A DNA stretch of 64,000 nt from Oculina patagonica. Taxonomy: Eukaryota. The stretch lies in NCBI RefSeq assembly GCF_052425735.1, contig NC_135759.1, positions 28,520,001 to 28,584,000 of the forward strand. The letters run 5' to 3'. The notes beneath the pieces are model-generated. The model worked only from the letters and a program-made list of their open reading frames with translations, was not told the DNA's origin and made no database searches. The position numbers were made by a program, and so were the translations under genes. This document shows positions 1 to 64,000 of this stretch, one piece after another (the first letter of the stretch is position 1; each line of letters begins with the position of its first letter).

Positions 1-1208
1 GAATCGCTGAGAAAAGTTCGGTATTTTGGAAAAGTGGTCGCTTAGGAGCAAAAATCGACAGAGAGTCTCGACTGTCTTGACTGTTCTCGTGACAGTGGTC
101 TTGAAGATCGATCACTCGTTCTTGGTTGACAAATCTTTCCATTTGCCTTAAAGCCGTACACGGAGCCACCTTTAACAAATTTAATTTTTTGAAGAAAACC
201 TGTTTGTAAAAAAACTATAACGTAGACTTCTAGGCCAATCAACATGACCATGGGTAGGAATCAGCGAGAAATCATCTCCGAATAATTACTCGTGACTCAT
301 TCAGTGAACAACTGCACTTGATCGACTTGCCAACATACTGATAGATCTCAAAACTTACCTTCAAATACCAGAGAGAAATTCTTTTAGTATTTGTCTATAT
401 ATCCATGCCCCGGCGTAAACAAACGAAAACGCCGCTCGTGTGAACATTATGTTCGATTTCCCCCCAATCTACTACTTATACTTGATAATTATGCTTAAAA
501 GTTTGAGTCTATTTTTGTCTCGTTCTATGCTTGGCTGCTGATGCGAAAGACTTAGTTCTTCACCTCACTTCGTTTCGTGTACGAGAGCCTGGTCTGTGGG
601 ATAGTATTAGCTGATAAACCTATAGGTTGAGATTTCATGTACGACTTTTGTGTTTTCGCTTTTCTTTAAAGAGAGATATTGTAGTGTTGTAGTGCTTCTC
701 CGGCGATCGGCGGTAAAGTAAAATCACGCTTCAGTAACTTTTATAATAGCACCCCTTCAGGCTACAGATTCGATTATCATTCAAACACCACAACACTTGA
801 AAGAAAACCGCTAACAATGCCTTTTGCATGTGGTAGTATACTTCACACAATGTGCATACCTATGATCGGTTATTTAATAGTCCTCTTTAGCTACGTATAT
901 GAATTGCCCATTGTAGATCATGAGAATTGTCCCTTTGACTAGCTGAATAGTATTCAGTCATTTTCACGTGAATTTGTTTGAGTTTGAAAGAGATAATTCT
1001 GAAGGGCAACATCACGTGGTCTACAATGGGACAACAAACAAACGAAGCTAAAGAGGTCTATTCAATCCCTTTCACATCAGCTGTGCATTAGTCATGCACA
1101 GAGAGAGAGAGAACACACCACGAGGAAAATACACCACGTCCCACTGAGAGGGAGGGGGGGGGGGGTGTTAATGGAATGCCTTCCCTGGCATTTCGATGTG
1201 GTTTTTAA

Positions 1209-1274
1209 CCGCCGACTGGTTAGCTCAGTTGGTAGAGCGCCAACTACAATGCAGGAGGTCTTGGAGCCGCAGAA

Positions 1275-1306
<32 letters not shown>

Positions 1307-1370
1307 AGACAATGTGCTGCCTTTGCAATGACATCTACAAATGGTTAGATTTCCTAGTCTTCTCGGACCG
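1209..1370 (+). mobile_element. tRNA-derived SINE
   Basis: A-box head GGTTAGCTCAGTTGGTAGAGC with a degraded B box, followed by a non-tRNA body. Confidence 0.7.
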
Positions 1371-1539
1371 TAGGCTACGCCTCCTGCATCTTCACTGTTA
1401 TAGTCGGCAGGGGACGTTAAACAACTCACGCACGAAATTTTCCAGTGTCTCTCTCCTCCGCAGAGGCTCCTTCGGTCCCCAGGCTCCGCGCGCTTTCTTT
1501 TCACATCTCCCCATTTCCCAGCCCAAACGAAAAAATAGA

Positions 1540-1740
1540 TGTAGTGGTGACAGTATAAAAATCGTTTCAGATATAACGCCTTTTTGCTTTACTGAAAAAA
1601 AAACATGGCAGCCCAGGTAGTTTTTCTTGATTTTGAGAAAGCCTTCGATTCAATGCCTAGAGGTGTTTAATTTTGGCCCACAATTAAGACAGTGGATCAC
1701 GGTTTTATATAACGACATCACAAGCTGCGTCTTGTACAAC
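1540..1740 (+). pseudogene. Degraded L1/Tx1 RT fragment
   Basis: Encodes FLDFEKAFDS and FNFGPQLRQWITVLYNDITSCVL with frameshifts. Resembles the ORF2 segment at 60320-60460. Confidence 0.75.
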
Positions 1741-2651
1741 CGTTTAACAACTAACTGACCGCGTAAATGCCCGCACTACTTATTGAAAAATGGTCATTGT
1801 ATTTATCACGCACATAAGGGCGAGTCCTACTAAAGCTGCCAAGAAAAAAAGTATAATCTAAATTAGATACTTTTCCAAAGACCCTGAGAGAAAGTGCAAT
1901 TGCGACTGTAATGGGTGATCATCAGAGCAAGCCAGACCCTCGCTCAAGTTTGTCTTTATTGTAATGTACTGAACGATCGTTTATGCCGGCAACGTACATA
2001 AAACCTTCGATATAGCATGGGGGTGCGTCAATTTTCTTCATTTCTTTCCCTTGTAATTTTTAAAGAACCCATCCGAAAGAAAGGGGGATTCCGGTTATTT
2101 TTGACATGATCATAGCCCCAAATGCAACATCTAAGAATTGGAATTTTTGGTAAACCAGCACGTCAAAACACCATTGGATGGCAACGTCAGGAACCGTCAC
2201 CAACCAGTTGTCAAAGTGAAAAAACCTCACGGGAGGGGTGGCACTCACTCCACCCCTTGTGCGTCCGAGGGCTAAATCGCCGTAAAATTTGCCTTGCTGC
2301 CAGTGAAAAGCTAAAGGTACAGGAAAGTGTAGAAGATATGCTTAAATGCCACTTTGATAATGGTTGTGGAAATTCTTTGAGTTAAATAGCCTTCGTGAAG
2401 AATAATACAGTTGCACATAATTATTTGTTTATTCAGTTAAAGCAAATTGAAACCAATGTGTACACTGTAAATTTGAGATACACGCAACTGCCATTGTAAC
2501 TAGAACCCTGTTAGAAATTACACGTTCCATTTATTACACAAAGAAACCAACTGGATTGGTCTTGATTTCGTTTTTTTTTTCAAAGCATCATGAAATGCAG
2601 ATAGACATAATTTTAGATCATATTTGAGTTTAACCAATCTTTCAACAGATT

Positions 2652-5600
2652 TCATTCAAAAACATGAACGCAGTTGTCAGCTGGATCAGTGACAAGTAAT
2701 TGTCCGTTCTTTGAGATGGCAACAGACCAAGGTACCACATGTTTAGTGAGCTGTTGCCCAACTTCGTTGACAAACTCTCCATCCAGTGTAAACGCTCGTA
2801 GTCTTTGGTTGTCATAGTCACAAACGATCAGGTTGTTAAACCTGTCAACAGCAAATCCAAAAGGACCCTTTAACTGCCTAGCACGAGGTCCCTCACTACC
2901 AATATCATAGAGAAACAAACCTTCCTTACTGAACGCCTTTACGCAATGAACTCCATCATAGGACACAAAAAACATGTCTTGGTGAAAAACAGCGAACCAA
3001 GGGGACTCATCACAGTCTGGAGCACTGAAGGACTGTAACACTTCTGCACCGTCGGGGGAGAGGACCTTTACTGCTTTGTCGCCACTGTCACACACAATCA
3101 TGCAATCATTACGTGCAATAGATAACGCCCACGGAGACTTCAACCGGTCATTGGTGATATGCTTTATAAACTGACAACTTTCGGTGAACACCGAAATGGT
3201 ACCGGAATGGACAACAACGATTTCACCAGACCTGGTGAATGCTACTGAGAACGGCTCGTTAAGTCTCTCGGAGCCATCTCCCTTGTGACCAAATTCTCTC
3301 AAGAAATTGCCATCGGATGTGAACAGTTGAACTCTGTTATTTTGACAGTCTGCAACCGCAATGTTCCCTGTTTTGTTACACACTGCAATGTCAAATGGAT
3401 CGTCAAACTGTCCCCGTCCTGTCCCACCTGAGCCAAATTGATACACATGTTTGTACTGGTGTGCAGACACCTGAACACTCCAGGGACTACCAGTCAGCGG
3501 CTGGCCGTTAACAGCCATGATCACGTGATGCTGCCCAGGGCAATTTGGTGTGAAATGCACAATATATCTGCCATCTTGCTTGTTTTCGATCGTCTTTTCT
3601 AGATCTTCCCCCAACGGAGTCTTTACCGTAACTGCCACTTGGTCGTTCTTGTAATAGCACATTCTCCCCTCGAAATCTTTTGTTACGATGGCAAAATCGG
3701 TTTCTCTGCCAACGTCCCCTCCTTCGAAAGCTTTGCCTTCTGCCACTGATTGCAAAGAATTTGTAAAACTAACAATTACCTGACCCGGAAGTGTCTGCAG
3801 TACAGTTTGAATAGCTCCTTCATTTGTCACGTAACTGACATGCCATGGTCTGTAAATATTCATTTTTTCAACATTCAGAAGTCTTTGACAACGTTCAACA
3901 GCACTCTGTTGTTTCTGTAGAATTTCAAGACTGTTGTTTCTTTTCAGGATGGCTTCACAGTATTCCACGTTACTTTTTAACTGCGTGACAAGCAACCGGA
4001 ACTGTTCTTGCTGCATTGCGTGACTTCTTTGTTGTTCGTCATCAAGGGCATCTAACTCGGCCATGATGGCCATTTCATGTTCCTTTACAACTCGAATCAC
4101 TTGCTCAGCAGTTGTACGCGCATTTTTGCGGGCTAAAGCGATGTCTTCTCTCGTGCTTTTCAAAAACTCAGTTCCCTTTCTCATCTGTTTTTCAAAGTCG
4201 TCGATCTGTGTTTTTACATTCTGGAGAAACTCTTCCATTAGGACCTTGCTTTCATCAGCGGCAAGTTGTGTTTTCACTATGGTGTGACGATGATGCGTTA
4301 TGAGTGCACACTTGTTGCAAATACAGATTTGGCATTCTCGGCAGTAATATTCAAGTTGTTCATGTTCGTGATATTCTTCACCACACATGATAGGTCGGTT
4401 CATCCTCTCCAGCTCTTCTAACTTGAAACCTTTCAGAGATGGAAAACGAGATATCTTACTGAAATTCATCAAAAATTATTCAAAGTACACTCCAACCTCA
4501 ACAAAATTCGTAAAGATACATTTCCTGCAAAAGAAAGAACCCCATCCTTCCCCTTGGGCTTATGTCATTATTTTCCCTGGAGGGACCGACCTCCAGGGTA
4601 ATGGCGACCTTAATAGGGTGATCCTACGGGATGTAAGTAGAGAACAAATTTAAAGTTTAAACAGTAATGCCTCTTTCCATTTGAGAGTAAACCAACTAAA
4701 ACAACTGGCCGGGTTGTTAGAAAGACAATTTTCGCTAATCCTGGGCCTGTTGTTCAAAGTAGGATTAAGTCTTTTGACATTTCAGTGAGGTTCTGTTTTT
4801 ATGTTCTGTCCTCCAGTTTTGATGTCGACTTATTTCAAACTTCACAAAACATAAACAATTAAACACCTTTATACAAGAGAAATTGAACCCTCGATCAACT
4901 TTTAATCCTGGGTTAGTGTGAAACGGCTTTCGAACAATCCAACTCAGGGTTACAAATTAACCGAGATTCTAATTTCCATTGTATAGAAATGTTTAAATAA
5001 TAATGAATTGATGTCTCGAGAGAAAGAACTCAGAGCAAATTCTAAGTTCACAGATGGGACTGTGAAATGAAATGTTTTCACTGCTAATGACGCTAATGGT
5101 TTGTGGTTTTGGCATTGGTCAATACCAAAAGTAAAGGACTAATTACTTAAACAAACATCTGTGCCAACGGCAAGAAGTGGTCAATCGCGCTTCGTACAGC
5201 CGGGCCCTGGGGATAATTTAATTTTCTTTCAAACGAACCTTCAAAGCCGATTTCCTTTCTGGACGCGAAGCTTGATGCCGTCAAGGCATCAAGCTTTTTC
5301 CTGACGTTTCTAATTTCGCTTCCAATTTCATTCAGCTGATCTTTTACGTTGTCTTCATCCTTCTTCCATTGGCTTAGAAGTTCTTTGTAGTGATCTTCAA
5401 TTTCAGGATCCATGCACTCAGTTTCCAGATTGTCGATAGCTGCTCTGTACTGAACTCCTCCCAGTCTCACCAGAGTATCCCGGATGTCTTGCCAGTATGT
5501 GTTAAACGTTGCGTCATCAACCGAAGCGTGCTCGGCATGAGCGTACACGGTGTTTCTAAAATACTTGACACGGGCAATATCTGCTTCACGACTCACGTCT

Positions 5601-5944
5601 GTTAAAGCAGGAAATGTGTCCCAGCCAGTTGCTGGAGAAGGTAAGCCACAGATGTTTCGCAACAGAACCATCAAAAGAGTGATGTCAAAGTCTCTTGAAG
5701 ACACCGAATTAGGGATAGCAGGAAAGAGCTTTCCCCATTGTGTTGGATTAATAATTTTCCTTGTTCTGAGCGTTTGCAACGTGGTTTTATTTCCCGCTAA
5801 GACTGTGTGAAGATTTGCTGGTGGGTGGATGGCATCGAAAGTGCCTCTGAGGGCCTGAGTACCAACATCAACCAGCAGACGACACAAGCGAGCGTAGTTT
5901 GTTGTCTCCTTGGTGGATAACGTTGCTGGTGAGGAACAAGCCAT
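2652..5944 (-). CDS. HEPN(DZIP3-type)-B-box-coiled coil-filamin-NHL protein, copy 1 (RING-less TRIM-NHL-like, ~827 aa; exons 5944-5239 and 4429-2652)
   Basis: Exon 1 has the HEPN R-x5-H motif (RVKYFRNTVYAH) and FDITLLMVLLRNIC, typical of DZIP3-like HEPN. Donor GAAG|GTTCGT at 5239/5238 and acceptor ctgaaag|GT at 4430/4429 are both phase 1. Exon 2 has a B-box (CGEEYH..YYCRECQICICNKC..HHRH), heptad-rich coil, filamin end (VNGQPLTGSPWSVQV) and NHL repeats (GQFDDPFDIAV, NNRVQLF). Confidence 0.88.
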
Positions 5945-6843
5945 TAGAAAAACGTGTCACTGGTTGAAAAATAACAGAAATAGCATACGATTAGGAACGA
6001 TAGTTAAAACTGCGGAACATAAGACCGCCAAAGGCTGTTTTCTTGTTTTTATTGTGCGCGTTTTAACACAATCTAAGAGTTCAAAACTGGCTTGACTTGT
6101 CTTAACATCAACAGTGTCGATCGCGAGTATGAAGGGAGGAATTACGCCTAGCTTTTTCCTACTTCAAAATAAATGTAGCCTAGTATTCATAAGGTAAGTT
6201 TACAAGGTAAAAACAAGCTTTACACCAGTGGCAAGATTCAGGGAGCTTGCCCCCACTTTAAGATACATCCCAAGTCTTACTGCGGTACAATGATCCTTTT
6301 TTATAATCCATCCGAAAACAAGCCTTCCCCCCTAAAAAAGCTCCCCAGATCTTGAACGCAAAAATCCATCCAAAAATAAGCCATCTCGAATATTAATTGG
6401 TCCATGGGCTTGTACAGCTTTTGAGAAAATCGATGCGGTTTTCCATGATTTCTGTTGACTTCGCATCCATACGACCATATCTGCAGTTGTCAAAACCGGG
6501 GATTTCAATAGCAGACAGCAACAGCCAAGAATCACTTTCTAGCTGACGAGACATTCCAAGAATCGAAGTGAAGCCGCACTCGCCTCGCTTTCATATACTC
6601 GACCCAAACTCCTCCGCGCGTTCCTAGTGTAGTGCTTGTCTTGTATTTTAAGTTGTCAGAGAATGCTCAGAGTCCTGTAATGTTTGTTAATAGACTGTAA
6701 GACTTGTTTCGGGCTTCCTATCGTTACGCCTAGAGAGTTTTATCATGTGGTATTCTCGTCTACAGCAAAAAATGTTCCGATACAGTATCCTGTCCAAATA
6801 CCATAACTTGTTGATAATGAAATGTCTAACACAATTTAATTAA

Positions 6844-8126
6844 CCCTCGGCGTGGGGGGGGGGGGGGGAAGAGAATTTACTCTAAACCTCTTAGACCTTC
6901 CAATAGCTGTTTATTCATCCTTTGCTCAAATCTTGATATGTCAATCATGTGTCCACGATATTTGACGTTTCCATGGCAACGTCATAATTACATGCAGGTC
7001 TTGCCAAAAATCGTCATTTTTAACATTTTTCTTTATTTTTCCAGTTTTATGAAACAGAATTGAAAGATTTGTTTATTTTTACATTCCATATGCATTCTGG
7101 CTTGATTTTGCGTCAATTTCCTTTATTTTCTGCTTTTCTAAGAAAATGGTGAAATCCAAGATGGCGGCCCTAATAACGTCACATCCAACAAAAAAATATC
7201 TCATCTTGAAGAGTACGCTACGGGCGTTCTACTCAGTGCAAAATAATCTCACTGCCCCTTAATACAACGAAAACCCTGGGGAGGGGTTCCATCCAACCCC
7301 CCTTTTCAGGCGCGTAGCTGAAGTTTTTGTAAGGGTGTTCGTATTGACAGGAATAATTATTAAGGGGGGGTTATTTAATACGAGCGCCGAAAGCGCGAGC
7401 GTCTAGGGGGATCTGGGGGCATGTCCCCCCAGAATATTTTGAATCTAGAGGCCCGGAAATGCTATTTTCAGCATTGTGTACGTCAAACTCGATGGAGTGT
7501 AAAATAACAGGTATTTTAAGTCATAACAACAATATTTCCGGCGTTTTGTTAACTTGATACATTCATACATACATACCGGCTTAGTACACTAAACGTTTTA
7601 CAAAAGCTTGACGTGTGCTGCAAAGGTTAAGTCCCCACCCCGGCTCCACCTTCAATGTACTAAAAGCGGCGTAAAATCGTCAATATGCACTAAATACACC
7701 ATAGTTAGTACTAACTATGAATGCACGTATCACCTGGGTCCCCCGAAATTGTAATCCCCGCATTTTGTTTATTGATACTCCATTTATCAACTCCCGGACG
7801 CCTGTTAAGGAAATACTTTTTCAGCAATGGGATTATTTTGACTACATATAATACTAGGGCACTAAGATCCATTCTCCTAACAATTTAATACGTTCCCGAT
7901 ACTTTTAGCGTTTTCGTGCAGGGTAATTTAAAAGCTGCAACTCTCAAAGTTTGTTTTCCATTCCCCCACTATTTGCTAAAAGCTGAAAATCAACAGTTTG
8001 TGTTTTCGGTCCTCCATTATTGACCTCCAAAGGGGGTTCGTTCGAACCCCTCGAACCCCCCCCCCCCCCTCCTACGCGCCTGCTTTTCCAATGGTGGGGG
8101 TCTGAATTTGCTTTTACGTCCGGGGG
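6844..8126. mobile_element. TTAA-flanked (piggyBac-like) MITE containing a nested MITE
   Basis: TTAA at 6840-43 and 8127-30; termini CCCTCGGCGT / ACGTCCGGGGG. Confidence 0.65.
7307..8082. mobile_element. Nested non-autonomous DNA transposon
   Basis: TIR CAGGCGCGTAG / CTACGCGCCTG, flanked by a CTTTT duplication. Confidence 0.75.
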
Positions 8127-9478
8127 TTAATAGCTAGTCTGCTGCACCTTTGATGGGATGTGGCGCGGCCAATTGCAGCCCAAGACAACTGATGGAAAAT
8201 ATTAAACATATATCATAGCGCAATTTTCGAAACTAACTTAAGTGTGCACTAAACAAATAATTGTCTGACTTGTTGCTATTCATTAGGCAAACGTATTAAT
8301 TAATGGGTTGGATAAATCCTCTCATACTGTGTTATAACACTTGAAAATATTGTTTTGACCCAGATAACATCAAACTTAAGCACCAAGTTTAGCTTCCTAT
8401 TGGTTTGATCACTGGACTGAAGAACACCTCGGGCGATTTGTCTTTCTCGAATCGACTGGTTCGTTTAAAGGATTGCGATGAATGACAATACTTTAAAACC
8501 TGTGCACTGTTCGGAAAACACGCGAATAGAATATTGCACCAAATTTTGGGTTTGTTTCAAGTTTTGCCATTTCTTATCGCTGGAGCATTTATAAACTGCT
8601 AAATGTTTGCAGTTAAGTCCCGTGATCCAAACGAAGCGTAACATTTATTCATAAATAAAAAATGAATATATTAACTTGATTGCAATTTCGTCGCAAAACT
8701 TCTTAGTTTAACTTCTAAGTACAGAAACCTAGTTTTCTTGTCCCCACCAGATATGTCTGATAACCTGCGCTTTTTCTTGAGCATATTTCAATATCAATCA
8801 ATCATGTCAAATAAAAAAATAACGCCAATAACATACAACAGGCGACCCTAGTTGTCTAATTTGGAAGTTAGTTTGGTGCATGTGATTTGTCGTAAATTCA
8901 GATTACGGAGCCCTGTAACACAATAATTCCCGAAAGAACGGAAGTGACCTCTTAGTCTGAAGCTTTCTAGAACAGTTCTAGAGATGACAACCTTGCCAAC
9001 TTGTACCTGACAACCCTGCCAAATTATCACATTTTTCTGTAACAATTCTGAGCATCGCTCGTTTTGTTGATTAGCATTTGAGTCCCGCTTTAAAAGACCG
9101 AAGTAATAAACGACTTCATGGCATTCACGCCAACAAACCCTGTCGCGTGTTTTTCTTTAAATTCCTGATTTATATATTTGTTGCCACGGGTTCTGGATAT
9201 AGAAAAACAAAATCGGCACTGCTTGTGGGCCTTAAATAAGTATCATCGCTAAATATCACTGTTGAAATTTGCACAGAAGAAATAGAATGTATAGAAGCCG
9301 ACGTGTAAGGTCACATCATGCCTACCATATCATGGTATTATATTTATCCTTTCACGAAATACAAGCGTGAATAAAATTTAAAAAGGCAGAGATACACTAC
9401 GTATCCCCTCTACTTTCATGTTTCGCTAGCACATTAATTAATTAATTAAGGTGCATTTTCAGCAACACCAGGGGATTA

Positions 9479-9788
9479 AAGCCTGGTTTCCATATGATCG
9501 CAGACGATCGCAATGGATCGCAGACGATCGCAGAATTGTAGGTTCTGCGATCTGCGATCATATGGAAACACACTTTTGCGATCGTTTGCGATCGTCTTAT
9601 CCCATAATATTGATAATCGATCCCATCATTCAACACTTCTGCAATCGTCTGCGATCATTTGCGGGGGGGATCATATGGAAACAGTTCGCTCTTCGATCTT
9701 TGCGATCACACGGTTCAGTAAATTTCTGTGATTTTGCGATCGTCTGCGATCCACTGCGATCGTCTGCGATCATATGGAAACCAGGCTT
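9479..9788. mobile_element. Palindromic MITE (Harbinger-like)
   Basis: TIR AGCCTGGTTTCCATATGATCGCAGACGATCGCA at both ends, internal GCGATC repeats, TA/TWA flanks. Confidence 0.8.
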
Positions 9789-10090
9789 TAGTTACGATTT
9801 AGATCGATTTATAACAACCCGTTTACGAAACCGTGAAAGGGCCGATCATGCGATCTGTTTTCGGCATCCACATGTCGATTTGAGAACAAGGAGGAAAACT
9901 GTTACGCGATTTCTCAAAGTTGTTATCGATAATAAGGAGCACATAAACTACAAATGCGATACTAACCTGCAATCTCACAAATCGTGTGAACAAATGAAGG
10001 AAACGCTGGGATGAGCGACCGCTACTTCGTTGTCGATTCGTTGAATCACAAGATCAACTTTGCTTCTAAGGTCACACAAGGTTAGAAAGC

Positions 10091-10703
10091 CACAGGCGGC
10101 CCAAGCTCACAATTAGAGGAGTTAAAATATTTAACATAATTGTCTTTTGTAACCGTTCGCGAAACGTGACTCTCGACCGGCAGCATATGGAGGTGTTGTG
10201 TTACAACGGTTCTCGTTTATAAAGGTTTGTATGGGAGAATACGCTTTCGAATTTATAGCTAAATATAATGCGATTTTGACAATAAAATCAACTTACCTCA
10301 ATGTCCTGTCGTTACTTGTCTGTTGTTACCTCGGTTCTCAGGCCGATCCGAGGCGTTTTAAGCGAGTTATGCAATTTTTGGTTTCCACTACTTCTTCTTA
10401 GCAGTGGAAACCAAAAATTGCATAACTCGCTTAAAACGCCTCGGATCGGCCTGAGAACCGAGGTAACAACAGACATAACGACAGGACATTGAGGTAAGTT
10501 GATTTTATTGTCAAAATCTCATTATATTTAGCTATAAATTCGAAAGCGTATTCTCCCATACAAACCTTTATAAACGAGAATTAACCGTTGTAACACAACA
10601 CCTCCATATGCTGCCGGTCGAGAGTCACGTTTCGCGTACGGTTACAAAAGACAATTATGTTAAATATTTTAACTCCTCTAATTGTGAGCTTGGGCCGCCT
10701 GTG
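10091..10703. repeat. Near-perfect ~610-bp palindrome (two ~300-bp arms, ~7-nt loop at ~10393-10399)
   Basis: 10402-10703 is the reverse complement of 10091-10392, with a few mismatches and a 4-nt indel. Confidence 0.95.
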
Positions 10704-11202
10704 ATCAACTTTGCTTCAAAGGTCACACAAGAGTTGAGCATCATGTGATCTGCGTCACGCAACGTTAAAATATGGTACCTTTGCTGATTATGTTCCTCAT
10801 TTATAGTCCAATGACCGAAAACTGTAGATTTCTCTCTGCCAAAACCGCCATATTATCCAACATGCCTATTGTAACAGCACTCAGTCTGAAAACAGTTCTA
10901 TCTTAATAGTTTTAGGAATTTTATTTATGTTTTGAAGTATTTTATGCTCTCTTGACACAAGTAGTGGAATCCTGATTACTTGCACTGCTTGCACCTCCTG
11001 ACCGAGTGATTGATCCGAAGCTAAATTTGAAAATAAGATAACCATCGTTTCAGTTTAATATGCCGTAAAATTGCCGATAAAACAGCTTTATAAGGACTTA
11101 TGAGTGGCCAGTAATGGGCTCCTGGAGTGGCTTATGGGGAAGCATATACATCAGTCATTTTCCGTGAGGCCGGGGCTGGGAGTTACGAATCAGCGCTCTG
11201 GA

Positions 11203-11613
11203 CTTGTCAGTGGTCCCCTATTTTATGAGTCAAATGATTCTATGAGTCATGAGTCAATGAGTCAAGCTGATTTTTACACAAAGAAGGATATTATCTATTG
11301 AACCATGGTTTACCTTTATACAAGTAAGCTTACAAGCACTTCACATTGCTTACGGTAAATTCTACTCTGGTTTGCTTGCGGTTAGTTGCACTCCCGTTTG
11401 CTTGCCGTTAGTTCCACTCCGGTTTGCTTGCGGTTAGTTTCACTCCGGTTTGCTTGCGGTTAATTAGTTCCACTCTGGTTTGCTTGCGGTTAGCTTTAAT
11501 TTGTTAGTAAGGGTAGCACTATTTTTAAATTTATAACTCTAGTTTAAGATTTGACTCATTGACTCATGACTCATGACTCACTGACTCATTTGACTCATAA
11601 AAACTTTACTCTC
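11203..11613. mobile_element. Insertion with a 9-bp TSD, subterminal inverted repeats and an internal 26-bp minisatellite
   Basis: CGCTCTGGA at 11194-11202 and 11614-11622. TTTTATGAGTCAAATGA / TTTGACTCATAAAA inverted repeat. About 5 copies of TTCCACTCCGGTTTGCTTGCGGTTAG at ~11360-11495. Confidence 0.65.
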
Positions 11614-11865
11614 CGCTCTGGAACAACATTGAAACTCTAATAAGAGATGTATTGTACTGGAGAAAGCTTCTCTAAATACTTAACGCTTTGATCTGCACTT
11701 AATTTGCCAATTTTTTGTTAATTGCCTATTTTGCAATTTGAGGGTAGTGGGGAAGGGGGTGCAAAGCACGTTACGGTGTTTTTGTTACGGTGCAAAGCAC
11801 TACAGTGTAATCAATATAATGGTTCTGCAGATACCACTATTTAAAATTCCCACCACGAAGTCATG

Positions 11866-12105
11866 GGGAGGCATGGTGGCCTAATGGTGAGCGCACTGGA
11901 CTCCGGATCGAGCGGTCCGGGCTCGAGCCTGGCCGGGGTCATTGTGTTGTGTTCTTGGTTAAGACACTTTACTCTCAAAGTGCCTCTCTCCACACAGGTG
12001 ATGGACTAGCATCCCATCCAGGGGGGAGTAGTCGTTTCATGCTACAGAAACCCGGATAAGCTCTGGCCTGTATGGGCCACTAGGCTCGACGCAGATCTAA
12101 CCTAC
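11866..12105 (+). mobile_element. tRNA-derived SINE
   Basis: GGTGGCCTAATGGTGAGCGCACTGGACTCCGGATCGAGCGGTCCGGG head and TTGTGTTCTTGG..GACACTTTACTCTC core. Related copies at 34090-34160 and 40180-40380. Confidence 0.8.
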
Positions 12106-12539
12106 CACGAAGTCATTAGGTTAAACGAGCCACTTTTTCTTTTACGTTTTATTTGATGAATTAAGACAGACAGAGTAGGGTAGAATGAGAAACAGGACGT
12201 ACACGCTTTGCTCAATAAAATATACTTTTGCCGAATTCCGGTATTTTATTTTTGTTAGAATACTGAAAAAACTAGAACTGAAAATTTTAGGCAGTAAAAA
12301 ACTGGCCATGATTTTCCTTTTTTCCATCGAGTTAAGACACTAAGCGTGTTCTATTGGAAATCCGCGCATCCGACTGGTTCTCCCATCGTTGTCTATTCGC
12401 TATTATAAAAAACTAGCAATGATATATTGCAATTCCTGAGTTTTGATTGGTTGACAGACAATGGTATATGAGCTGATATACCATTGCCCACCAAAATGGT
12501 AACTCAAATATTGCAATTCTAAGGGCGTTTATAATAAAA

Positions 12540-12573
<34 letters not shown>

Positions 12574-12857
12574 CGTTATAGCCAACTCGGCAACACGCGC
12601 TCGTGGAAAAATTGTTAAATAGTACACGATCGTTGACCTTAAAATATTTTTCTGGGAGCGATAGTCAACTGGAAAACCTTTGACTCGTAGTCTAATCATG
12701 TCTACTGAATTGTTAGAACGAAACACGGATTTTTGCGTGCGTAATCTTACAGGGTACTTTCCAAAACTAAATGAATAAAGTGTTTTTTAAGAATGACCGT
12801 AAATGACTGTTCTCACAATACAGTCGATTTTCACTTAAAACAATGAATTTCTGACCT

Positions 12858-15800
12858 TCACTGCAAAACATGAACACAGTTTTCGCTAAAATCTGTAACA
12901 AACAGCTGTCCAGTTGTTGACACTGCAACAGACCCAGCACACTTAAGTCCCGTGAACTGTTCTTTTATCGTGTTGACAAACTTTCCATCCAGTGCAAATA
13001 CCTGAAGTCTGCTGTTACCAGAGTCACAAACAATCAGGTTATTGAACTTGTCAATGGCGATTCCAGTTGGATAACACAACTGTCCGTCACCAGACCCTTT
13101 GCTGCCAATATCATACAGAAACACTCCATCGTTACCAAACACCTTGACAACATGAGCCAAGCCATAGGACACAAAGAAAGTATCCTCGTGGTAAGCAACG
13201 AACAACGGGGGCTCATTGCAATCTGGAGCACTGAACGACTGTATCAATTCTTTACCGTCAGAGGAGAGGACCTTGATTGACTTGTTACCCCAATCAGACA
13301 CCACCAAGCGGCCATCACAAGCAACTGTCAAGAATCTTGGATTGTTCAAGTGTTCGTTAGTGATGTTTTCAACGAAGTGACCACTCTCGGCAAAATAATA
13401 CATTCCGCAACAATCAATGATAATGACGTCACCAGACCTGGTGAATGTTACTGAAATGGGTTCAATTAGTTTCTCAGCAGATCCCCTCTGACTAAATTCT
13501 GTTAAATAACTACCATCTGAACTAAAAAGCTGTACTCTGTTATTTTTAGCATCCGCCACTGCAACGTTTCCTGTCTTGTCACTTACTGCAATATCGCAGG
13601 GATTTTCAAATTGTCCTTGTCCTTTCCCACGTGACCCAAAAGAAGCTACAGTTTGGTACCGATGTGGGGACACGTGAACACTCCATGGACTACTAGTCAG
13701 CGGGTAACCATTAACTGCGACTGCCACGTTGTAGTGTCCATCACAATCTGGTCTATAAGACACGATATACTCGCCGTTTTCTTTGTCTTCAATCTTGAAG
13801 CAAAGCTCCATTCCTGTTGGGGTCTGAACTTTTACTGTGATCTGATCATCGTCATTACAACACGGTCTTCCTTCTGAATCTTTCGTTGTAATTGTAAAGT
13901 TAGATTCTCGTCCAACTTCTGCCTCTTTCAGACCTTTCCCTGTCGCCACTGATTGCAAAGGATCAGTGTCACGAATAACCACGTGACCTGGAACTGCTCG
14001 TCGTACTCTCTGAACTTCTTCTTCATTTGTCTCGTACCTAACGTGCAGTGCTTTGTAAATGTGAATTTTCTCTGAATGTAGTAGGCCTTTATGTCGTTCT
14101 GTGACATCTTGCTGCGCTTGTAGAATTTCAACGTTTATGTTTCTTTCTAAGATGGCTTCCCAAGTTTCTGAAGATGCTTTCAACTGCGTGACAGACAGCT
14201 TAAAGTGTTCTTGTTGTATTGCGTGACGTCTTTGTTCTGCTTCTTCAAGTATGTCTAATTTAGTTACCATAGCAATCCCGTGCTCCTTTAATACTCGAGT
14301 GAGTTCTTCAACAGTTGTCAGTACTTTGTTTCGTGCTTCGGCAATTTTTTCTCTGCTTTTCCTTAACAATTCTGTCATTTTCTCTATTTGTATCTCACGC
14401 TCAGCAATTTCTTCCTTCATTTCCTGAAGAACCTCCACCATCTTTAGTTTTTGTTGGTCAGCGGCTTGTTGGATACCCACCTTGGTGTGATGGGTATGAC
14501 GTGTTTGTCCACACTTGTAACAAATACAAACTTTGCAGTTCTGACAATAATAATCGAGTGGCTCATTCTCGTGATATTTCTCTCCACACATGATAGAGGT
14601 ATTCAACGATTTTTCCAGCTTCGAGCTTTTACCTTTTCAGGCGGAATAAAAAAAATAAAGCATTCATTATAATGAAGAGAGAATGTTATCATGGATATAC
14701 CATTAGCTATCAGCATTATCTCACAACTTACTCCAACAGAAGAAACTAGTGTATTTGCCGAAACGTCGGATTTTGGTTTGTTTCAAACACATTTTTTGTT
14801 TACTATGACACCTGGTTACAAATCTAGTTTTTAAAAAACAGAACAAGCATTTACAAAAAAAGAACTTACCTAACTAGTACTAAGATTACTAACTGGGAGG
14901 GGGCTGACCAGTTAGTTGTGCGTGGCCGAGGAGTTGAACTTGGGATTGCCTAAACAAGATGGGGGTCGGAGGGGAGTCAGACAAGTTTAACACTCCTTTT
15001 AACCCTTTTCCCCTTTTCCCTTCCCCCCCCCCCACCCCCCAGATCAGCCCCAGCAATCCACTGCCGGAACCCATTTGTACTCCGGGGTGCGAAGAAGCAC
15101 CGGGAAAGTTAGATGTCTTGCACTCACTCACTGAATAAAAAAAAAATACGACTTCCGCCTAAACCCATAAACAACGAAAAGTTTTAGTTTAGGATTTTGT
15201 TTATCAGAAAAGAAAGAAGAACTGTATCGTACGATGAAGCTCAGGGCTAAGTGTTCAGGAACAAAAAGTGATTTCTGGATATCAATTACTACTACTGGTC
15301 ATCGCGTTTCCTACATAGACTACCCTGAGATAAACATAAATGCTTGAACTAATCTAGAAAATCAAATTTCGGTCATATATACAAGTTATACCTTCATCAC
15401 CAGTTTTTTTCGTAGATGGCGCATTTGATGCTGTCAATTGCAAGTTATCGAGCAGTTTCCTGACGTTTTTGACCTCGGATCCGATCTCTTTCAGTTCATG
15501 TTTGATGTCTTTTTCATCCTTCAAGTATTGGCTTATAAGTTCTTTGTAGTGATCCTCAATTTCAGGATCCATGCACTCAGTTTCCAGATTGTCGATAGCT
15601 GCTCTGTACTGAACTCCTCCCAGTCTCACCAATGCGCCTGAGATCTTTTGCCAGTATGCGCTGAATGTTGCGTCATCAATCGAAGCGTGCTCTGCGTGAG
15701 CGTACACAGTGTTTCTAAAACACTTCACACGAACGATATCCGCTTCACGACTCACGTCTGTAATAGCAGGAAGTGTGTCCCAGCCAGTTGTTGGAGAAGG

Positions 15801-16103
15801 TAAGCCACATATGTTTCGGAAAAGAACCATCAAAAGAGTGATGTCAAACTCCCTGGAAGACACCAAATTGGGGATGGCAGGGAAAAGTTTTTCCCATTGT
15901 GTTGCATTAATAATTTTCCTTGCTCTGAGTGATTGCAAGGTTGTTTTATTTCTAGCCAAAACTGTGTGAAGGGTTTTTGGTGCATGGATGTCATCGAATG
16001 TGCCTCTGAGGGCCTGGGTGCCGACATCAACCAGCAGACGACACAAGCGAGCGTAGTTTGTTGTCTCCTTGGTGGAGGAAGCTGTTGGTGCTGCACCAGC
16101 CAT
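12858..16103 (-). CDS. HEPN-B-box-coiled coil-filamin-NHL protein, copy 2 (~828 aa; exons 16103-15392 and 14632-12858)
   Basis: HEPN motif RVKCFRNTVYAH. Donor GAAG|GTATAA at 15392/15391; acceptor after a T-rich tract, ctgaaaag|GT at 14633/14632. Phase 1 and in frame. Same domain order as copy 1. Confidence 0.88.
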
Positions 16104-16818
16104 TAGATCAAGTTGCTGATGATAAGTCTAATGGGATGAAAAATTAATTGAGAGTTTTTGCTTCCTAGGGTTGTTGATTTAATGTTACCACTACCAACGG
16201 CATAAGGTCAAGTAGAATGTTGTTTTTGAGATATTTTTTTAGAAGCTGTAGAAAAACAATATAACTTCCTTAAGTTGCAGCTAATGATACAAAAAGGGGG
16301 GATATGTAGGCTGGCGTCGCAAACTTTTATTTGGTTTACACTGAATTTATTTTTGAGCATGGATTAGTCTGCGAATCCCAGAGAAGAAAGCCTGCTCTGG
16401 GTGAGCCAGGCAGACCACATGTCTTAATGGTGCGCATTGAAGAAATATAGATAAACATTACGTCGGCTTCGATTTACTACAAAATACAAAATTTACTCTA
16501 AATGATTCAAAAAAAGTTATAAGATAAAATGTTGACTGAGTCTTGTGTCATATTTTCCTTGCCGTCCTGAGTCGTTTTAGGTGTCATTTTGCCAGATCAT
16601 TTATCAACTGATAGGTGATATATCCTGGGATATACGTAGCAAGCCAGGATTCGTCCGAAATCTCACAATGCGCTGCATAACCGCAGTTTTTCTAAATGCA
16701 AAAACGTTACATTGACAATTTGTTGAATAATGAAACAGTTATCCTACTAAATCTTGCGAAATGTCGTCTGATTTGAGCCCACTCGGCCCACGACCTCGTC
16801 GGCCCTTGTCTGCTATAA

Positions 16819-17059
16819 GGCTACGTTTACAATGAACCGTACCGAACGGGACCGGACCGGATCGGCTTCTGTTTACATGGAACGGTTTGGAACCGATTCA
16901 GGCGGTTACATGAGACCGTTCTGGAACCGGTCCGGAACGGATCCAAAACTGGACCTGCAAAACAGCAGGTCCAGTTTTGGATCCGTTCTGGACCGGTTCC
17001 AGAACGGATCCGATTTTCGGACCGGATTCGTTTGGAACCGGTCCCGAGTAAGCATAGCC
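16819..17059. mobile_element. Harbinger-like MITE
   Basis: TIR GGCTACGTTTAC / GTAAGCATAGCC, TAA TSD, internal palindromic GGAACCGGTCC repeats. Confidence 0.8.
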
Positions 17060-18446
17060 TAAGTTTCTGGCGAAATTCCGCTGGATTTCGCTGGGTAATT
17101 GTCAAAGATTTGCGTTATTTTGGTTTTTAGCACCACATCGGTTTAATCTCTCAGTATTTTGCTGAAACTCCGTAACTAGCTTTTATAGGTACACCTATTC
17201 AGCGTTCCTACTGCGGAGTATGATTGGCAGGTTTGCTCCGTGACGGTGTAGATGGAAACTGAATTTGATAGATAAGACTTCCCCACACTTGATGAAGCTG
17301 GATGTTGGAATATTGTGACATAACGGCGTTATATTTTGCATTCTTTATAGTATAATTATACTGAACATTTTCGTAGGTAAATGGTCAATATATTGACGAA
17401 AGACCTTCGTCTTTCATTGGCAAGTGGTACTATAGGGTATCATCAAATGTCAAAACCGAAAAAAATAAACTTTCGAAACTGTCTGAAGATCCATGCAAAT
17501 TATATATTTTACACGTAATGAACGTAGAAATACTTTGTAAATCGTTAAAATAAGAAAGGAAAAAAGATAAAAGTAGGCTAGGGCATAGAGCCTGCACTGA
17601 CATCTTGGCACTTCACACGGTAAAGATGAAATAGATCACTTTGGGATGTTCGTTGCAAGTAGATTTAATTATATGCATGAGCAGAAATGTCGATACAAAA
17701 CAAACTTGTGTTCAGAGAAATCAAATAAAAGTGAAATTAATGGGTGAAATAATTATACAAAACCATAACTGCACGTACTTTATGATATGAAGACCTAGCG
17801 TTGCAATGAATGTCATAATAGTACTTCACAGAATAATGAACTGAATGAATACATTAATACGAGATTTGATAAACCAGCATCAGTCATTAGTCGAGACTGG
17901 GATATGCCGTATTCGCCATAGGTCGAGGTTGAGTATTAAAACTCGGACTTTCGAGATTGTGGGAAATCTCGATAGATATATACACACAACACCTACAGTA
18001 CACACCGCGCACAAGCAAGATAAGTGTTGCAGCATAAAGCATTTGAATCTACAAACAAACCTGAATTTATCACGCCCAAACGGGAAGTCCATCGACCGTA
18101 CAATAGAAAGCAGTGAAAGGAAACAATGCATTCACCACTTCAGAGGAAAACTGGGGCAAGTCTCATCTCGCAGTCGCTTGTGGGACCGTCACTGGGGACA
18201 AAACAAACGACGGGAAGCCATTTTGTCCTCAGTAATGTACCACACAATCGGGAGAATAAGTGCCAGTTTGGCAAATCTTCGTTGAAGCACTCGAAAAGTT
18301 TCCGAATTATTTCATCCAATCAAAAACCAGCGCGAGCGCTCACGCGTGCCCGGAAAGCAATTGCGCGAACAATTACGTCATGTTGCTTAGCAACTTTAGG
18401 GACGAACACCGCGGGCTCAGTCCCGCCCCGGAGGCGAGATTTTAAT

Positions 18447-20322
18447 AGGCCTTATTCGTATTCCCCGACGGCCCTGGGACGAGAGCCTTCTGAACATGAA
18501 TGCGAGGCTAATGCGGGGTACTTTGCACAAATTGCAAAGAAACATATGGAAAATTGCGACTGGGTTGCCGAAAAACCTTAAAAATTATAAACGCTTTGAG
18601 GATCTAGAGCTAGTCGGTGATCTGCAGGCTAGAGGGATACCAGTGTCAATCAGAAAAAATTAGAAGATCTGGTAGAACTGACCGAGAAGGCTAACAAATT
18701 TACACTGAATCGTCGGGAACGGTTTCGAGTCAGCAGTACTTGCGAAGTAAACTTCAACACCAGGTTATGTTTCCAGCTAATCTCTTATTTTTATTTTCAG
18801 TGTACATCCGACTTAAGTGAGGGATTAAACTTTCCTTGAGGATATTTATATTGCTATTTAAGAAAGGGGTTCAGAAGAGGGAACTTGCTATATTAAATTT
18901 GATCACGCACACAATCTCAGTTGTTTATTTTTTTAAACAATAGCTACTGTAGCACTGTGATAACTTTTTTCACTGCAAGAGCATGAAATGAGCGTGAAAC
19001 GATTAACAGCATCACTTGAGCCAAATGAAAATCTAGCCTTTTAATCAAAAATTGTGTGTAGTTAGCTTCAAAACGAATTTGTAAATTGCTTTGTAATTTA
19101 GTGAGTTTGCCGATCTTGATGTGCGTGCGAGATTTTAATCTGAAACATCCAGTTCTGTTTCAGACCATTTTCGTGAAAGAATATTAAATAATAATAATAA
19201 TAATAATAATAATATCTTTTATTTAGACACGATAAATTTACAGCATAGCTGATGTGGTCGTGTTTAAGTTACCTAAGAAATAATCATAACAAAAATAACA
19301 CTAAGACAAATACGAATACTAACTAAACTTATTTACAATATAAAAGATATTTACAATATTTACATGCACTAGCCTATTTACAATTTTCTATTTACAATAT
19401 CGAGATTTTTGAGGGCCTTCAGTTCCCTATTGAAGGATGCTAAGCTTTCTTTAGCCCTCCAGGCATTGGGCAAATTATTCCACCTTTTTGCGCCAATGTA
19501 TGAAACTGATTTCATGATCATTAAACTATCGACATTCTCACTTAACTGAGCTAAGAAAATTATCTTTTATTCGAACATTCGATGATTTAGGGGCAAAATG
19601 AATTTGGAAGTTTAGATTTTGTGATTTTAAGTCTTTCTAGCCAGTTTGCATGTACCGGCGTGCGAGAACATTAATTAAATTTACTAGTTCTTTTAAAGAC
19701 GTTTTGGCAGCAGCACAGAAACATAGCAGTCAAACTGTGAAAGAAATCAGTTCAGTGGAATTAAAAGCTATTCTTTTTACTAAACAGTGAGAGCATTTAA
19801 CAGCAAACGAATTTGTAAATAATTAATGCGCCATTTCGTTCAGTTGTTTTTGTCCATATGCCGATCAAAATATGTAGTCAATACGCAGCATCTCTCAGAC
19901 ATTTATTCTTATTTTTTTAAAATAATAGCAATACAAATCTCTCCAAGTTAAGTATATTGCCTCTGGTAAGTCGGATGTACAATCAAAACAAATATTAACA
20001 GATTGGGGTCATTACCTTGCGACTCGATGACTGACTTGCACTCCCCCGATTCGACTACTTCAAGGAAAATTTGTTAGGCTTCTCGGTCAGTTCTACCAGA
20101 TCTTCTATTTTTTTCTGATTGACACTGGTATCCCTCTAGCCTGCAGATCACCTCCTAGCTCTAGATCCTCAAAGTGTTTATTATTTTTAAGGTTTTTCGG
20201 CAACCCAGTCGCAATTTTCCATACGTTTCTTTGCAATTTCGAGCAAAGTACCCCGCATTAGCCTCGCATTCATGTTTAGAAGGCTCTCGCCCCAGGGCCG
20301 TCGGGGAATACGAATAAGGCCT
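18447..20322. mobile_element. Non-autonomous DNA transposon with ~245-bp TIRs (AGGCC...GGCCT ends), carrying a nested LINE 3' fragment
   Basis: 18447-18690 is the reverse complement of 20078-20322. AAT on both flanks. Confidence 0.85.
19188..19530 (-). mobile_element. 3' end fragment of a CR1/L2-type LINE with a (TTA)n tail
   Basis: Minus strand encodes SVSYIGAKRWNNLP, followed by a 3' UTR and a tandem ATT tail (TAA run at ~19190-19213). Confidence 0.7.
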
Positions 20323-20324
20323 AA

Positions 20325-21362
20325 TAGTTATTATAAAAATTGTAAAAAGTATAAAGTTAAAAACTATCTAATTAAAATTGATAGGGGTATAAATATGAAT
20401 ATAATTAATATAATTAACAGTAATAGTTGACGGATATAATTAAAACTACTTAAAAATATTAAAAATATGTGTAATCTTGATTTTTATTTGCGATCATGCA
20501 GGCTTCCTTCAGAAAGCTTATGTTCTTGATAGTGTTCTTGTGGCGGCGCTGTTTTAGGAGCTTCTTAAAGTTCTTTAGGGACGGGGACTCTTTGAGTGAG
20601 GTTGGAATGAGGTCCCACGCAAGAGGACCTCTATATCGTAAGGAGTTTCTGCCAGTGTCCATGTTAAATCTCGGTAGTACAAAGTGATTACTGTTTCTAA
20701 GATTATAGTGTGGATTGGCTATACTAAAGAGGTTTGAAATTTTATCAGGAGTTATGTTACTATTTACTTTGTACATTAGGATAAGTAATTTCTTTTTATA
20801 TTGAAATGATAGTGGCTCCCATCCAGTCGCTTCTAGGGCATCTTGATGCGATATGTCCCATGGTAGCCTATGGATGATTTCAGCTGCCCTTACATGAATA
20901 TGTTCAAGCTCGTTCATCAAAGATGGTGTGCTAGTGCCCCAAACTAAGCTGCAATAGGTAATAGTTGGCATGATGCTGCTAAAGTATATTGTTTCTAGTG
21001 TGCTTGCTGGTAGGTATTTAAATCTTTTGAGCTGCTTTACTTTCTTTCCAAGAGATTTACAGAGGTGCTCCAAGTGACTGCTCCAAGAGAGCTGGAAGTC
21101 ATTGATAACCCCCAGACATCTTGTTTCAGGGACGACATTCAGGAACTTATCTCCTAGTTTGATGGGTCTCAGTGGACCACAGAAAAATCTGTGCGATATG
21201 ATCATAGCCTCGGACTTCCCGGTGTGTATAGTTAGTTTGTTGTTTCTGCACCAGAGCGAAATCTCTGATAGGGCTCTGTTTAAACCGCCGACTACTTCAT
21301 CTACATTGTCACCAATGACATGCAGCGTCGTGTCATCAGCATACAGTTCCAGATTGCCCTCA
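20325..21362 (-). mobile_element. 5'-truncated CR1/L2-group LINE (RT C-terminal half)
   Basis: LELYADDTT at ~21350, continuing into ORF 20459-21205 (CLGVIND..LSWSSHL, YCSLVWG, HYNLR, RGPLAWDLIP). Confidence 0.88.
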
Positions 21363-22192
21363 TGTTACCACAAGTGACTACGAGATAAAATTCGCCCCAG
21401 TTTTCTTCTTAATATAATAAAGGCTGTCGCAAAGTACAGAGGGGCACCCAGGAAGGGTTTAAGTTAAAATCGGACGAAGAGCAATGATTTATTTCCAGAA
21501 ATAGTTACTGTAATAATTTTTAATAATATTTCTAACATATATCTAAAGACGGTAATTAGGTAAAAGGCAAATTACAACTAACAAAATTGGTGCGGTTTTA
21601 GTAAACAGTTAATCGATGCACTAAAGAACGTAGTGAAATCTAACATGCCTGTGTTTCGGAAACAAAAAGCTAGAAGTTAATGAGTATTTTTACCAGGAAT
21701 CGAAAGAAATTACTGGCAATCAGAAGACTTGAAAAAACTTTCCGGGGAACCTACAGAAAACACTGATAAGACAAAGTCCTGAACGTATCTGACGACCCTG
21801 ACTACTTTTGGATTTAGCACTCTTATGGTCGATCCAGTTAAGTAAAGAGAAATTGCTTTGGATAAAGATTCTCAGAAGAAATTACACAAAAAATAACTTA
21901 TATTACATCGAAACATAGTAAGTTTTTGAATAAGTTTTTTCCAAAAGCCCCTCAGATCAGTTTGGTCGTGCAAACAAGTCATGTTAAGTTAAAGGTCGCT
22001 TCATCAGTTCGTCGTTACAACCGGAGAGTCGCGACTTTAACTTTAGGTGGGGGGGGGGGGGGGGGTCGTTGCTTTTGGAACTTCACAGTTTATTAGTTCA
22101 TTGCGAAAAATAATGTCAACATCACGCATAGTTTTGCGAATTTCGGGCGAATGCCCCGATTTTTTCGGAATGACCTTCATCATTACATGATG

Positions 22193-23017
22193 TAGTCCAG
22201 TCCCTGAACTCTCTCTTCCGAGCGCCCTTTAAAGGGTTTGTACCTAGGCGCGAGAAGAGAGAGTCCAGGATACCTTGCATGCGCATGCTCAGAATGAAGC
22301 AATCAGAAGCGAGGAGTGTGGCGTCACTTGCTTGGGACGCGCGCGCTAGATTAAAAATGCTCGCTCAAATGACAAATTCAACTACGCAACCAAGTGCACG
22401 AATAAATGCAAGAAAAAACTGTGCTAAATTGCATCCAAAGCCAATTCAATAAAAAGATGTACTAGGAATAGTTGACGTTTTGGCTGTTAGCTTTTAGTAG
22501 ACACTGATTGACAAGCTAGGCTTTTTTACAGTTATAAACAATTATTGGATGAGGTTTTTGTTCGGCTGATAACACTTAACCGAGACCTTGATTATTCCAA
22601 ATATCACACATACCGAATCTAATAATTGTTTTATTATACATTGTTTTCTGGAAAAGAAAGTTATGACAAACGATTTCACCTTGTTTCAAAAATTGTGCTA
22701 TAAATTCCTGATGGTCGTCCTACTAAATCGTGGAATAGTTCCTTCCCAATTTTTGTTAGTCATTTTGTGTTTCCCGAGACTTAATTGTCCAGCAATTTTT
22801 GAACTTTGGTCAATCTATTTCTCGTTTGATGAAGTGAATCGACGAACTATGAATTTCCTTCGCCGCCAGATGCCTGACACATTGATCTTGGAAATCATGC
22901 AATGCGCGCGTAACCTACAGCGCTAGCGTATGTAAGTTATCCTGGACTCTCTCTTCTCGCGCCTGGGTCCAACCCCTTTAAAGGGCTCGCAGAAGAAAGA
23001 GTTCAGGGACTGGACTA
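22193..23017. mobile_element. Non-autonomous TIR element with TAG...CTA ends and a 9-bp TSD (Academ-like)
   Basis: ~80-bp TIR starting TAGTCCAGTCCCTGAACTCT. TSD TACATGATG at 22184-22192 and 23018-23026. Confidence 0.85.
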
Positions 23018-23330
23018 TACATGATGGTGCTGAAACAGCGCTTATAAAAGTCGTCTTCATCCCGCGTAAATCTTTTTCTTTTGAATTTTCTATTGCTTTG
23101 TTCCGCAGATGTGGCTCTTGTTGAGGTAAGATGTAGCGATAAGGCAAGATAGGTAATTTCTGGATAAGGAGATGTAGTGATGAAGGTAAACGTTAAAAGA
23201 TGTTCTATGCCAATATAAACGAAGGGAGCTAAACTAAAGAAAATGGGTACTATACAAGTTTTGTTTGGAAACGCTACTAGGAATCTTCTAGGGAAACAAA
23301 GATGTAACTTGGGATGCTTGATGATTTCAG

Positions 23331-26300
23331 TTACTTAAATATTTGAACATAGTTTTTGCTGGTGTCAGCGATAAATAGCGCCCCAGTAGCTGATACAGCA
23401 ATAGACAAAGGGCATTCGAGCCATTTAAGGCCGAAAATGGATTGTCCTTGTATCGTGTTTACAAATTTTCCTTCCAGTGTGAAAACTTTCAGATTACTGT
23501 TATCCCCGTCACATACTATTAAATTGTTAAACTTGTCGACGGCGAGTCCAAGAGGCTTACTTAACTGTCCGTCACCAGACTTCTCACTGCCAACATCACA
23601 CAGAAATTCCCCCTCTTTATTAAATACTTTCACACAATGCGCCGCAGGGTAAGACACAAAGAACATGTCTTGGTGACAAACAGCAATCCACGGGGACTCA
23701 TCACAGTCGGGAGCACTGAGGGACTGTAGCAATTCTGTACCTTCAGGGGAGAGGACCTTGACCGTCTTAGCAGCTATCTCGGACACCACCAGGCGGCCAT
23801 CACAAGCAACAGTCAAGCGGACTGGTATTTTAACGTGTTTGTTGGTGATTGTTTTGATAAACTGACCCTTCTCGGTAAAACAAAGCATTGCACTGGAAGC
23901 AACAATAATGACGTCACCGGAATTAGTGAATGCAACTGAAGTGGGATCGCTTCGTTTCTTAGCAGCTGGTCCCTTCGGAACAAACTCAGTTAAGCACTCA
24001 AAATATCGATTAAAGAGATGTATTCTTTGTTTCTTTCGATCAGCCACTGCAAAGTTCCCGGTCTTACTATCTACTGCAACATCGCAGAGGTCTTTAAATT
24101 TTGGGTCTCCTTTCGCACGTGACCCAATATAATATACAAACATGTATTGATGTGGACAAACCTGAACGCTCCAGGGACTGCCAGGCAGCGGTTGATCATT
24201 AACTGCGATCATCACTTGATGATCTCCATGACAATTTGGAGTGGAAGTTACACTATATTTACCATCTCCTCTGACTTCAACCTTGTTCTTGAGGTCCTTT
24301 CCGGATGGAGTCTGAATTTCTACTGTTATCTGATCGAATGCATTATAACACTGTTTTCCATCTGAGTCATTTGTTACGATTGTAAAGTATCCTTCTAAAC
24401 CAACTTGAGCTTTTAGGTTTAACCATTTCACTACTGACCGCAGAGGATTCGTGTTACTTACATCAACTAGACCTGGAACTGTACTTCTCACATTCTGGAC
24501 ATACTCTTCATTTACCTTGTAATGAACATGCGATGGTTTGTAAATGTCCATTTTTGTTGACTTTAGGCTGTTTAGGAGACCTTTACACCTTTCAATGGCA
24601 GCTTGCTGTGCTTGTAGAATTTCAAAGCTGATGTTTCTTTGTAATATTGCCTCGCAATTTTTCACAGACGCTTTCAGCTGGGTAATGGACGTTTGAAAGT
24701 GCTCCAATTGTATTGCGTGGTATCCTTTTTCTCTTTCTTCAAGAACATCTAACTCGTACTCCATGGTCTTCTCGTGTTCCTTCAAAACTCGAATGAGTTC
24801 TTCGGCGGTTGTCAGTAACTTGTTACGTGCTGCAGCAATTTTTTCTCTGCTCTTCCTTAACAATTCTGTCGTTTTTTCCGTTTGCATCTCTCGCTCATCA
24901 ATTTTTTCCTTCATTTCCTGTAGAACCTCCTCCATCTGTTGTTTCTGTTGTTCGGCGGCTTGCTCGATATCGACTTTGGTGTGATGAGTATGACGTGTTT
25001 GTCCACACTTGTCACAAATGAAAACTTTGCATTCTTGACAATAGTAATCGAGTGGCTCATTCTCGTGATGTTTCTCTCTACACATGGTGGAGCTCTCCAA
25101 AACCTCTTCCGTCTTGAAGCTTTTATCTTATCGAGCACAACAAAAATATGTTAAACAAAAGCAACGTTGCTACAGCTTACATAAGCTGCTGAAACAGACA
25201 AACGGGGGAGGCCGGGTACTCCCCAAAGTGAACTGTACTGGGAGGCTCCGCCCGAAAAAGATACCTTTTTTAGACTGGAGGTATAAAAAAGGGTAGAGAT
25301 TTCACGAGTTGGAGTATATACAAAGGGTAGTGAAACTGCCATTTTATAGGTACTCTCAAAGAGACCCACCAAATGGTCGATTCACTTATAAATGAAAATA
25401 CTTAAAAGCATTAAGGGGTTATTCAAGTGAACAGGCCGTATCCAGACTTTTCGGACAACAGAAGCAATTGCAAAGTTCCAAAACGCAAGCCACTTTATAG
25501 GGGTCAATTTTCGAAATCTTGAAGGCCCAGAAATACTCTTTTTGGGGTAGTATTAGCAAAAGAAACACTTCTTTCACATTTACTTACTTACTAGTAATGC
25601 AAAGCCTCTTACAGGAACAGGAAACAAATATTAATAAATTCAAAATTTTTACTGAAGCAAATGCCTTGGTTCGCCTGTTACTAGCAACAACCTTGGTGGA
25701 AAATTAACTTAACTACTAAACATTGGTCACCTTGCCTGTCACATGAGCAGCTGTACACTTTATATTGATAAAAAGAAACCTAGAAAACAATTTGAACCTT
25801 TACAACTAACCTTCATCGCTGGTTTCTTTTGCGTTAGTCACAGTTGATGCTGCTAAATCATCAAGCTTTTTCACAACATTTTTTATCTCTGTTCCAATCT
25901 CTTTCAGCTCATCTCTAATGTTTCCCTCATCCTTCTTCCACTGATTGAGAAGTTCTTTGTAGTGATTTTCAATTTCAGGGTCCATGCACTCAGTTTCCAG
26001 ATTGTCGATAGCTGCTCTGTACTGAACTCCTCCCAATCTCACCAGAGTGTCCCGGATGTCTTGCCAGTATGTATTGAATGTTGCGTCATCAACTGAAGCG
26101 TGCTCAGCATGACCGTACACGGTGTTTCTAAAATACTTAACACGAGCGATATCCGCTTCACGACTCACGTCTGTTACAACAGGAAGTGTGTCCCAACCAG
26201 TTGCTGGAGAAGGTAAGCCACATAAATTCCGCAACAAAACCATCAAAAGTGTTATATCAAAATGGGCTGTTGACACTGAAGTAGGGATGGCTGGAAAAAG

Positions 26301-26516
26301 CTTTCCCCATTGTGTGGGATTGATAATTTTCCTGGCCCTGAGGGACTGTAACATGGCTTTATTTCCTGCTAAAACTGTGTGAAGATTTGCTGGTGGGTGG
26401 ATGGCATCGAATGTGTCTCTAAGTGCCTGTGTACCAACGTCAACCAGCAGACGACACAAGCGAGCATAGTTTGTTGTCTCCTTGGTGGAGGAAGCTATTG
26501 GTGGTGCAGCAGCCAT
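23331..26516 (-). CDS. HEPN-B-box-coiled coil-filamin-NHL protein, copy 3 (~833 aa; exons 26516-25811 and 25126-23331)
   Basis: HEPN motif RVKYFRNTVYGH. Donor GAAG|GTTAGT at 25811/25810; acceptor gataag|AT at 25127/25126. Phase 1 and in frame. Same domain order as copies 1 and 2. Confidence 0.88.
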
Positions 26517-27481
26517 GACTACAAGCTGATACTGGTCAATCTAAAGTTTAAGGAAAAAGTTCAGATATTCTGCTTTTTGAGAAAAAACTGATGCCAGTAA
26601 AGGCTAATATTTTCACTGTGCATTAGCACAAGCAAATGACTAATTAAGCATAAGCACGTGAGATGAATGAACCCACTCATTCTGTCCTCGCTTGCCATAA
26701 GCATAAGTATACGCACAGGAAGAACAAACAATTTTAGATGAGCGAATCTACTGCACACAGCTTGATGGTTTGTGCAAATATCATGAAAAACACCAGTGAC
26801 ATTTTCACTGAATGGTCCCAGTCAAAAAGAGCAGGTATTGCTGAGAACTTTTTTTACGTGCTCAGTGAAGTGAGAACTAATAGTAAACAAAAACTCGGTC
26901 AAATATTTTCAATAATTATCCTTATTACAGTGTTTCCCTTTAAATATGATTGTTTCTTTTGTGGTATTTACTCTAATTACGCATTGCGGACCTATTTCTC
27001 TCTAAGCAACTCGAGCGTGACCTCTCAAGCCCGCGTCCCGCGAGTCCATCCCGCGAAACGAGCGAACGACAATTAACGCTGCTTACGCCTTTTATTGTAC
27101 CTGTGAATGTTCTAATTAACTATTTAGCGAATGGACACAGTTTTTAACCACACTATACAGTGGAATCCCCATTTAACGTGCCCTTGATGTCTCAAACCTC
27201 TTCCGAATCAAACTCGTTTCCCTTCCCTCAGTCGAACACTGTTGTTTTACTCCCGATTCAGTTCTCGAAGAGTCTCGAACCAATTTTTGCTTCCCTTGGA
27301 GGTTCGAAAAATTGGTTTTCCATAGCCTGCGTAGCAGGAGTAAAAAGGGGGAGGTGGGGTTGGAGGATTGATTGTAGTGCAAGCAAGATGACTTTATGTG
27401 AACTTCAAAGATCTTGGCGCCCTATGCGCGTCCAATCCGAAGCATTTTGGGTATTCCATACATGCAAGTTATCAACCAGAT

Positions 27482-27734
27482 AATAGCGACCTTCAGATTT
27501 GACTACGAGTACGAGATCGAGTACGAATACGACTTTGGAATTTCGACACAATTATATCCCCCAAACTATAACTCTTCCCTGTTGCTATCTAACACATAAA
27601 TAAACGTAAACGTTAGGGATAATATTGGTGTGATAAGTGATTATAGGAGACCCATAGGAGGCACACGAATTTGGTTTGAAAGCTTGTACTCGTACTCAAT
27701 CTCGTACTCGTAGTCCAATCTAAAGGTCGCTATT
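27482..27734. mobile_element. MITE
   Basis: AATAGCGACCTTCAGATT / AATCTAAAGGTCGCTATT TIR with GAGTAC repeats. Confidence 0.75.
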
Positions 27735-29110
27735 GACGCGTGCGTTGTGGATCAGAATCCAAAATCAGAAACAAACCTGTGAATCTTGTAGAATTTCCGC
27801 AAATTGAAACCTTTGCACACCCAAACAGGAACGCGATCGTCAAAGACGGATCGCTTTACCATCAAAACTGACGACAATTGTACTTCACACTTTTTTACTG
27901 TGTTCCAATGGAAGAGCGATTTCCTTTGCTTTACTTTGGTGGTATAGTGAATTTTCTTCAACTTGTGAAATAGCTTGACGAAGTTTGACGGTATTGGTTG
28001 GCGATCACGAGATTTTCTCAGAAACAAAACCTGAAAACCGGAAATCGAACTTGAACAAGTATTTCCCACAGGGGTGGTGTGGTTGACTGGCTGTTTCTGT
28101 TAGTAAGTAAAACGACACATTTTACAAGAATTGAGAAGAAAAGGATAGAAATAACACGTATGTGTTAGTGGAAGATGAAAGGAACAAAGAAAGAAAAGAA
28201 CAAAAAGCATCTTTCTTTAGATTTAGATTCCATCAGTTGATCTTTCTTACCCTCTCTCCCCTCAGGTGCAGGCGTGGATAGTATATCGTGATAATGACAC
28301 CACGGGAAATTTCCCTGTCTGATTCAAGGGCTGTTCATTGGCTAGCTGTCGAACAAACAACCTTTGTTTCCGCGAAATAATTTACGACGCGCGCTGTATT
28401 TACTTTTGTCACTTTTATTTTTATCACACAAAAGTAACGCTAGCTTCAAAACCAGAACTGTCGAGTCGCTAAGAACGCAAATGCATGAAAGTTGTGATTT
28501 TAACGTGCACCCGTCTCCTATTTCTTCACATAGCGGGCATGGCGGACAAATCACAAATCCGGATGGGAGACGACTGTAGCAGCAACTTAACCTGCGATCA
28601 GGCGTTATCGCAGGTTAGCAGCCACTCGGCACAAGCACATTGGTACCCCGGGCATTGGTACAGGCAAAAAGGACTAAAGCCGCTTTGTTGTTTATCTTCC
28701 GCCTTTTACTAGCCGTAGCGACCATTCCGTCAACTCGAGCCCACGCTCTGCAGTTGAACGAAAAATATAATTAGAACGGGTTCTCTCTCATTTCGCTGTT
28801 TTGAGAGGCAGGCTGAGTGGGTATGAGGCCCGGGTATGAGGCGAAAAGAAATCGGCGAGTGAAGCGAATCAAGCGATGCCACTTTCCCTTCGCCTCATCC
28901 TCGACCAGAGAGCGACTAGGAAGCCTGTTCACTGTCTAGCGAATTGAAAGAGACTTAAAAAAAAAAACCTTCAGAGAAGAAAGTATAAAGGAGCCCTTTC
29001 ACACCCCGATCCCCCACCCCCCGCGCTGGGGTGCGGCGGGGGTAGCGTGAAGTGTGGCATGAACGTAAGGCCTGGGATCCAAAACAAAATGGCCACCGCC
29101 ACTATTTAGA

Positions 29111-30965
29111 ATGAGCACTGATGATGAGCTGGAAGGGTTGGCTTATTTGTGTTTCTTTGACGATGGCTCCTGGTTTCAGGTAAAGTTCTGTTTCGACCTT
29201 TTTATTGTGGCAATTCTGGCTGACAATGGAGTATCTTATACATAGTGGCCATGCAAAGTTACTTGTTCAAGCAAAGCTGATGCGTCTAAAAGATCTGAAA
29301 ATTTCTCATCATAAGCTCATAGATTTTCTTTTAAATTCCGCGCCACAATTGAAATAAAATAAATGCTAAGGTAAAATCAAAAGAACAAAACTTTCATTTA
29401 TTCTTCTGTGGAATAAATATTTTTGAGTAATTATTAAGCTTAATTAATTATGAATACAACTAAGAATTACTGAATTGTGACACTCATATCTTCAGTGAAG
29501 TGATAGTGTTTGAGAAGGTTATTTGGAAAGATTTCCGCACAGCCCCATACATTAATTACGTATGCAACTATTTCATGCTATCACTAAACACAAACAGCAA
29601 TCATGAAAAGAACGAATCTTTCAGAAAATTGCATGCATAATTAATCAGGGGCACCCAACGGAATATTTCGTTAAAATATCTGTTCGGAAGACGATTTGAG
29701 ATCTAGAATTTTCGGAACATTCATTGTAAATTTTTTTGCTTGCCTGCCTTTCCTAGGACTTTCGAATATCTAAAAAATGGTATAATTGTTCATTTTTAAC
29801 ATCACTAGACTTTCAGCTAGGAAATCCGAACAGATAAAAAAATTTTAGGGGATAAAAATATGCCTATATCTACCGTTTAAATACTAAAATACGTTAAACG
29901 GTGCTATATTTAAGTGGTTTTGAACTATATTCTCGATGGGTGCCCCTGATTAATGTATGGGGCTGTGCGAAAATCTTGCCGGTTATTTATTCAGAGACTG
30001 ATTACATGGTGAATTTCAGCTCAGGCTTTAATTTCAGTCGGGTTAGCTGGGCTGAGATCTCAGAACCTAGGCTTCCATAACTGAACAATATGGGCCATTA
30101 CATTTTTTACATTTTTTTCTGTTGCTCAATGTTGTTTTCTTGAATTATGGAAAATATATGAGAAGGCAGCTGGACTACTTGTAAACTAGAAATGTAAACA
30201 AAAGTGGGGGTGTAGGGAGCAAGGTGCAAATATTACATAATACTCAAAGTTAGGAGCATATTTTGTTTCAAAGTAAGAGTACTGTGATAGTCCTTAATCC
30301 ATTGCAGAAGCCATCTCTATCCCTCCCCCTCTAGCATACATCTCTACCATGTAAATTAAATGTCCCAAGAATATTCTACTCCTAATAATACATAAACCTG
30401 GCTGGAGAGAGCCTGTACTGTCATCTAGTGAAGGCCAAGGCCTGGGATGAATAGGTGATCAGTGAGAAGTCACAAGCTATAGTCAAACTGGGCTTGATTG
30501 ACCTATGGATCATACATACTGAGTGGGGGTCTGATGAACAATTTAAACATCATGAGTACACTATACCAGCAATAATTGAACTGTAGCAACTTGAACTACC
30601 TACATTTAATTGCTGTGAAAGCTCAACAGACTGCTAAGCCCCTTTTGGCTGCAGGATTTGCTTACTTTATAAGATTGTAGAACACATAAAAATTGATGTA
30701 CAATAGCATTTTCGATTGCAGTTGTTATATACATTTATACCAATCTGCTGACCAAATAGAAAAATTGAATAATTTGTAAGTATGTGTATCTATAGGGATA
30801 TTGCAGTTGATAATTTACTCTAAGTGCAGTGACATAGGGTGACATACATACATATTTTGTTTCATATCTTAGGGAACACTGCTGACAAAGAATAAAAAAC
30901 AATATGGAGTCATGGGAGAAAGTGAGTATTCAGACTACTGTGAAAGTAATAAAATTTTTTTTTTT

Positions 30966-31016
<51 letters not shown>

Positions 31017-33187
31017 TATTCCTTTCTGTACATGTAGCTGTTTTGCTAGGAAATTTATTTAGTACTGGTAAATGCATAAAAGGCGGGCTTCATGATCTTC
31101 CAAGCCAAGTTTATATGTGCTTCCTGTCCATGTGTTCAAGAATTTATGCATGCATGGGAATCTTGTAAACCGGTGTTTTGATTGTGTTCCACACAAAAGT
31201 TTTATTTATACAACAATGTAGAATAAAACAATAATAATTATTATTATTATTATTATTGGTTTAAATGTATTACAAGCAGAACAATCAACGTTTAAGTAAT
31301 TGTTGTCAGCTTCATCTGTTAGCTTTGGTATTGCACTTACTTAATTTGACCTTGCTTATTCTAGATATCATAAATCTCACCCAATAATAATTAATTATTT
31401 AACAGCATGTGATCCACCAGAGGAAGGATTTGCTGAATGTTGTTTTGAAGATGAACCATTATTTTACAAGATAACCATTATTGACCTTAAAGTTAATGAA
31501 GAAATGGTAAGTCACAACTGAAAAGGAGTCAAGAGGAGTAAGAGTCACCGACTATATATGAGTTGACCCTTAATAATAATACACCAGGCTACCAACTGTC
31601 CCATGACTTGCATAGTGGCCTAATAGTAAATGTGCTCAGATCCAGGATCATATTATGGCCACTTGAGATCAGGGTGCATACATCGGACACGGAGGCCGAC
31701 TTCGTGGTTCCCAAGTGGACATTTCAGACTGATATCATGGGTGATCTCAATTTGCCGAGTGCAGGGACATGTCCTCAGTGAAAATTATTTGCAGTTCTGT
31801 GGGATGGAACGCTGAACAGGATCATTGTGTTGACTATTCTTGTGCAAGACGTTTTACTCTGACAAGGTTATAGATGGGTACCAGTAAACTGCTGCTTGGG
31901 TTAAGCCTATGTTACAGACTGTCAACACTTCTATGGATAGTAATATTATTTTTGACTGTTTGTGACATCATTGTCCATCTGTACCACAGGCCACTGTTGG
32001 GCCGGGGCAACCTGACAAAAACCTCTGGTTGGGGGGGTGGGGAGGGGGGAGGAGAAGGTAAAATTCAAAGAAATAACAACCCATCAATATTTTAATTTAG
32101 TATATACTAAAACAGTGGATATCATAGCATTTTTGGTGCAAAATGGTTGGGCTACTGAAACTCCAAATATCCTTTGCTATTCGATCACCTCCGAGAAATA
32201 TATGCAGGAAAATTGTAATTGTTGTTAGGAATAAACAAGTCTTAAATCATCTTTCTGGGCTATATTATCTCACTTTTTAGTATGTACAGTACAATAGATT
32301 CACCTCAGTGTCAGTGGCTAGTGGTGGATATTTACCTCACCGCTTTGCGGCTTGGTAAATATCCACCACTAGCCACCTCCACTTTGGTAAATAGTTGTTA
32401 ACTATATTCATATCTTGAAGAAGCACTTTTTGTTGGTTCATGCTAAAAAAAAACCAGGATAATGTTTCTGGCAGTAGCTGGCAGTGTGAGTCACCATTCT
32501 TCAATGCAGGATCCACCTCTTGCGCCCCCCCCCCTCACCCTCAGGGTAGCTACTTCCTCCTCCCTTGGTTAACTGGAATTTTATTTTGCCGGCCCTTGGA
32601 AAGGTGTTCAAACATGTGATGAAGACTGGTGGTGATAACTGTACACTAACATCAAGTGAGATGGACTTTGAAACAGAGGAACTCCTGGTTGGAAGCAAGG
32701 TGGGTCGACAACGTCTTAAAAATGTATTTTTATACACCTATTTTGCACTGGCATCACAAAGGTTTTGGCTTCAAATCTTCTTGATGAGTGCATTAATTAA
32801 TCAATTTTAATTAATCAATTTTAATAATTGTCAATGTCTACTTCATACCAACATTTAATAGCATTGTGTTTTGTGATGTGTTTTTAACCAGTTTTGACAA
32901 ATAGACTATGTTGAGTTCATTGTGTTTAAAGTGAATTTATTCATGACGACACTTGCTCAATGATAAGCTTGTTAGCATAGACGGATTTCGGTCTGTGTTT
33001 GCAGGCTAATGCTTAGATGTACATCAAACTTCCATGCAAATTTGGATGATGTATTTTGTTCCATGTTTATTTTTGTCAACAGGCAGAAAGTCATGTTAGC
33101 AAATATTGCCGGTCAGAGCTGAAAGGGAAGGAGTGCATTGTTTGCTCGGGACATATGATAATTCACTCCAAAGAACAGTCAGACTGA
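29111..33187 (+). CDS. Uncharacterised small acidic, Cys-containing protein (139 aa; exons 29111-29179, 30873-30921, 31406-31506, 32604-32699, 33083-33187)
   Basis: Five exons with GT-AG sites and compatible phases (0,1,0,0) join into an open 420-nt CDS, MSTDDELEGLAYLCFFDDGSWFQGTLL...CIVCSGHMIIHSKEQSD*. The ATG is preceded by a GC-rich segment and an AAAATGGCC motif. No family recognised. Confidence 0.7.
29646..29948. mobile_element. MITE nested in another inverted-repeat element (29530-29975)
   Basis: TIR CAGGGGCACCCA / TGGGTGCCCCTG with an ATTAAT duplication. Confidence 0.75.
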
Positions 33188-35121
33188 CAAACTGTTGTGT
33201 TCTGCTGTATTTCCTAAAGGAAAAGTAATGAACTCATGTCTACTTATTAATTTTCAACATGGGTGGTAATGCATGCAACAGCACTTTTTGACTTGTAATG
33301 TAAAGCTATTGCCCTTTGAATGATAACTTGATTCTTGATTTTAACAGTTGGGGAAACAAGATCCGTTTCTTTAGCATTTTTTGTTGAACCACACAAAAAT
33401 AACTTTTTATGTTTTCTGTTCAATCAGTGATACTATAAGCATTCTGAAATTATCATGTCAGCTTGTTGTCAATTGAAATACATTATCTAACCTTGCAACG
33501 CCTTGCTTAGCAATTCTGTCCCTTGTAATGGGACAATGTGATCCTGTTGATGTTGACATTTTGTTTTTTATAAGCTCTATTCTATGACTGTTCCAAAAGA
33601 AATTGCACCACCAATCAGAGCAGTAAAGAAAGCTAGAAGAGATCATTTTCGTAGCATTAGACTGAACCTGTTAATTTATTATGGTGTTTAAGTTAACACA
33701 TGGTTTGCATGGGCCTGGAAAGTCCTAAAAATGAAAAATAAAAATGTTTTATATTTAAATCGCCCTTAATACCACTGAGCAGTCCTTGAATTCTATTAAG
33801 AAGTCCTTGAATGCTTGACACTACGAGGTGAAAAGCAATATTCTGCTACCAAAAGAAGGCAGGAGTAGCAGTGGACATGCATATAAGTCAAGAAAACATT
33901 TAAATGTTTTGTACATGTTTGCAGTCTCAAAAAGTCAATTTCAATGATACCGGGATAAGTTATTTCTATTTAAAGTACCCAACAACGTAAGACACCGCGC
34001 CATCAATGGCGTTTTGAGTATTTCTATTTTGTGCTCACCCTCCTCGCCTCGTGGAGAAGCGCAGGGGCCTAATAGCTTAATTATTATTATAGTGCTCTGG
34101 ACTCCGGATCGAGCAGTCCGAGTTCGATCCCCTGGCCGGGGTCACTGTGTTGTGTTCTTATGTGATTCTGGGGAAATTGCTAACTGGCCTTGAAACAAAA
34201 GGTCTGAAGTAAATATGACCATGTAACATGTCCAGTTATCCTGTTTCTAAACACCAAGGATGAAATTAAATACCAGCTTTTATTGCCTTGTCACCTGTCT
34301 CTTTAGGCTAAAATGCAAGGGTCGTTAAGTAATTGTATAAAATCGTAGCCAGATATGTGGTGAATTTAGCCGAAAACAGGCTTGGAATTGATGGCGAACA
34401 GTGCATAGCGGATCGGATTGGTAAAAACGATAGGCTGTAATTAAAAGAAAAAAATCGCTACACAATTAGTAACGACCATGCAACTAACAGCTGATGCGGC
34501 CTAGCTGAAGTGTTCTAGCTTTTGAGAGTGATAAATGATTGGTGAATTTCCAATTAAAGGAATTGGAAATGAAGAGAAAAAAGGGGTTTTTGGAATATTT
34601 TTTTTTTTTTTTTTTTTATGTTCTAGCTTAGGCGCGTTCTCTAAGAATCAAAGCCGTAACTAGCAAGAGGCAAGACGAGGCACTTGTCTCGTCTAGATTT
34701 TTGCCCAAAATTAAAAACTATATTTGTTTTGTTTTTTTGAAGGGGAAATAATCCCCAGTCGAACAAAATTTGTTTTTTCTCAAGAAACACCTTATGAAGA
34801 ATGTGTCTGATAAAGATACAGAACTTCTAGATTTCAATATTTTCTGGAGGGCATGCCCCCAGAACCTCCTAGCAGATCTTGCCTTGTCCTTGGCAAAGGT
34901 CTGGTTACAGCCCTGAGAATTCAAATTTTCTTTTTTCTCTGCTAACTTTCAACGAATTACGCTCATGTTTCATACCTCTAATAAGCGTTACTTGACAAAA
35001 ACTGAAGCAAACATGAACATGTAACATTACAGGTATTCTTACCTTTATAAGAGGCTTGAAACAGGTTCCGGTATTGTGTAGCGTTACAAGAATTTCAACG
35101 CCATTGAAATCTGTTGCTAAA

Positions 35122-36414
35122 ATGGCAGGGAATACTGACAGTTCAAGGAAAAACTGCTCTAGAACGATTGTTCTCAGAGTTTTATTGAAATTTTCTTCCA
35201 TTGTAGCGGTGGGTTTTGCCTCGTTCCTTGGCGGGTACTTGCTGAACTCAATTTATCCGTCAAACAACCAAGAAATACGAGCCAAAATGAATCCGATTGA
35301 GCGGAGAAGTACGCGACGTTTAGCTTCTCATTTTCAAACACAACTCTTGAGTTCATTCAAAGCTGAAAATCTCGAAGAAAATTTAAGGTAAGATCAAATA
35401 TATATTTTAATAAACAAGATCGAGTTCATACTTCCATACAATCAATATCAGGGCCGTATAGCTACGAGCCGAGGCACATGTCTCAGTAAAAAAAATCTAG
35501 AATTTATTAATTCTGTCATATTCCTGCAAGAGGCTATGCATTACTAGTACAGTCGAATCCCGATAACTCGAACCTTCAAGGGAAATCCAAAAAGGTTCGA
35601 GATATCGGGAGTTCGAGTTATCGAGGGTAAAATTAGTAAGAAAATGACCTGAAGGGGAATCGAAAAAATTTCGAGTTAGCGGGAGTTCGAGTTACTGAGG
35701 GTTCGAGTTATCGGGATTCAACTGTAAGTAAGTAAATGTGAAAGAAGTGTTTATTGTTCTGGTATTGCCTAAAAATTGCATTGCCGGGCTTCTAGATTTC
35801 GAAATTAGACCCCCTGGTGGCTCGGACCTTCGGCGCGTCGCAATTGCCTCGGTTGTCACAAAAGTCTAGCTACGGGACTGTCAATCAGTGATGTGAAGTT
35901 TTTACATACATACATGTACCAAATGTCTGGCAGTTGTTTGTTTTATATGTTGTAGGTATTTTTCCGAAGAGCCACATTTTGCTGGCTCAAAACGCAATAA
36001 CGATTTGGCGCAGCATATTGCCAAGAAATGGAAAGAGTACGGATTTGATCAAGTTGAAATGCCAAAGTACGACGTGTTGATGAACTCACCACGGAAAGAT
36101 ATGAAGAGCAAAGTGGAAATTTATCACAAAGGCGAGGTTGTGTTTAAATCACAATCCCATGAAAAGGTATGAGAATTTTTATGTTAAATGTTTCTGTAAT
36201 CTCACTCACGGAGCTTGCCCTTGTTGGGTTTCTAGTCCATCTTTGGTTACGTCGGGCTCCCACCAGTATTTTGCCGGTTGCTCTAACAATTTGCAGGTCC
36301 TCATTTATACCACTGGATGGAGACAGGCACTGTGATTAGTACAGTGCCTTTCTTAAGAATACAACACATAATAATTGAATAAGGTTTTCATAGAAAAAAG
36401 GAAAAAAAAAATTA

Positions 36415-36481
<67 letters not shown>

Positions 36482-39400
36482 CGTCCTGCGTTCGAACTCG
36501 GACCACTCAGTCAGAAGTGCAACGCGATATATTGTTTTGTAGAAGGTTCAGTTGTCTTGTATATTTTATCGACCCTGTATTACCTCGAGTTAGCGCCCTG
36601 GCGCTTATTTAAAATTTCGGCTCAAGTGCAAGGGGAGGGTGGGGGATGCTGCGCTTTTGGGGCGCGATGCTTATTAAGTTCCCCATTCAAAGGACTCAAC
36701 GGTCCTCGGAGAGTAAAAAAAGGCAATAGGGCAAAAAGTTAAGAAAGCCAGGGGGAAGCCAGGGAGAGGGCGCTTATTCGAGGAAATACGATATATTAAA
36801 CATTCTTTGTCGTATCAACAGATTTTGCGTAAAGATGAAGAAAAGTCCAAAGACATGCCGATTTTTCTGGGTTACTCCCCCAGTGGGGTGGTGGAGGGAG
36901 AAATTGTGTATGCCAACTTTGGAACCGAAAAGGATTTTAGAAAACTGAAAGCTATGGGCGTGTCTGTGAAAAATAAAATTGTTCTTGTGCGTGTAGGAAG
37001 AGTGTTCAGAGGAAACAAGGTATGTACAATACATACATATTAATTAAAACTATAACAAAATTTTCGAACGTGATTGGTTATCAACAGCCCGATTTGAGCA
37101 CTAATGCCCTGGTAATAGGACAGTGTACGCGTCATGCTTGTAATTGGACAGTGTAATAGGACAGTAAAAGCGCCATGCCTGTGTTATTAAACAGTACACG
37201 TAAATAAATAATAATAAATATCTTAATTGACCACTCCCCGAATGGGGCCATTTTAAATTATTTAACTTTAAAAAAATTTTTTTAATTAAAATTATATTTT
37301 TTAAAAATCCCAATTGCGGGGGGCAGCCATTTGGTTTTTTAAAGGTTTGCCGGGGGTTTTATTTGGGGGCTAACAAAAAAAAAACACTTTGAAAAAAAAT
37401 TTTTTAACACCCCCCCCCCCCCCCCCCCCCCACTTTGCCTCTCGCTGTTGTTGTGCATTTGGTTGAGTAAACTATTATGTTTTCACCATTTCGCCGGTAA
37501 AGTTCGTTTACTTTTCGAATTTTGTCACAGTTTTGATTAATTGGTAACAAGACTTCGTTTCGTCCAATTCTGTCTGTAATCATACTCGTGATTTGACAAA
37601 TCGGATACCCGCTTCGCGGTCGTCCGATTTTGTTAATCACTCGTATGAGTGATAAACAAAATTGGACTCCACTCAGTCCTATTTACCATTATATATCAGA
37701 AAACCTAATGACCTTGACGTACCTGGCCCCATTCCTAGTTTAAAAACTGTTTCAGTAGGCAGGACTTTATAGTTGTATAGCTCTCAGATTGCTTACTTAG
37801 TTTATCACAGTCATGTTCCTTAGGATTTGACTTCTTAAAACTTAATTAGTCATGTTCTTAAAGTCATTCGTCCAGGTAGTGCAGATCACGCTTTTCGTTT
37901 TTAGCAACAGCTTTCTGCATGAATTGTGTGGACAGTCATTCGTCTTGTAGAGAAAACTGAACTGGGATTTATATTTCCGAGTACGGATAGAATTCCTTTA
38001 TAGAACAAAACACGCAAATATGCCTTTTTTCTTTCACCATTTCTTTTCTTTTCTTTTTTGCAAAGGTATTCAATGCTGTTGCACACGGTGCCTCTGGGGC
38101 CCTTATATACACCGACCCCGCACAGTTCGCACCAGAAGGAACCGAAAACACGTTCCCACAATCTTGGTGGCTCCCAGACTCTGGGACTCAGCGTGGGTCT
38201 TCGATGGGTGCAGCGGGGCCTGGAGACCCACTCACGCCAGGCTTTCCTTCTGTTGATGGTATATACCGCCAGCCTATTAACGAAAGTGGTTTACCAACAA
38301 TTCCTGCCTTTGCACTGTCGTACGGAGACGCGCAAGAGATATTGTGTCGAATGAAAGGTCAGTATCGAAGCCGCTTTATAATATTCAAATAGCGCATCCG
38401 AATTAAGGTGCCGTGGGGGTCATGGGTTCGAATTCTGTAACAAGAGATCGCATATAAGATATATTAACAAATCGAAAAGCGAACACCATGTTTTATATGA
38501 ACATAAAACACGAAGGGCCTTTGAAAGGTTGTGTGTAGAACGGGTGGAGCCAGGCAACTGAAGTGTTTTGTATAGTATGATACTTTGTTTTGTAATCGTG
38601 CTTTATACGCTTTTCAGTTTTCAGCTAGCAACTCGAAACTCACGCAGGCTTCAATCTGTGTTCTAAATAAACTAAGTATATTTCGGCTTTATCCACTAAA
38701 ATGTTTGACTCAATTTTTACAGGACGTAAAGCACCTAAAGACTGGCAAGGAGGCTTGCAACTAACATATCACCTTGGACCAGGATTTAAAAACGAAAGTC
38801 TTTCATTACGGATGGAAGTGAACAACCATCTGGAAACTAAAACCATTTACAACGTGATTGGCCAAATCAGGGGCGCCGAGGAACCCGACCGCTATGTACT
38901 CATGGGAAATCATCGAGACGCCTGGGTGTTTGGAGCCGCTGATGCGGTCAGCGGTACGTCTGTGTTGATGGAAGTGTCACGTGGTCTAGGAGAACTACTT
39001 AAGACGGGGTGGCGGCCTCGCCGGACCATAATGCTATGTAGCTGGGATGCAGAGGAAGTGTTTGTTGTTGGATCAGCAGAATGGGTTGAGGAAAACGCTC
39101 GGATTCTTCAGGATCGCGCTGTTGGTTACCTCAATATGGACGTAGCTGTAAATGGCAATTTCAGTATAAACGTTGACGCGAATCCTTTGCTTCAAGACCT
39201 GGCTGTCTCTTTGACAAAAGAAGTCTGTGATCCCACAGTTTCACACGCTTGCAAAAGCATGTACGATGTGATGTTGGAGAGAGATGTTACTAAACATGTC
39301 AATGGCTCCCCGGTCTGTGATAATTTATCATTCGGTAGTGACTACGCGTCTTTCTATCATTTCCTCGGAGTTTCTTGTGCTGATTGGTCTTACATCTTTG

Positions 39401-39996
39401 GAGGAATGTATGGAATAAGACGATCATATCCTGTATATCATTCCATACACGATACGTTTTATTGGATGAAAACTTTTGTTGATCCTGAATTTAAAACTCA
39501 TCTAGCCGTGACAAAATACACGGGGATCTTTCTCCTCAAATTGGCCGACTCGGAGCTGTTACCTTTCAATACGACAACCTACGGAGAACTGCTACGATCG
39601 AAATCCATTACTTTGGAAACAAACGCTCGTCTTAAATCACACAACATCAGCACAGCTGCGTTATCTCGCGCAGTAAAGAACTTTGCGCAAATTTCGCGTG
39701 AGTTTGAAAGAAACAAGATGAAAGGGGGACCTGAGAAACTCCGAGCGTTAAACGATCAAATGATGCAACTTGAGAAAGCGTTTATACAAACAGTGGAGGC
39801 GAATGATCATAAACAACTGCGGCATGTTATTTATGGACCCAACCTTTCAAATCTTTATGGTGGTATTTATTTTCCTCGCGTACATCATGCCCAGAACAAA
39901 GCGGAAGAAACAGGAGACTGGAAACTAGTGGAGAAAGAAATCTCATTGCTGACATATGCAATTAATTCGGCTGCAAACGTTTTGAAACCGATCTGA
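35122..39996 (+). CDS. Peptidase M28B, glutamate carboxypeptidase II / NAALADase-like type II membrane protein (~746 aa; exons 35122-35387, 35956-36166, 36822-37019, 38066-38357, 38723-39996)
   Basis: N-terminal TM segment (IVAVGFASFLGGYLL), PHFAGS, PA-domain FRGNKV, GDPLTPG. Zinc/catalytic motifs GNHRDAW, GAAD, SWDAEE, YLNMD and YHSIHD. C-terminal TfR-like dimerisation helices (LNDQMMQLEKAFI, RHVIYGP). All junctions are GT-AG and in frame. Confidence 0.93.
35550..35724. mobile_element. Tc1/mariner-type MITE in intron 1 of the M28 gene
   Basis: TA TSD; TIR CAGTCGAATCCCGATAACTCGAAC. Confidence 0.8.
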
Positions 39997-40179
39997 CAAA
40001 CAAAGAATTTCTAGATGCTTAATTGTTGTTAAATTTTCTTTTAATTTTATGTACTGTTCGTGCACATTGTTGCAGGCAACACACTGTCTTCCAAGCAGAA
40101 GCTGAAATTAGCATATGAAATAAAATTTACTGAATAAAGAAAACTTGTTTGAATTAATGGACGCTTCATTTAGTCCCGT

Positions 40180-40380
40180 GTGAGGCGCGGTGGCCTTATA
40201 GTTAGTGCGTTGAACTCCGGATCGAGCGGTCCGGGTTCGAATCCTGTCCGGGGCACTGCTTTGTGTTCTTGGGCAAGACACTAAGCTCTCATAGTGCCTC
40301 TCTTCACCCAGGTGTATAAATGGACTCTAAATGGGTATCGGTGTTTTTATTGCTGAGGGGTAACCCTGCGGTGGACTAGC
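40180..40380 (+). mobile_element. tRNA-derived SINE running into the assembly gap
   Basis: GGTGGCCTTATAGTTAGTGCG..GGTTCGAATCC head and the same core as the 11866 copy. Confidence 0.8.
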
Positions 40381-40541
40381 NNNNNNNNNNNNNNNNNNNN
40401 NNNNNNNNNNNNNNNNNNNNNNNNNNNNNNNNNNNNNNNNNNNNNNNNNNNNNNNNNNNNNNNNNNNNNNNNNNNNNNNNNNNNNNNNNNNNNNNNNNNN
40501 NNNNNNNNNNNNNNNNNNNNNNNNNNNNNNNNNNNNNNNNN
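40381..40541. other. Assembly gap (N run)
   Basis: Run of N. Confidence 1.
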
Positions 40542-41228
40542 TAAGACTGAGCCAAAAAAAAATATTCAGAGTGGCCTATTTTCATGGCCCGTTATCAAAT
40601 TTTCTCTGTTTCTTCCGTCGCTCAGAAACGTGGCGGCTATTCTTTGCAAATCCATAGGAGGCAGATCCTCGTGTATCCCGCCGCTAAAAAAAATTATAGA
40701 AAACAATCTGTAGGCTACAAAAAATAACCAGTCTCTTACGCACGCAACAGAAGTCAACTATTACACTTCACATTAATTTTTTTACTTGTATTTATTAGTT
40801 TGGTCGTATCAGTAAAAAATTTAAAAGACATTTAATGGATGACATTTTCTTGCTTCTTTTCAGTGCGTATCAAGGATCAGTCAACTCATCTAAATTTCGT
40901 TTGTATTTAACGTAGTTCCCCCTCTGTACAGTTTGAAATTTCCCCTATTATACCTAAGAAAGTATTTACACATACTTGAATTTGCTTTATCGACTTTATT
41001 TTTCAAAGAAGTCGCAATTAAATATACTTTATCACTTGCCAATTTGGCTTTTCCCAGGCCTTAAGGCCACAGTCGCACTGCTACTGTGCAATTTTACAGT
41101 AGTGCTCAGTCTCTTGTCTTGTACACGGATCATTAGCAAACATGGATAGCAGAAAGGACCTTTCTACTATAACCATGTTGGCAAACAAACCCATGCATCG
41201 CCTTTTTGCTTATTATGAGCTTTTGTGA

Positions 41229-44200
41229 TTAGGGAAGAATGCTTGCTCGGTATTTCTGTTCGTTCTGTTGTTTGACGTGAATTCTCATTTCTTTCCTCCT
41301 CTCCGCGGTGTTTTTGATCTTGTCTATCCTCGCCTGACGATCCACCTCGCGTTGTTTCATCTGCTCTTCCCTGTTTAGTCCCATTCTTCTCTCGGTCACC
41401 AAGCGATCGTGGTGCGCTTCCACTCTCCTCTGTTCGCGATCTTTGAGTCCACTCTAAAGAAAACGGTGAAAAAAAAAAATTATACCGCAAATTGCACATT
41501 TACGAAGGAGCACATATAAAAGGAAAATGATACATCTCCCAGGTTCACTGAATGCAACGGTCTCTAGGGGCGATCGTGTGAAACTCATATCCAGAGGAGT
41601 GAAACACGATCGCCCCTAAAGACGACCGCGCGGGAGGCTACTCCCTGGTAAGCCTGTCAGCGCCACTTATCTCTCAACCCGTAGTGGCTTTTAAGTCTGA
41701 AATCGCTATCGATAGAACAGCAGCAAAAATTTTTGAATGCAGTTACATGATTTTGTACATTTGTATATTGAAAGTTCTTTTTCAGGAAATTTTACCAATT
41801 AAACGGTTTAAAAAAATGAATGCAATTTTAGGCAATCTATGGTAAAGAACACTCATTTGGCAAGACAGAAGGTAATCTCAGGGAAAAATTTCCTATTTGT
41901 CGTCACGTACCAGTCTTTGTGACTCATGATCTTTCGCGGCCCTCTCGTAACTGTTTTCTAATTCTTCGTGTTGCGTTCTTCGTTCTCTCATGGCTTCTAT
42001 CCGCGAGTGTTTCCACGTCTCGGCCTTTTCTTGCCTCTCTCGCTCCTTTTGGCAAAATTTTTCACTTGTCTGCCTCTTGCTCTCCATTCTCTCGCCTTCC
42101 TGGCGCGCCCTTTCAGCGGACTTCTCGGAAATTTGACGAGTTCGTTCGTCAACCATTTTTCTGCAAGAAAGCGAGACAGTGAGCGGGTCGTAACTTGTCG
42201 CAGATTCAGTAAATCTTACTCACATTGCCGAAATTATTAAAGTGCTGGGAAAGTCGCTGTGTAGGCCTCGACTGTGGGGCTTGGAGTGGGTACTAACTCA
42301 AAACAGACCTTTAACGCGGAGTACAGTCAACTCTCTCTTTAACGGACACCTGTATAAGACGGACACCTCTTTAAGAAGGACACCTGGTATTGGTCCCGTT
42401 CCTGCCGTTTTTCAGTCTTTTCTGTAGCTATAAAACTCCCTAAGCTACACAGTTTGCGCCGGTCCCGACAGTGTCCGTTTTAGAGAGCGTTGACTGTACA
42501 ATCATGATTGTAATTTTAAAGATTAGCCAAGACTCATGCTTACCCTTCATAACCCTTCTCAATCCTATTATTAAACAAACTTACATCCTGTTAAGTAGCT
42601 TATTTCCTCTGGCATGTTCAACCCAGCTATTTGACTTCTTTTGTTTTGAGTACCCTAACCGTAGTTCTTGTACGTCGCAAAGTGAAACTGGGGGCACACA
42701 AAGAACTGTACTAACCTGTGATAGTCATGTCTAGCCCGTTCTTTCTGCTGTTTCTCTAGGGAATCTTTTGCTATCTGTGCATAATATCTCTCGTTAGCAT
42801 CCCTCTTTGTCTCGAGGCGTTTTTTCTCTTTCCTATTTTTCTCGATTTCTCCTCGACCCAGGCCATCCTCCCAGTTGGACGACCGCTGAACCGCCACACC
42901 GGCGTCTTCAGGTCGCCAATTCCCATCAGAGCCGGTGTTGAATTTGTTATCTTGGAAATCGAAAATAACAACAAATTCAAATATTTGAGATTTGATGGTG
43001 TCTTTTTATCTTTGAGACGGTCTCAAGCATGAGAAAGCACAAGTCACATAACAGGTATGGTATAAAGGCAAGACAGTTTGGAAACGATGACCAATCATGT
43101 AAGCATTGTGTATGTCTCTGTCTTTTTATTCTGTTTTAATTTAATCTTTTCTTCAGCAAGATAATGAAGGGTGGAGAAAAAAACCTCCTCTATTTTCTCT
43201 GACATTTAACACATGAAAATATTTTTTTTCTTGATAAGAGGTGGAGGGGCGAAAGGGGGGAGGGGGGGGTAGGGCAATGATCATTGTCTCTGCGAGTAAG
43301 CTCTGAATAAACAAGCTATGCTCTACATGCTAAAGCAAAATTTTATAGTTTTTTCAGGTGCAAACAATTGCTAAGTATTTTAAGTTCTGTAAAAGCTTCA
43401 GTGTATTCAGATCAGTACTGTAGTTAAGCCCACCCCTGGCCTGGCGCACCTCTCTGAAACTTAAACTTTTCACAAGCTCCCCTCCCACTGCCTGGCTCGT
43501 GATACGGTCATACAAATGATTTGAAATAAGCCTCCCCTCATTAAATGCCCCTTTTCAATTAATCACCCTCTAAAAGTTGTGTAAAGAAAAACCCTCCTTT
43601 CCCTGGGGCTCAAAGCACTTTTACACTATTCTCCAATATTTACTCAAGCTACCTGTTGCAGGTGGGAATGGTACTCCTTTAGATGACTGGTATTCATGAT
43701 GCCTCAGCTGTGGTGGAGCAGACCTTGATAGTGTCTTGTTACCAGTTTTCTTCCACTGATGGTGCGGATGCCACTCTCCACCATCAAATTTTTTATCTGC
43801 AAGTTTACAGCAAATACAACAGATTATCATCCCAAACTCTCTGAGGGGACCTGCTTTAAAATTGATTCATTGTACATCATTAAGGTACACTTAAGGAGCA
43901 GTTTTCTTTAATTTGCTTTAAAGGCCATTAACAAGCAAGCATGATATACGAGCGGCAACATACATACATACATAAACTTTATGTAAGTGTCAAATAGTAT
44001 TTAGCTAAAGAGCTAATTGGGGACACTAAAATAAATATTACAAATATAAAATATAAAAATACTAATATTATATAAATAGATATAAAATATAAAAACACTA
44101 ATATTATATAAATAGATAAATAGATATAAAATGTTTTAATACTTAAGGCTAGGGTGGCAAGTAGGCAAGTAGCACAGGCGCCAGAAGAAGAAAAAAAGAG

Positions 44201-47200
44201 ACTATTTTTTCACTTTTCTTCTGACACCCATGCTTAACTCTCCACCCTAGCCTTAAGTATTAAAACATATCAACAGAATGACATCACCATATTACAGTGT
44301 ACCTGTTCCAGATGGGAAAGGAACACCAGCTACACTCTGATATTCCTGGTATCCTGGACGCTGGTTTTTGTCATCCCGAACTTCTGCTGGTTTTGCCAGT
44401 GCTGTCTCTCTGAATCTCGCAGGTCGTGGAGGCACCCCTGAACTCCACCAGCGCCAACGTTTCTTGGTCTCTGGTTTTCCACCAGCTTTTGAAAGTGGTG
44501 TTCCAACTGGCATGACTGGATCTGTATATCTTTTAAAATCTGTTGATGATTTGAAAAAAGATAAGTTACTAGAATTGGCTCTAAGCAGAAAACCTTTTTT
44601 GTCAAGAGAGTTTTTGGTGTTAAATTCAGGTGTTGTAGAATTCTGTACCACTGCCACTTGAGTAAAACAGATTAATTTAATTTGCAACTATGTAACTATG
44701 GTTTTAGATCATTTTCTGTGGCTTTGCCACAACTGTGGGGGGCTTTGCCTCAGAATATTTGATCTTGTTACAATCTGATACATGTATAAAAGAGTTATTT
44801 AACTCTTTAAGCACAAACTTTAAAGACTTAATAATCTTTGTAGGAAAGCCTTTAGTTAAGTTTTCTTTATAATTAAGGTATTCTTATAGTTAATTACTAC
44901 ACTATGGCAACTTAGCTAGTTTTTTTATTTTGTTATTGTTTTTTTTATTATACACATATTGTAAAGTTTTATGTAGATAGACAATTTTAAAATTGTAAAC
45001 ACAACTGACCTAAATCTTCAGTTCCAACACAAACATCAAATGTTTCATGTTTATATCCATTTCTGTCTTCCATGTTAACCAGTTCTTCTGTGTCGGTATC
45101 AGACAAATCTTCTTCAGCATCTTCCTCCTCATCAAGCCGCACCCTGTCCAGCAAATGCCTGTTCCTCTCAAGTTGTGAATTTATTTTGTCACTTAGTGCT
45201 CCTTTAGAATCATGTTTGAATGTGGCCTGTTTAGGTTGCCGTGGAGGGCTAAATGGCCGCTGCCATGTTGTGTAAATAGGAGGAGGTCTTCCTTGGTAGG
45301 GTGGTGTTGATGTATCGGCAGCAAGACGGATTTTTCTTCTCTGGGACTCTGGCAGTTGAAGCTCAGTTACAATGCGATCAAACACAGCAAGCGGTATCCT
45401 TACGGCAACTCCGGGAGAGAGCTGCTCTGTTTGGCCATTGTAAAATGCTACAAGAAGATCACCGCCTTCATAACCTGATTGGCAATTAACACAATAATGA
45501 AAATCAGGGTTGGTTCAACAACACTCAATTATTGAAAACATAGCAGTGGCGGATGCAGTCCCACCTTATTTTAAGAACAAATAGAGTCCCAAAGGGCCCC
45601 CCCCCCCTTATCTGAAGATCTGGATCCGCCACTGCAATGTGCTCTTAGTTGAGTTTACCCAACATCATACCTGAAAACTCTACAGATTTTCCCGGGAGTC
45701 TCCAAGTTTTTTGGAACATCAAATCTCCAGGTCTAAATGATATCCTAACAATGCAAAGATTTCTAGACATCTCTAGATTTTTGTACTCTGGGGGTTGGCA
45801 GGTAAGCCCAACATACATGTTTGTAAAAATATAATTATTATTACTGCTCTTCATGGCATTTTTCACAGTTATTAAATCAGGCACATCAATATATTTAGAT
45901 GTACATGCGATACTATGTACCTTGTGGTTGAAGATCTCGGCGGTCCACTCCATCAAGAACAGTTCCTGGCCCATAACGCCCATCACTCTGCCATGGAGCT
46001 AGTACTTTGTCTCCAATACACACATGGTGTCGTATGGCATCTTTATAGGCAACCATATCAAACAGAGCTACTTCTTGAAGGTGTGGTTTGCGTAGGGCAG
46101 GGCACTGGTCAAACTCAACTACAAACTTATCATTTTCTCCCTAAATTGAATTAAAATAAACTTATAAGGTTATTTCATCTTGCATGTATACATATACATC
46201 CAGTATTTCATTCTTTTAGGGGGGTATTTAGTTAATCATGTAAGTAACAATTTGAACTTTAGGTCTTATGTGCAATGTATCGATCGTTCCGACATGTAAG
46301 CTAGTTTCTGACAAACCTGTACTTATTTTCATCATTATGACTTTTGACTCTATCACAATGCATGCCCAAAACATACATGTATAATCCTTTATGGCTGGTA
46401 TGAATTAACTGTTTTTTTTTCTTATTCTCAAACCTAGCCTACAAACAGACTCCAGGTCTAGGGAATAGGTAAGTGGGAGGGGGGTGGCCCCCTTAGGCTC
46501 GATTTCCGGCACTGTTGTCGCTCTCTCAAGTCTGGTCTTCATTCCTCTGGGGGAGGAGTACGGGCTCATTTTCTTGAAAAGCAGCTGGAAATTGAGCCTA
46601 TGGCCTCCTTAGTAACTTGTCCCCTCACCCTGATCTACTCCCTGAGAAGGGAACCTGTTACATGCAGTCCCTGGGAGGGCACTAAAGGCCCTTTTAACTC
46701 TTTTAAAACCTAAATGACAGATTTCCATACCCTCGTATACCTAAACTTGTGAAATCCCTACCTTTTATATACCTGAAGCCGAAAAAGGACCCCGGGTGGA
46801 ACCTCCCTGATAGGCCACTATAGGGCGTACCCCCCCCCCCCGCCCCCTCCCGGGCATGCAGCAACTATCATAAGCTGGTGTTGACAATTCATTCATACAG
46901 CTGGATACATGTATACCTGTTCTTTGATAACTGCCATATAAAACAGACCATCAGAATCTTTTCGTGCCAACACCTTCATACCCTTCATTATACTGGCAGC
47001 TACTGGTACATTGGTGCTGCCGGTAGACTTTTCACTGTCTTTAGACAGCCCTCGGGATGCCAATACTGCGTCGGCATATTGCAAGACCTTTGACGTCCCT
47101 CTCTCCTGATCATACTTACTCCACGAAACATAGGGAATAGGGACAGATCCATGTGGTGCCCGGAGAAGAGTGACTGGGGTACCCGGATCATATATCCTAG

Positions 47201-47921
47201 GGACAAACCCCGATGCGGGAGGAGCCGAGGTAGGGCGATCAAGGGTGGAGTTTGAAGTGAAAACATTGGTAAGATTGGGTGATAAGAATTCGCCGTCATA
47301 ATGCCGCATGAATTCAGTCTTGTGGTTGAAGATCGGCGTGACTTTCTGGATCCTTCCATAAAGTGTGAGACTTATAGTGTGGAAAGAACCCTTTGTGATT
47401 TTGGCTAGCTCTTCTAGGAATTCCTTTGCGGCGGGATCCGAGTGTGTGCCAGTGAGATATATAGCGTGTATAGGCCGACCTTTATGTAGGCGACGGACGT
47501 TTTCCAATATGACTGGCGGACTTTGATCGGGCAGACCATCGGTGACTAGATAAATAGCATCCATTCCATCATCTTCGTAGGCTTCGATCAAAGCTTCCAT
47601 GGTGTTCGTTGATGTTCCACATTTCAGTTTGTGGATCCATTCGCTGGCGATGCTAACTGTGCGAGGAGTACAAGCCACTAATCTATCTGCCCATTTGTTG
47701 ACTTCTTCGTTAAATTCGATGATGTTGAACATGGTATCCCTGCCAGAAATCGCACGCGCGAACAATATTTCGAGCAAGTGTTCTTTGACGACATCGAAAC
47801 TGTGGTACATCGACCCTGAAGTGTCGAGAACAAAAACAACATTCTTTTCATAAACATTTCCGAAGATCGTAGGCCTTCCACGAAGAGGGGCAACTTGCTG
47901 CCCGTAAGAAGGGCTAACCAT
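41229..47921 (-). CDS. VWA + DUF4537 domain protein with C-terminal coiled coil (C11orf16/VWA3B-like, ~926 aa; exons 47921-46917, 46140-45921, 45474-45010, 44539-44303, 43796-43653, 42950-42716, 42160-41911, 41453-41229)
   Basis: VWA MIDAS motifs VLDTSGSM, STNT and YLVTDG. DUF4537-like GMKVLARKDSDGLFY and IGDKVLAPW..GRYGPGTVL. E/R/K-rich tail. Eight exons with GT-AG sites sum to 2781 nt in frame. The true start codon is uncertain. Confidence 0.85.
42324..42496. mobile_element. Tc1/mariner-type MITE (intronic)
   Basis: TA TSD; TIR CAGTCAACTCTCT / AGAGCGTTGACTG. Confidence 0.75.
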
Positions 47922-48374
47922 TTTGGAATGGAGCGTTTGATCAAAGTAGAAATCACATTAGAACGAGTGATCACTGAATTTAGCGCGTGCCAAACTTGTT
48001 GATGTTGCCATGCAGTCGCCAAGGGACTAACGGAAAACCGCTGACATGAATCCAGTGACAAAAGTTTCCCGAGGGTAGAGGGATGCGATGGGCAAAAACT
48101 CCAAACAAACTTTTTCATCCATAGCTATCAACAAATACTTGTCAAAATTCAAAATTTAAATCAAATGTCGAAGGAATAATTACTTCGTAGCCGTTTTTGA
48201 GAAATATTTGGGGATTTTGTGATTTTTGTTAGATACCCTATCACTACCCCCCTCGGTAATTAGTTTGGAACAGTTGGCGCGTCCTTGGCGCGTGCACGCC
48301 ACCATTTTGACAACAACGGTAAAGTCCGTCGATCTGTTCCGACTCTGTTCCTCAAAGAAACAAATTCGGATATC
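47922..48374. promoter_or_regulatory. Probable bidirectional promoter between the VWA/DUF4537 gene and AKIP1
   Basis: The divergent ATGs are only ~450 bp apart. CpG-containing tract ggcgcgtccttggcgcgtgcacgcc at ~48277-48300. Confidence 0.55.
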
Positions 48375-48645
48375 ATGCCTTTAAAGGTGAGTAAATTGAC
48401 TTAAACTATTGTTTTGTTATCCGAGTAAAAAGCTTCCTCAAAAGTTGCGTCTGAAGCAAGCTTTCTTGCTGTTTATCAGGGACTTGCGTCCTAAAATAGT
48501 GCACATATTCGAGTGTCAGAGATATACCTTCACTGACTGACCTTCACATTTTACCATTTGTTGTCGATTTCGTTGTTAAATGAGGTAAAATAAAGATGCC
48601 ATGAAATGAAGTTAACTTAATGGAGTATATATATATATAGGTAAT

Positions 48646-48695
<50 letters not shown>

Positions 48696-51600
48696 ACTGG
48701 AGATAAACAAACATTTCCAGTACCTCTGACACAAGCAGAGGGTATCTAAGAACGGTCTTCACTCTTGAAAGTGATACTGCATGTAGTTGATGTTTACACA
48801 TGAGAAGACAGAAAAGTAAACAATAATATAAACCACTGATGATTCTTGGTGTGGATTGTAATATTTAAAAACTCAGCCTTTGTGTTCTATTGGGTTTCCA
48901 AATACAAGTAAACAGATGAAAGGACAAGGCCACAGGGAAAGTGCTTTTATTGTTTTCAAGTTTTTGGAAAGTGAATTAAATGCAAAGCCCAAGTTTTTTA
49001 AATTACTTTCCGATAAATGCAATTGGAAATTTTCTATGTACTTGGCGCTCCTATTGAGGAAGTTTTTGTTTGTTATATTTGTTCGGAATTTCTATCATGC
49101 CACCAACTTGAGTTATCCAATTGTTGGCTTTGTCACGGCTATTTGACATCAAGAGTAAGGTTTGCGCAATTTCTGTGACCATTATCTGCCGCTTTGTGGT
49201 TGTTTGATTAGAGAGAGCATTTTGCCCTGACCAGCAAAGACAAACCAAGAATAAGAGCTTTGCTGAGAGAAATGGAGAATGATTGAAGTGACAATTGAAA
49301 TTGCATATTTCCACAGTGAAGAAGATTGTTTCTTCTTTTTGTATCCATCACTCCCATTATCCACCTAATTATCGCAACGCAAATGTGTTTCTCTATTTTT
49401 CAGGATGACGGCAGTTGGTTGAACTGTACACTATGTCGCTCAGGAAGGCAAGGTGTGTCCACACTTAATAAAGCTTTGCTAAGGAAGGTTGAGTGGCCTA
49501 GCCAAACAAACACTTCATTCCACTCATCTCAGGTAGGAAGGACTAGTAACTACTTATAGTCTGTAAAATAATTTGCATACCATAAATGTTCTAATAAACG
49601 CCCGCCCTCAAATAAACGCCTTGTATCTAAAAAACGCCTCCCCTGAAGTGTAAAGTTTGTATTAGACGCCCCCCTTTAATAAACGCTCTGTGTCTTTTAG
49701 ACACCCCCTGCAAGAAAATGCTCCATAGAGTAAAATCACGCAATTGCTGGTTTTCACTGTCACGCAATCAAAAAATAAATTCGAAACCATTCAACTACAG
49801 AAGCTATGAATTTCAAATATTATAGATGATAAATAGATAAACAATTTCTCCAAGTTTCGGGTCTGTGTGATGTACCGTTCGCGAGTTATTTTCCGAACCT
49901 TTCCACGCAAATTTATAAAGCTTAGTATGGAGATTTCATAACTGTGTCCTTCCGAGGGACACAAATATGGCCACCGTGATGTCAGAGAAACCATCTGGAA
50001 CTCAGTTCTGTTTACAACAGCGGCTATCCTTGGCTTAAGAGCTAGTACACGTTCACATAAACACCACTTATTATATCTGAAATCAAAATGGAAAGGAAAG
50101 ACCTTTTTTCAAACAAAACAGCTTTGTCACGGCACTCAGCTTGATGTCACATACGACGGAAAACTCAAATATTCAAAATGCTCTGTTTTAAAAACGAATG
50201 ACACTATCGATCTGGAAATTTGCAAAAATATATATTTTTAGTTTATCTTTCGCCTAATGACAGCGGACATTTTGCAGGCCTAGTGAAGTTTGATTTCAGA
50301 ATTTTATGACGTAACATGAAAACCAAGAATAAAGTTAGTTTTTGCTTGACTCGAACATCGAAGCGGCCAACAACGCCAACATGGTTGACACAAATGACAA
50401 TGAAAACATCGATATCGAACTATGAACAGCATCTCTAGGCTTTGCATTAGCACAGATTAGATTAGTCTCCTACTCACCAGCTCTGTTATGTATCTTACTC
50501 CACTAGAAAACTACCCATCCTATTTGTTTTTGTTACTGTTAAATTGAAATAAACGCCTCTCTCTAATAAATGCCTCATATCTATTATACGCCTCCCCTAG
50601 GACTCCAAAAATTTAACAGGCGACCTGGGCGTTTATTAGATCATTTACGGTAATCTTGGTCAACTAGTGCCATCTAATGATACAGTATACTATGCTGGTT
50701 CAAGTAAACTGTAATTGCAGGCCCCAGGAAATTGATTATTTAAGAGGTTACAATGTCTTTTTGAATGGGTTCAGTAAAAACAGCCTCATCTTTGATGTTC
50801 CTTGTCCAAGATTGCCGATACTGAAAATTGGCTGGAGAATGAGTTTTAAAGACAATTAGAGCAGTGTATTACTAGCAGGGAATTATCACTCTTACACATG
50901 TAACTGGGATGTTATATGGCTTAGAAAACATGTTTGCATGGAAATGAAGAATGATTAAAGAGAGGAGCAAAAAGTGCAGCATTGATATTTCGGGAAACTC
51001 ATTTGAAACCACAACTTGGGCCTATCTGAACCTCTGAGTTTAATGAAACCAAGAGAATGGAATTACTGATATTCTTATATTCTTGCAAATGATTTTTGTT
51101 GTTTTTTTTGAAGGAACCGATGGTGCACACCACAATAGAAGATGCATTTGACACAGTACTGCAGTACATGAATGTTACAAGCAGACAGTGTAAGGTGAGG
51201 TACTGAAAGTGCTTGTTAAGGTACATACCCACTCAACCCTCCAAGCTATTATTGATGTTTCTATACTGGTCAGTATTTTCACAGTTTCATGTGTGGTATG
51301 GAGAATAATATTACAGTCAAGTGTATAGCTCTTAAGTTATGACCACCATTGTGGAATGCAATTTCAATTGTCACTTCAGCATGCGAAGAAAGTCCTGTCC
51401 CAAAGCCCGGGTCTAGTGGATTTTTCTGCCAGCCTAGTCAATTTTATACATCATTTCCCTAGTCGGCAAGTAACATTTCTGGACTTTTTACCAAAGGGCA
51501 AGCTGGAAAATCTATTTTCTTTGCACCCTGCACTCAAACAATGTAGTTCATTTCCCAAATGTGATGCCACTGTACATATAACAATGTTACATTAAAATAT

Positions 51601-54297
51601 GTCAAGATGATTCAGGGCTGGAGAAAGAGTGTTTTCCTGTGACTGAGGTAGACAACCTTGTTTCCAGCAAGTGATCAGCCTTGATTGTTTCAGTATGTGG
51701 TCACTCATAACTACAATTTCAAATTCCCCTAGGTGGTCGCTTACAAGAGCTTTGAGTGTAGTGTGTAACTGACATTGTAGGCCTGCAATGCATGCAGGTG
51801 TCGATAATAATTTGTTGTTATGGAGGTGTTGTTATGATTTGGTTCAGGCTACTTAGGGTGACATACAATGTAGCTTGCTTGCAATAGTTAACCAGTTTTA
51901 TGCTGTGTGTCTGAGTGTATACCTGTACGTGAACATTTTGAAAACTATACTTTACAGATTCCCTATTTCTGCCAGGACCATGTATGATACAGTGTAACTC
52001 AGCCCTCCAAGTTAAGACCATTTTAGTCGCCATGGCGACTAAATTTGAACCAAGGTCGCCAGCCTGGCGACTCAAATTGAGAGGAATGATTGAAAGCATC
52101 AGCTTAATTTGGTGACTAAAATTTGTCACTGGCGACCAAAACTTGAATAGTTGGTGGCCAAATGGCCACTAAGGAAAAAAATAAACTTGGAGGGTTGGTA
52201 ACTTAGGACATTTTTCAAAGTTTTTAGGTTATATTACAACCATTTTGACCGATTTGACTACCCTTAAAAAAATACCAGTGAAAACTTCTAACCTCAAGAA
52301 ATACCAAAATCAATGATACACATTTCCTCCAAAAGTTCTTTACAGGAGTTAGCATGGCCTAGTGGTTAGGGCGCTGGGTTCAAATCCACCTCCCTGCTAC
52401 TACATGTAGCTCGAATTGTCTTTGATAGTCATGAATTCAACTCCTCCACGCTTTTGTTTATAGCCAACTGGTCAACCTCCTGCCAGTTGGGGCTTTTAAC
52501 AAGTTTCTGTTCGACGTATGATATTTGTTTTGAACACTATTAACAGTGTCCTCTATTAGTACAGCCATGCTAAATTTATACATTGACACTTAAACAAAAT
52601 GATTTTTTACATCTCTCCATTACTGTTAACCTCAAAGGATGTAATTTTGTACTGATAAATATATCAGTTGCCTTTGAACTGCGTCTAACTGTATTGTTTG
52701 TGTTTTTAAGCGGTATTTCCGCTGCAGATCAACAGAAGAGTGTAATGCCCAGGACGTGAATCATTGTAACAGATTCCATCAGCCTGACTATAACTTAGCA
52801 ACACGCCGACACCCAGTAAGTTGATAATGCAAAGCGTTTTTTTTTTGCTAGATAAATTTGAAGCTTCATGAGTTTGAATGTAACTGAAGGCAGTTTGAAG
52901 AGTTAGAAGATGAAGTGTTTGGCCAAAAAGAACGTATGCAAAGTACCATATTATAGGAAATTAACGCTTCATGAAATTAATTTAAGTCGCGTTAATTTTT
53001 GTTAACGTTAATTTCCGGTCCGTTAATTAAGTGGAGCGTTAATTTCCGCGACCTTAATTTCCATTATTTTGGCCCCATTTTTCGATACAGTCCAGACGTT
53101 CTAATCTCCTAGGAAAAAGCATTATTTCTTCAGGGTGGACGATCGAAGTGGTCAGATTTCTTCGCTCAACCCATACGTTCAGGTTTAGTATCACGAACAT
53201 TGTTTTCGTCTCGGATTTTACACCTAGTGTTGAAATAAACTTGTTCCTGTTGTCTCAAAAAGTGTTTTTCTTTGTGTACGTCGCGTTAATTTCCTTCATT
53301 TTGAAATGTTGCCCTCTCTTTCGCGTTAATTTCATTTATTGGGAAGTAATATTTCCTTCGATTCGCGTTAATTTAAGTCGCGTTAATTTCAAATACCTTA
53401 ATTTACACAAGCGTTAATTTCCTATAATAAGGTAGGCTTTGTGGTCTTTTTAATCTCATCTGTTATTTTCAGTGCTCGTGACTCTTATTAAGACAGATAT
53501 ATGTTATATGTAGGTCTACGCATTTTGCTCAACTGTAAAACTAGGATGTTTTTTTTTTTTTCCTGAGACGTTAACAACTTTGACAGACATGTCACTTAAA
53601 AGCTTGTGATCTCCAAATCGTTTTAATCTTCGACTTCCTGGTCATTTTATGGCCAACATGGCTGTTTGGGCGCATCCTGAATTTAACTTTCTCCTCGCGG
53701 AATTGTATGTTTCCCCGGCGTTACCAAGTTCATCCAAAGACCTGCAACTCACAATCCTCTAACTAAACGCTCGAAACGTCAGCTTTTATTTTTTAAATTT
53801 GCTGACAGTTACAAGTCTGTGTCTATCTGCACATAGTTAGTCTCCTCTACTAACTATGATCTGCAAACGGTGGAGGGGGACATGGGGGCGAGAGACCGGG
53901 AGAAAAGGGGCGGGAATCGGGAGGAGAGACGGCGGCCCCCACCAAACAGTGTTTTTAGAAACCAATCTTGTTATTTTTAACATTTAACTAGAGTTTGCTT
54001 GGTACTTTCAAATACCGTTTCAAATGTTCTTTTTGTAGAGTTTCTTTTTATAATAATCGAGCTTGTAGATACTTTACTTGATTTGTGTACTTCTTTTTTT
54101 CTGTTAATTAAAATTGTTAACCGATGGATTGACCTTTTAATTCTCTTAACCAGCTCCAGAGGCTGGAAGACGTGCAAGTGGAAGTAGCGCCTGGCAGCTA
54201 TGCAGTTTCCGCTGGTCGTTACGGCGCACCCAGACAGCACACCCATATCGTCCGTTTGGAGCCTGGGCAAACAGTAGATCTAGGGTTTTCTTTATAG
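48375..54297 (+). CDS. AKIP1: A-kinase-interacting protein 1 homologue (156 aa; exons 48375-48386, 49404-49532, 51114-51194, 52711-52815, 54154-54297)
   Basis: All introns are phase 0. Segments LCRSGRQGVSTLNKALLRKVEW, TIEDAFDTVLQYMNVTSRQCK, HCNRFH and DVQVEVAPGSYAVSAG..THIVRLEPGQTVDLGF align with remembered human AKIP1 motifs (LQRSARLALEVLERAKRRAVDW, TLSASFRTMAEFMDYTSSQC, HVYRYH, IEVYPGTYSVTVG..THVVAVDSGQSVDLVF). Confidence 0.85.
49580..50650. mobile_element. TA-flanked MITE with a nested element (~49746-50330)
   Basis: CCATAAATGTTCTAATAAACGCCC / GGGCGTTTATTAGATCATTTACGG TIR. Confidence 0.7.
52946..53432. mobile_element. TA-flanked MITE
   Basis: CCATATTATAGGAAATTAACGC / GCGTTAATTTCCTATAATAAGG TIR with internal CGTTAATTT repeats. 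Confidence 0.78.
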
Positions 54298-55591
54298 TCA
54301 TGTCACGATATATTTGTTTTATTACATGATGTTGATATTTATGTTAATTCGCAATCCACGTCGTTCTCGATGCTAGTTTTGTAAAGTCCGTTGTTTTTAT
54401 TGTAGAGTATAGTTTTTCAAATTGAAATTTACAGAATAAGTTTCATTACGTGAGGCGGAACGTAATGAAGATTTACAGTACACGTATACAGGAATTTGTT
54501 TATGATTCTTCAGCCTTTTCGTTTAGTGTTAGAAATGGCCAGGTTTATAATGAATAGAAGTTGTAATCTTGAAACCCTATACAGATGTTGATTATTCGTA
54601 GGCTCGAAGCATTAATAGGTCCACATTGTGAAAATTGTAGTTACATGTAATTTAATCACTTATTCTAAAAGAGGCAATCATATACCAGTGTTCTAATTGT
54701 AAAAAATCTTTGTAGTTTGACTTGACACGTGTAGGCTTGTATTTTTACTAAAGAAAGTGAAGCTCTTAATTGAAGTTATTTTCGGATGATTAAGCTCCAT
54801 ACGTACTTTTTATTTGTTTTGCGTTAGATCTAAATCTGGTACGTGCAAAGTTTGACGGTGAAACTTAGCTCCCTCGTCCAATCAGATGCAAAACTACATC
54901 CTTGGTTTTCCAACGCTTCCGTCATGATGTAATGTTCAGTTAAGGCTTGATCAATCAGCAACTAACTAGTCTAAGTTGTCTTAATCCGCAACGACGTGTT
55001 TATAATGAGCCTTGGTGTGGTTGATACCTGTTTTGTGATAGAATTGAATACACTGGATTAAGTTTTTCAGTAATCATCCAAAAGTCCCCTACAATAACTT
55101 TAATTCACCAAAACTGCCCCTTTGATTAAACCTATCTTGTTTAATTAAGGGTTTATTCCTACTTTTTTCAGCGAGAATGTTGGCCTGATTTTACTAAACT
55201 CGTGAAATAGCTACTACGTAATGAAGTTGTTTCAATGGTTTAGTGAAATCACTCTATTACATTGTAGTTGGTTTTGAGTTTTATAAAGAGAATAACTTGT
55301 ATACTAGTATTTTTTAAATTCAGTCAATAAATGGAAGAACAATAATACCCATGATTGTTATTCCACTAACACACCAGAGTTACCAGATGGTGTACGAGAT
55401 ATTACAAAAAGTCAATCGAAAGTGTTTATTACGGTTCCATGACTATCTTAGACCCTACAAGCTCCTACATACTACGCGAACGACTTTGAATATGTCACAC
55501 AAATTTCTGTATCGACTTGCCAATGATGAATTAATCCTGGACGTTTCTTTGCTAAATGACGAAGGTCATTATGAGAAAATGTACGTATTTT

Positions 55592-56044
55592 CATAGCCGG
55601 CGGAGCAGGAGGGACAGGGTGGCTGTAGCACCCCCAACGAAAATTTTCGGGGGCTGCCCCCCCTCACCCCACGTTTCGGTGCCTAAAATTGGTTTGTCAC
55701 GATATTCACTCTTGCGATCGTTTCACAAATTTTCAAATTTCCGTCTCTCCAAAACGCTACTTGGAGAGGCCCACAAACTGTCAAGTTTGTATTTGACATT
55801 ACTTGTGGTATCGGCGACTTCAGAGCGCACAATTTCTGCCCTCCGACGACTAAAAAAACTACCTACGAAGCACCACGAAGCAGGATCGTTTGAACTGTCT
55901 ACTTATGCTTTGTCACAAGTCGATTACGGGCACACTGGGCGCAGAGGTGTTTGTGCCAACGAACTACGAAACGGGCATTTTGGGAAATTTGAGTATGCCC
56001 CCCCCCTCCCCCCACATTTCAAAACTCTTCACCGCCTCTCTATG
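55592..56044 (+). mobile_element. hAT-derived deletion element retaining a transposase C-terminal fragment
   Basis: LYLTLLVVSATSERTISALRRLK resembles the hAT dimerisation motif (ERxFS.L.R.K). CATAG...CTATG-type ends. Confidence 0.65.
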
Positions 56045-57075
56045 TATGTATGTAATGTATAAGTTTGTTTTGTAAAGAGCAAAAAAAGTTAAAATACAAA
56101 AAAGATCAAAGACGGTCCAAAATAGGTTTGGCGGGATGCGGAATGGGTCTCAAAATCAAGGCGGGTTGCGGGATGTGAAAAATTTTAGTGGCGGGATACG
56201 GGATGAAATTGTTTTGGCGGGACCGGGATGTGTTACTTTTTGTAGGCGGAATGTGTGATGTTCTGAAATTTAAGGCGAGATGAAATATCAAACACGATCT
56301 TTGTTGTTTGATAAACTTTGTTTCGGCGACTGTTGTGTTTCTACCAAAATAAATACCGTATTAACTCGAATAAGCGCCGCGGCGCTTATTAAATTTTTCG
56401 CGACTCAAGTGCGGCGCTTATTCGAGAGCGGCGCTTATTTGAGGGCGGCGCTTATTTAAAATTTGGACGCCATAAAGAATCTGATCTTTTACAGTAATTG
56501 AAAATATCGTCTTTTGATTGTCAGTCTTCGTCTCTTGCTGAAGAAAGAAGTAGCGCTAGCTGTCTTGGCAAAAGTTCACGGCCTTCACATCATTTACAGA
56601 GCTGCGTATTGCAAAAATGTTGGATAGAAGAACTAATGGGCGAGCGGTAAAACAATAACATTGAACTGCAAAACATCTCTTTTGATGAAAAAGAAATTTT
56701 CAAGATTGTTTTAGAGTTGCTTTGTAGTGCTGTTACTAGTAAAACGGAATTCCTCAAATAAGCGCCGCATCGGGACTGCGGCGCTTATTCGGGGGCGGCG
56801 CTTATTCGCGTATAGCTTTCTTCACATGTGAAAAGCTAACCAATCAGCATCTAGAGTAGTACGACTCATCCAATCACAGCGGACTTGGGGTAAAATGCAG
56901 ACTGCGCGCAGACTGCAGACCAGGGGTAAAATGCAGACTGAGGGTAAAGTAACGAAATATGAGTAGATACATACAATTTTTAAATTGTATGTATGTATGT
57001 AATATGGGCGCAGCAATGGCGGAGTAGACGTGTTTAAAACCGTTCGCCTTATATGAGCTTTTTTAGGATGACTTA

Positions 57076-58008
57076 ATGGAAGATTTATTCAAGTCCCTGC
57101 TCACTAAAAGAAGACCAAGACAGCTATCCTCCGAAAGCTCCGCAGATACTTCGCCAGAAGCAAAGAGACTTAAAGAGAAGGAATCTCCTTCCTCTCCCGA
57201 ACAACGTGACGAAGGAGACGACATAATTTTACGCGCTTTGGACATGTCTGAAAACCTTCAAAAATCACTGGAAGATATTCTTAAGAAACTCGAAAAGTTG
57301 GACGCTATCGAAGTAGCGGTAAACAATTTCCAGAAGTCTTTCGAGAACCTCGAACGAAGATTAGAAGTCCTCGAAGAGGACCACGACAACATTAAGCAAG
57401 ATGTTGAAGATCTAAAAACCAACTTAAACGCAAATGAAGCAGATAAGAATGCAACCAATGAAAGAATACAAAAGATCCAGGACAGCGTTGACGCGAAACT
57501 TGCAACACTGGAGATTCAAAACAGTGAGCTCCGCGAAAAGCTTAAGTTGGTCGAAGATAAGCATTTATACCTGGAAGCTTACTCGAGGCGCGAAAACCTC
57601 AGATTTGAAAACATTCCAGAAGACGCCACAAACAAAGAGGACACAGAGACAGCGCTGCGCTCGTTTATGGAAACGAATCTGGGCTTCCGTGATGCTGCTA
57701 ACGTAGAAATACAACGAGTCCATCGAGTCGGCAGAAAGAAAGATGACAAGCCCAGAACCATCATTGCTCGCTTCCTACGATTCAAGGATGTTGAGAAGTT
57801 GCTTTCGCTGGGACACCGACTACGAGGAACAAATTATAAAGTGTACCAAGACCTTCCGTTCGAGATCGTCGATCGCAGAAAGAAGCAGATGGATACCTTC
57901 AAAAAGGCAAGACGCAACGATATTCCCGCAGCCTTCAGTAAATCTCAGCCCGACAAGCTATACATTCGAGGCAAACTATGGCCATCTGGAAAGCCTTTCG
58001 AGCTGTGA
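57076..58008 (+). CDS. LINE ORF1p (coiled coil + L1-type RRM/CTD)
   Basis: Long heptad coil followed by EAYSRRENLRFENIPE, IQRVHRVG, PRTIIARF and VYQDLP. Confidence 0.92.
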   Translation: MEDLFKSLLTKRRPRQLSSESSADTSPEAKRLKEKESPSSPEQRDEGDDIILRALDMSENLQKSLEDILKKLEKLDAIEVAVNNFQKSFENLERRLEVLEEDHDNIKQDVEDLKTNLNANEADKNATNERIQKIQDSVDAKLATLEIQNSELREKLKLVEDKHLYLEAYSRRENLRFENIPEDATNKEDTETALRSFMETNLGFRDAANVEIQRVHRVGRKKDDKPRTIIARFLRFKDVEKLLSLGHRLRGTNYKVYQDLPFEIVDRRKKQMDTFKKARRNDIPAAFSKSQPDKLYIRGKLWPSGKPFEL

Positions 58009-58506
58009 ACTGCTGGAACATTCACGAAACTGTGAGGTATAATACAGTACAAAATTAGTCCGTTTTTGCTAAGTTTTGAGTTGTTTAATTGCCTTCTCTC
58101 GTAAAACTCTGTAAGCCAAGTCTCCTAAAGTGTATAATGAAACTTTCTCGAATTGAAATAATTGTTAGGCGAGCGGTCACGGAAAACGCGAAACCTCTGT
58201 CGAAATAGTCGTGAAGCAAAACCTTTCAAACCCTTCACAGCTGTTTCTCAGCAATCCATCTAGGCGGCGTTTAAATGTTTTTATGTCTTCGATTTATTGT
58301 ATAGGCGTGTGTGTGTGTTTGTTGTATTTCTTTAGCTTTCTGTGTATTTTCTGCCCTTCTGCTATTCAAAACTATTTACTTGCATTTTCATTCACTCTGC
58401 GTTCAGCTATACCTTGCTCTTTATCGAAGCAAATCAGGAAAAACCTTTTCGTCTCTGGTCAGCCATGCAGGGTTTTTGCATTATTTTATTATCTACCGCA
58501 AAAAAG

Positions 58507-61500
58507 ATGAATACACTTAACGACCTACATCTGAAGTGCCTGTCGCTAAACGTAAGAGGGCTCAACAAAACTTTTAAGCGTCGATTAATATTCCGATGGC
58601 TACACAAACAAAAACAACATTTCATTTTTCTGCAAGAGTGTTATAGCTCAAATTTATGCGCATCAAGATGGGAAAATGAATGGGGCGGCAAGGTGATATA
58701 TAGTCATGGCACAAACCATAGTAAAGGCGTGATGATTCTAATTAACCCGTCAGTGGACTGTAAAATTGAAAAAACTATTTGTGACAAAAATGGCAGGTTC
58801 ATTATCATAAAACTCTCCCTTGACGAGCAATCAATTGTTCTCGTAAACATCTACGCTCCAAATGACGCAACCCAGCAATTAGGTTTCTTTACAAGGCTTG
58901 ATCAATTATTACAAGATTTCTCTCAAGACAATATAATAATCGGAGGCGATTTCAACTGCCCGCTTTCTACAAAGGATAAAATTGGTGGAAAACCCGTCAC
59001 ACAGAAAACAAAAGTCATAAATGCTATTGAAACGCTTTGCCATACTCTGAGTCTCCGCGACATTTGGCGAAGTTTAAATTCCGATCTCTCCCGCTTCACT
59101 TGGAGAAATAAGTCACTTAAAATACAATGTCGTTTAGATTTTTTCTTAGTCTCAGAAGACCTCTGCAGTCAAACGAAAGGTTGCGACATCCTACTAGCAC
59201 CTGAAAGCGATCATTCAGCTGTCACTTTACATATCCAATCAGATACTCTAGCTCAGAAAAAAGGACCTGGTTTCTGGAAGTTTAACAGCGCACTCCTCAA
59301 AGATGAGTACTACATCGCCTCCCTACGCGAGAATATTCCCAATTTTAGGGAGAAATACTCCGATATAACTAATTTGGGCCTAAAATGGGATCTCATTAAA
59401 ATGGAAATCAGGGGCTTCACCGTGAAATATTCAAAACAAAAAGCAAAAGTGAACAAAGATAAAGAGAAGTCACTGCAAGAAAAAATCAACACCTTGCAGG
59501 CGCAAACCGAGAAACACCCGCACAACAAGAAATTACTCCTCGAACTTAACGCAGAAAAAATGCGGCTAAAAAGAATAATGAATTACAAGACAAAAGGCGC
59601 CATCCTAAGGAGTAAAGTGAGATGGCACGAACAAGGCGAGCGAAACACGAAATACTTCTACGGCCTAGAAAAAAGAAATTACAAGAACAAGACAGTTACA
59701 AGATTGAAAATCGCTGAAAATGTCTTTACAAGTGATCAATTTGAGATTCTTGAAAAAGAAAAACAGTTCTACAAATCCCTTTATAAATCAAAAAATGTAG
59801 ATCCGAGTAAATTCGAAGAATCAATGTTTTTTAACCAAGGAAATATTTCTCCGCTAACCGAGGAAGACAAATCAGCATGCGAAGGTCAAATAACCATGGA
59901 TGAATGCCTTGATGCACTAAAAGATTTCCAATCTGGAAAAACACCAGGCACTGACGGCTTTTCAGCAGAATTTTACCGTTTTTTCTGGCACGAAATCGGG
60001 AGAACCTTAACAGACAGTCTTAACCACGCCTTCCAATCGGGGAAGCTTTCTATTACCCAGAGAAGAGGGATTATCTCACTAATTCCGAAAAAATCTAAGG
60101 ACAAATCTATCTTAGAAAACTTAAGACCAATTTCGCTTCTAAACGTAGACTACAAAATCCTCACCAAAGCTATCGCAAAAAGACTTGAAAAAGTACTACC
60201 CAAGATCATAAATGCCGACCAAACTGGCTATGTCAAAGGTCGATATATCGGTGAAAATATTCGCCTAATACAAGATACTATTTATTTCACAAGCCAAACA
60301 AATTGTGAAGGTATAGCTATCTTTCTTGACTTTAAAAAAGCTTTTGACTCGATAGAATGGAACTATCTATATGCCGCTCTTAACCTCTTCAACTTCGGGC
60401 CTGATATCCTAAATTGGATCAAAATAATATATAACGATGTTTCCAGTTGTGTCATCAATAACGGTCATGCTTCTGATTTTTTCTCGCTACAACGCGGAGT
60501 TCGACAAGGTTGCCCCCTATCCGGAATTCTGTTTATCTTAGGAATTGAATTATTTGCAAGAGCCTTAAAGAACAATGCTTCCATCAAAGGCATTCAAGTT
60601 GGTGACAACGAAATAAAAGTAGCACAATATGCTGATGACACCACTGTTTTTGTCCGCGATCTAAAATCAGTTCATGAGCTGCTTAGTTTTCTTAAAGATT
60701 TCAGTTCCATCTCCGGCCTAGAGATTAATACCGCGAAAACTGAAGCAATGTGGTTAGGGCAGTGGAAAAACAGACAGGACACTCCCTTCGGCTTCAAATG
60801 GCCGAAAGAACCGATACTTTCTTTAGGTGTTTTCTTTTCACATAACCAAATTGATGCAGATGAACTCAATTTTGGTGCTAAAATAAGAGACCTAGAAAAA
60901 TCGCTGAGCGCGTGGCAAAGAAGAAAGCTAACGCTATATGGAAAAATTAATATAGTTAAAACACTAGGTCTCTCTAAACTGATCTTTAATGCTTCAGTCC
61001 TGCACGTCCCATACCACTTTATCGAGAAAATCAACAAGATTACGTTCAACTTTATCTGGGACGGAAAACCATCTAAAATCAAAAGAACTACCATAATAGG
61101 AGAAAAAAAGAACGGTGGACTAAAAATGTGCGATTTTACAATTATGGAAAAGGCACTAAAGACAGCTTGGATCTACAGAATTCAAAGCAACTCATCCGCT
61201 GCATGGAAATTCATTCCGGACCACATTATGCGACACCACGGCAATCTCACTTTCTTAACGCATTGTAACTATGATGTTAAATCTCTAAAGCTTGAAAATC
61301 TGCCGGATTTCTATTGCTCAATCTTAAAATATTGGCAAAATTTTAAAACACTAGATGACAACAACAGTGATATTAAACAGGAAATTCTATGGAATAACTG
61401 CAGCATTCTTATCGACAGAAAGCCAATCTTTTATAGAAATTGGTTCGCCCAAGGAATTGTTCGTTTGCACCATTTACTGAACGAGCATGGACTTTTTTAC

Positions 61501-62241
61501 AACCTTGCTGAATTTAAAATAAAATACAACCTTAACGTGCCTTTCACCGTCTACTACGGCCTCCTCGATGCCATACCACGTGCGTGGAAAAATGAACTAA
61601 AACTGTGTAACCATACCGACATTGTCAACCAAAATAGTGAAACACTCTTATCGACTGCTTCAATTTACTCTACTTTCCTAGATAACTCCTTCAAACCACC
61701 AACTTCGCAAAGTAGGATCCTTCGTCATGGCTTTACTGAGAGTAATGTCCAAAAGGTTTATCAACTACCTTTCATTATTACAAAAGAAACCAAAATCATC
61801 ATGTTCCAATATAAAGTTATACACAACATACTCCCCACACAGATGAGTCTTTATCGTGATGGCATTTCTGACAACGACATCTGTCTTCTTTGCAATACTG
61901 AAAAACAGACTTTAAACCATTTGCTTGTCAATTGCTTAAAAACAACCTCCTTCTGGAAATTATTTGAAGACTGGTGGTATGAAAAGTCCCAAGAACGACT
62001 ATCTCTAACTCAAAGCATCATACTATATGGTTTTTTCGGTAAGACATCACACTGGCAGGCACTTAACTATTCAATTATCCTGGGAAAACACTATATTTTC
62101 TGCACAAATGGTGACCAAGACGAACTGTGTTTCCGAACGTTTCTTCTTCGTCTTCGCGACAAATTGCAGATACTTAGAGAGAGTGCAATCGCAAGTAAAT
62201 GCTTAGACCAATTTCAGCGTACGTGGGCTTTCCTTCTGTAA
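58507..62241 (+). CDS. LINE ORF2p (APE endonuclease + reverse transcriptase + CCHC zinc knuckle), ~1244 aa
   Basis: Endonuclease motifs SLNVRGL, LQEC, GGDFN and ESDH. RT motifs LRPISLLN, LDFKKAFD, RQGCPLS and QYADD. C-terminal CLLCNTEKQTLNHLLVNC. The likely start is ATG 58507, just before the endonuclease domain. Confidence 0.96.
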   Translation: MNTLNDLHLKCLSLNVRGLNKTFKRRLIFRWLHKQKQHFIFLQECYSSNLCASRWENEWGGKVIYSHGTNHSKGVMILINPSVDCKIEKTICDKNGRFIIIKLSLDEQSIVLVNIYAPNDATQQLGFFTRLDQLLQDFSQDNIIIGGDFNCPLSTKDKIGGKPVTQKTKVINAIETLCHTLSLRDIWRSLNSDLSRFTWRNKSLKIQCRLDFFLVSEDLCSQTKGCDILLAPESDHSAVTLHIQSDTLAQKKGPGFWKFNSALLKDEYYIASLRENIPNFREKYSDITNLGLKWDLIKMEIRGFTVKYSKQKAKVNKDKEKSLQEKINTLQAQTEKHPHNKKLLLELNAEKMRLKRIMNYKTKGAILRSKVRWHEQGERNTKYFYGLEKRNYKNKTVTRLKIAENVFTSDQFEILEKEKQFYKSLYKSKNVDPSKFEESMFFNQGNISPLTEEDKSACEGQITMDECLDALKDFQSGKTPGTDGFSAEFYRFFWHEIGRTLTDSLNHAFQSGKLSITQRRGIISLIPKKSKDKSILENLRPISLLNVDYKILTKAIAKRLEKVLPKIINADQTGYVKGRYIGENIRLIQDTIYFTSQTNCEGIAIFLDFKKAFDSIEWNYLYAALNLFNFGPDILNWIKIIYNDVSSCVINNGHASDFFSLQRGVRQGCPLSGILFILGIELFARALKNNASIKGIQVGDNEIKVAQYADDTTVFVRDLKSVHELLSFLKDFSSISGLEINTAKTEAMWLGQWKNRQDTPFGFKWPKEPILSLGVFFSHNQIDADELNFGAKIRDLEKSLSAWQRRKLTLYGKINIVKTLGLSKLIFNASVLHVPYHFIEKINKITFNFIWDGKPSKIKRTTIIGEKKNGGLKMCDFTIMEKALKTAWIYRIQSNSSAAWKFIPDHIMRHHGNLTFLTHCNYDVKSLKLENLPDFYCSILKYWQNFKTLDDNNSDIKQEILWNNCSILIDRKPIFYRNWFAQGIVRLHHLLNEHGLFYNLAEFKIKYNLNVPFTVYYGLLDAIPRAWKNELKLCNHTDIVNQNSETLLSTASIYSTFLDNSFKPPTSQSRILRHGFTESNVQKVYQLPFIITKETKIIMFQYKVIHNILPTQMSLYRDGISDNDICLLCNTEKQTLNHLLVNCLKTTSFWKLFEDWWYEKSQERLSLTQSIILYGFFGKTSHWQALNYSIILGKHYIFCTNGDQDELCFRTFLLRLRDKLQILRESAIASKCLDQFQRTWAFLL

Positions 62242-63181
62242 GACTTCTTTTATAACATTCTAAATTCGTACTGTATATTTGAAGCATATAAGTATTGTAG
62301 GTTAAGTAGGATAATTCAAAATTAGGCGGAAAATTTGTAATTTTTGTAGTGTTATGTAGTGTTACTAGTGTGTAAGCGTGTATTATATATGAAGCAAAAT
62401 TGTGTAAAAAAAAAAAACCTGTATAGTAGTAGTAAATACTGTAGTTTATAAAATTATTGTATAGTAAGTAGTGTAGTATAAGTATTGTTTTTGTAAGTAG
62501 TATTGTAACTAGCGTATGTTTTTGCTTTGTAAGTAGTGTTTTTTTTTTTTTTTTTGGTGTTGCAATAAAAAAAAAAAAAACAAAAAAAAAAACGAAATAT
62601 GAGTAACAAATTAAAGCCATTTTCCCCCGCCGGCTCCAATTTTACCCCTGGTCTGCAGTCTGCATTTTACCCTCAGTCTGCATTTTACCCCCGGTCTGCA
62701 GTCTGCAGTCCGCAGTCTGCGTTTTACACTGACTGGTTTTAATATTCGCTTGTGGCGAAGTTTCCTGGATGCGATACGAAGTTTTTAACGAAAATGTAAC
62801 GCAGTGTGTTTATTGAATGAAGAATTTTGTCTAGGAGAGTTTGTCGACAGTAATTTTTCTTTTGTACATGCATATTATTGAAATAGCGAATTCGCATGTA
62901 AAGCTATGTGCATTTGCAGCTTTGTTTTCTCGCGCCGTTAACTGCAGCTGTTGTATTTCAACTGGAAAAATCGGCGTTAAGTGTTCAATGGTTGAATTCT
63001 CTCTCTATATATATAATAAACAAGATACAACATAGAAAATGCTTTGTACGGACTTTTATTCACTCGTTGCAAAACTTTGGAAAACGAACGAGTGAGCGTA
63101 GCTCACTCGTTCGTTTTCCAAAGTTTTGCAACGAGTGAATATAAATCCATACGGCGCACTTTCTATGAAGTAATCTATTTA

Positions 63182-63716
63182 ACAAATAGATTCCATTTTG
63201 CCGTGCGTCTGTTCAGTATAGATCACAGATGACGTCAAAATGTGGTAAGAACAAAAAAAGTGGCCCACGAGCCGCAAGGCGAGTGGGTCACTGTTGTTCT
63301 TACCACATTTTGACTTCTTCTGTGATCTATAACTGAACAGACCCACGGGAAAACTGAATCTATTTGTTTTATATAATAAAACTCTGATTTGTACTATGAA
63401 CTCTGATCACGCGCGCGAGTCACACCACCGCGTGACGTCATCTATGCGTCTGTACTCTGATAGATCATAAGTAAGAACCAATCAAAATGCGCGAAGAATT
63501 CAGGTTATTATATAATTCACAAATAGATTCTATTTTAGGCCATGCGTCTGTTCAGTATAGATCACAGATGACGTCAAAATGTGGTATGAACAGAAAAGTG
63601 GCCCACGAGCCGCTAGACGAGTGGGTCACTAATGTTCATACCACATTTTGACGTCTTCTGTGATCTATAACTGAGCAGACCCACGGCAAAATGGAATCTA
63701 TTTGTTTTATATAATA
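63182..63716. repeat. Two directly repeated palindromic ~195-bp units
   Basis: ACAAATAGATT..GTCTGTTCAGTATAGATCACAG..AATCTATTTGTTTTATATAATAA at 63182-63378 and 63519-63716. Confidence 0.75.
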
Positions 63717-64000
63717 ACACAAGACTTCAGTATACTTCAGTGTGAGCAATGCCGCGACCCGTGGGCTTGTTTTCATTTCACGATAAAGTTTCCGTAACCA
63801 CGAAGCACTGTTAAACCGATTAAATAAACAGAAAAATGGTAAATTGAAAGTCAATGAAAAAACTAACCTTTATTCCGATTTGGAAAGTTGTTCAAATCTG
63901 TAAGCATTAGTCTTGGCGTCTTCCAACTGTGCAACATCGGTCAAACACTTTCATACAGATTTCAATGATTTCTCGAATAATTCACTGTCTTCTTCAAGCT

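Follow-up and report, generated by a model that had tools for sequence, protein, structure and literature searches.

RING-less TRIM-NHL proteins of stony corals with a predicted RNA-cutting HEPN head

In a window of 64,000 nucleotides of the Oculina patagonica genome (NC_135759.1, positions 28,520,001 to 28,584,000), three short open reading frames (ORFs) coding for a HEPN domain each lie beside a long ORF coding for a TRIM-like protein. This locus raises the question of whether each pair is one gene and, if so, what a HEPN domain does on a TRIM-NHL scaffold. All six ORFs were found on the minus strand where a first-pass annotation had placed them. They make up three two-exon genes of the same strand about 10 kb apart, with 10,159 and 10,413 bp between the start codons of neighbouring units. 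In unit 1, exon 1 (5239..5944; Pfam, RefSeq identity and a contig spliced to exon 2) encodes the HEPN cassette, which consists of an N-terminal tail, HEPN_DZIP3, a long helix and a low-complexity tail, and ends at a phase-1 donor. An 809-nt GT..AG intron (4430..5238), with a dispersed repeat around 4764-4960, leads to exon 2 (2652..4429; Pfam and spliced contig), which encodes B-box 2, the coiled coil, the filamin domain and the NHL propeller, stop codon included. Unit 2 has the same layout, with the HEPN cassette in exon 1 (15392..16103; Pfam, spliced contig), a 759-nt GT..AG intron (14633..15391) and the same B-box 2-to-stop content in exon 2 (12858..14632; Pfam, spliced contig, full-length model). 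So does unit 3, with exon 1 at 25811..26516, a GT..AG intron of 684 nt at 25127..25810 and exon 2 at 23331..25126 (Pfam and RefSeq identity for both exons). The donors read GAAG/GT at 5239, 15392 and 25811, and the acceptors at 4429, 14632 and 25126 are each in phase 1 and in frame. The proposal that a phase-1 intron at one shared position unites the HEPN and TRIM-like ORFs into products of about 830 residues was borne out, as the spliced proteins of 827, 828 and 833 amino acids are identical, residue for residue, to the deposited models P0093, P0001 and P0050.

The HEPN-TRIM-NHL design is expressed, being both transcribed and spliced. In sequencing runs presumed, from a guess, to be RNA, the unit 1 junction 4429/5239 is crossed, with the intron skipped exactly, by contigs of two runs from different studies (X1 and X9; shorter sides of 149 and 116 nt), and the unit 2 junction 14632/15392 by one contig of run X1 (shorter side 31 nt). 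Of the junctions that the first pass had asked to see crossed, those of units 1 and 2 are confirmed by these contigs. Depth over the intron interiors is zero, the repeat excepted. The unit 3 joint is predicted from the identical RefSeq model P0050 and from conservation. In addition, the whole fusion reads through as one uninterrupted ORF on two transcript-like contigs of other coral origin, each with an in-frame stop 5 codons upstream of the ATG. In the poly-A raw-read run X18, almost no reads fall at the locus, which is probably explained by a 3'-tag library.

The N-terminal domain was scored as HEPN by Pfam, where PF18738 (HEPN_DZIP3) matched the three short ORFs with 218.5, 214.3 and 212.1 bits (gathering threshold 27) along the complete profile (1-144/144). 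The best structural match of its AF2 model (pLDDT 83) was residues 385-603 of human and mouse DZIP3 (E about 2e-8, TM 0.63-0.66), a fold comparison with predicted structures on both sides; sacsin was also among the matches. A Foldseek search of the model against the PDB returned noise only, such as globins and Mcl-1, and the cassette sequence had no solved-structure relative in the PDB. The R-x5-H motif, reported by the first pass in all three units, was located as RNTVYAH in unit 1 (5537..5557), RNTVYAH in unit 2 (15696..15716) and RNTVYGH in unit 3 (26109..26129), all on the minus strand. Across many architectures and genera, R-N-x-V-Y-[GA]-H is retained in about 115 of 120 cassettes, and in a set of 91 cassettes at least 90% keep R130 and at least 90% keep H136. 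Judged by sequence, the head is a predicted RNA-cutting domain with a putative RNase activity. Directly C-terminal to it, the AF2 and full-length models place a helix of 47 residues. When two copies of the cassette (residues 1-237) were modelled as a homodimer, the score was 0.14; the tool sets its mark at 0.32 and returns no verdict.

The sensor half is that of a TRIM-NHL protein. Pfam found zf-B_box (30-34 bits) in the three units together with Filamin and NHL, and detected no NACHT or NB-ARC NTPase in the three proteins. In the full-length model of unit 2, the long TRIM-type coiled-coil helix expected at this place is predicted as a single helix of 111 residues (291-401) plus return helices, and a six-bladed NHL propeller occupies residues 565-827 (pLDDT >90). 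Among solved structures, the sensor half matched TRIM71 (6fpt, E 4e-52) and the TRIM3 B-box/coiled coil (8amr, E 5e-8). By homology to solved TRIMs, the coral proteins would form an antiparallel coiled-coil homodimer. With bulk NHL charge as a proxy, an RNA-binding propeller shared across the family is unsupported, since the charges are heterogeneous, ranging from -11 to +3 (units 1 and 2, -10 and -9).

The RING that commonly heads such proteins is missing, and the first-pass reading that a HEPN domain stands in its stead was upheld. No RING was found by Pfam in the three long ORFs (B-box, Filamin and NHL only), and a tblastn search of the window for RING remnants with the N-terminus of the RING paralogue P0119 gave nothing better than E = 0.25. 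Moreover, each of the three units has an in-frame stop 4-9 codons ahead of its ATG, and the two transcript-like contigs have theirs 5 codons ahead. Coral RING-type paralogues share 45-52% identity with the units over the part from B-box 2 through the coiled coil and filamin to NHL, and the nearest of them align only downstream of the exon-2 boundary; the HEPN cassette therefore replaces RING and B-box 1. In these paralogues, a single unbroken ORF runs from RING through NHL, and the position of the HEPN-exon junction carries no intron. Just upstream of the unit 1 acceptor there is also a 'KISR' tetrapeptide, similar to the B-box 1 end of the neighbouring RING gene but too short to serve as evidence.

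The best explanation places the three genes in a family of RING-less TRIM-NHL proteins that stony corals share. At least 15 HEPN-headed TRIM-NHL loci were mapped in the O. patagonica genome, with the phase-1 structure conserved at 15 or more, and gene models deposited for at least four genera of corals, including Stylophora, Acropora and Orbicella, contain the fusion. The mislabelling that had been foreseen is present in these models, which are named 'E3 ubiquitin-protein ligase TRIM71', 'TRIM71-like', 'DZIP3', 'NHLRC1-like' and 'ncl-1-like'. An exhaustive search with the full protein in a 50%-identity representative library, in which giant proteins with multiple NHL repeats and fragments of exon 2 alone crowded the results, did not widen the range past Scleractinia; an ESM Atlas feature search gave generic TRIM-NHL clusters only, all below 0.9. 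The claim of a novel architecture is overstated. To be sure, no paper describing the combination of HEPN with TRIM-NHL was found, and the literature on coral expression under the labels 'TRIM71' and 'DZIP3' yielded no description of, or functional data for, this architecture. However, the fusion is already present in public models, and the DZIP3-type HEPN is known as a promiscuous effector head of immune-like proteins of cnidarians and molluscs (PMC3710099, PMC8260672, PMC10236652, PMC9646362).

The description of the locus as a tandem array also needs to be qualified: the genes are three same-strand neighbours, but they are not recent copies. Between the units, exon 2 has a dS of 0.75-2.07, and neither introns nor flanks can still be aligned; recent tandem duplication is ruled out by a dS of at least 0.75 and the non-aligning non-coding DNA. 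The coral HEPN-TRIM-NHL genes belong to a large birth-and-death family, with purifying selection on every domain. In a tree of the sensor, RING-headed and HEPN-headed genes are interleaved, and AU tests rejected the view that the HEPN-headed genes arose only once (p = 3.5e-6 for the whole sensor half, 3.3e-4 and 0.012 for its two halves). HEPN-NACHT genes have the same cassette as their phase-1 first exon, and cassette-sharing paralogues carry NACHT or NB-ARC domains (P0183, P0169, P0146). Nearby, at 28.775 Mb of the same chromosome-scale contig (C2), DED, TRADD-N and filamin-NHL ORFs make up a probable DED-TRADD-N head on the same filamin-NHL module. The shared phase-1 cassette exon, the RING/HEPN interleaving and the probable DED-TRADD-N head are the new observations made here, and because of them interchangeable effector heads on one filamin-NHL chassis are suggested.

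Each component of this design has counterparts in known systems. The human E3 ligase DZIP3/hRUL138 shares with the coral units a PF18738 HEPN domain with R-x4-6-H, but there it lies mid-protein, combined with TPR repeats and a C-terminal RING and without B-box, TRIM coiled coil, filamin or NHL, whereas in the coral units HEPN is the N-terminal head and RING is wholly absent. The TRIM-NHL proteins (TRIM71/LIN-41, TRIM2, TRIM3, TRIM32/Thin, Brat and Mei-P26) have B-box 2, a long coiled coil, filamin and a six-bladed NHL homologous to those of the corals, which lack RING and B-box 1 and bear the separate-exon HEPN cassette instead. The dimer-activated HEPN RNases (RNase L, Ire1 KEN, Cas13 and Csm6) differ in their activating module; the coral HEPN has no sequence-level relationship to any solved HEPN, and its RNase activity is putative. 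In TRIM5alpha and TRIM21, an antiparallel coiled-coil dimer separates the heads, and multivalent target binding unites them. The same clustering logic is proposed here, and the predicted coiled-coil layout is similar, but the effector of these proteins is a RING E3 ligase and the sensor a PRY-SPRY domain. The NLR-like HEPN-NACHT-LRR proteins described from corals and bivalves (PMC8260672, PMC10236652, PMC9646362) begin with the same HEPN first exon and use the same phase-1 donor after helix and tail. The plan is also alike, with an effector at the N-terminus mounted on a sensor scaffold that oligomerises, but this scaffold consists of a STAND NTPase and LRRs in place of the TRIM coiled coil and NHL propeller. 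The HEPN heads of these proteins fall into clades separate from the TRIM-linked ones.

In its layout, the coral design resembles an innate-immune sensor whose effector head can be swapped. The most likely working model, taken as a whole, is given a little less than an even chance. The filamin-NHL propeller would act as a fast-diverging ligand sensor. The B-box and coiled coil would form a TRIM-style dimer that builds higher-order assemblies on a multivalent target. Such assembly would bring the flexibly tethered HEPN heads into pairs, so that two R-x5-H motifs make a composite RNase site. RNA would then be cut, locally or generally, in an antiviral, anti-transposon or cell-suicide response. 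The RNase activity, the need for a dimer to activate it, the kind of ligand and the role in immunity are all inferred. A wider reading is possible and is offered tentatively: stony corals may have a TRIM-type supramolecular immune sensor with RNA cleavage in place of ubiquitination as its output, and on its filamin-NHL/coiled-coil chassis RING (E3 ligase), HEPN (RNase) and probable DED-TRADD-N (death adaptor) heads may have changed places many times, through exon shuffling or through recombination inside gene clusters.

Other readings of the same proteins have to be weighed. The HEPN head could be catalytically silent, serving as an RNA-binding or protein-docking module, so that the proteins would be TRIM71/LIN-41- or Brat-like regulators or scaffolds. 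The literature searched holds no record of RNase activity for the DZIP3 HEPN family, some HEPN domains bind nucleotides, as in sacsin, which is among the structural matches, and the sensor half has RNA-regulatory TRIM-NHLs as its nearest solved relatives. Nevertheless, inactive HEPN domains typically lose the motif that is retained here, and the same cassette sits in the effector position of NLR-like proteins. This reading appears rather unlikely. The proteins might instead be constitutively active RNases that the propeller recruits to particular RNAs or ribonucleoproteins, e.g., transposon or endogenous transcripts, without clustering. Direct RNA binding is a property of the NHL domains in TRIM71, Brat and Mei-P26, the nearest solved relatives. 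The helix after HEPN could zip two heads together permanently, and the genome is rich in active-looking retroelements, with an intact LINE in the window. Against this stand the strongly acidic NHL domains of units 1 and 2 and the toxicity that a general, always-on RNase would have. Furthermore, in every TRIM known to have been solved, the coiled-coil layout keeps the two N-terminal heads apart, one at each end of the dimer. Recruitment without clustering is judged improbable.

A further rival is an annotation artefact, with separate HEPN and TRIM-like genes or an upstream RING exon. The dependence of the unit 3 joint on a gene model and the presumed RNA nature of the runs speak for it; the exact joints in contigs of two studies with depthless intron interiors, the uninterrupted fusion ORFs with their upstream stops, the phase-1 structure kept across loci and the lack of RING similarity in the window speak so strongly against it that it is essentially refuted and has hardly any probability left.

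Among the innate-immune sensors of animals, TRIM proteins are a central class, and only for RING E3 heads is it understood how clustering activates them. If this family bears a dimerisation-dependent RNase on the TRIM scaffold and repeatedly trades it with a RING, the scaffold, and not the effector, would carry the activation logic, and the family would offer a tractable system for testing where that logic sits. On the wider reading, TRIM scaffolds would be general clustering-activated platforms for any dimerisation-dependent effector, and corals would have a eukaryotic parallel to the abortive defence of Cas13 or RNase L. Differential-expression and comparative studies will be misled by labels such as TRIM71, DZIP3, NHLRC1 or ncl-1 E3 ligase, which these genes bear in four or more genera of corals. 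The HEPN first exon, shared in phase 1, illustrates cleanly how exon shuffling makes immune-receptor diversity in an early-branching animal. If the model is true, the family would add a new effector arm to coral immunity and would be relevant to coral disease and virus biology.

Three units lie on the minus strand of the window, C2:28,520,001–28,584,000 of the stony coral Oculina patagonica, where the first-pass annotation had placed them, each composed of a short open reading frame (ORF) followed by a long one. In a Pfam search, the short ORFs span the whole HEPN_DZIP3 profile (PF18738) and, with a cut-off at 27 bits, score 218.5, 214.3, and 212.1, which assigns the N-terminal domain to HEPN; each long ORF contains zf-B_box, Filamin, and NHL; no RING model matched any of the six ORFs. 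The donor sequence GAAG/GT is shared by all three units, and their phase-1 acceptors, at 4429, 14632, and 25126, keep the frame. The exon-joined proteins of units 1, 2, and 3 (827, 828, and 833 aa) are identical at every residue to the deposited models P0093 (ACROYT_G006719), P0001 (ACROYT_G006720), and P0050 (RefSeq LOC144643932), respectively, so the gene models originally drawn from raw sequence were correct. The R130-N-x-V-Y-[AG]-H136 motif is intact in the three units, as had been claimed, and about 115 of 120 cassettes drawn from a wide range of architectures and genera retain it.

Logan contigs of RNA-like runs, whose library type is only guessed, were mapped to units 1 and 2. For unit 1, contigs from runs X1 and X9, which belong to separate studies, each omit exactly 809 nt and join 4429 to 5239, with shorter flanks of 149 nt and 116 nt and junction ends that read CT..AC on the plus strand, i.e., GT..AG on the gene strand. 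For unit 2, a single X1 contig connects 14632 with 15392, leaving out exactly 759 nt. These contigs bear out the predicted spliced joining of the HEPN and TRIM-like ORFs in both units; their intron-less form is the appearance expected of mRNA, though the library type is a guess. Three or four runs cover the exons of the two units, depth inside the introns is zero except at one dispersed repeat, and no contig joint from upstream sequence into either HEPN exon was found. In L039 (4,368 nt) and L040 (2,981 nt), transcript-like JGI contigs from two samples of other coral material that lend independent support, the full HEPN/B-box/filamin/NHL frame is a single unbroken ORF with an in-frame stop five codons 5' of the ATG; in the window, such stops lie 4–9 codons 5' of the ATG in each unit. 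The RING end of a paralogue that has this domain, used as a tblastn query, gave no match in the window (best E = 0.25). Given these stops and the empty search, the objection that an upstream exon might encode a RING fails, and the proposed absence of RING holds. The units are confirmed as genuine, expressed, RING-less HEPN-TRIM-NHL genes, the junction of unit 3 being predicted from the matching RefSeq model and from conservation.

Identity among the three units is 81–90% in the HEPN domain and 38–67% in the sensor parts, i.e., those encoded by exon 2. Since dN/dS is 0.14–0.47 in every domain, all parts are under purifying selection, and the three genes look functional. Synonymous divergence (dS) is only 0.36–0.48 over codons 1–186, compared with 0.9–1.4 in the exon 1 linker and 0.75–2.07 in exon 2; the HEPN domain therefore appears to have been homogenised, most simply through gene conversion. 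This calls for caution with a "conserved effector, diversifying sensor" interpretation and with treating the heads as monophyletic. The introns and flanks of the three units do not align with one another, so the array is old.

Other features share the window. Contig depth reaches hundreds to thousands in all RNA-like runs at 16340–17127, 6931–8112, 4764–4960, 12400–12596, and 18113–18300, compared with 3–50 on the exons; these stretches are dispersed repeats or transposon fragments, abundant in transcriptome assemblies, and one lies inside the intron of unit 1. Between units 2 and 3, a 248-aa minus-strand ORF without Pfam match (20459–21205) seems similar to the C-terminal tail found in ORF2 proteins of non-LTR retrotransposons. 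On the plus strand, 57076–62241 contains a LINE retrotransposon that looks intact, with a coiled-coil-rich ORF1 of 310 aa without Pfam match and an ORF2 of 1,299 aa comprising an APE-type endonuclease, reverse transcriptase, and zf-RVT. A 431-aa plus-strand frame at 38701–39996 combines Peptidase_M28 with a transferrin-receptor-like dimerisation domain; a gene of the glutamate carboxypeptidase II/NAALADase type seems to have a large exon here. On the minus strand, a 342-aa frame (46893–47921) encodes a von Willebrand factor type A domain, and the adjacent ORFs at 44987–45385 and 44292–44687, on that strand too, may be further exons.

Genome-wide, of 264 candidates at least 150 exceed the HEPN_DZIP3 cut-off, and about 100 of these lie within exon-like open frames of 230–260 aa. 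Comparison of their positions with sensor-exon matches revealed at least 15 loci where a HEPN exon lies 1–3 kb upstream of a sensor exon on the same strand, located on contigs C2 (clustered between 28.2 and 28.55 Mb, window included), C13, C6, and C7; seven of these match deposited full-length models with PF18738. Several copies are interrupted by stop codons, as expected of birth-and-death evolution. The same architecture occurs in Stylophora pistillata (labelled "E3 ubiquitin-protein ligase TRIM71" and "DZIP3"), Acropora digitifera ("TRIM71-like"), Orbicella faveolata ("NHLRC1-like"), and further Oculina genes ("ncl-1-like"), names of the kind that the first-pass annotation had anticipated. 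The design is therefore not restricted to Oculina patagonica but is a sizeable family common to several stony-coral genera. Very large tandem HEPN_DZIP3 arrays also exist elsewhere in the genome: those on C8 (26.59–27.15 Mb and 29.47–30.56 Mb) are cassette-type first exons of NACHT-LRR genes, and that on C9 (12.45–13.54 Mb) lies inside frames of 1,400–1,600 aa with a different, intron-poor architecture.

The HEPN cassette also serves as exon 1 in three HEPN-NACHT(-LRR) genes of Oculina and in a fourth whose C-terminus is unassigned, and in all four it ends at a phase-1 donor (..AG G/GT..) after the same helix and low-complexity tail; it is a mobile first-exon cassette. RING-type TRIM-NHL paralogues, in contrast, carry RING, B-box 1, B-box 2, and the rest in a single ORF, with a sensor half 45–52% identical to that of the HEPN-headed genes; homology between the two types starts in the linker right before B-box 2, which is the start of exon 2. 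One such gene (RING, B-box, filamin, and NHL; 749 aa) lies on the plus strand of C2 at 28,668,663–28,670,912 (L008:2164–4413), about 85 kb past the window end. In a maximum-likelihood tree of the sensor half (25 rows, 587 columns), this gene and unit 1 are sisters (support 96/94), units 2 and 3 fall inside a second HEPN clade (100/100), and a third HEPN clade, to which the proteins of Acropora and Stylophora belong, has another RING gene as its sister (100/98). A single HEPN-headed clade was rejected by the AU test (delta lnL = 71.9, p = 3.5e-6), and separately by the B-box/coiled-coil (p = 3.3e-4) and filamin/NHL (p = 0.012) parts, so a simple mosaic does not explain the split. The TRIM-linked heads themselves (27 of 27) form one clade (SH-aLRT 97) separate from NACHT-linked heads. 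From this combination it follows that a single TRIM-NHL chassis has exchanged its head type at least two or three times. Either one HEPN-cassette lineage spread across a number of TRIM-NHL lineages, or RING heads were gained anew; candidate mechanisms are exon capture on independent occasions and non-allelic recombination close to B-box 2.

A probable third head type on the same sensor module, known here from adjacent ORFs, is DED-TRADD-N. About 190 kb from the window, on the minus strand of C2 (28,774,929–28,778,990; L010:2930–6991), successive same-strand ORFs encode DED (67 bits), a TRADD-like N domain (36 bits), and filamin-NHL without B-box or coiled coil. Three more filamin-NHL-only ORFs lie at 28.782, 28.797, and 28.804 Mb. 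At 28.817 Mb, P0168 (LOC144643930; L009:9000–9722) is a DED and TRADD-N protein with a C-terminal HEPN_DZIP3, i.e., the same cassette family at the opposite end of a death-adaptor protein. About 4.4 kb from it, another HEPN exon (L009:4605–5258) is 73% identical to that of unit 1.

AlphaFold models of the cassette (pLDDT 83) and of the full-length unit 2 protein (pLDDT 79) together predict a short disordered N-tail, an all-alpha HEPN domain (residues 12–177), a 47-residue helix (180–226), a disordered tether (227–250) across the exon junction at residue 238, B-box 2 (253–290), an unbroken 111-residue helix (291–401) with shorter return helices (404–423, 441–450), a filamin Ig domain (466–559), and a six-bladed NHL propeller (565–827, pLDDT above 90). 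The predicted helix arrangement matches the TRIM coiled-coil layout. The B-box-to-NHL part has solved homologues among TRIM-NHL proteins: the filamin-NHL of TRIM71 comes first (E = 4e-52), with Thin, TRIM3, TRIM2, Brat, and Mei-P26 next in order, and E is 5e-8 for the B-box/coiled coil of TRIM3.

RING domains, like HEPN domains, act only on dimerisation, and the RING of TRIM5alpha and TRIM21 is activated by target-driven clustering. The coral architecture has the logic of an effector head mounted on a sensor scaffold, HEPN alternating with RING as the head. NLR-like proteins carry the same cassette in the effector position; together with the RING alternation and the TRIM5alpha/TRIM21 precedent, this favours a clustering-activated RNase, a candidate role that we consider a little short of even. 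The NHL propeller would bind a multivalent ligand on which coiled-coil dimers would assemble, and the flexibly tethered HEPN heads could then pair and cleave RNA. The sensor-RNase interpretation first advanced is partly supported: the RING-less HEPN-headed genes are real, and the pairing of the heads, with the RNA cleavage that would follow, is what we infer. With the TRIM71 match in mind, a distinctly less probable reading is a TRIM71-like regulator whose silent HEPN serves RNA binding or protein docking; the widely retained R-x5-H motif speaks against it. The bulk charge of the NHL differs among units (−10 and −9, acidic, in units 1 and 2; +3, basic, in unit 3), which argues against a single shared RNA-binding surface and for different ligands. 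Rather unlikely is a constitutive, NHL-targeted RNase, whose heads the 180–226 helix would keep together. An annotation artefact is essentially excluded, the spliced contigs and unbroken frames being at hand.

Anantharaman et al. defined the DZIP3/hRUL138 HEPN family in 2013, with fusions to TPR, zinc ribbon, RING, ankyrin, CARD, NACHT, DEATH, and LRR and lineage-specific expansions in Nematostella and oyster (PMC3710099). HEPN-NACHT expansions in corals and bivalves (PMC8260672, PMC10236652, PMC9646362) and TRADD-N architectures with HEPN heads (PMC8195603) are also described. None of these sources mentions HEPN fused to B-box/coiled coil/filamin/NHL, and the combination of HEPN, B-box, and NHL was not found in the literature searched, in agreement with the earlier remark that no characterised protein of this architecture was known. 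The coral fusion is therefore rated as an effector head already known to be promiscuous, set on a scaffold for which HEPN had not been noted, and the family is already in databases under misleading names while uncharacterised in the literature searched. The most interesting new point is the repeated exchange of RING and HEPN heads on one chassis.

Follow-up and report, generated by a model that had tools for sequence, protein, structure and literature searches.

Organization of the locus and of the gene family

The window, i.e. the whole stretch of 64,000 nucleotides of Oculina patagonica DNA that was analysed, carries on its minus strand three spliced genes in tandem (ORF list and Pfam), each with the domain order HEPN_DZIP3, B-box, putative coiled coil, filamin and six-bladed NHL propeller. 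The HEPN_DZIP3 ORFs lie at positions 5147-5944 (copy 1), 15354-16103 (copy 2) and 25806-26516 (copy 3), and the B-box/filamin/NHL ORFs at 2652-4472, 12858-14606 and 23331-25100, respectively, all on the minus strand. Exon A of copy 1 (5239..5944; Pfam PF18738, E = 3.9e-65) starts with the ATG at 5944 and ends in phase 1 at 5239, where the donor was read in the sequence; it encodes HEPN_DZIP3 (about 5387-5821, with an intact R-x5-H motif) and a short helical linker. It is followed by an 809-base GT..AG intron (4430..5238), inside which a high-copy repeat is found at about 4766-4993, and by exon B (2652..4429), in which Pfam places the B-box, the filamin repeat and the six NHL blades, with the putative coiled coil after the B-box (NHL domain, 2655-3455; stop codon, 2652-2654). 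The splice joint 4429|5239 (mapped at 4426/5236 with 'cut +3'; CT..AC on the plus strand) was present in RNA-like contigs from two studies (runs X1 and X2), where most of the intron was uncovered and depth was seen only over the repeat; DNA run X15 spans the whole intron. The same junction is that of the annotated 827-aa protein: the HEPN exon and exon B of copy 1 are spliced into one mRNA. A small extra exon between the two was also considered and was ruled out by their direct joining in the RNA-like contigs and in the annotated protein. Exon B of copy 1 shows 12 synonymous and 17 nonsynonymous variants between public runs, none of them at the pentapeptide positions described below; as it is not certain where the contigs come from, these variants were left out as population evidence.

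The two other genes are built alike. Exons A and B are at 15392..16103 (Pfam E = 7.7e-64) and 12858..14632 for copy 2, and at 25811..26516 (E = 3.6e-63) and 23331..25126 for copy 3; the 3' ends of exons A were inferred from the junction in the annotated proteins, and the 5' ends of exons B were inferred as well. Their NHL domains occupy 12861-13658 and 23334-24146. The annotated proteins (827, 828 and 833 aa for copies 1, 2 and 3) contain PF18738, B-box, filamin and NHL. In all three copies, PF18738 is matched over profile positions 1-144 of 144 with 212-218 bits (cut-off 27) and the B-box profile PF00643 with 30-34 bits (cut-off 24.1); PF00630 (filamin) and PF01436 (NHL) matches are also present, and the putative coiled coil is a Glu/Lys/Gln-rich stretch of about 165 residues between B-box and filamin. 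In none of the copies did Pfam match a RING family in either exon, and the annotated proteins have PF18738, not PF00097.

These genes belong to a large family. In the O. patagonica genome, close NHL paralogues number at least 27, most of them arrayed on contig C2, and there are at least 150 HEPN_DZIP3 exons, many of which are upstream of ORFs of about 1500 aa. Frameshifts or stops are present in five family copies. A 1:1 orthogroup of the kind found for copy 1 was sought for copy 2, but a single relative elsewhere exceeds 62% identity (at 70%), followed by a swarm at about 60%. In the NHL tree, RING-bearing relatives are interleaved with HEPN-bearing ones. As in immune-receptor families, there is lineage-specific tandem expansion with birth-and-death turnover.

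Concerted evolution of the HEPN segment

The near-identity of the HEPN exons over long stretches, on which the first-pass annotation had built its picture of a conserved effector and a hypervariable sensor, is real: identity among the three copies is 82-89% at the protein level and 84-88% at the DNA level, and uninterrupted matches extend over 26-48 residues and 55-76 bases. The motif R-N-T-V-Y-(A/G)-H, which fits Rx4-6H and is predicted to be catalytic, is found in all three copies and in homologues. The NHL domains are indeed far more divergent (51-55% identity), but this is not peculiar to NHL: the B-box, coiled coil and filamin of copy 1 are 49-56% identical to those of the other copies (ten-gene means, 45-61%), so that the contrast is one of HEPN against everything else, and not of HEPN against NHL.

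The implicit view of the first-pass annotation was that stronger purifying selection on a catalytic domain is sufficient, without gene conversion, to explain why HEPN is so similar. Omega is indeed lower in HEPN than in any other domain (0.23 family-wide, 0.11-0.26 among orthologues). This view nevertheless seems very improbable, since synonymous sites follow the same pattern. Among paralogues, most HEPN pairs had a dS of 0.15-0.55 and most exon B pairs one of 0.7-2, so that HEPN was 2-4 times lower, and the p-distance at fourfold sites was 0.29 for HEPN against 0.44-0.53 elsewhere in the same genes, yet among orthologues the HEPN and NHL dS values were about equal (0.28/0.28, 0.32/0.34 and 0.48/0.56). 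Synonymous constraint as the cause of the low HEPN dS was ruled out by these normal orthologue values; moreover, with values of about 1 between distant copies, HEPN dS shows no ceiling. A topology shared by HEPN and the rest of the gene was rejected by the AU test (9e-9 and 5e-62). Lastly, the HEPN DNA of copy 1 is 92% identical to that of one paralogue in the same genome (L031) and only 84-86% to that of its own orthologues. The homogenised tract of copy 1 (5325..5944, minus strand; 85-92% DNA similarity to in-genome paralogues) begins at the ATG and ends near codon 207; in the DNA comparison, neither the sequence upstream of it nor the linker tail nor the intron aligned to in-genome paralogues.

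Judging from substitution rates and trees, HEPN is kept similar by two processes, purifying selection (omega of about 0.1-0.25) and a gene conversion that is limited to the HEPN coding segment. HEPN similarity due purely to recent gene conversion, which the first-pass annotation had named as evidence against its own reading, was thus largely borne out, with a contribution of purifying selection as well. By the same comparisons the HEPN similarity is inflated by concerted evolution, the heads being alike largely because gene copies overwrite one another.

Variation on the top face of the NHL propeller

The 18 blade pentapeptides quoted in the first-pass annotation were all recovered exactly and aligned blade by blade; in copy 1, an aromatic residue follows the blade-initial proline in six blades out of six (F,F,W,W,F,W). 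The AF2 model of the copy 1 NHL domain (pLDDT 93.4) has 24 strands arranged in six four-stranded blades, and its best PDB matches by Foldseek were the NHL domains of TRIM2, TRIM3, TRIM71, Lin41 and Brat (TM 0.84-0.91). By definition, the top surface of an NHL propeller is the side with the BC and DA loops, and in Brat it serves as the platform for RNA (PMC4015489); here, it was assigned from the DSSP loop topology of the predicted model, i.e. from strand and loop order rather than solvent exposure. The top centre was defined as 46 structure-based positions, 24 being pentapeptide flanks and 22 BC-loop residues. A rough count over pentapeptide flanks and BC loops gave it a net charge of -6 in copy 1, -1 in copy 2 and +3 in copy 3, and the same sequence proxy ranged from -10 to +7 across the family. 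For comparison, TRIM71 has an Arg at Pro-1 in four blades (phmmer against PDB sequences, with blades aligned out of register).

Site models were fitted to 30 NHL sequences with our own GY94 implementation, of which the M0 log-likelihood equalled that of IQ-TREE. The log-likelihoods were -14944.3 for M7, -14918.8 for M8a and -14908.0 for M8 (-14960.4 for M1a and -14949.0 for M2a), M8 having an omega_s of 1.40 with p = 0.138, i.e. about 14% of sites. M8 was better than M8a with p of about 1e-6, a value that is optimistic, like all p-values and confidence intervals of the codon tests, because branch lengths and topology were fixed save for one scale factor; in addition, deep synonymous divergence is saturated (dS above 1 on deep branches). 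When coiled coil, filamin, HEPN and NHL were fitted on 20 identical taxa (the B-box was too short), M8a was rejected for NHL only (p = 0.002). This did not make the propeller faster overall: its whole-domain omega (about 0.2 among orthologues and 0.4 family-wide) does not exceed those of coiled coil and filamin, also about 0.4.

As anticipated in the first-pass annotation, the high-omega sites were not randomly distributed on the propeller model. Among the 26 sites with P > 0.8 in the omega > 1 class, 18 are in top loops, four are first residues of strand A, at its top end (22 for the two together), and one is in a bottom loop (Fisher test, top versus bottom loops, p = 0.0015; pentapeptide positions versus the rest, p = 1e-6). 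Such sites are concentrated in the BC and DA loops and at the start of strand A, especially at Pro-2, -1, +1 and +2, and 17 of the 26 are among the 46 top-centre positions. Recombination can inflate site-model tests. The two NHL halves do have different best topologies and each rejects the other's tree; with its own tree each half kept the signal (p = 0.016 and 1e-4), and 25 of the 26 sites recurred. On these codon models, the top centre appears as the only part, among the four domains fitted, with a faster-than-neutral site class family-wide, and these proline flanks and BC loops form the predicted specificity-determining surface.

The pattern varies strongly between lineages. Tree-wide, omega at the pentapeptide positions was 0.98, indistinguishable from 1. 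It was 0.10-0.20, below the domain average, for copy 1 and its orthologues, 0.83 for the copy 2 lineage (with a confidence interval spanning 1), 0.55 for the copy 3 lineage and 0.93 for the L002 clade. Values clearly above 1 (1.4-2.1) were restricted to paralogues of recent duplication that lie outside the window, i.e. to three young clades at 2.08 (p = 3.5e-4), 1.93 (p = 0.001) and 1.41 (p = 0.02), the rest of those domains being at about 0.3; the signal is also seen in an unsaturated young pair (L036/L039, dS of about 0.16). None of the lineages of the three window genes had a partition omega above 1 (0.20, 0.83 and 0.55). The diversifying selection proposed from the window therefore holds at the family level, with a class only modestly above 1, and does not extend to the lineages of the three window copies. 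It is contradicted for copy 1, the one with the aromatic ring: when coral species are compared, exactly those sites are under strong purifying selection, and no pentapeptide varies within the copy 1 orthogroup. This lineage has preserved the ring F,F,W,W,F,W without change in at least eight sequences from several corals, together with a surface that is acidic by sequence count. Taken together, these rates show a top face that seems to evolve episodically, being remodelled after duplication, as in recent Oculina duplicates, after which it can freeze.

Part of this pattern would also be expected if the top loops of redundant duplicates merely drifted, the genes being old sub-functionalised housekeeping or developmental regulators, similar to the RNA regulators TRIM71 or Brat but with a nuclease head, and non-immune. 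The near-neutral values tree-wide, in the copy 2 lineage and in the L002 clade agree with such relaxed constraint, copy 1 does resemble a conserved single-function gene, and ligand-binding top faces differ among ordinary human TRIM-NHL paralogues too (PMC9634614). We nevertheless hold it to be rather unlikely, because in the copy 1 lineage no class is more constrained than these same sites, which are hence functional rather than free, because the three young clades exceed 1 in otherwise constrained domains, because M8 outperforms M8a, and because tandem arrays, frameshifted copies and birth-and-death turnover fit conflict-type families. That the omega > 1 class and its location would be artefacts of saturation, misaligned indel-rich loops and paralogue recombination appears less probable still. 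The DA loops do contain indels, and the deep saturation, the discordant halves and the fixed branch lengths all point that way; but the strongest sites flank a near-invariant proline and conserved strands or lie in BC loops of 2-4 residues, so that the alignment is well anchored, the signal survives a separate tree for each half and is present in the unsaturated pair, and coiled coil, filamin and HEPN show nothing with the same taxa and analysis.

A candidate recognition family on a TRIM-NHL body plan

The best explanation, which we regard as reasonably probable, is that of a coral-wide tandem family of RING-less TRIM-NHL type, with a predicted RNase HEPN head, an NHL recognition module and episodic remodelling of its top face. 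The class VII TRIM-NHL proteins (TRIM2, TRIM3, TRIM32, TRIM71/LIN-41, Brat and Mei-P26) share with it the order B-box, coiled coil, filamin and six-bladed NHL, and the NHL folds of TRIM2, TRIM3, TRIM71 and Brat superpose on the coral one at about 28% identity. As in human TRIM-NHL proteins (PMC9634614), the top face varies between paralogues. The coral proteins differ in having HEPN_DZIP3 in the N-terminal place, without a RING, and in forming dozens of tandem paralogues where TRIM-NHL proteins are 3-5 conserved genes; moreover, the copy 1 top centre is, by sequence count, acidic and aromatic instead of Arg-rich as in TRIM71. DZIP3/hRUL138-like HEPN domains with Rx4-6H in the N-terminal 'effector' place form large tandem arrays in anthozoan genomes (PMC3710099, PMC8260672, PMC9646362). 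The cnidarian and bivalve HEPN expansions (HEPN-NACHT, NLR-like) have the HEPN family, motif, N-terminal position and arrays in common with the coral genes, but continue with NACHT and repeats instead of B-box, coiled coil, filamin and NHL, and the fusion of HEPN to the latter set is not among the architectures in that HEPN-expansion literature (PMC3710099, PMC8260672, PMC9646362).

We infer an immune role from analogy and from the literature on HEPN_DZIP3 expansions. As in immune-receptor families, an omega > 1 class is located on the candidate ligand-binding surface of the model, family-wide and in three young clades, and not in the window lineages. The proteins may act as a sensor-effector set, in which the NHL top face would be presented by a coiled-coil dimer and the binding of its ligand would regulate the HEPN RNase or set its location; the probable use would be defence, whether against viruses, transposons or other non-self. 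Each of the three window copies would then have a different ligand, that of copy 1 being old, conserved and unlikely to be bound via a TRIM71-like basic surface. The acidic top centre of copy 1 (net -6 by the rough count) agrees with the earlier suggestion that a TRIM71-type RNA may not be the ligand.

More tentatively, corals may possess an uncharacterised intracellular recognition system on the TRIM-NHL body plan, with varied NHL faces and HEPN RNase heads kept interchangeable by gene conversion. In such a system, some faces would be frozen for ancient ligands and others remodelled under positive selection after duplication, making it the NHL-propeller counterpart of TRIM5alpha or of fungal HNWD receptors, with RNA cleavage as output. 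Primate TRIM5alpha (B30.2/SPRY) combines a constant N-terminal effector with positive selection at ligand-contact positions of its recognition domain. The same combination is found in the fungal HNWD/het-e NLRs with WD40 propellers, for which diversification combined with concerted evolution among paralogues is reported (PMC1805685); in the coral genes, the concerted evolution is on the effector (HEPN) segment and not on the repeats. The coral family also differs from HNWD and TRIM5alpha in that omega is modest, the copy 1 lineage is frozen and recognition is a predicted function.

The HEPN segment is a worked example of how gene conversion restricted to one domain makes an 'effector' seem better conserved than it would be under selection alone. 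NHL propellers are known chiefly from a few developmental regulators, in which they are conserved modules that bind RNA or protein. In some coral lineages, the predicted binding face of the propeller resembles the variable surface of immune receptors, and the propeller is joined to a predicted nuclease in place of a ubiquitin ligase. The 46 top-centre positions are where specificity should be sought, and the opposition between the frozen copy 1 and the fast-evolving young duplicates is a natural contrast usable for ligand finding. If the inferred function is true, corals would have, next to the NLR-, TLR- and lectin-type receptors, a further candidate class of innate sensors.

A HEPN exon spliced to a B-box-to-NHL exon

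The three tandem genes (copies 1, 2 and 3) lie on the minus strand of the window, which covers 28,520,001-28,584,000 of Oculina patagonica contig C2, with a spacing of about 10 kb. In each, the upstream exon (exon A) gives a full-length match to HEPN of the DZIP3/hRUL138-like kind (PF18738, E 1e-63 to 1e-65) and the downstream one (exon B) encodes a B-box and a filamin repeat with a helical region of about 165 residues between them, followed by NHL repeats. All three copies keep an intact R-x5-H motif in the HEPN domain, and a Pfam search of exons A and B found no RING in any of them. For copy 1, a phase-1 donor and acceptor are readable in the sequence, and contigs from two public runs, from different studies, join position 4429 to 5239, skipping 809 bases bounded by GT..AG on the minus strand. 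In both runs the intron is mostly uncovered, its sole depth lying over a repeat (about 4766-4993). Coverage by a DNA run is complete across the intron and lacks the joint. The annotated 827-aa protein of copy 1 has a junction identical to the read-supported one, and the annotated proteins of copies 2 and 3 (828 aa and 833 aa) have the same architecture. These contigs show that the HEPN exon and the B-box-to-NHL exon are joined in one mRNA.

The repeat at 4766-4993 looks like a high-copy short interspersed element that is also transcribed somewhere: contig depth rises there from about 21 to 700-2500 in a DNA run and is 535 in an RNA-like run, and many loose contig ends fall at 4861-4919. The interval separating copies 2 and 3 contains an open frame of 248 aa (20459-21205, minus strand) without a Pfam match; since it resembles the C-terminal tail of a LINE ORF2, it probably represents part of a retrotransposon lying within the array. 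An intact-looking non-LTR retrotransposon is found on the plus strand at 57076-62241, with an ORF1-like frame (310 aa, coiled-coil, no Pfam match) followed by a 1299-aa ORF carrying AP-endonuclease, reverse transcriptase and zf-RVT domains. The window also contains, at 38701-39996 on the plus strand, an open frame of 431 aa that looks like a glutamate carboxypeptidase II-like exon and combines Peptidase_M28 with a transferrin-receptor-like dimerisation domain; just downstream of it are 161 bases of N (40381-40541). A von Willebrand factor A domain is encoded by an open frame of 342 aa at 46893-47921 on the minus strand.

Concerted evolution of the HEPN segment

The first-pass annotation had opposed a conserved HEPN effector to a hypervariable NHL region. 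The HEPN domains of the three copies are indeed 82-89% identical in protein sequence, with identical runs of 26-48 residues, versus 51-55% for the NHL domains, but the B-box, coiled coil and filamin repeat have diverged as much as the NHL. Averaged over ten paralogues with two intact exons, identity is 0.84 (HEPN), 0.61 (B-box), 0.45 (coiled coil), 0.54 (filamin) and 0.52 (NHL), so that the real contrast is between the HEPN segment and the whole remainder of the gene. Introns and flanks of the three copies do not align with one another.

The difference extends to synonymous sites. Most paralogue pairs have a synonymous divergence of 0.15-0.55 in HEPN, versus 0.7-2 in the remaining domains of these genes; at fourfold-degenerate sites of conserved residues, the difference is 0.29 in HEPN versus 0.44-0.53 elsewhere. 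Special constraint on HEPN synonymous sites would give such a pattern, but it should then also be seen between orthologues. For the copy 1 orthologues, taken from other coral assemblies, dS is about equal in HEPN and NHL (0.28/0.28, 0.32/0.34 and 0.48/0.56) and omega is similar (0.11-0.26 for HEPN, 0.16-0.26 for NHL), so that HEPN synonymous sites are not under special constraint. Nor is there a ceiling on HEPN dS, since distant HEPN copies reach about 1. The HEPN alignment rejects the exon B tree and the reverse (AU p 9e-9 and 5e-62). The HEPN DNA of copy 1 shares 92% and 90% identity with two paralogues at a distance of about 300 kb and 89% with a third at about 60 kb, but only 84-86% with its own orthologues; exon B shows the opposite ranking, with 81-86% to orthologues and 65-73% to paralogues. 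Likeness to the paralogues runs from the ATG to near codon 207, that to the orthologues extends into the flank and the intron. From these results, we conclude that the HEPN coding segment, and it only, is subject to concerted evolution by gene conversion, added to purifying selection. Conversion as the source of the HEPN likeness, a possibility that the first-pass annotation named as counting against its own proposal, is thus largely borne out, with a dS that is lowered but not "very low".

In a DNA run, depth over the copy 1 HEPN exon (5336-5905) is 135-620 at at least 95% likeness, versus a baseline of about 20. This excess implies some 7-30 near-identical HEPN segments in the sequenced genome, which is in line with homogenisation by gene conversion. 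In another coral, locus L056 has a second HEPN exon (L056:6751-7488) 3.2 kb downstream of the copy 2 orthologue, so that the tandem layout is common to both species; this downstream HEPN, and not the orthologue's upstream one, clusters with that of Oculina copy 2 (bootstrap 77), which hints at HEPN exchange between adjacent genes.

Selection on the NHL top surface

The NHL domain of copy 1, as modelled with AlphaFold2 (81-sequence alignment, pLDDT 93.4, pTM 0.92), has six four-stranded blades, and its nearest solved folds are the NHL domains of TRIM2, TRIM3, TRIM71, Lin41, Thin and Brat. In blades 1, 2, 3 and 5, strand A begins with the blade-initial Pro; in the other two, 4 and 6, this Pro precedes the DSSP strand by one or two residues. 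All 18 pentapeptides first read around it are exact and align blade by blade. The top surface is defined as the BC and DA loops and is the RNA-binding platform in Brat (PMC4015489).

Site models (GY94/F3x4, our own implementation, whose M0 likelihood matches that of IQ-TREE to the second decimal) were fitted to 30 NHL sequences of Oculina paralogues and orthologues. The lnL values were -15255.90 for M0 (omega 0.415), -14960.4 for M1a, -14949.0 for M2a, -14944.3 for M7, -14918.8 for M8a and -14908.0 for M8, with omega 1.40 at 13.8% of sites and 2dlnL of 21.6 for M8 versus M8a. Deep dS is saturated. Because topologies and branch lengths were not optimised beyond one scale factor, p-values and confidence intervals here and below are optimistic. 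With loop classes derived from the predicted model, 18 of the 26 sites with posterior above 0.8 are in BC or DA loops, four are at Pro+1 or Pro+2, at the start of strand A, one is in a bottom loop and three are elsewhere. The enrichment is significant for top versus bottom loops (Fisher p=0.0015) and for the 24 positions Pro-2, -1, +1 and +2 versus the rest (p=1e-6). The variable sites are thus gathered, as first proposed, on the top face (22/26), including positions that flank the blade-initial Pro. On an identical 20-taxon set, M8a was rejected by NHL only (p=0.002), and not by coiled coil, filamin or HEPN. Recombination within NHL is likely; since the two halves of the domain favour different trees, each was refitted on its own, and the signal was kept (p=0.016 and 1e-4) with 25 of the 26 sites recurring.

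The strength of selection depends on the lineage. A top centre was defined a priori as the 46 sites of the BC loops and the pentapeptide flanks. With synonymous branch lengths fixed, its omega is above 1 in other loci of the family: 2.08 for L036/L039 (p=3.5e-4) and 1.41 in the L041 clade (p=0.02); in the L031 clade it is 1.93 at the pentapeptide positions (p=0.001). It does not differ from 1 in the L002 clade (0.93) or for the copy 2/L056 pair (0.83, CI 0.56-1.20), and is below 1 for the copy 3/L057 pair (0.55) and the copy 1 orthologues (0.20; 0.10 at pentapeptide positions alone). Outside the top centre, omega of the domain is 0.28-0.42 in all clades; in the copy 1 orthogroup the top-centre sites are below that remainder. 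All eight sequences of this orthogroup and its sister carry F, F, W, W, F, W immediately after the six Pro, and a sequence count makes their top centre acidic (net -4 to -8); other paralogues have 0-3 aromatics after these Pro and net charges of -10 to +7. The surface singled out initially is therefore a putative specificity surface, which some duplications left remodelled and others frozen; copy 1 is of the frozen kind. Diversifying selection, as in immune receptors, is supported for the L036/L039, L031 and L041 clades but not for the three copies from which it was proposed.

Relatives and possible function

The window genes share the body plan of class VII TRIM-NHL proteins but miss the RING, and are therefore not strict members of that class. 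RING-bearing TRIM-NHL genes with NHL domains about 50% identical to that of copy 1 do exist (L011, L016, L017, P0024, P0082 and others); their ORFs span 727-765 aa, and the annotation calls some of them TRIM45-like or TRIM2-like. In the NHL tree these relatives are interleaved with HEPN-bearing clades, which suggests repeated head replacement, between RING and HEPN, on one body.

In five paralogues (L032, L034, L037, L038 and L042, on Oculina contigs C2, C13 and C7), exon B is spread over two or three frames by a frameshift or stop; the HEPN exon is still open, being split in L034 only. Such copies may be pseudogenes or errors of the assembly, and they fit a birth-and-death turnover. On contigs C9 and C7, dozens of single ORFs of 1350-1650 aa begin with a more distant HEPN_DZIP3 match (44-49% identity) and are probably of the HEPN-NACHT type known from anthozoans.

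HEPN_DZIP3 expansions are already known, with published fusions to TPR, RING, ankyrin, CARD, NACHT, Death and LRR; fusion to B-box, filamin and NHL is absent from the published architectures of such expansions that we examined. What the present analysis adds is the pattern of top-face selection, its lineage dependence and the domain-limited concerted evolution of HEPN, for which no publication was found within the limited literature searched.

By these comparisons, a candidate binding face is where paralogues differ and selection acts, and the HEPN segment is exchanged among copies. TRIM coiled coils dimerise. HEPN RNases have an Rx4-6H site (PMC3710099), NHL top faces bind ligands (PMC4015489, PMC9634614) and in the expanded NLR-like genes of anthozoans and bivalves the effector position is occupied by HEPN_DZIP3 heads (PMC8260672, PMC9646362). 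A dimer formed through the coiled coil would capture a ligand on its NHL face and so control or localise RNA cleavage by the HEPN head, with viral or transposon RNAs, host mRNAs and non-RNA ligands as candidate targets; the acidic, aromatic face predicted for copy 1 argues weakly against phosphate-backbone binding of the TRIM71 type. The paralogue array would in this way provide many specificities to one shared effector.
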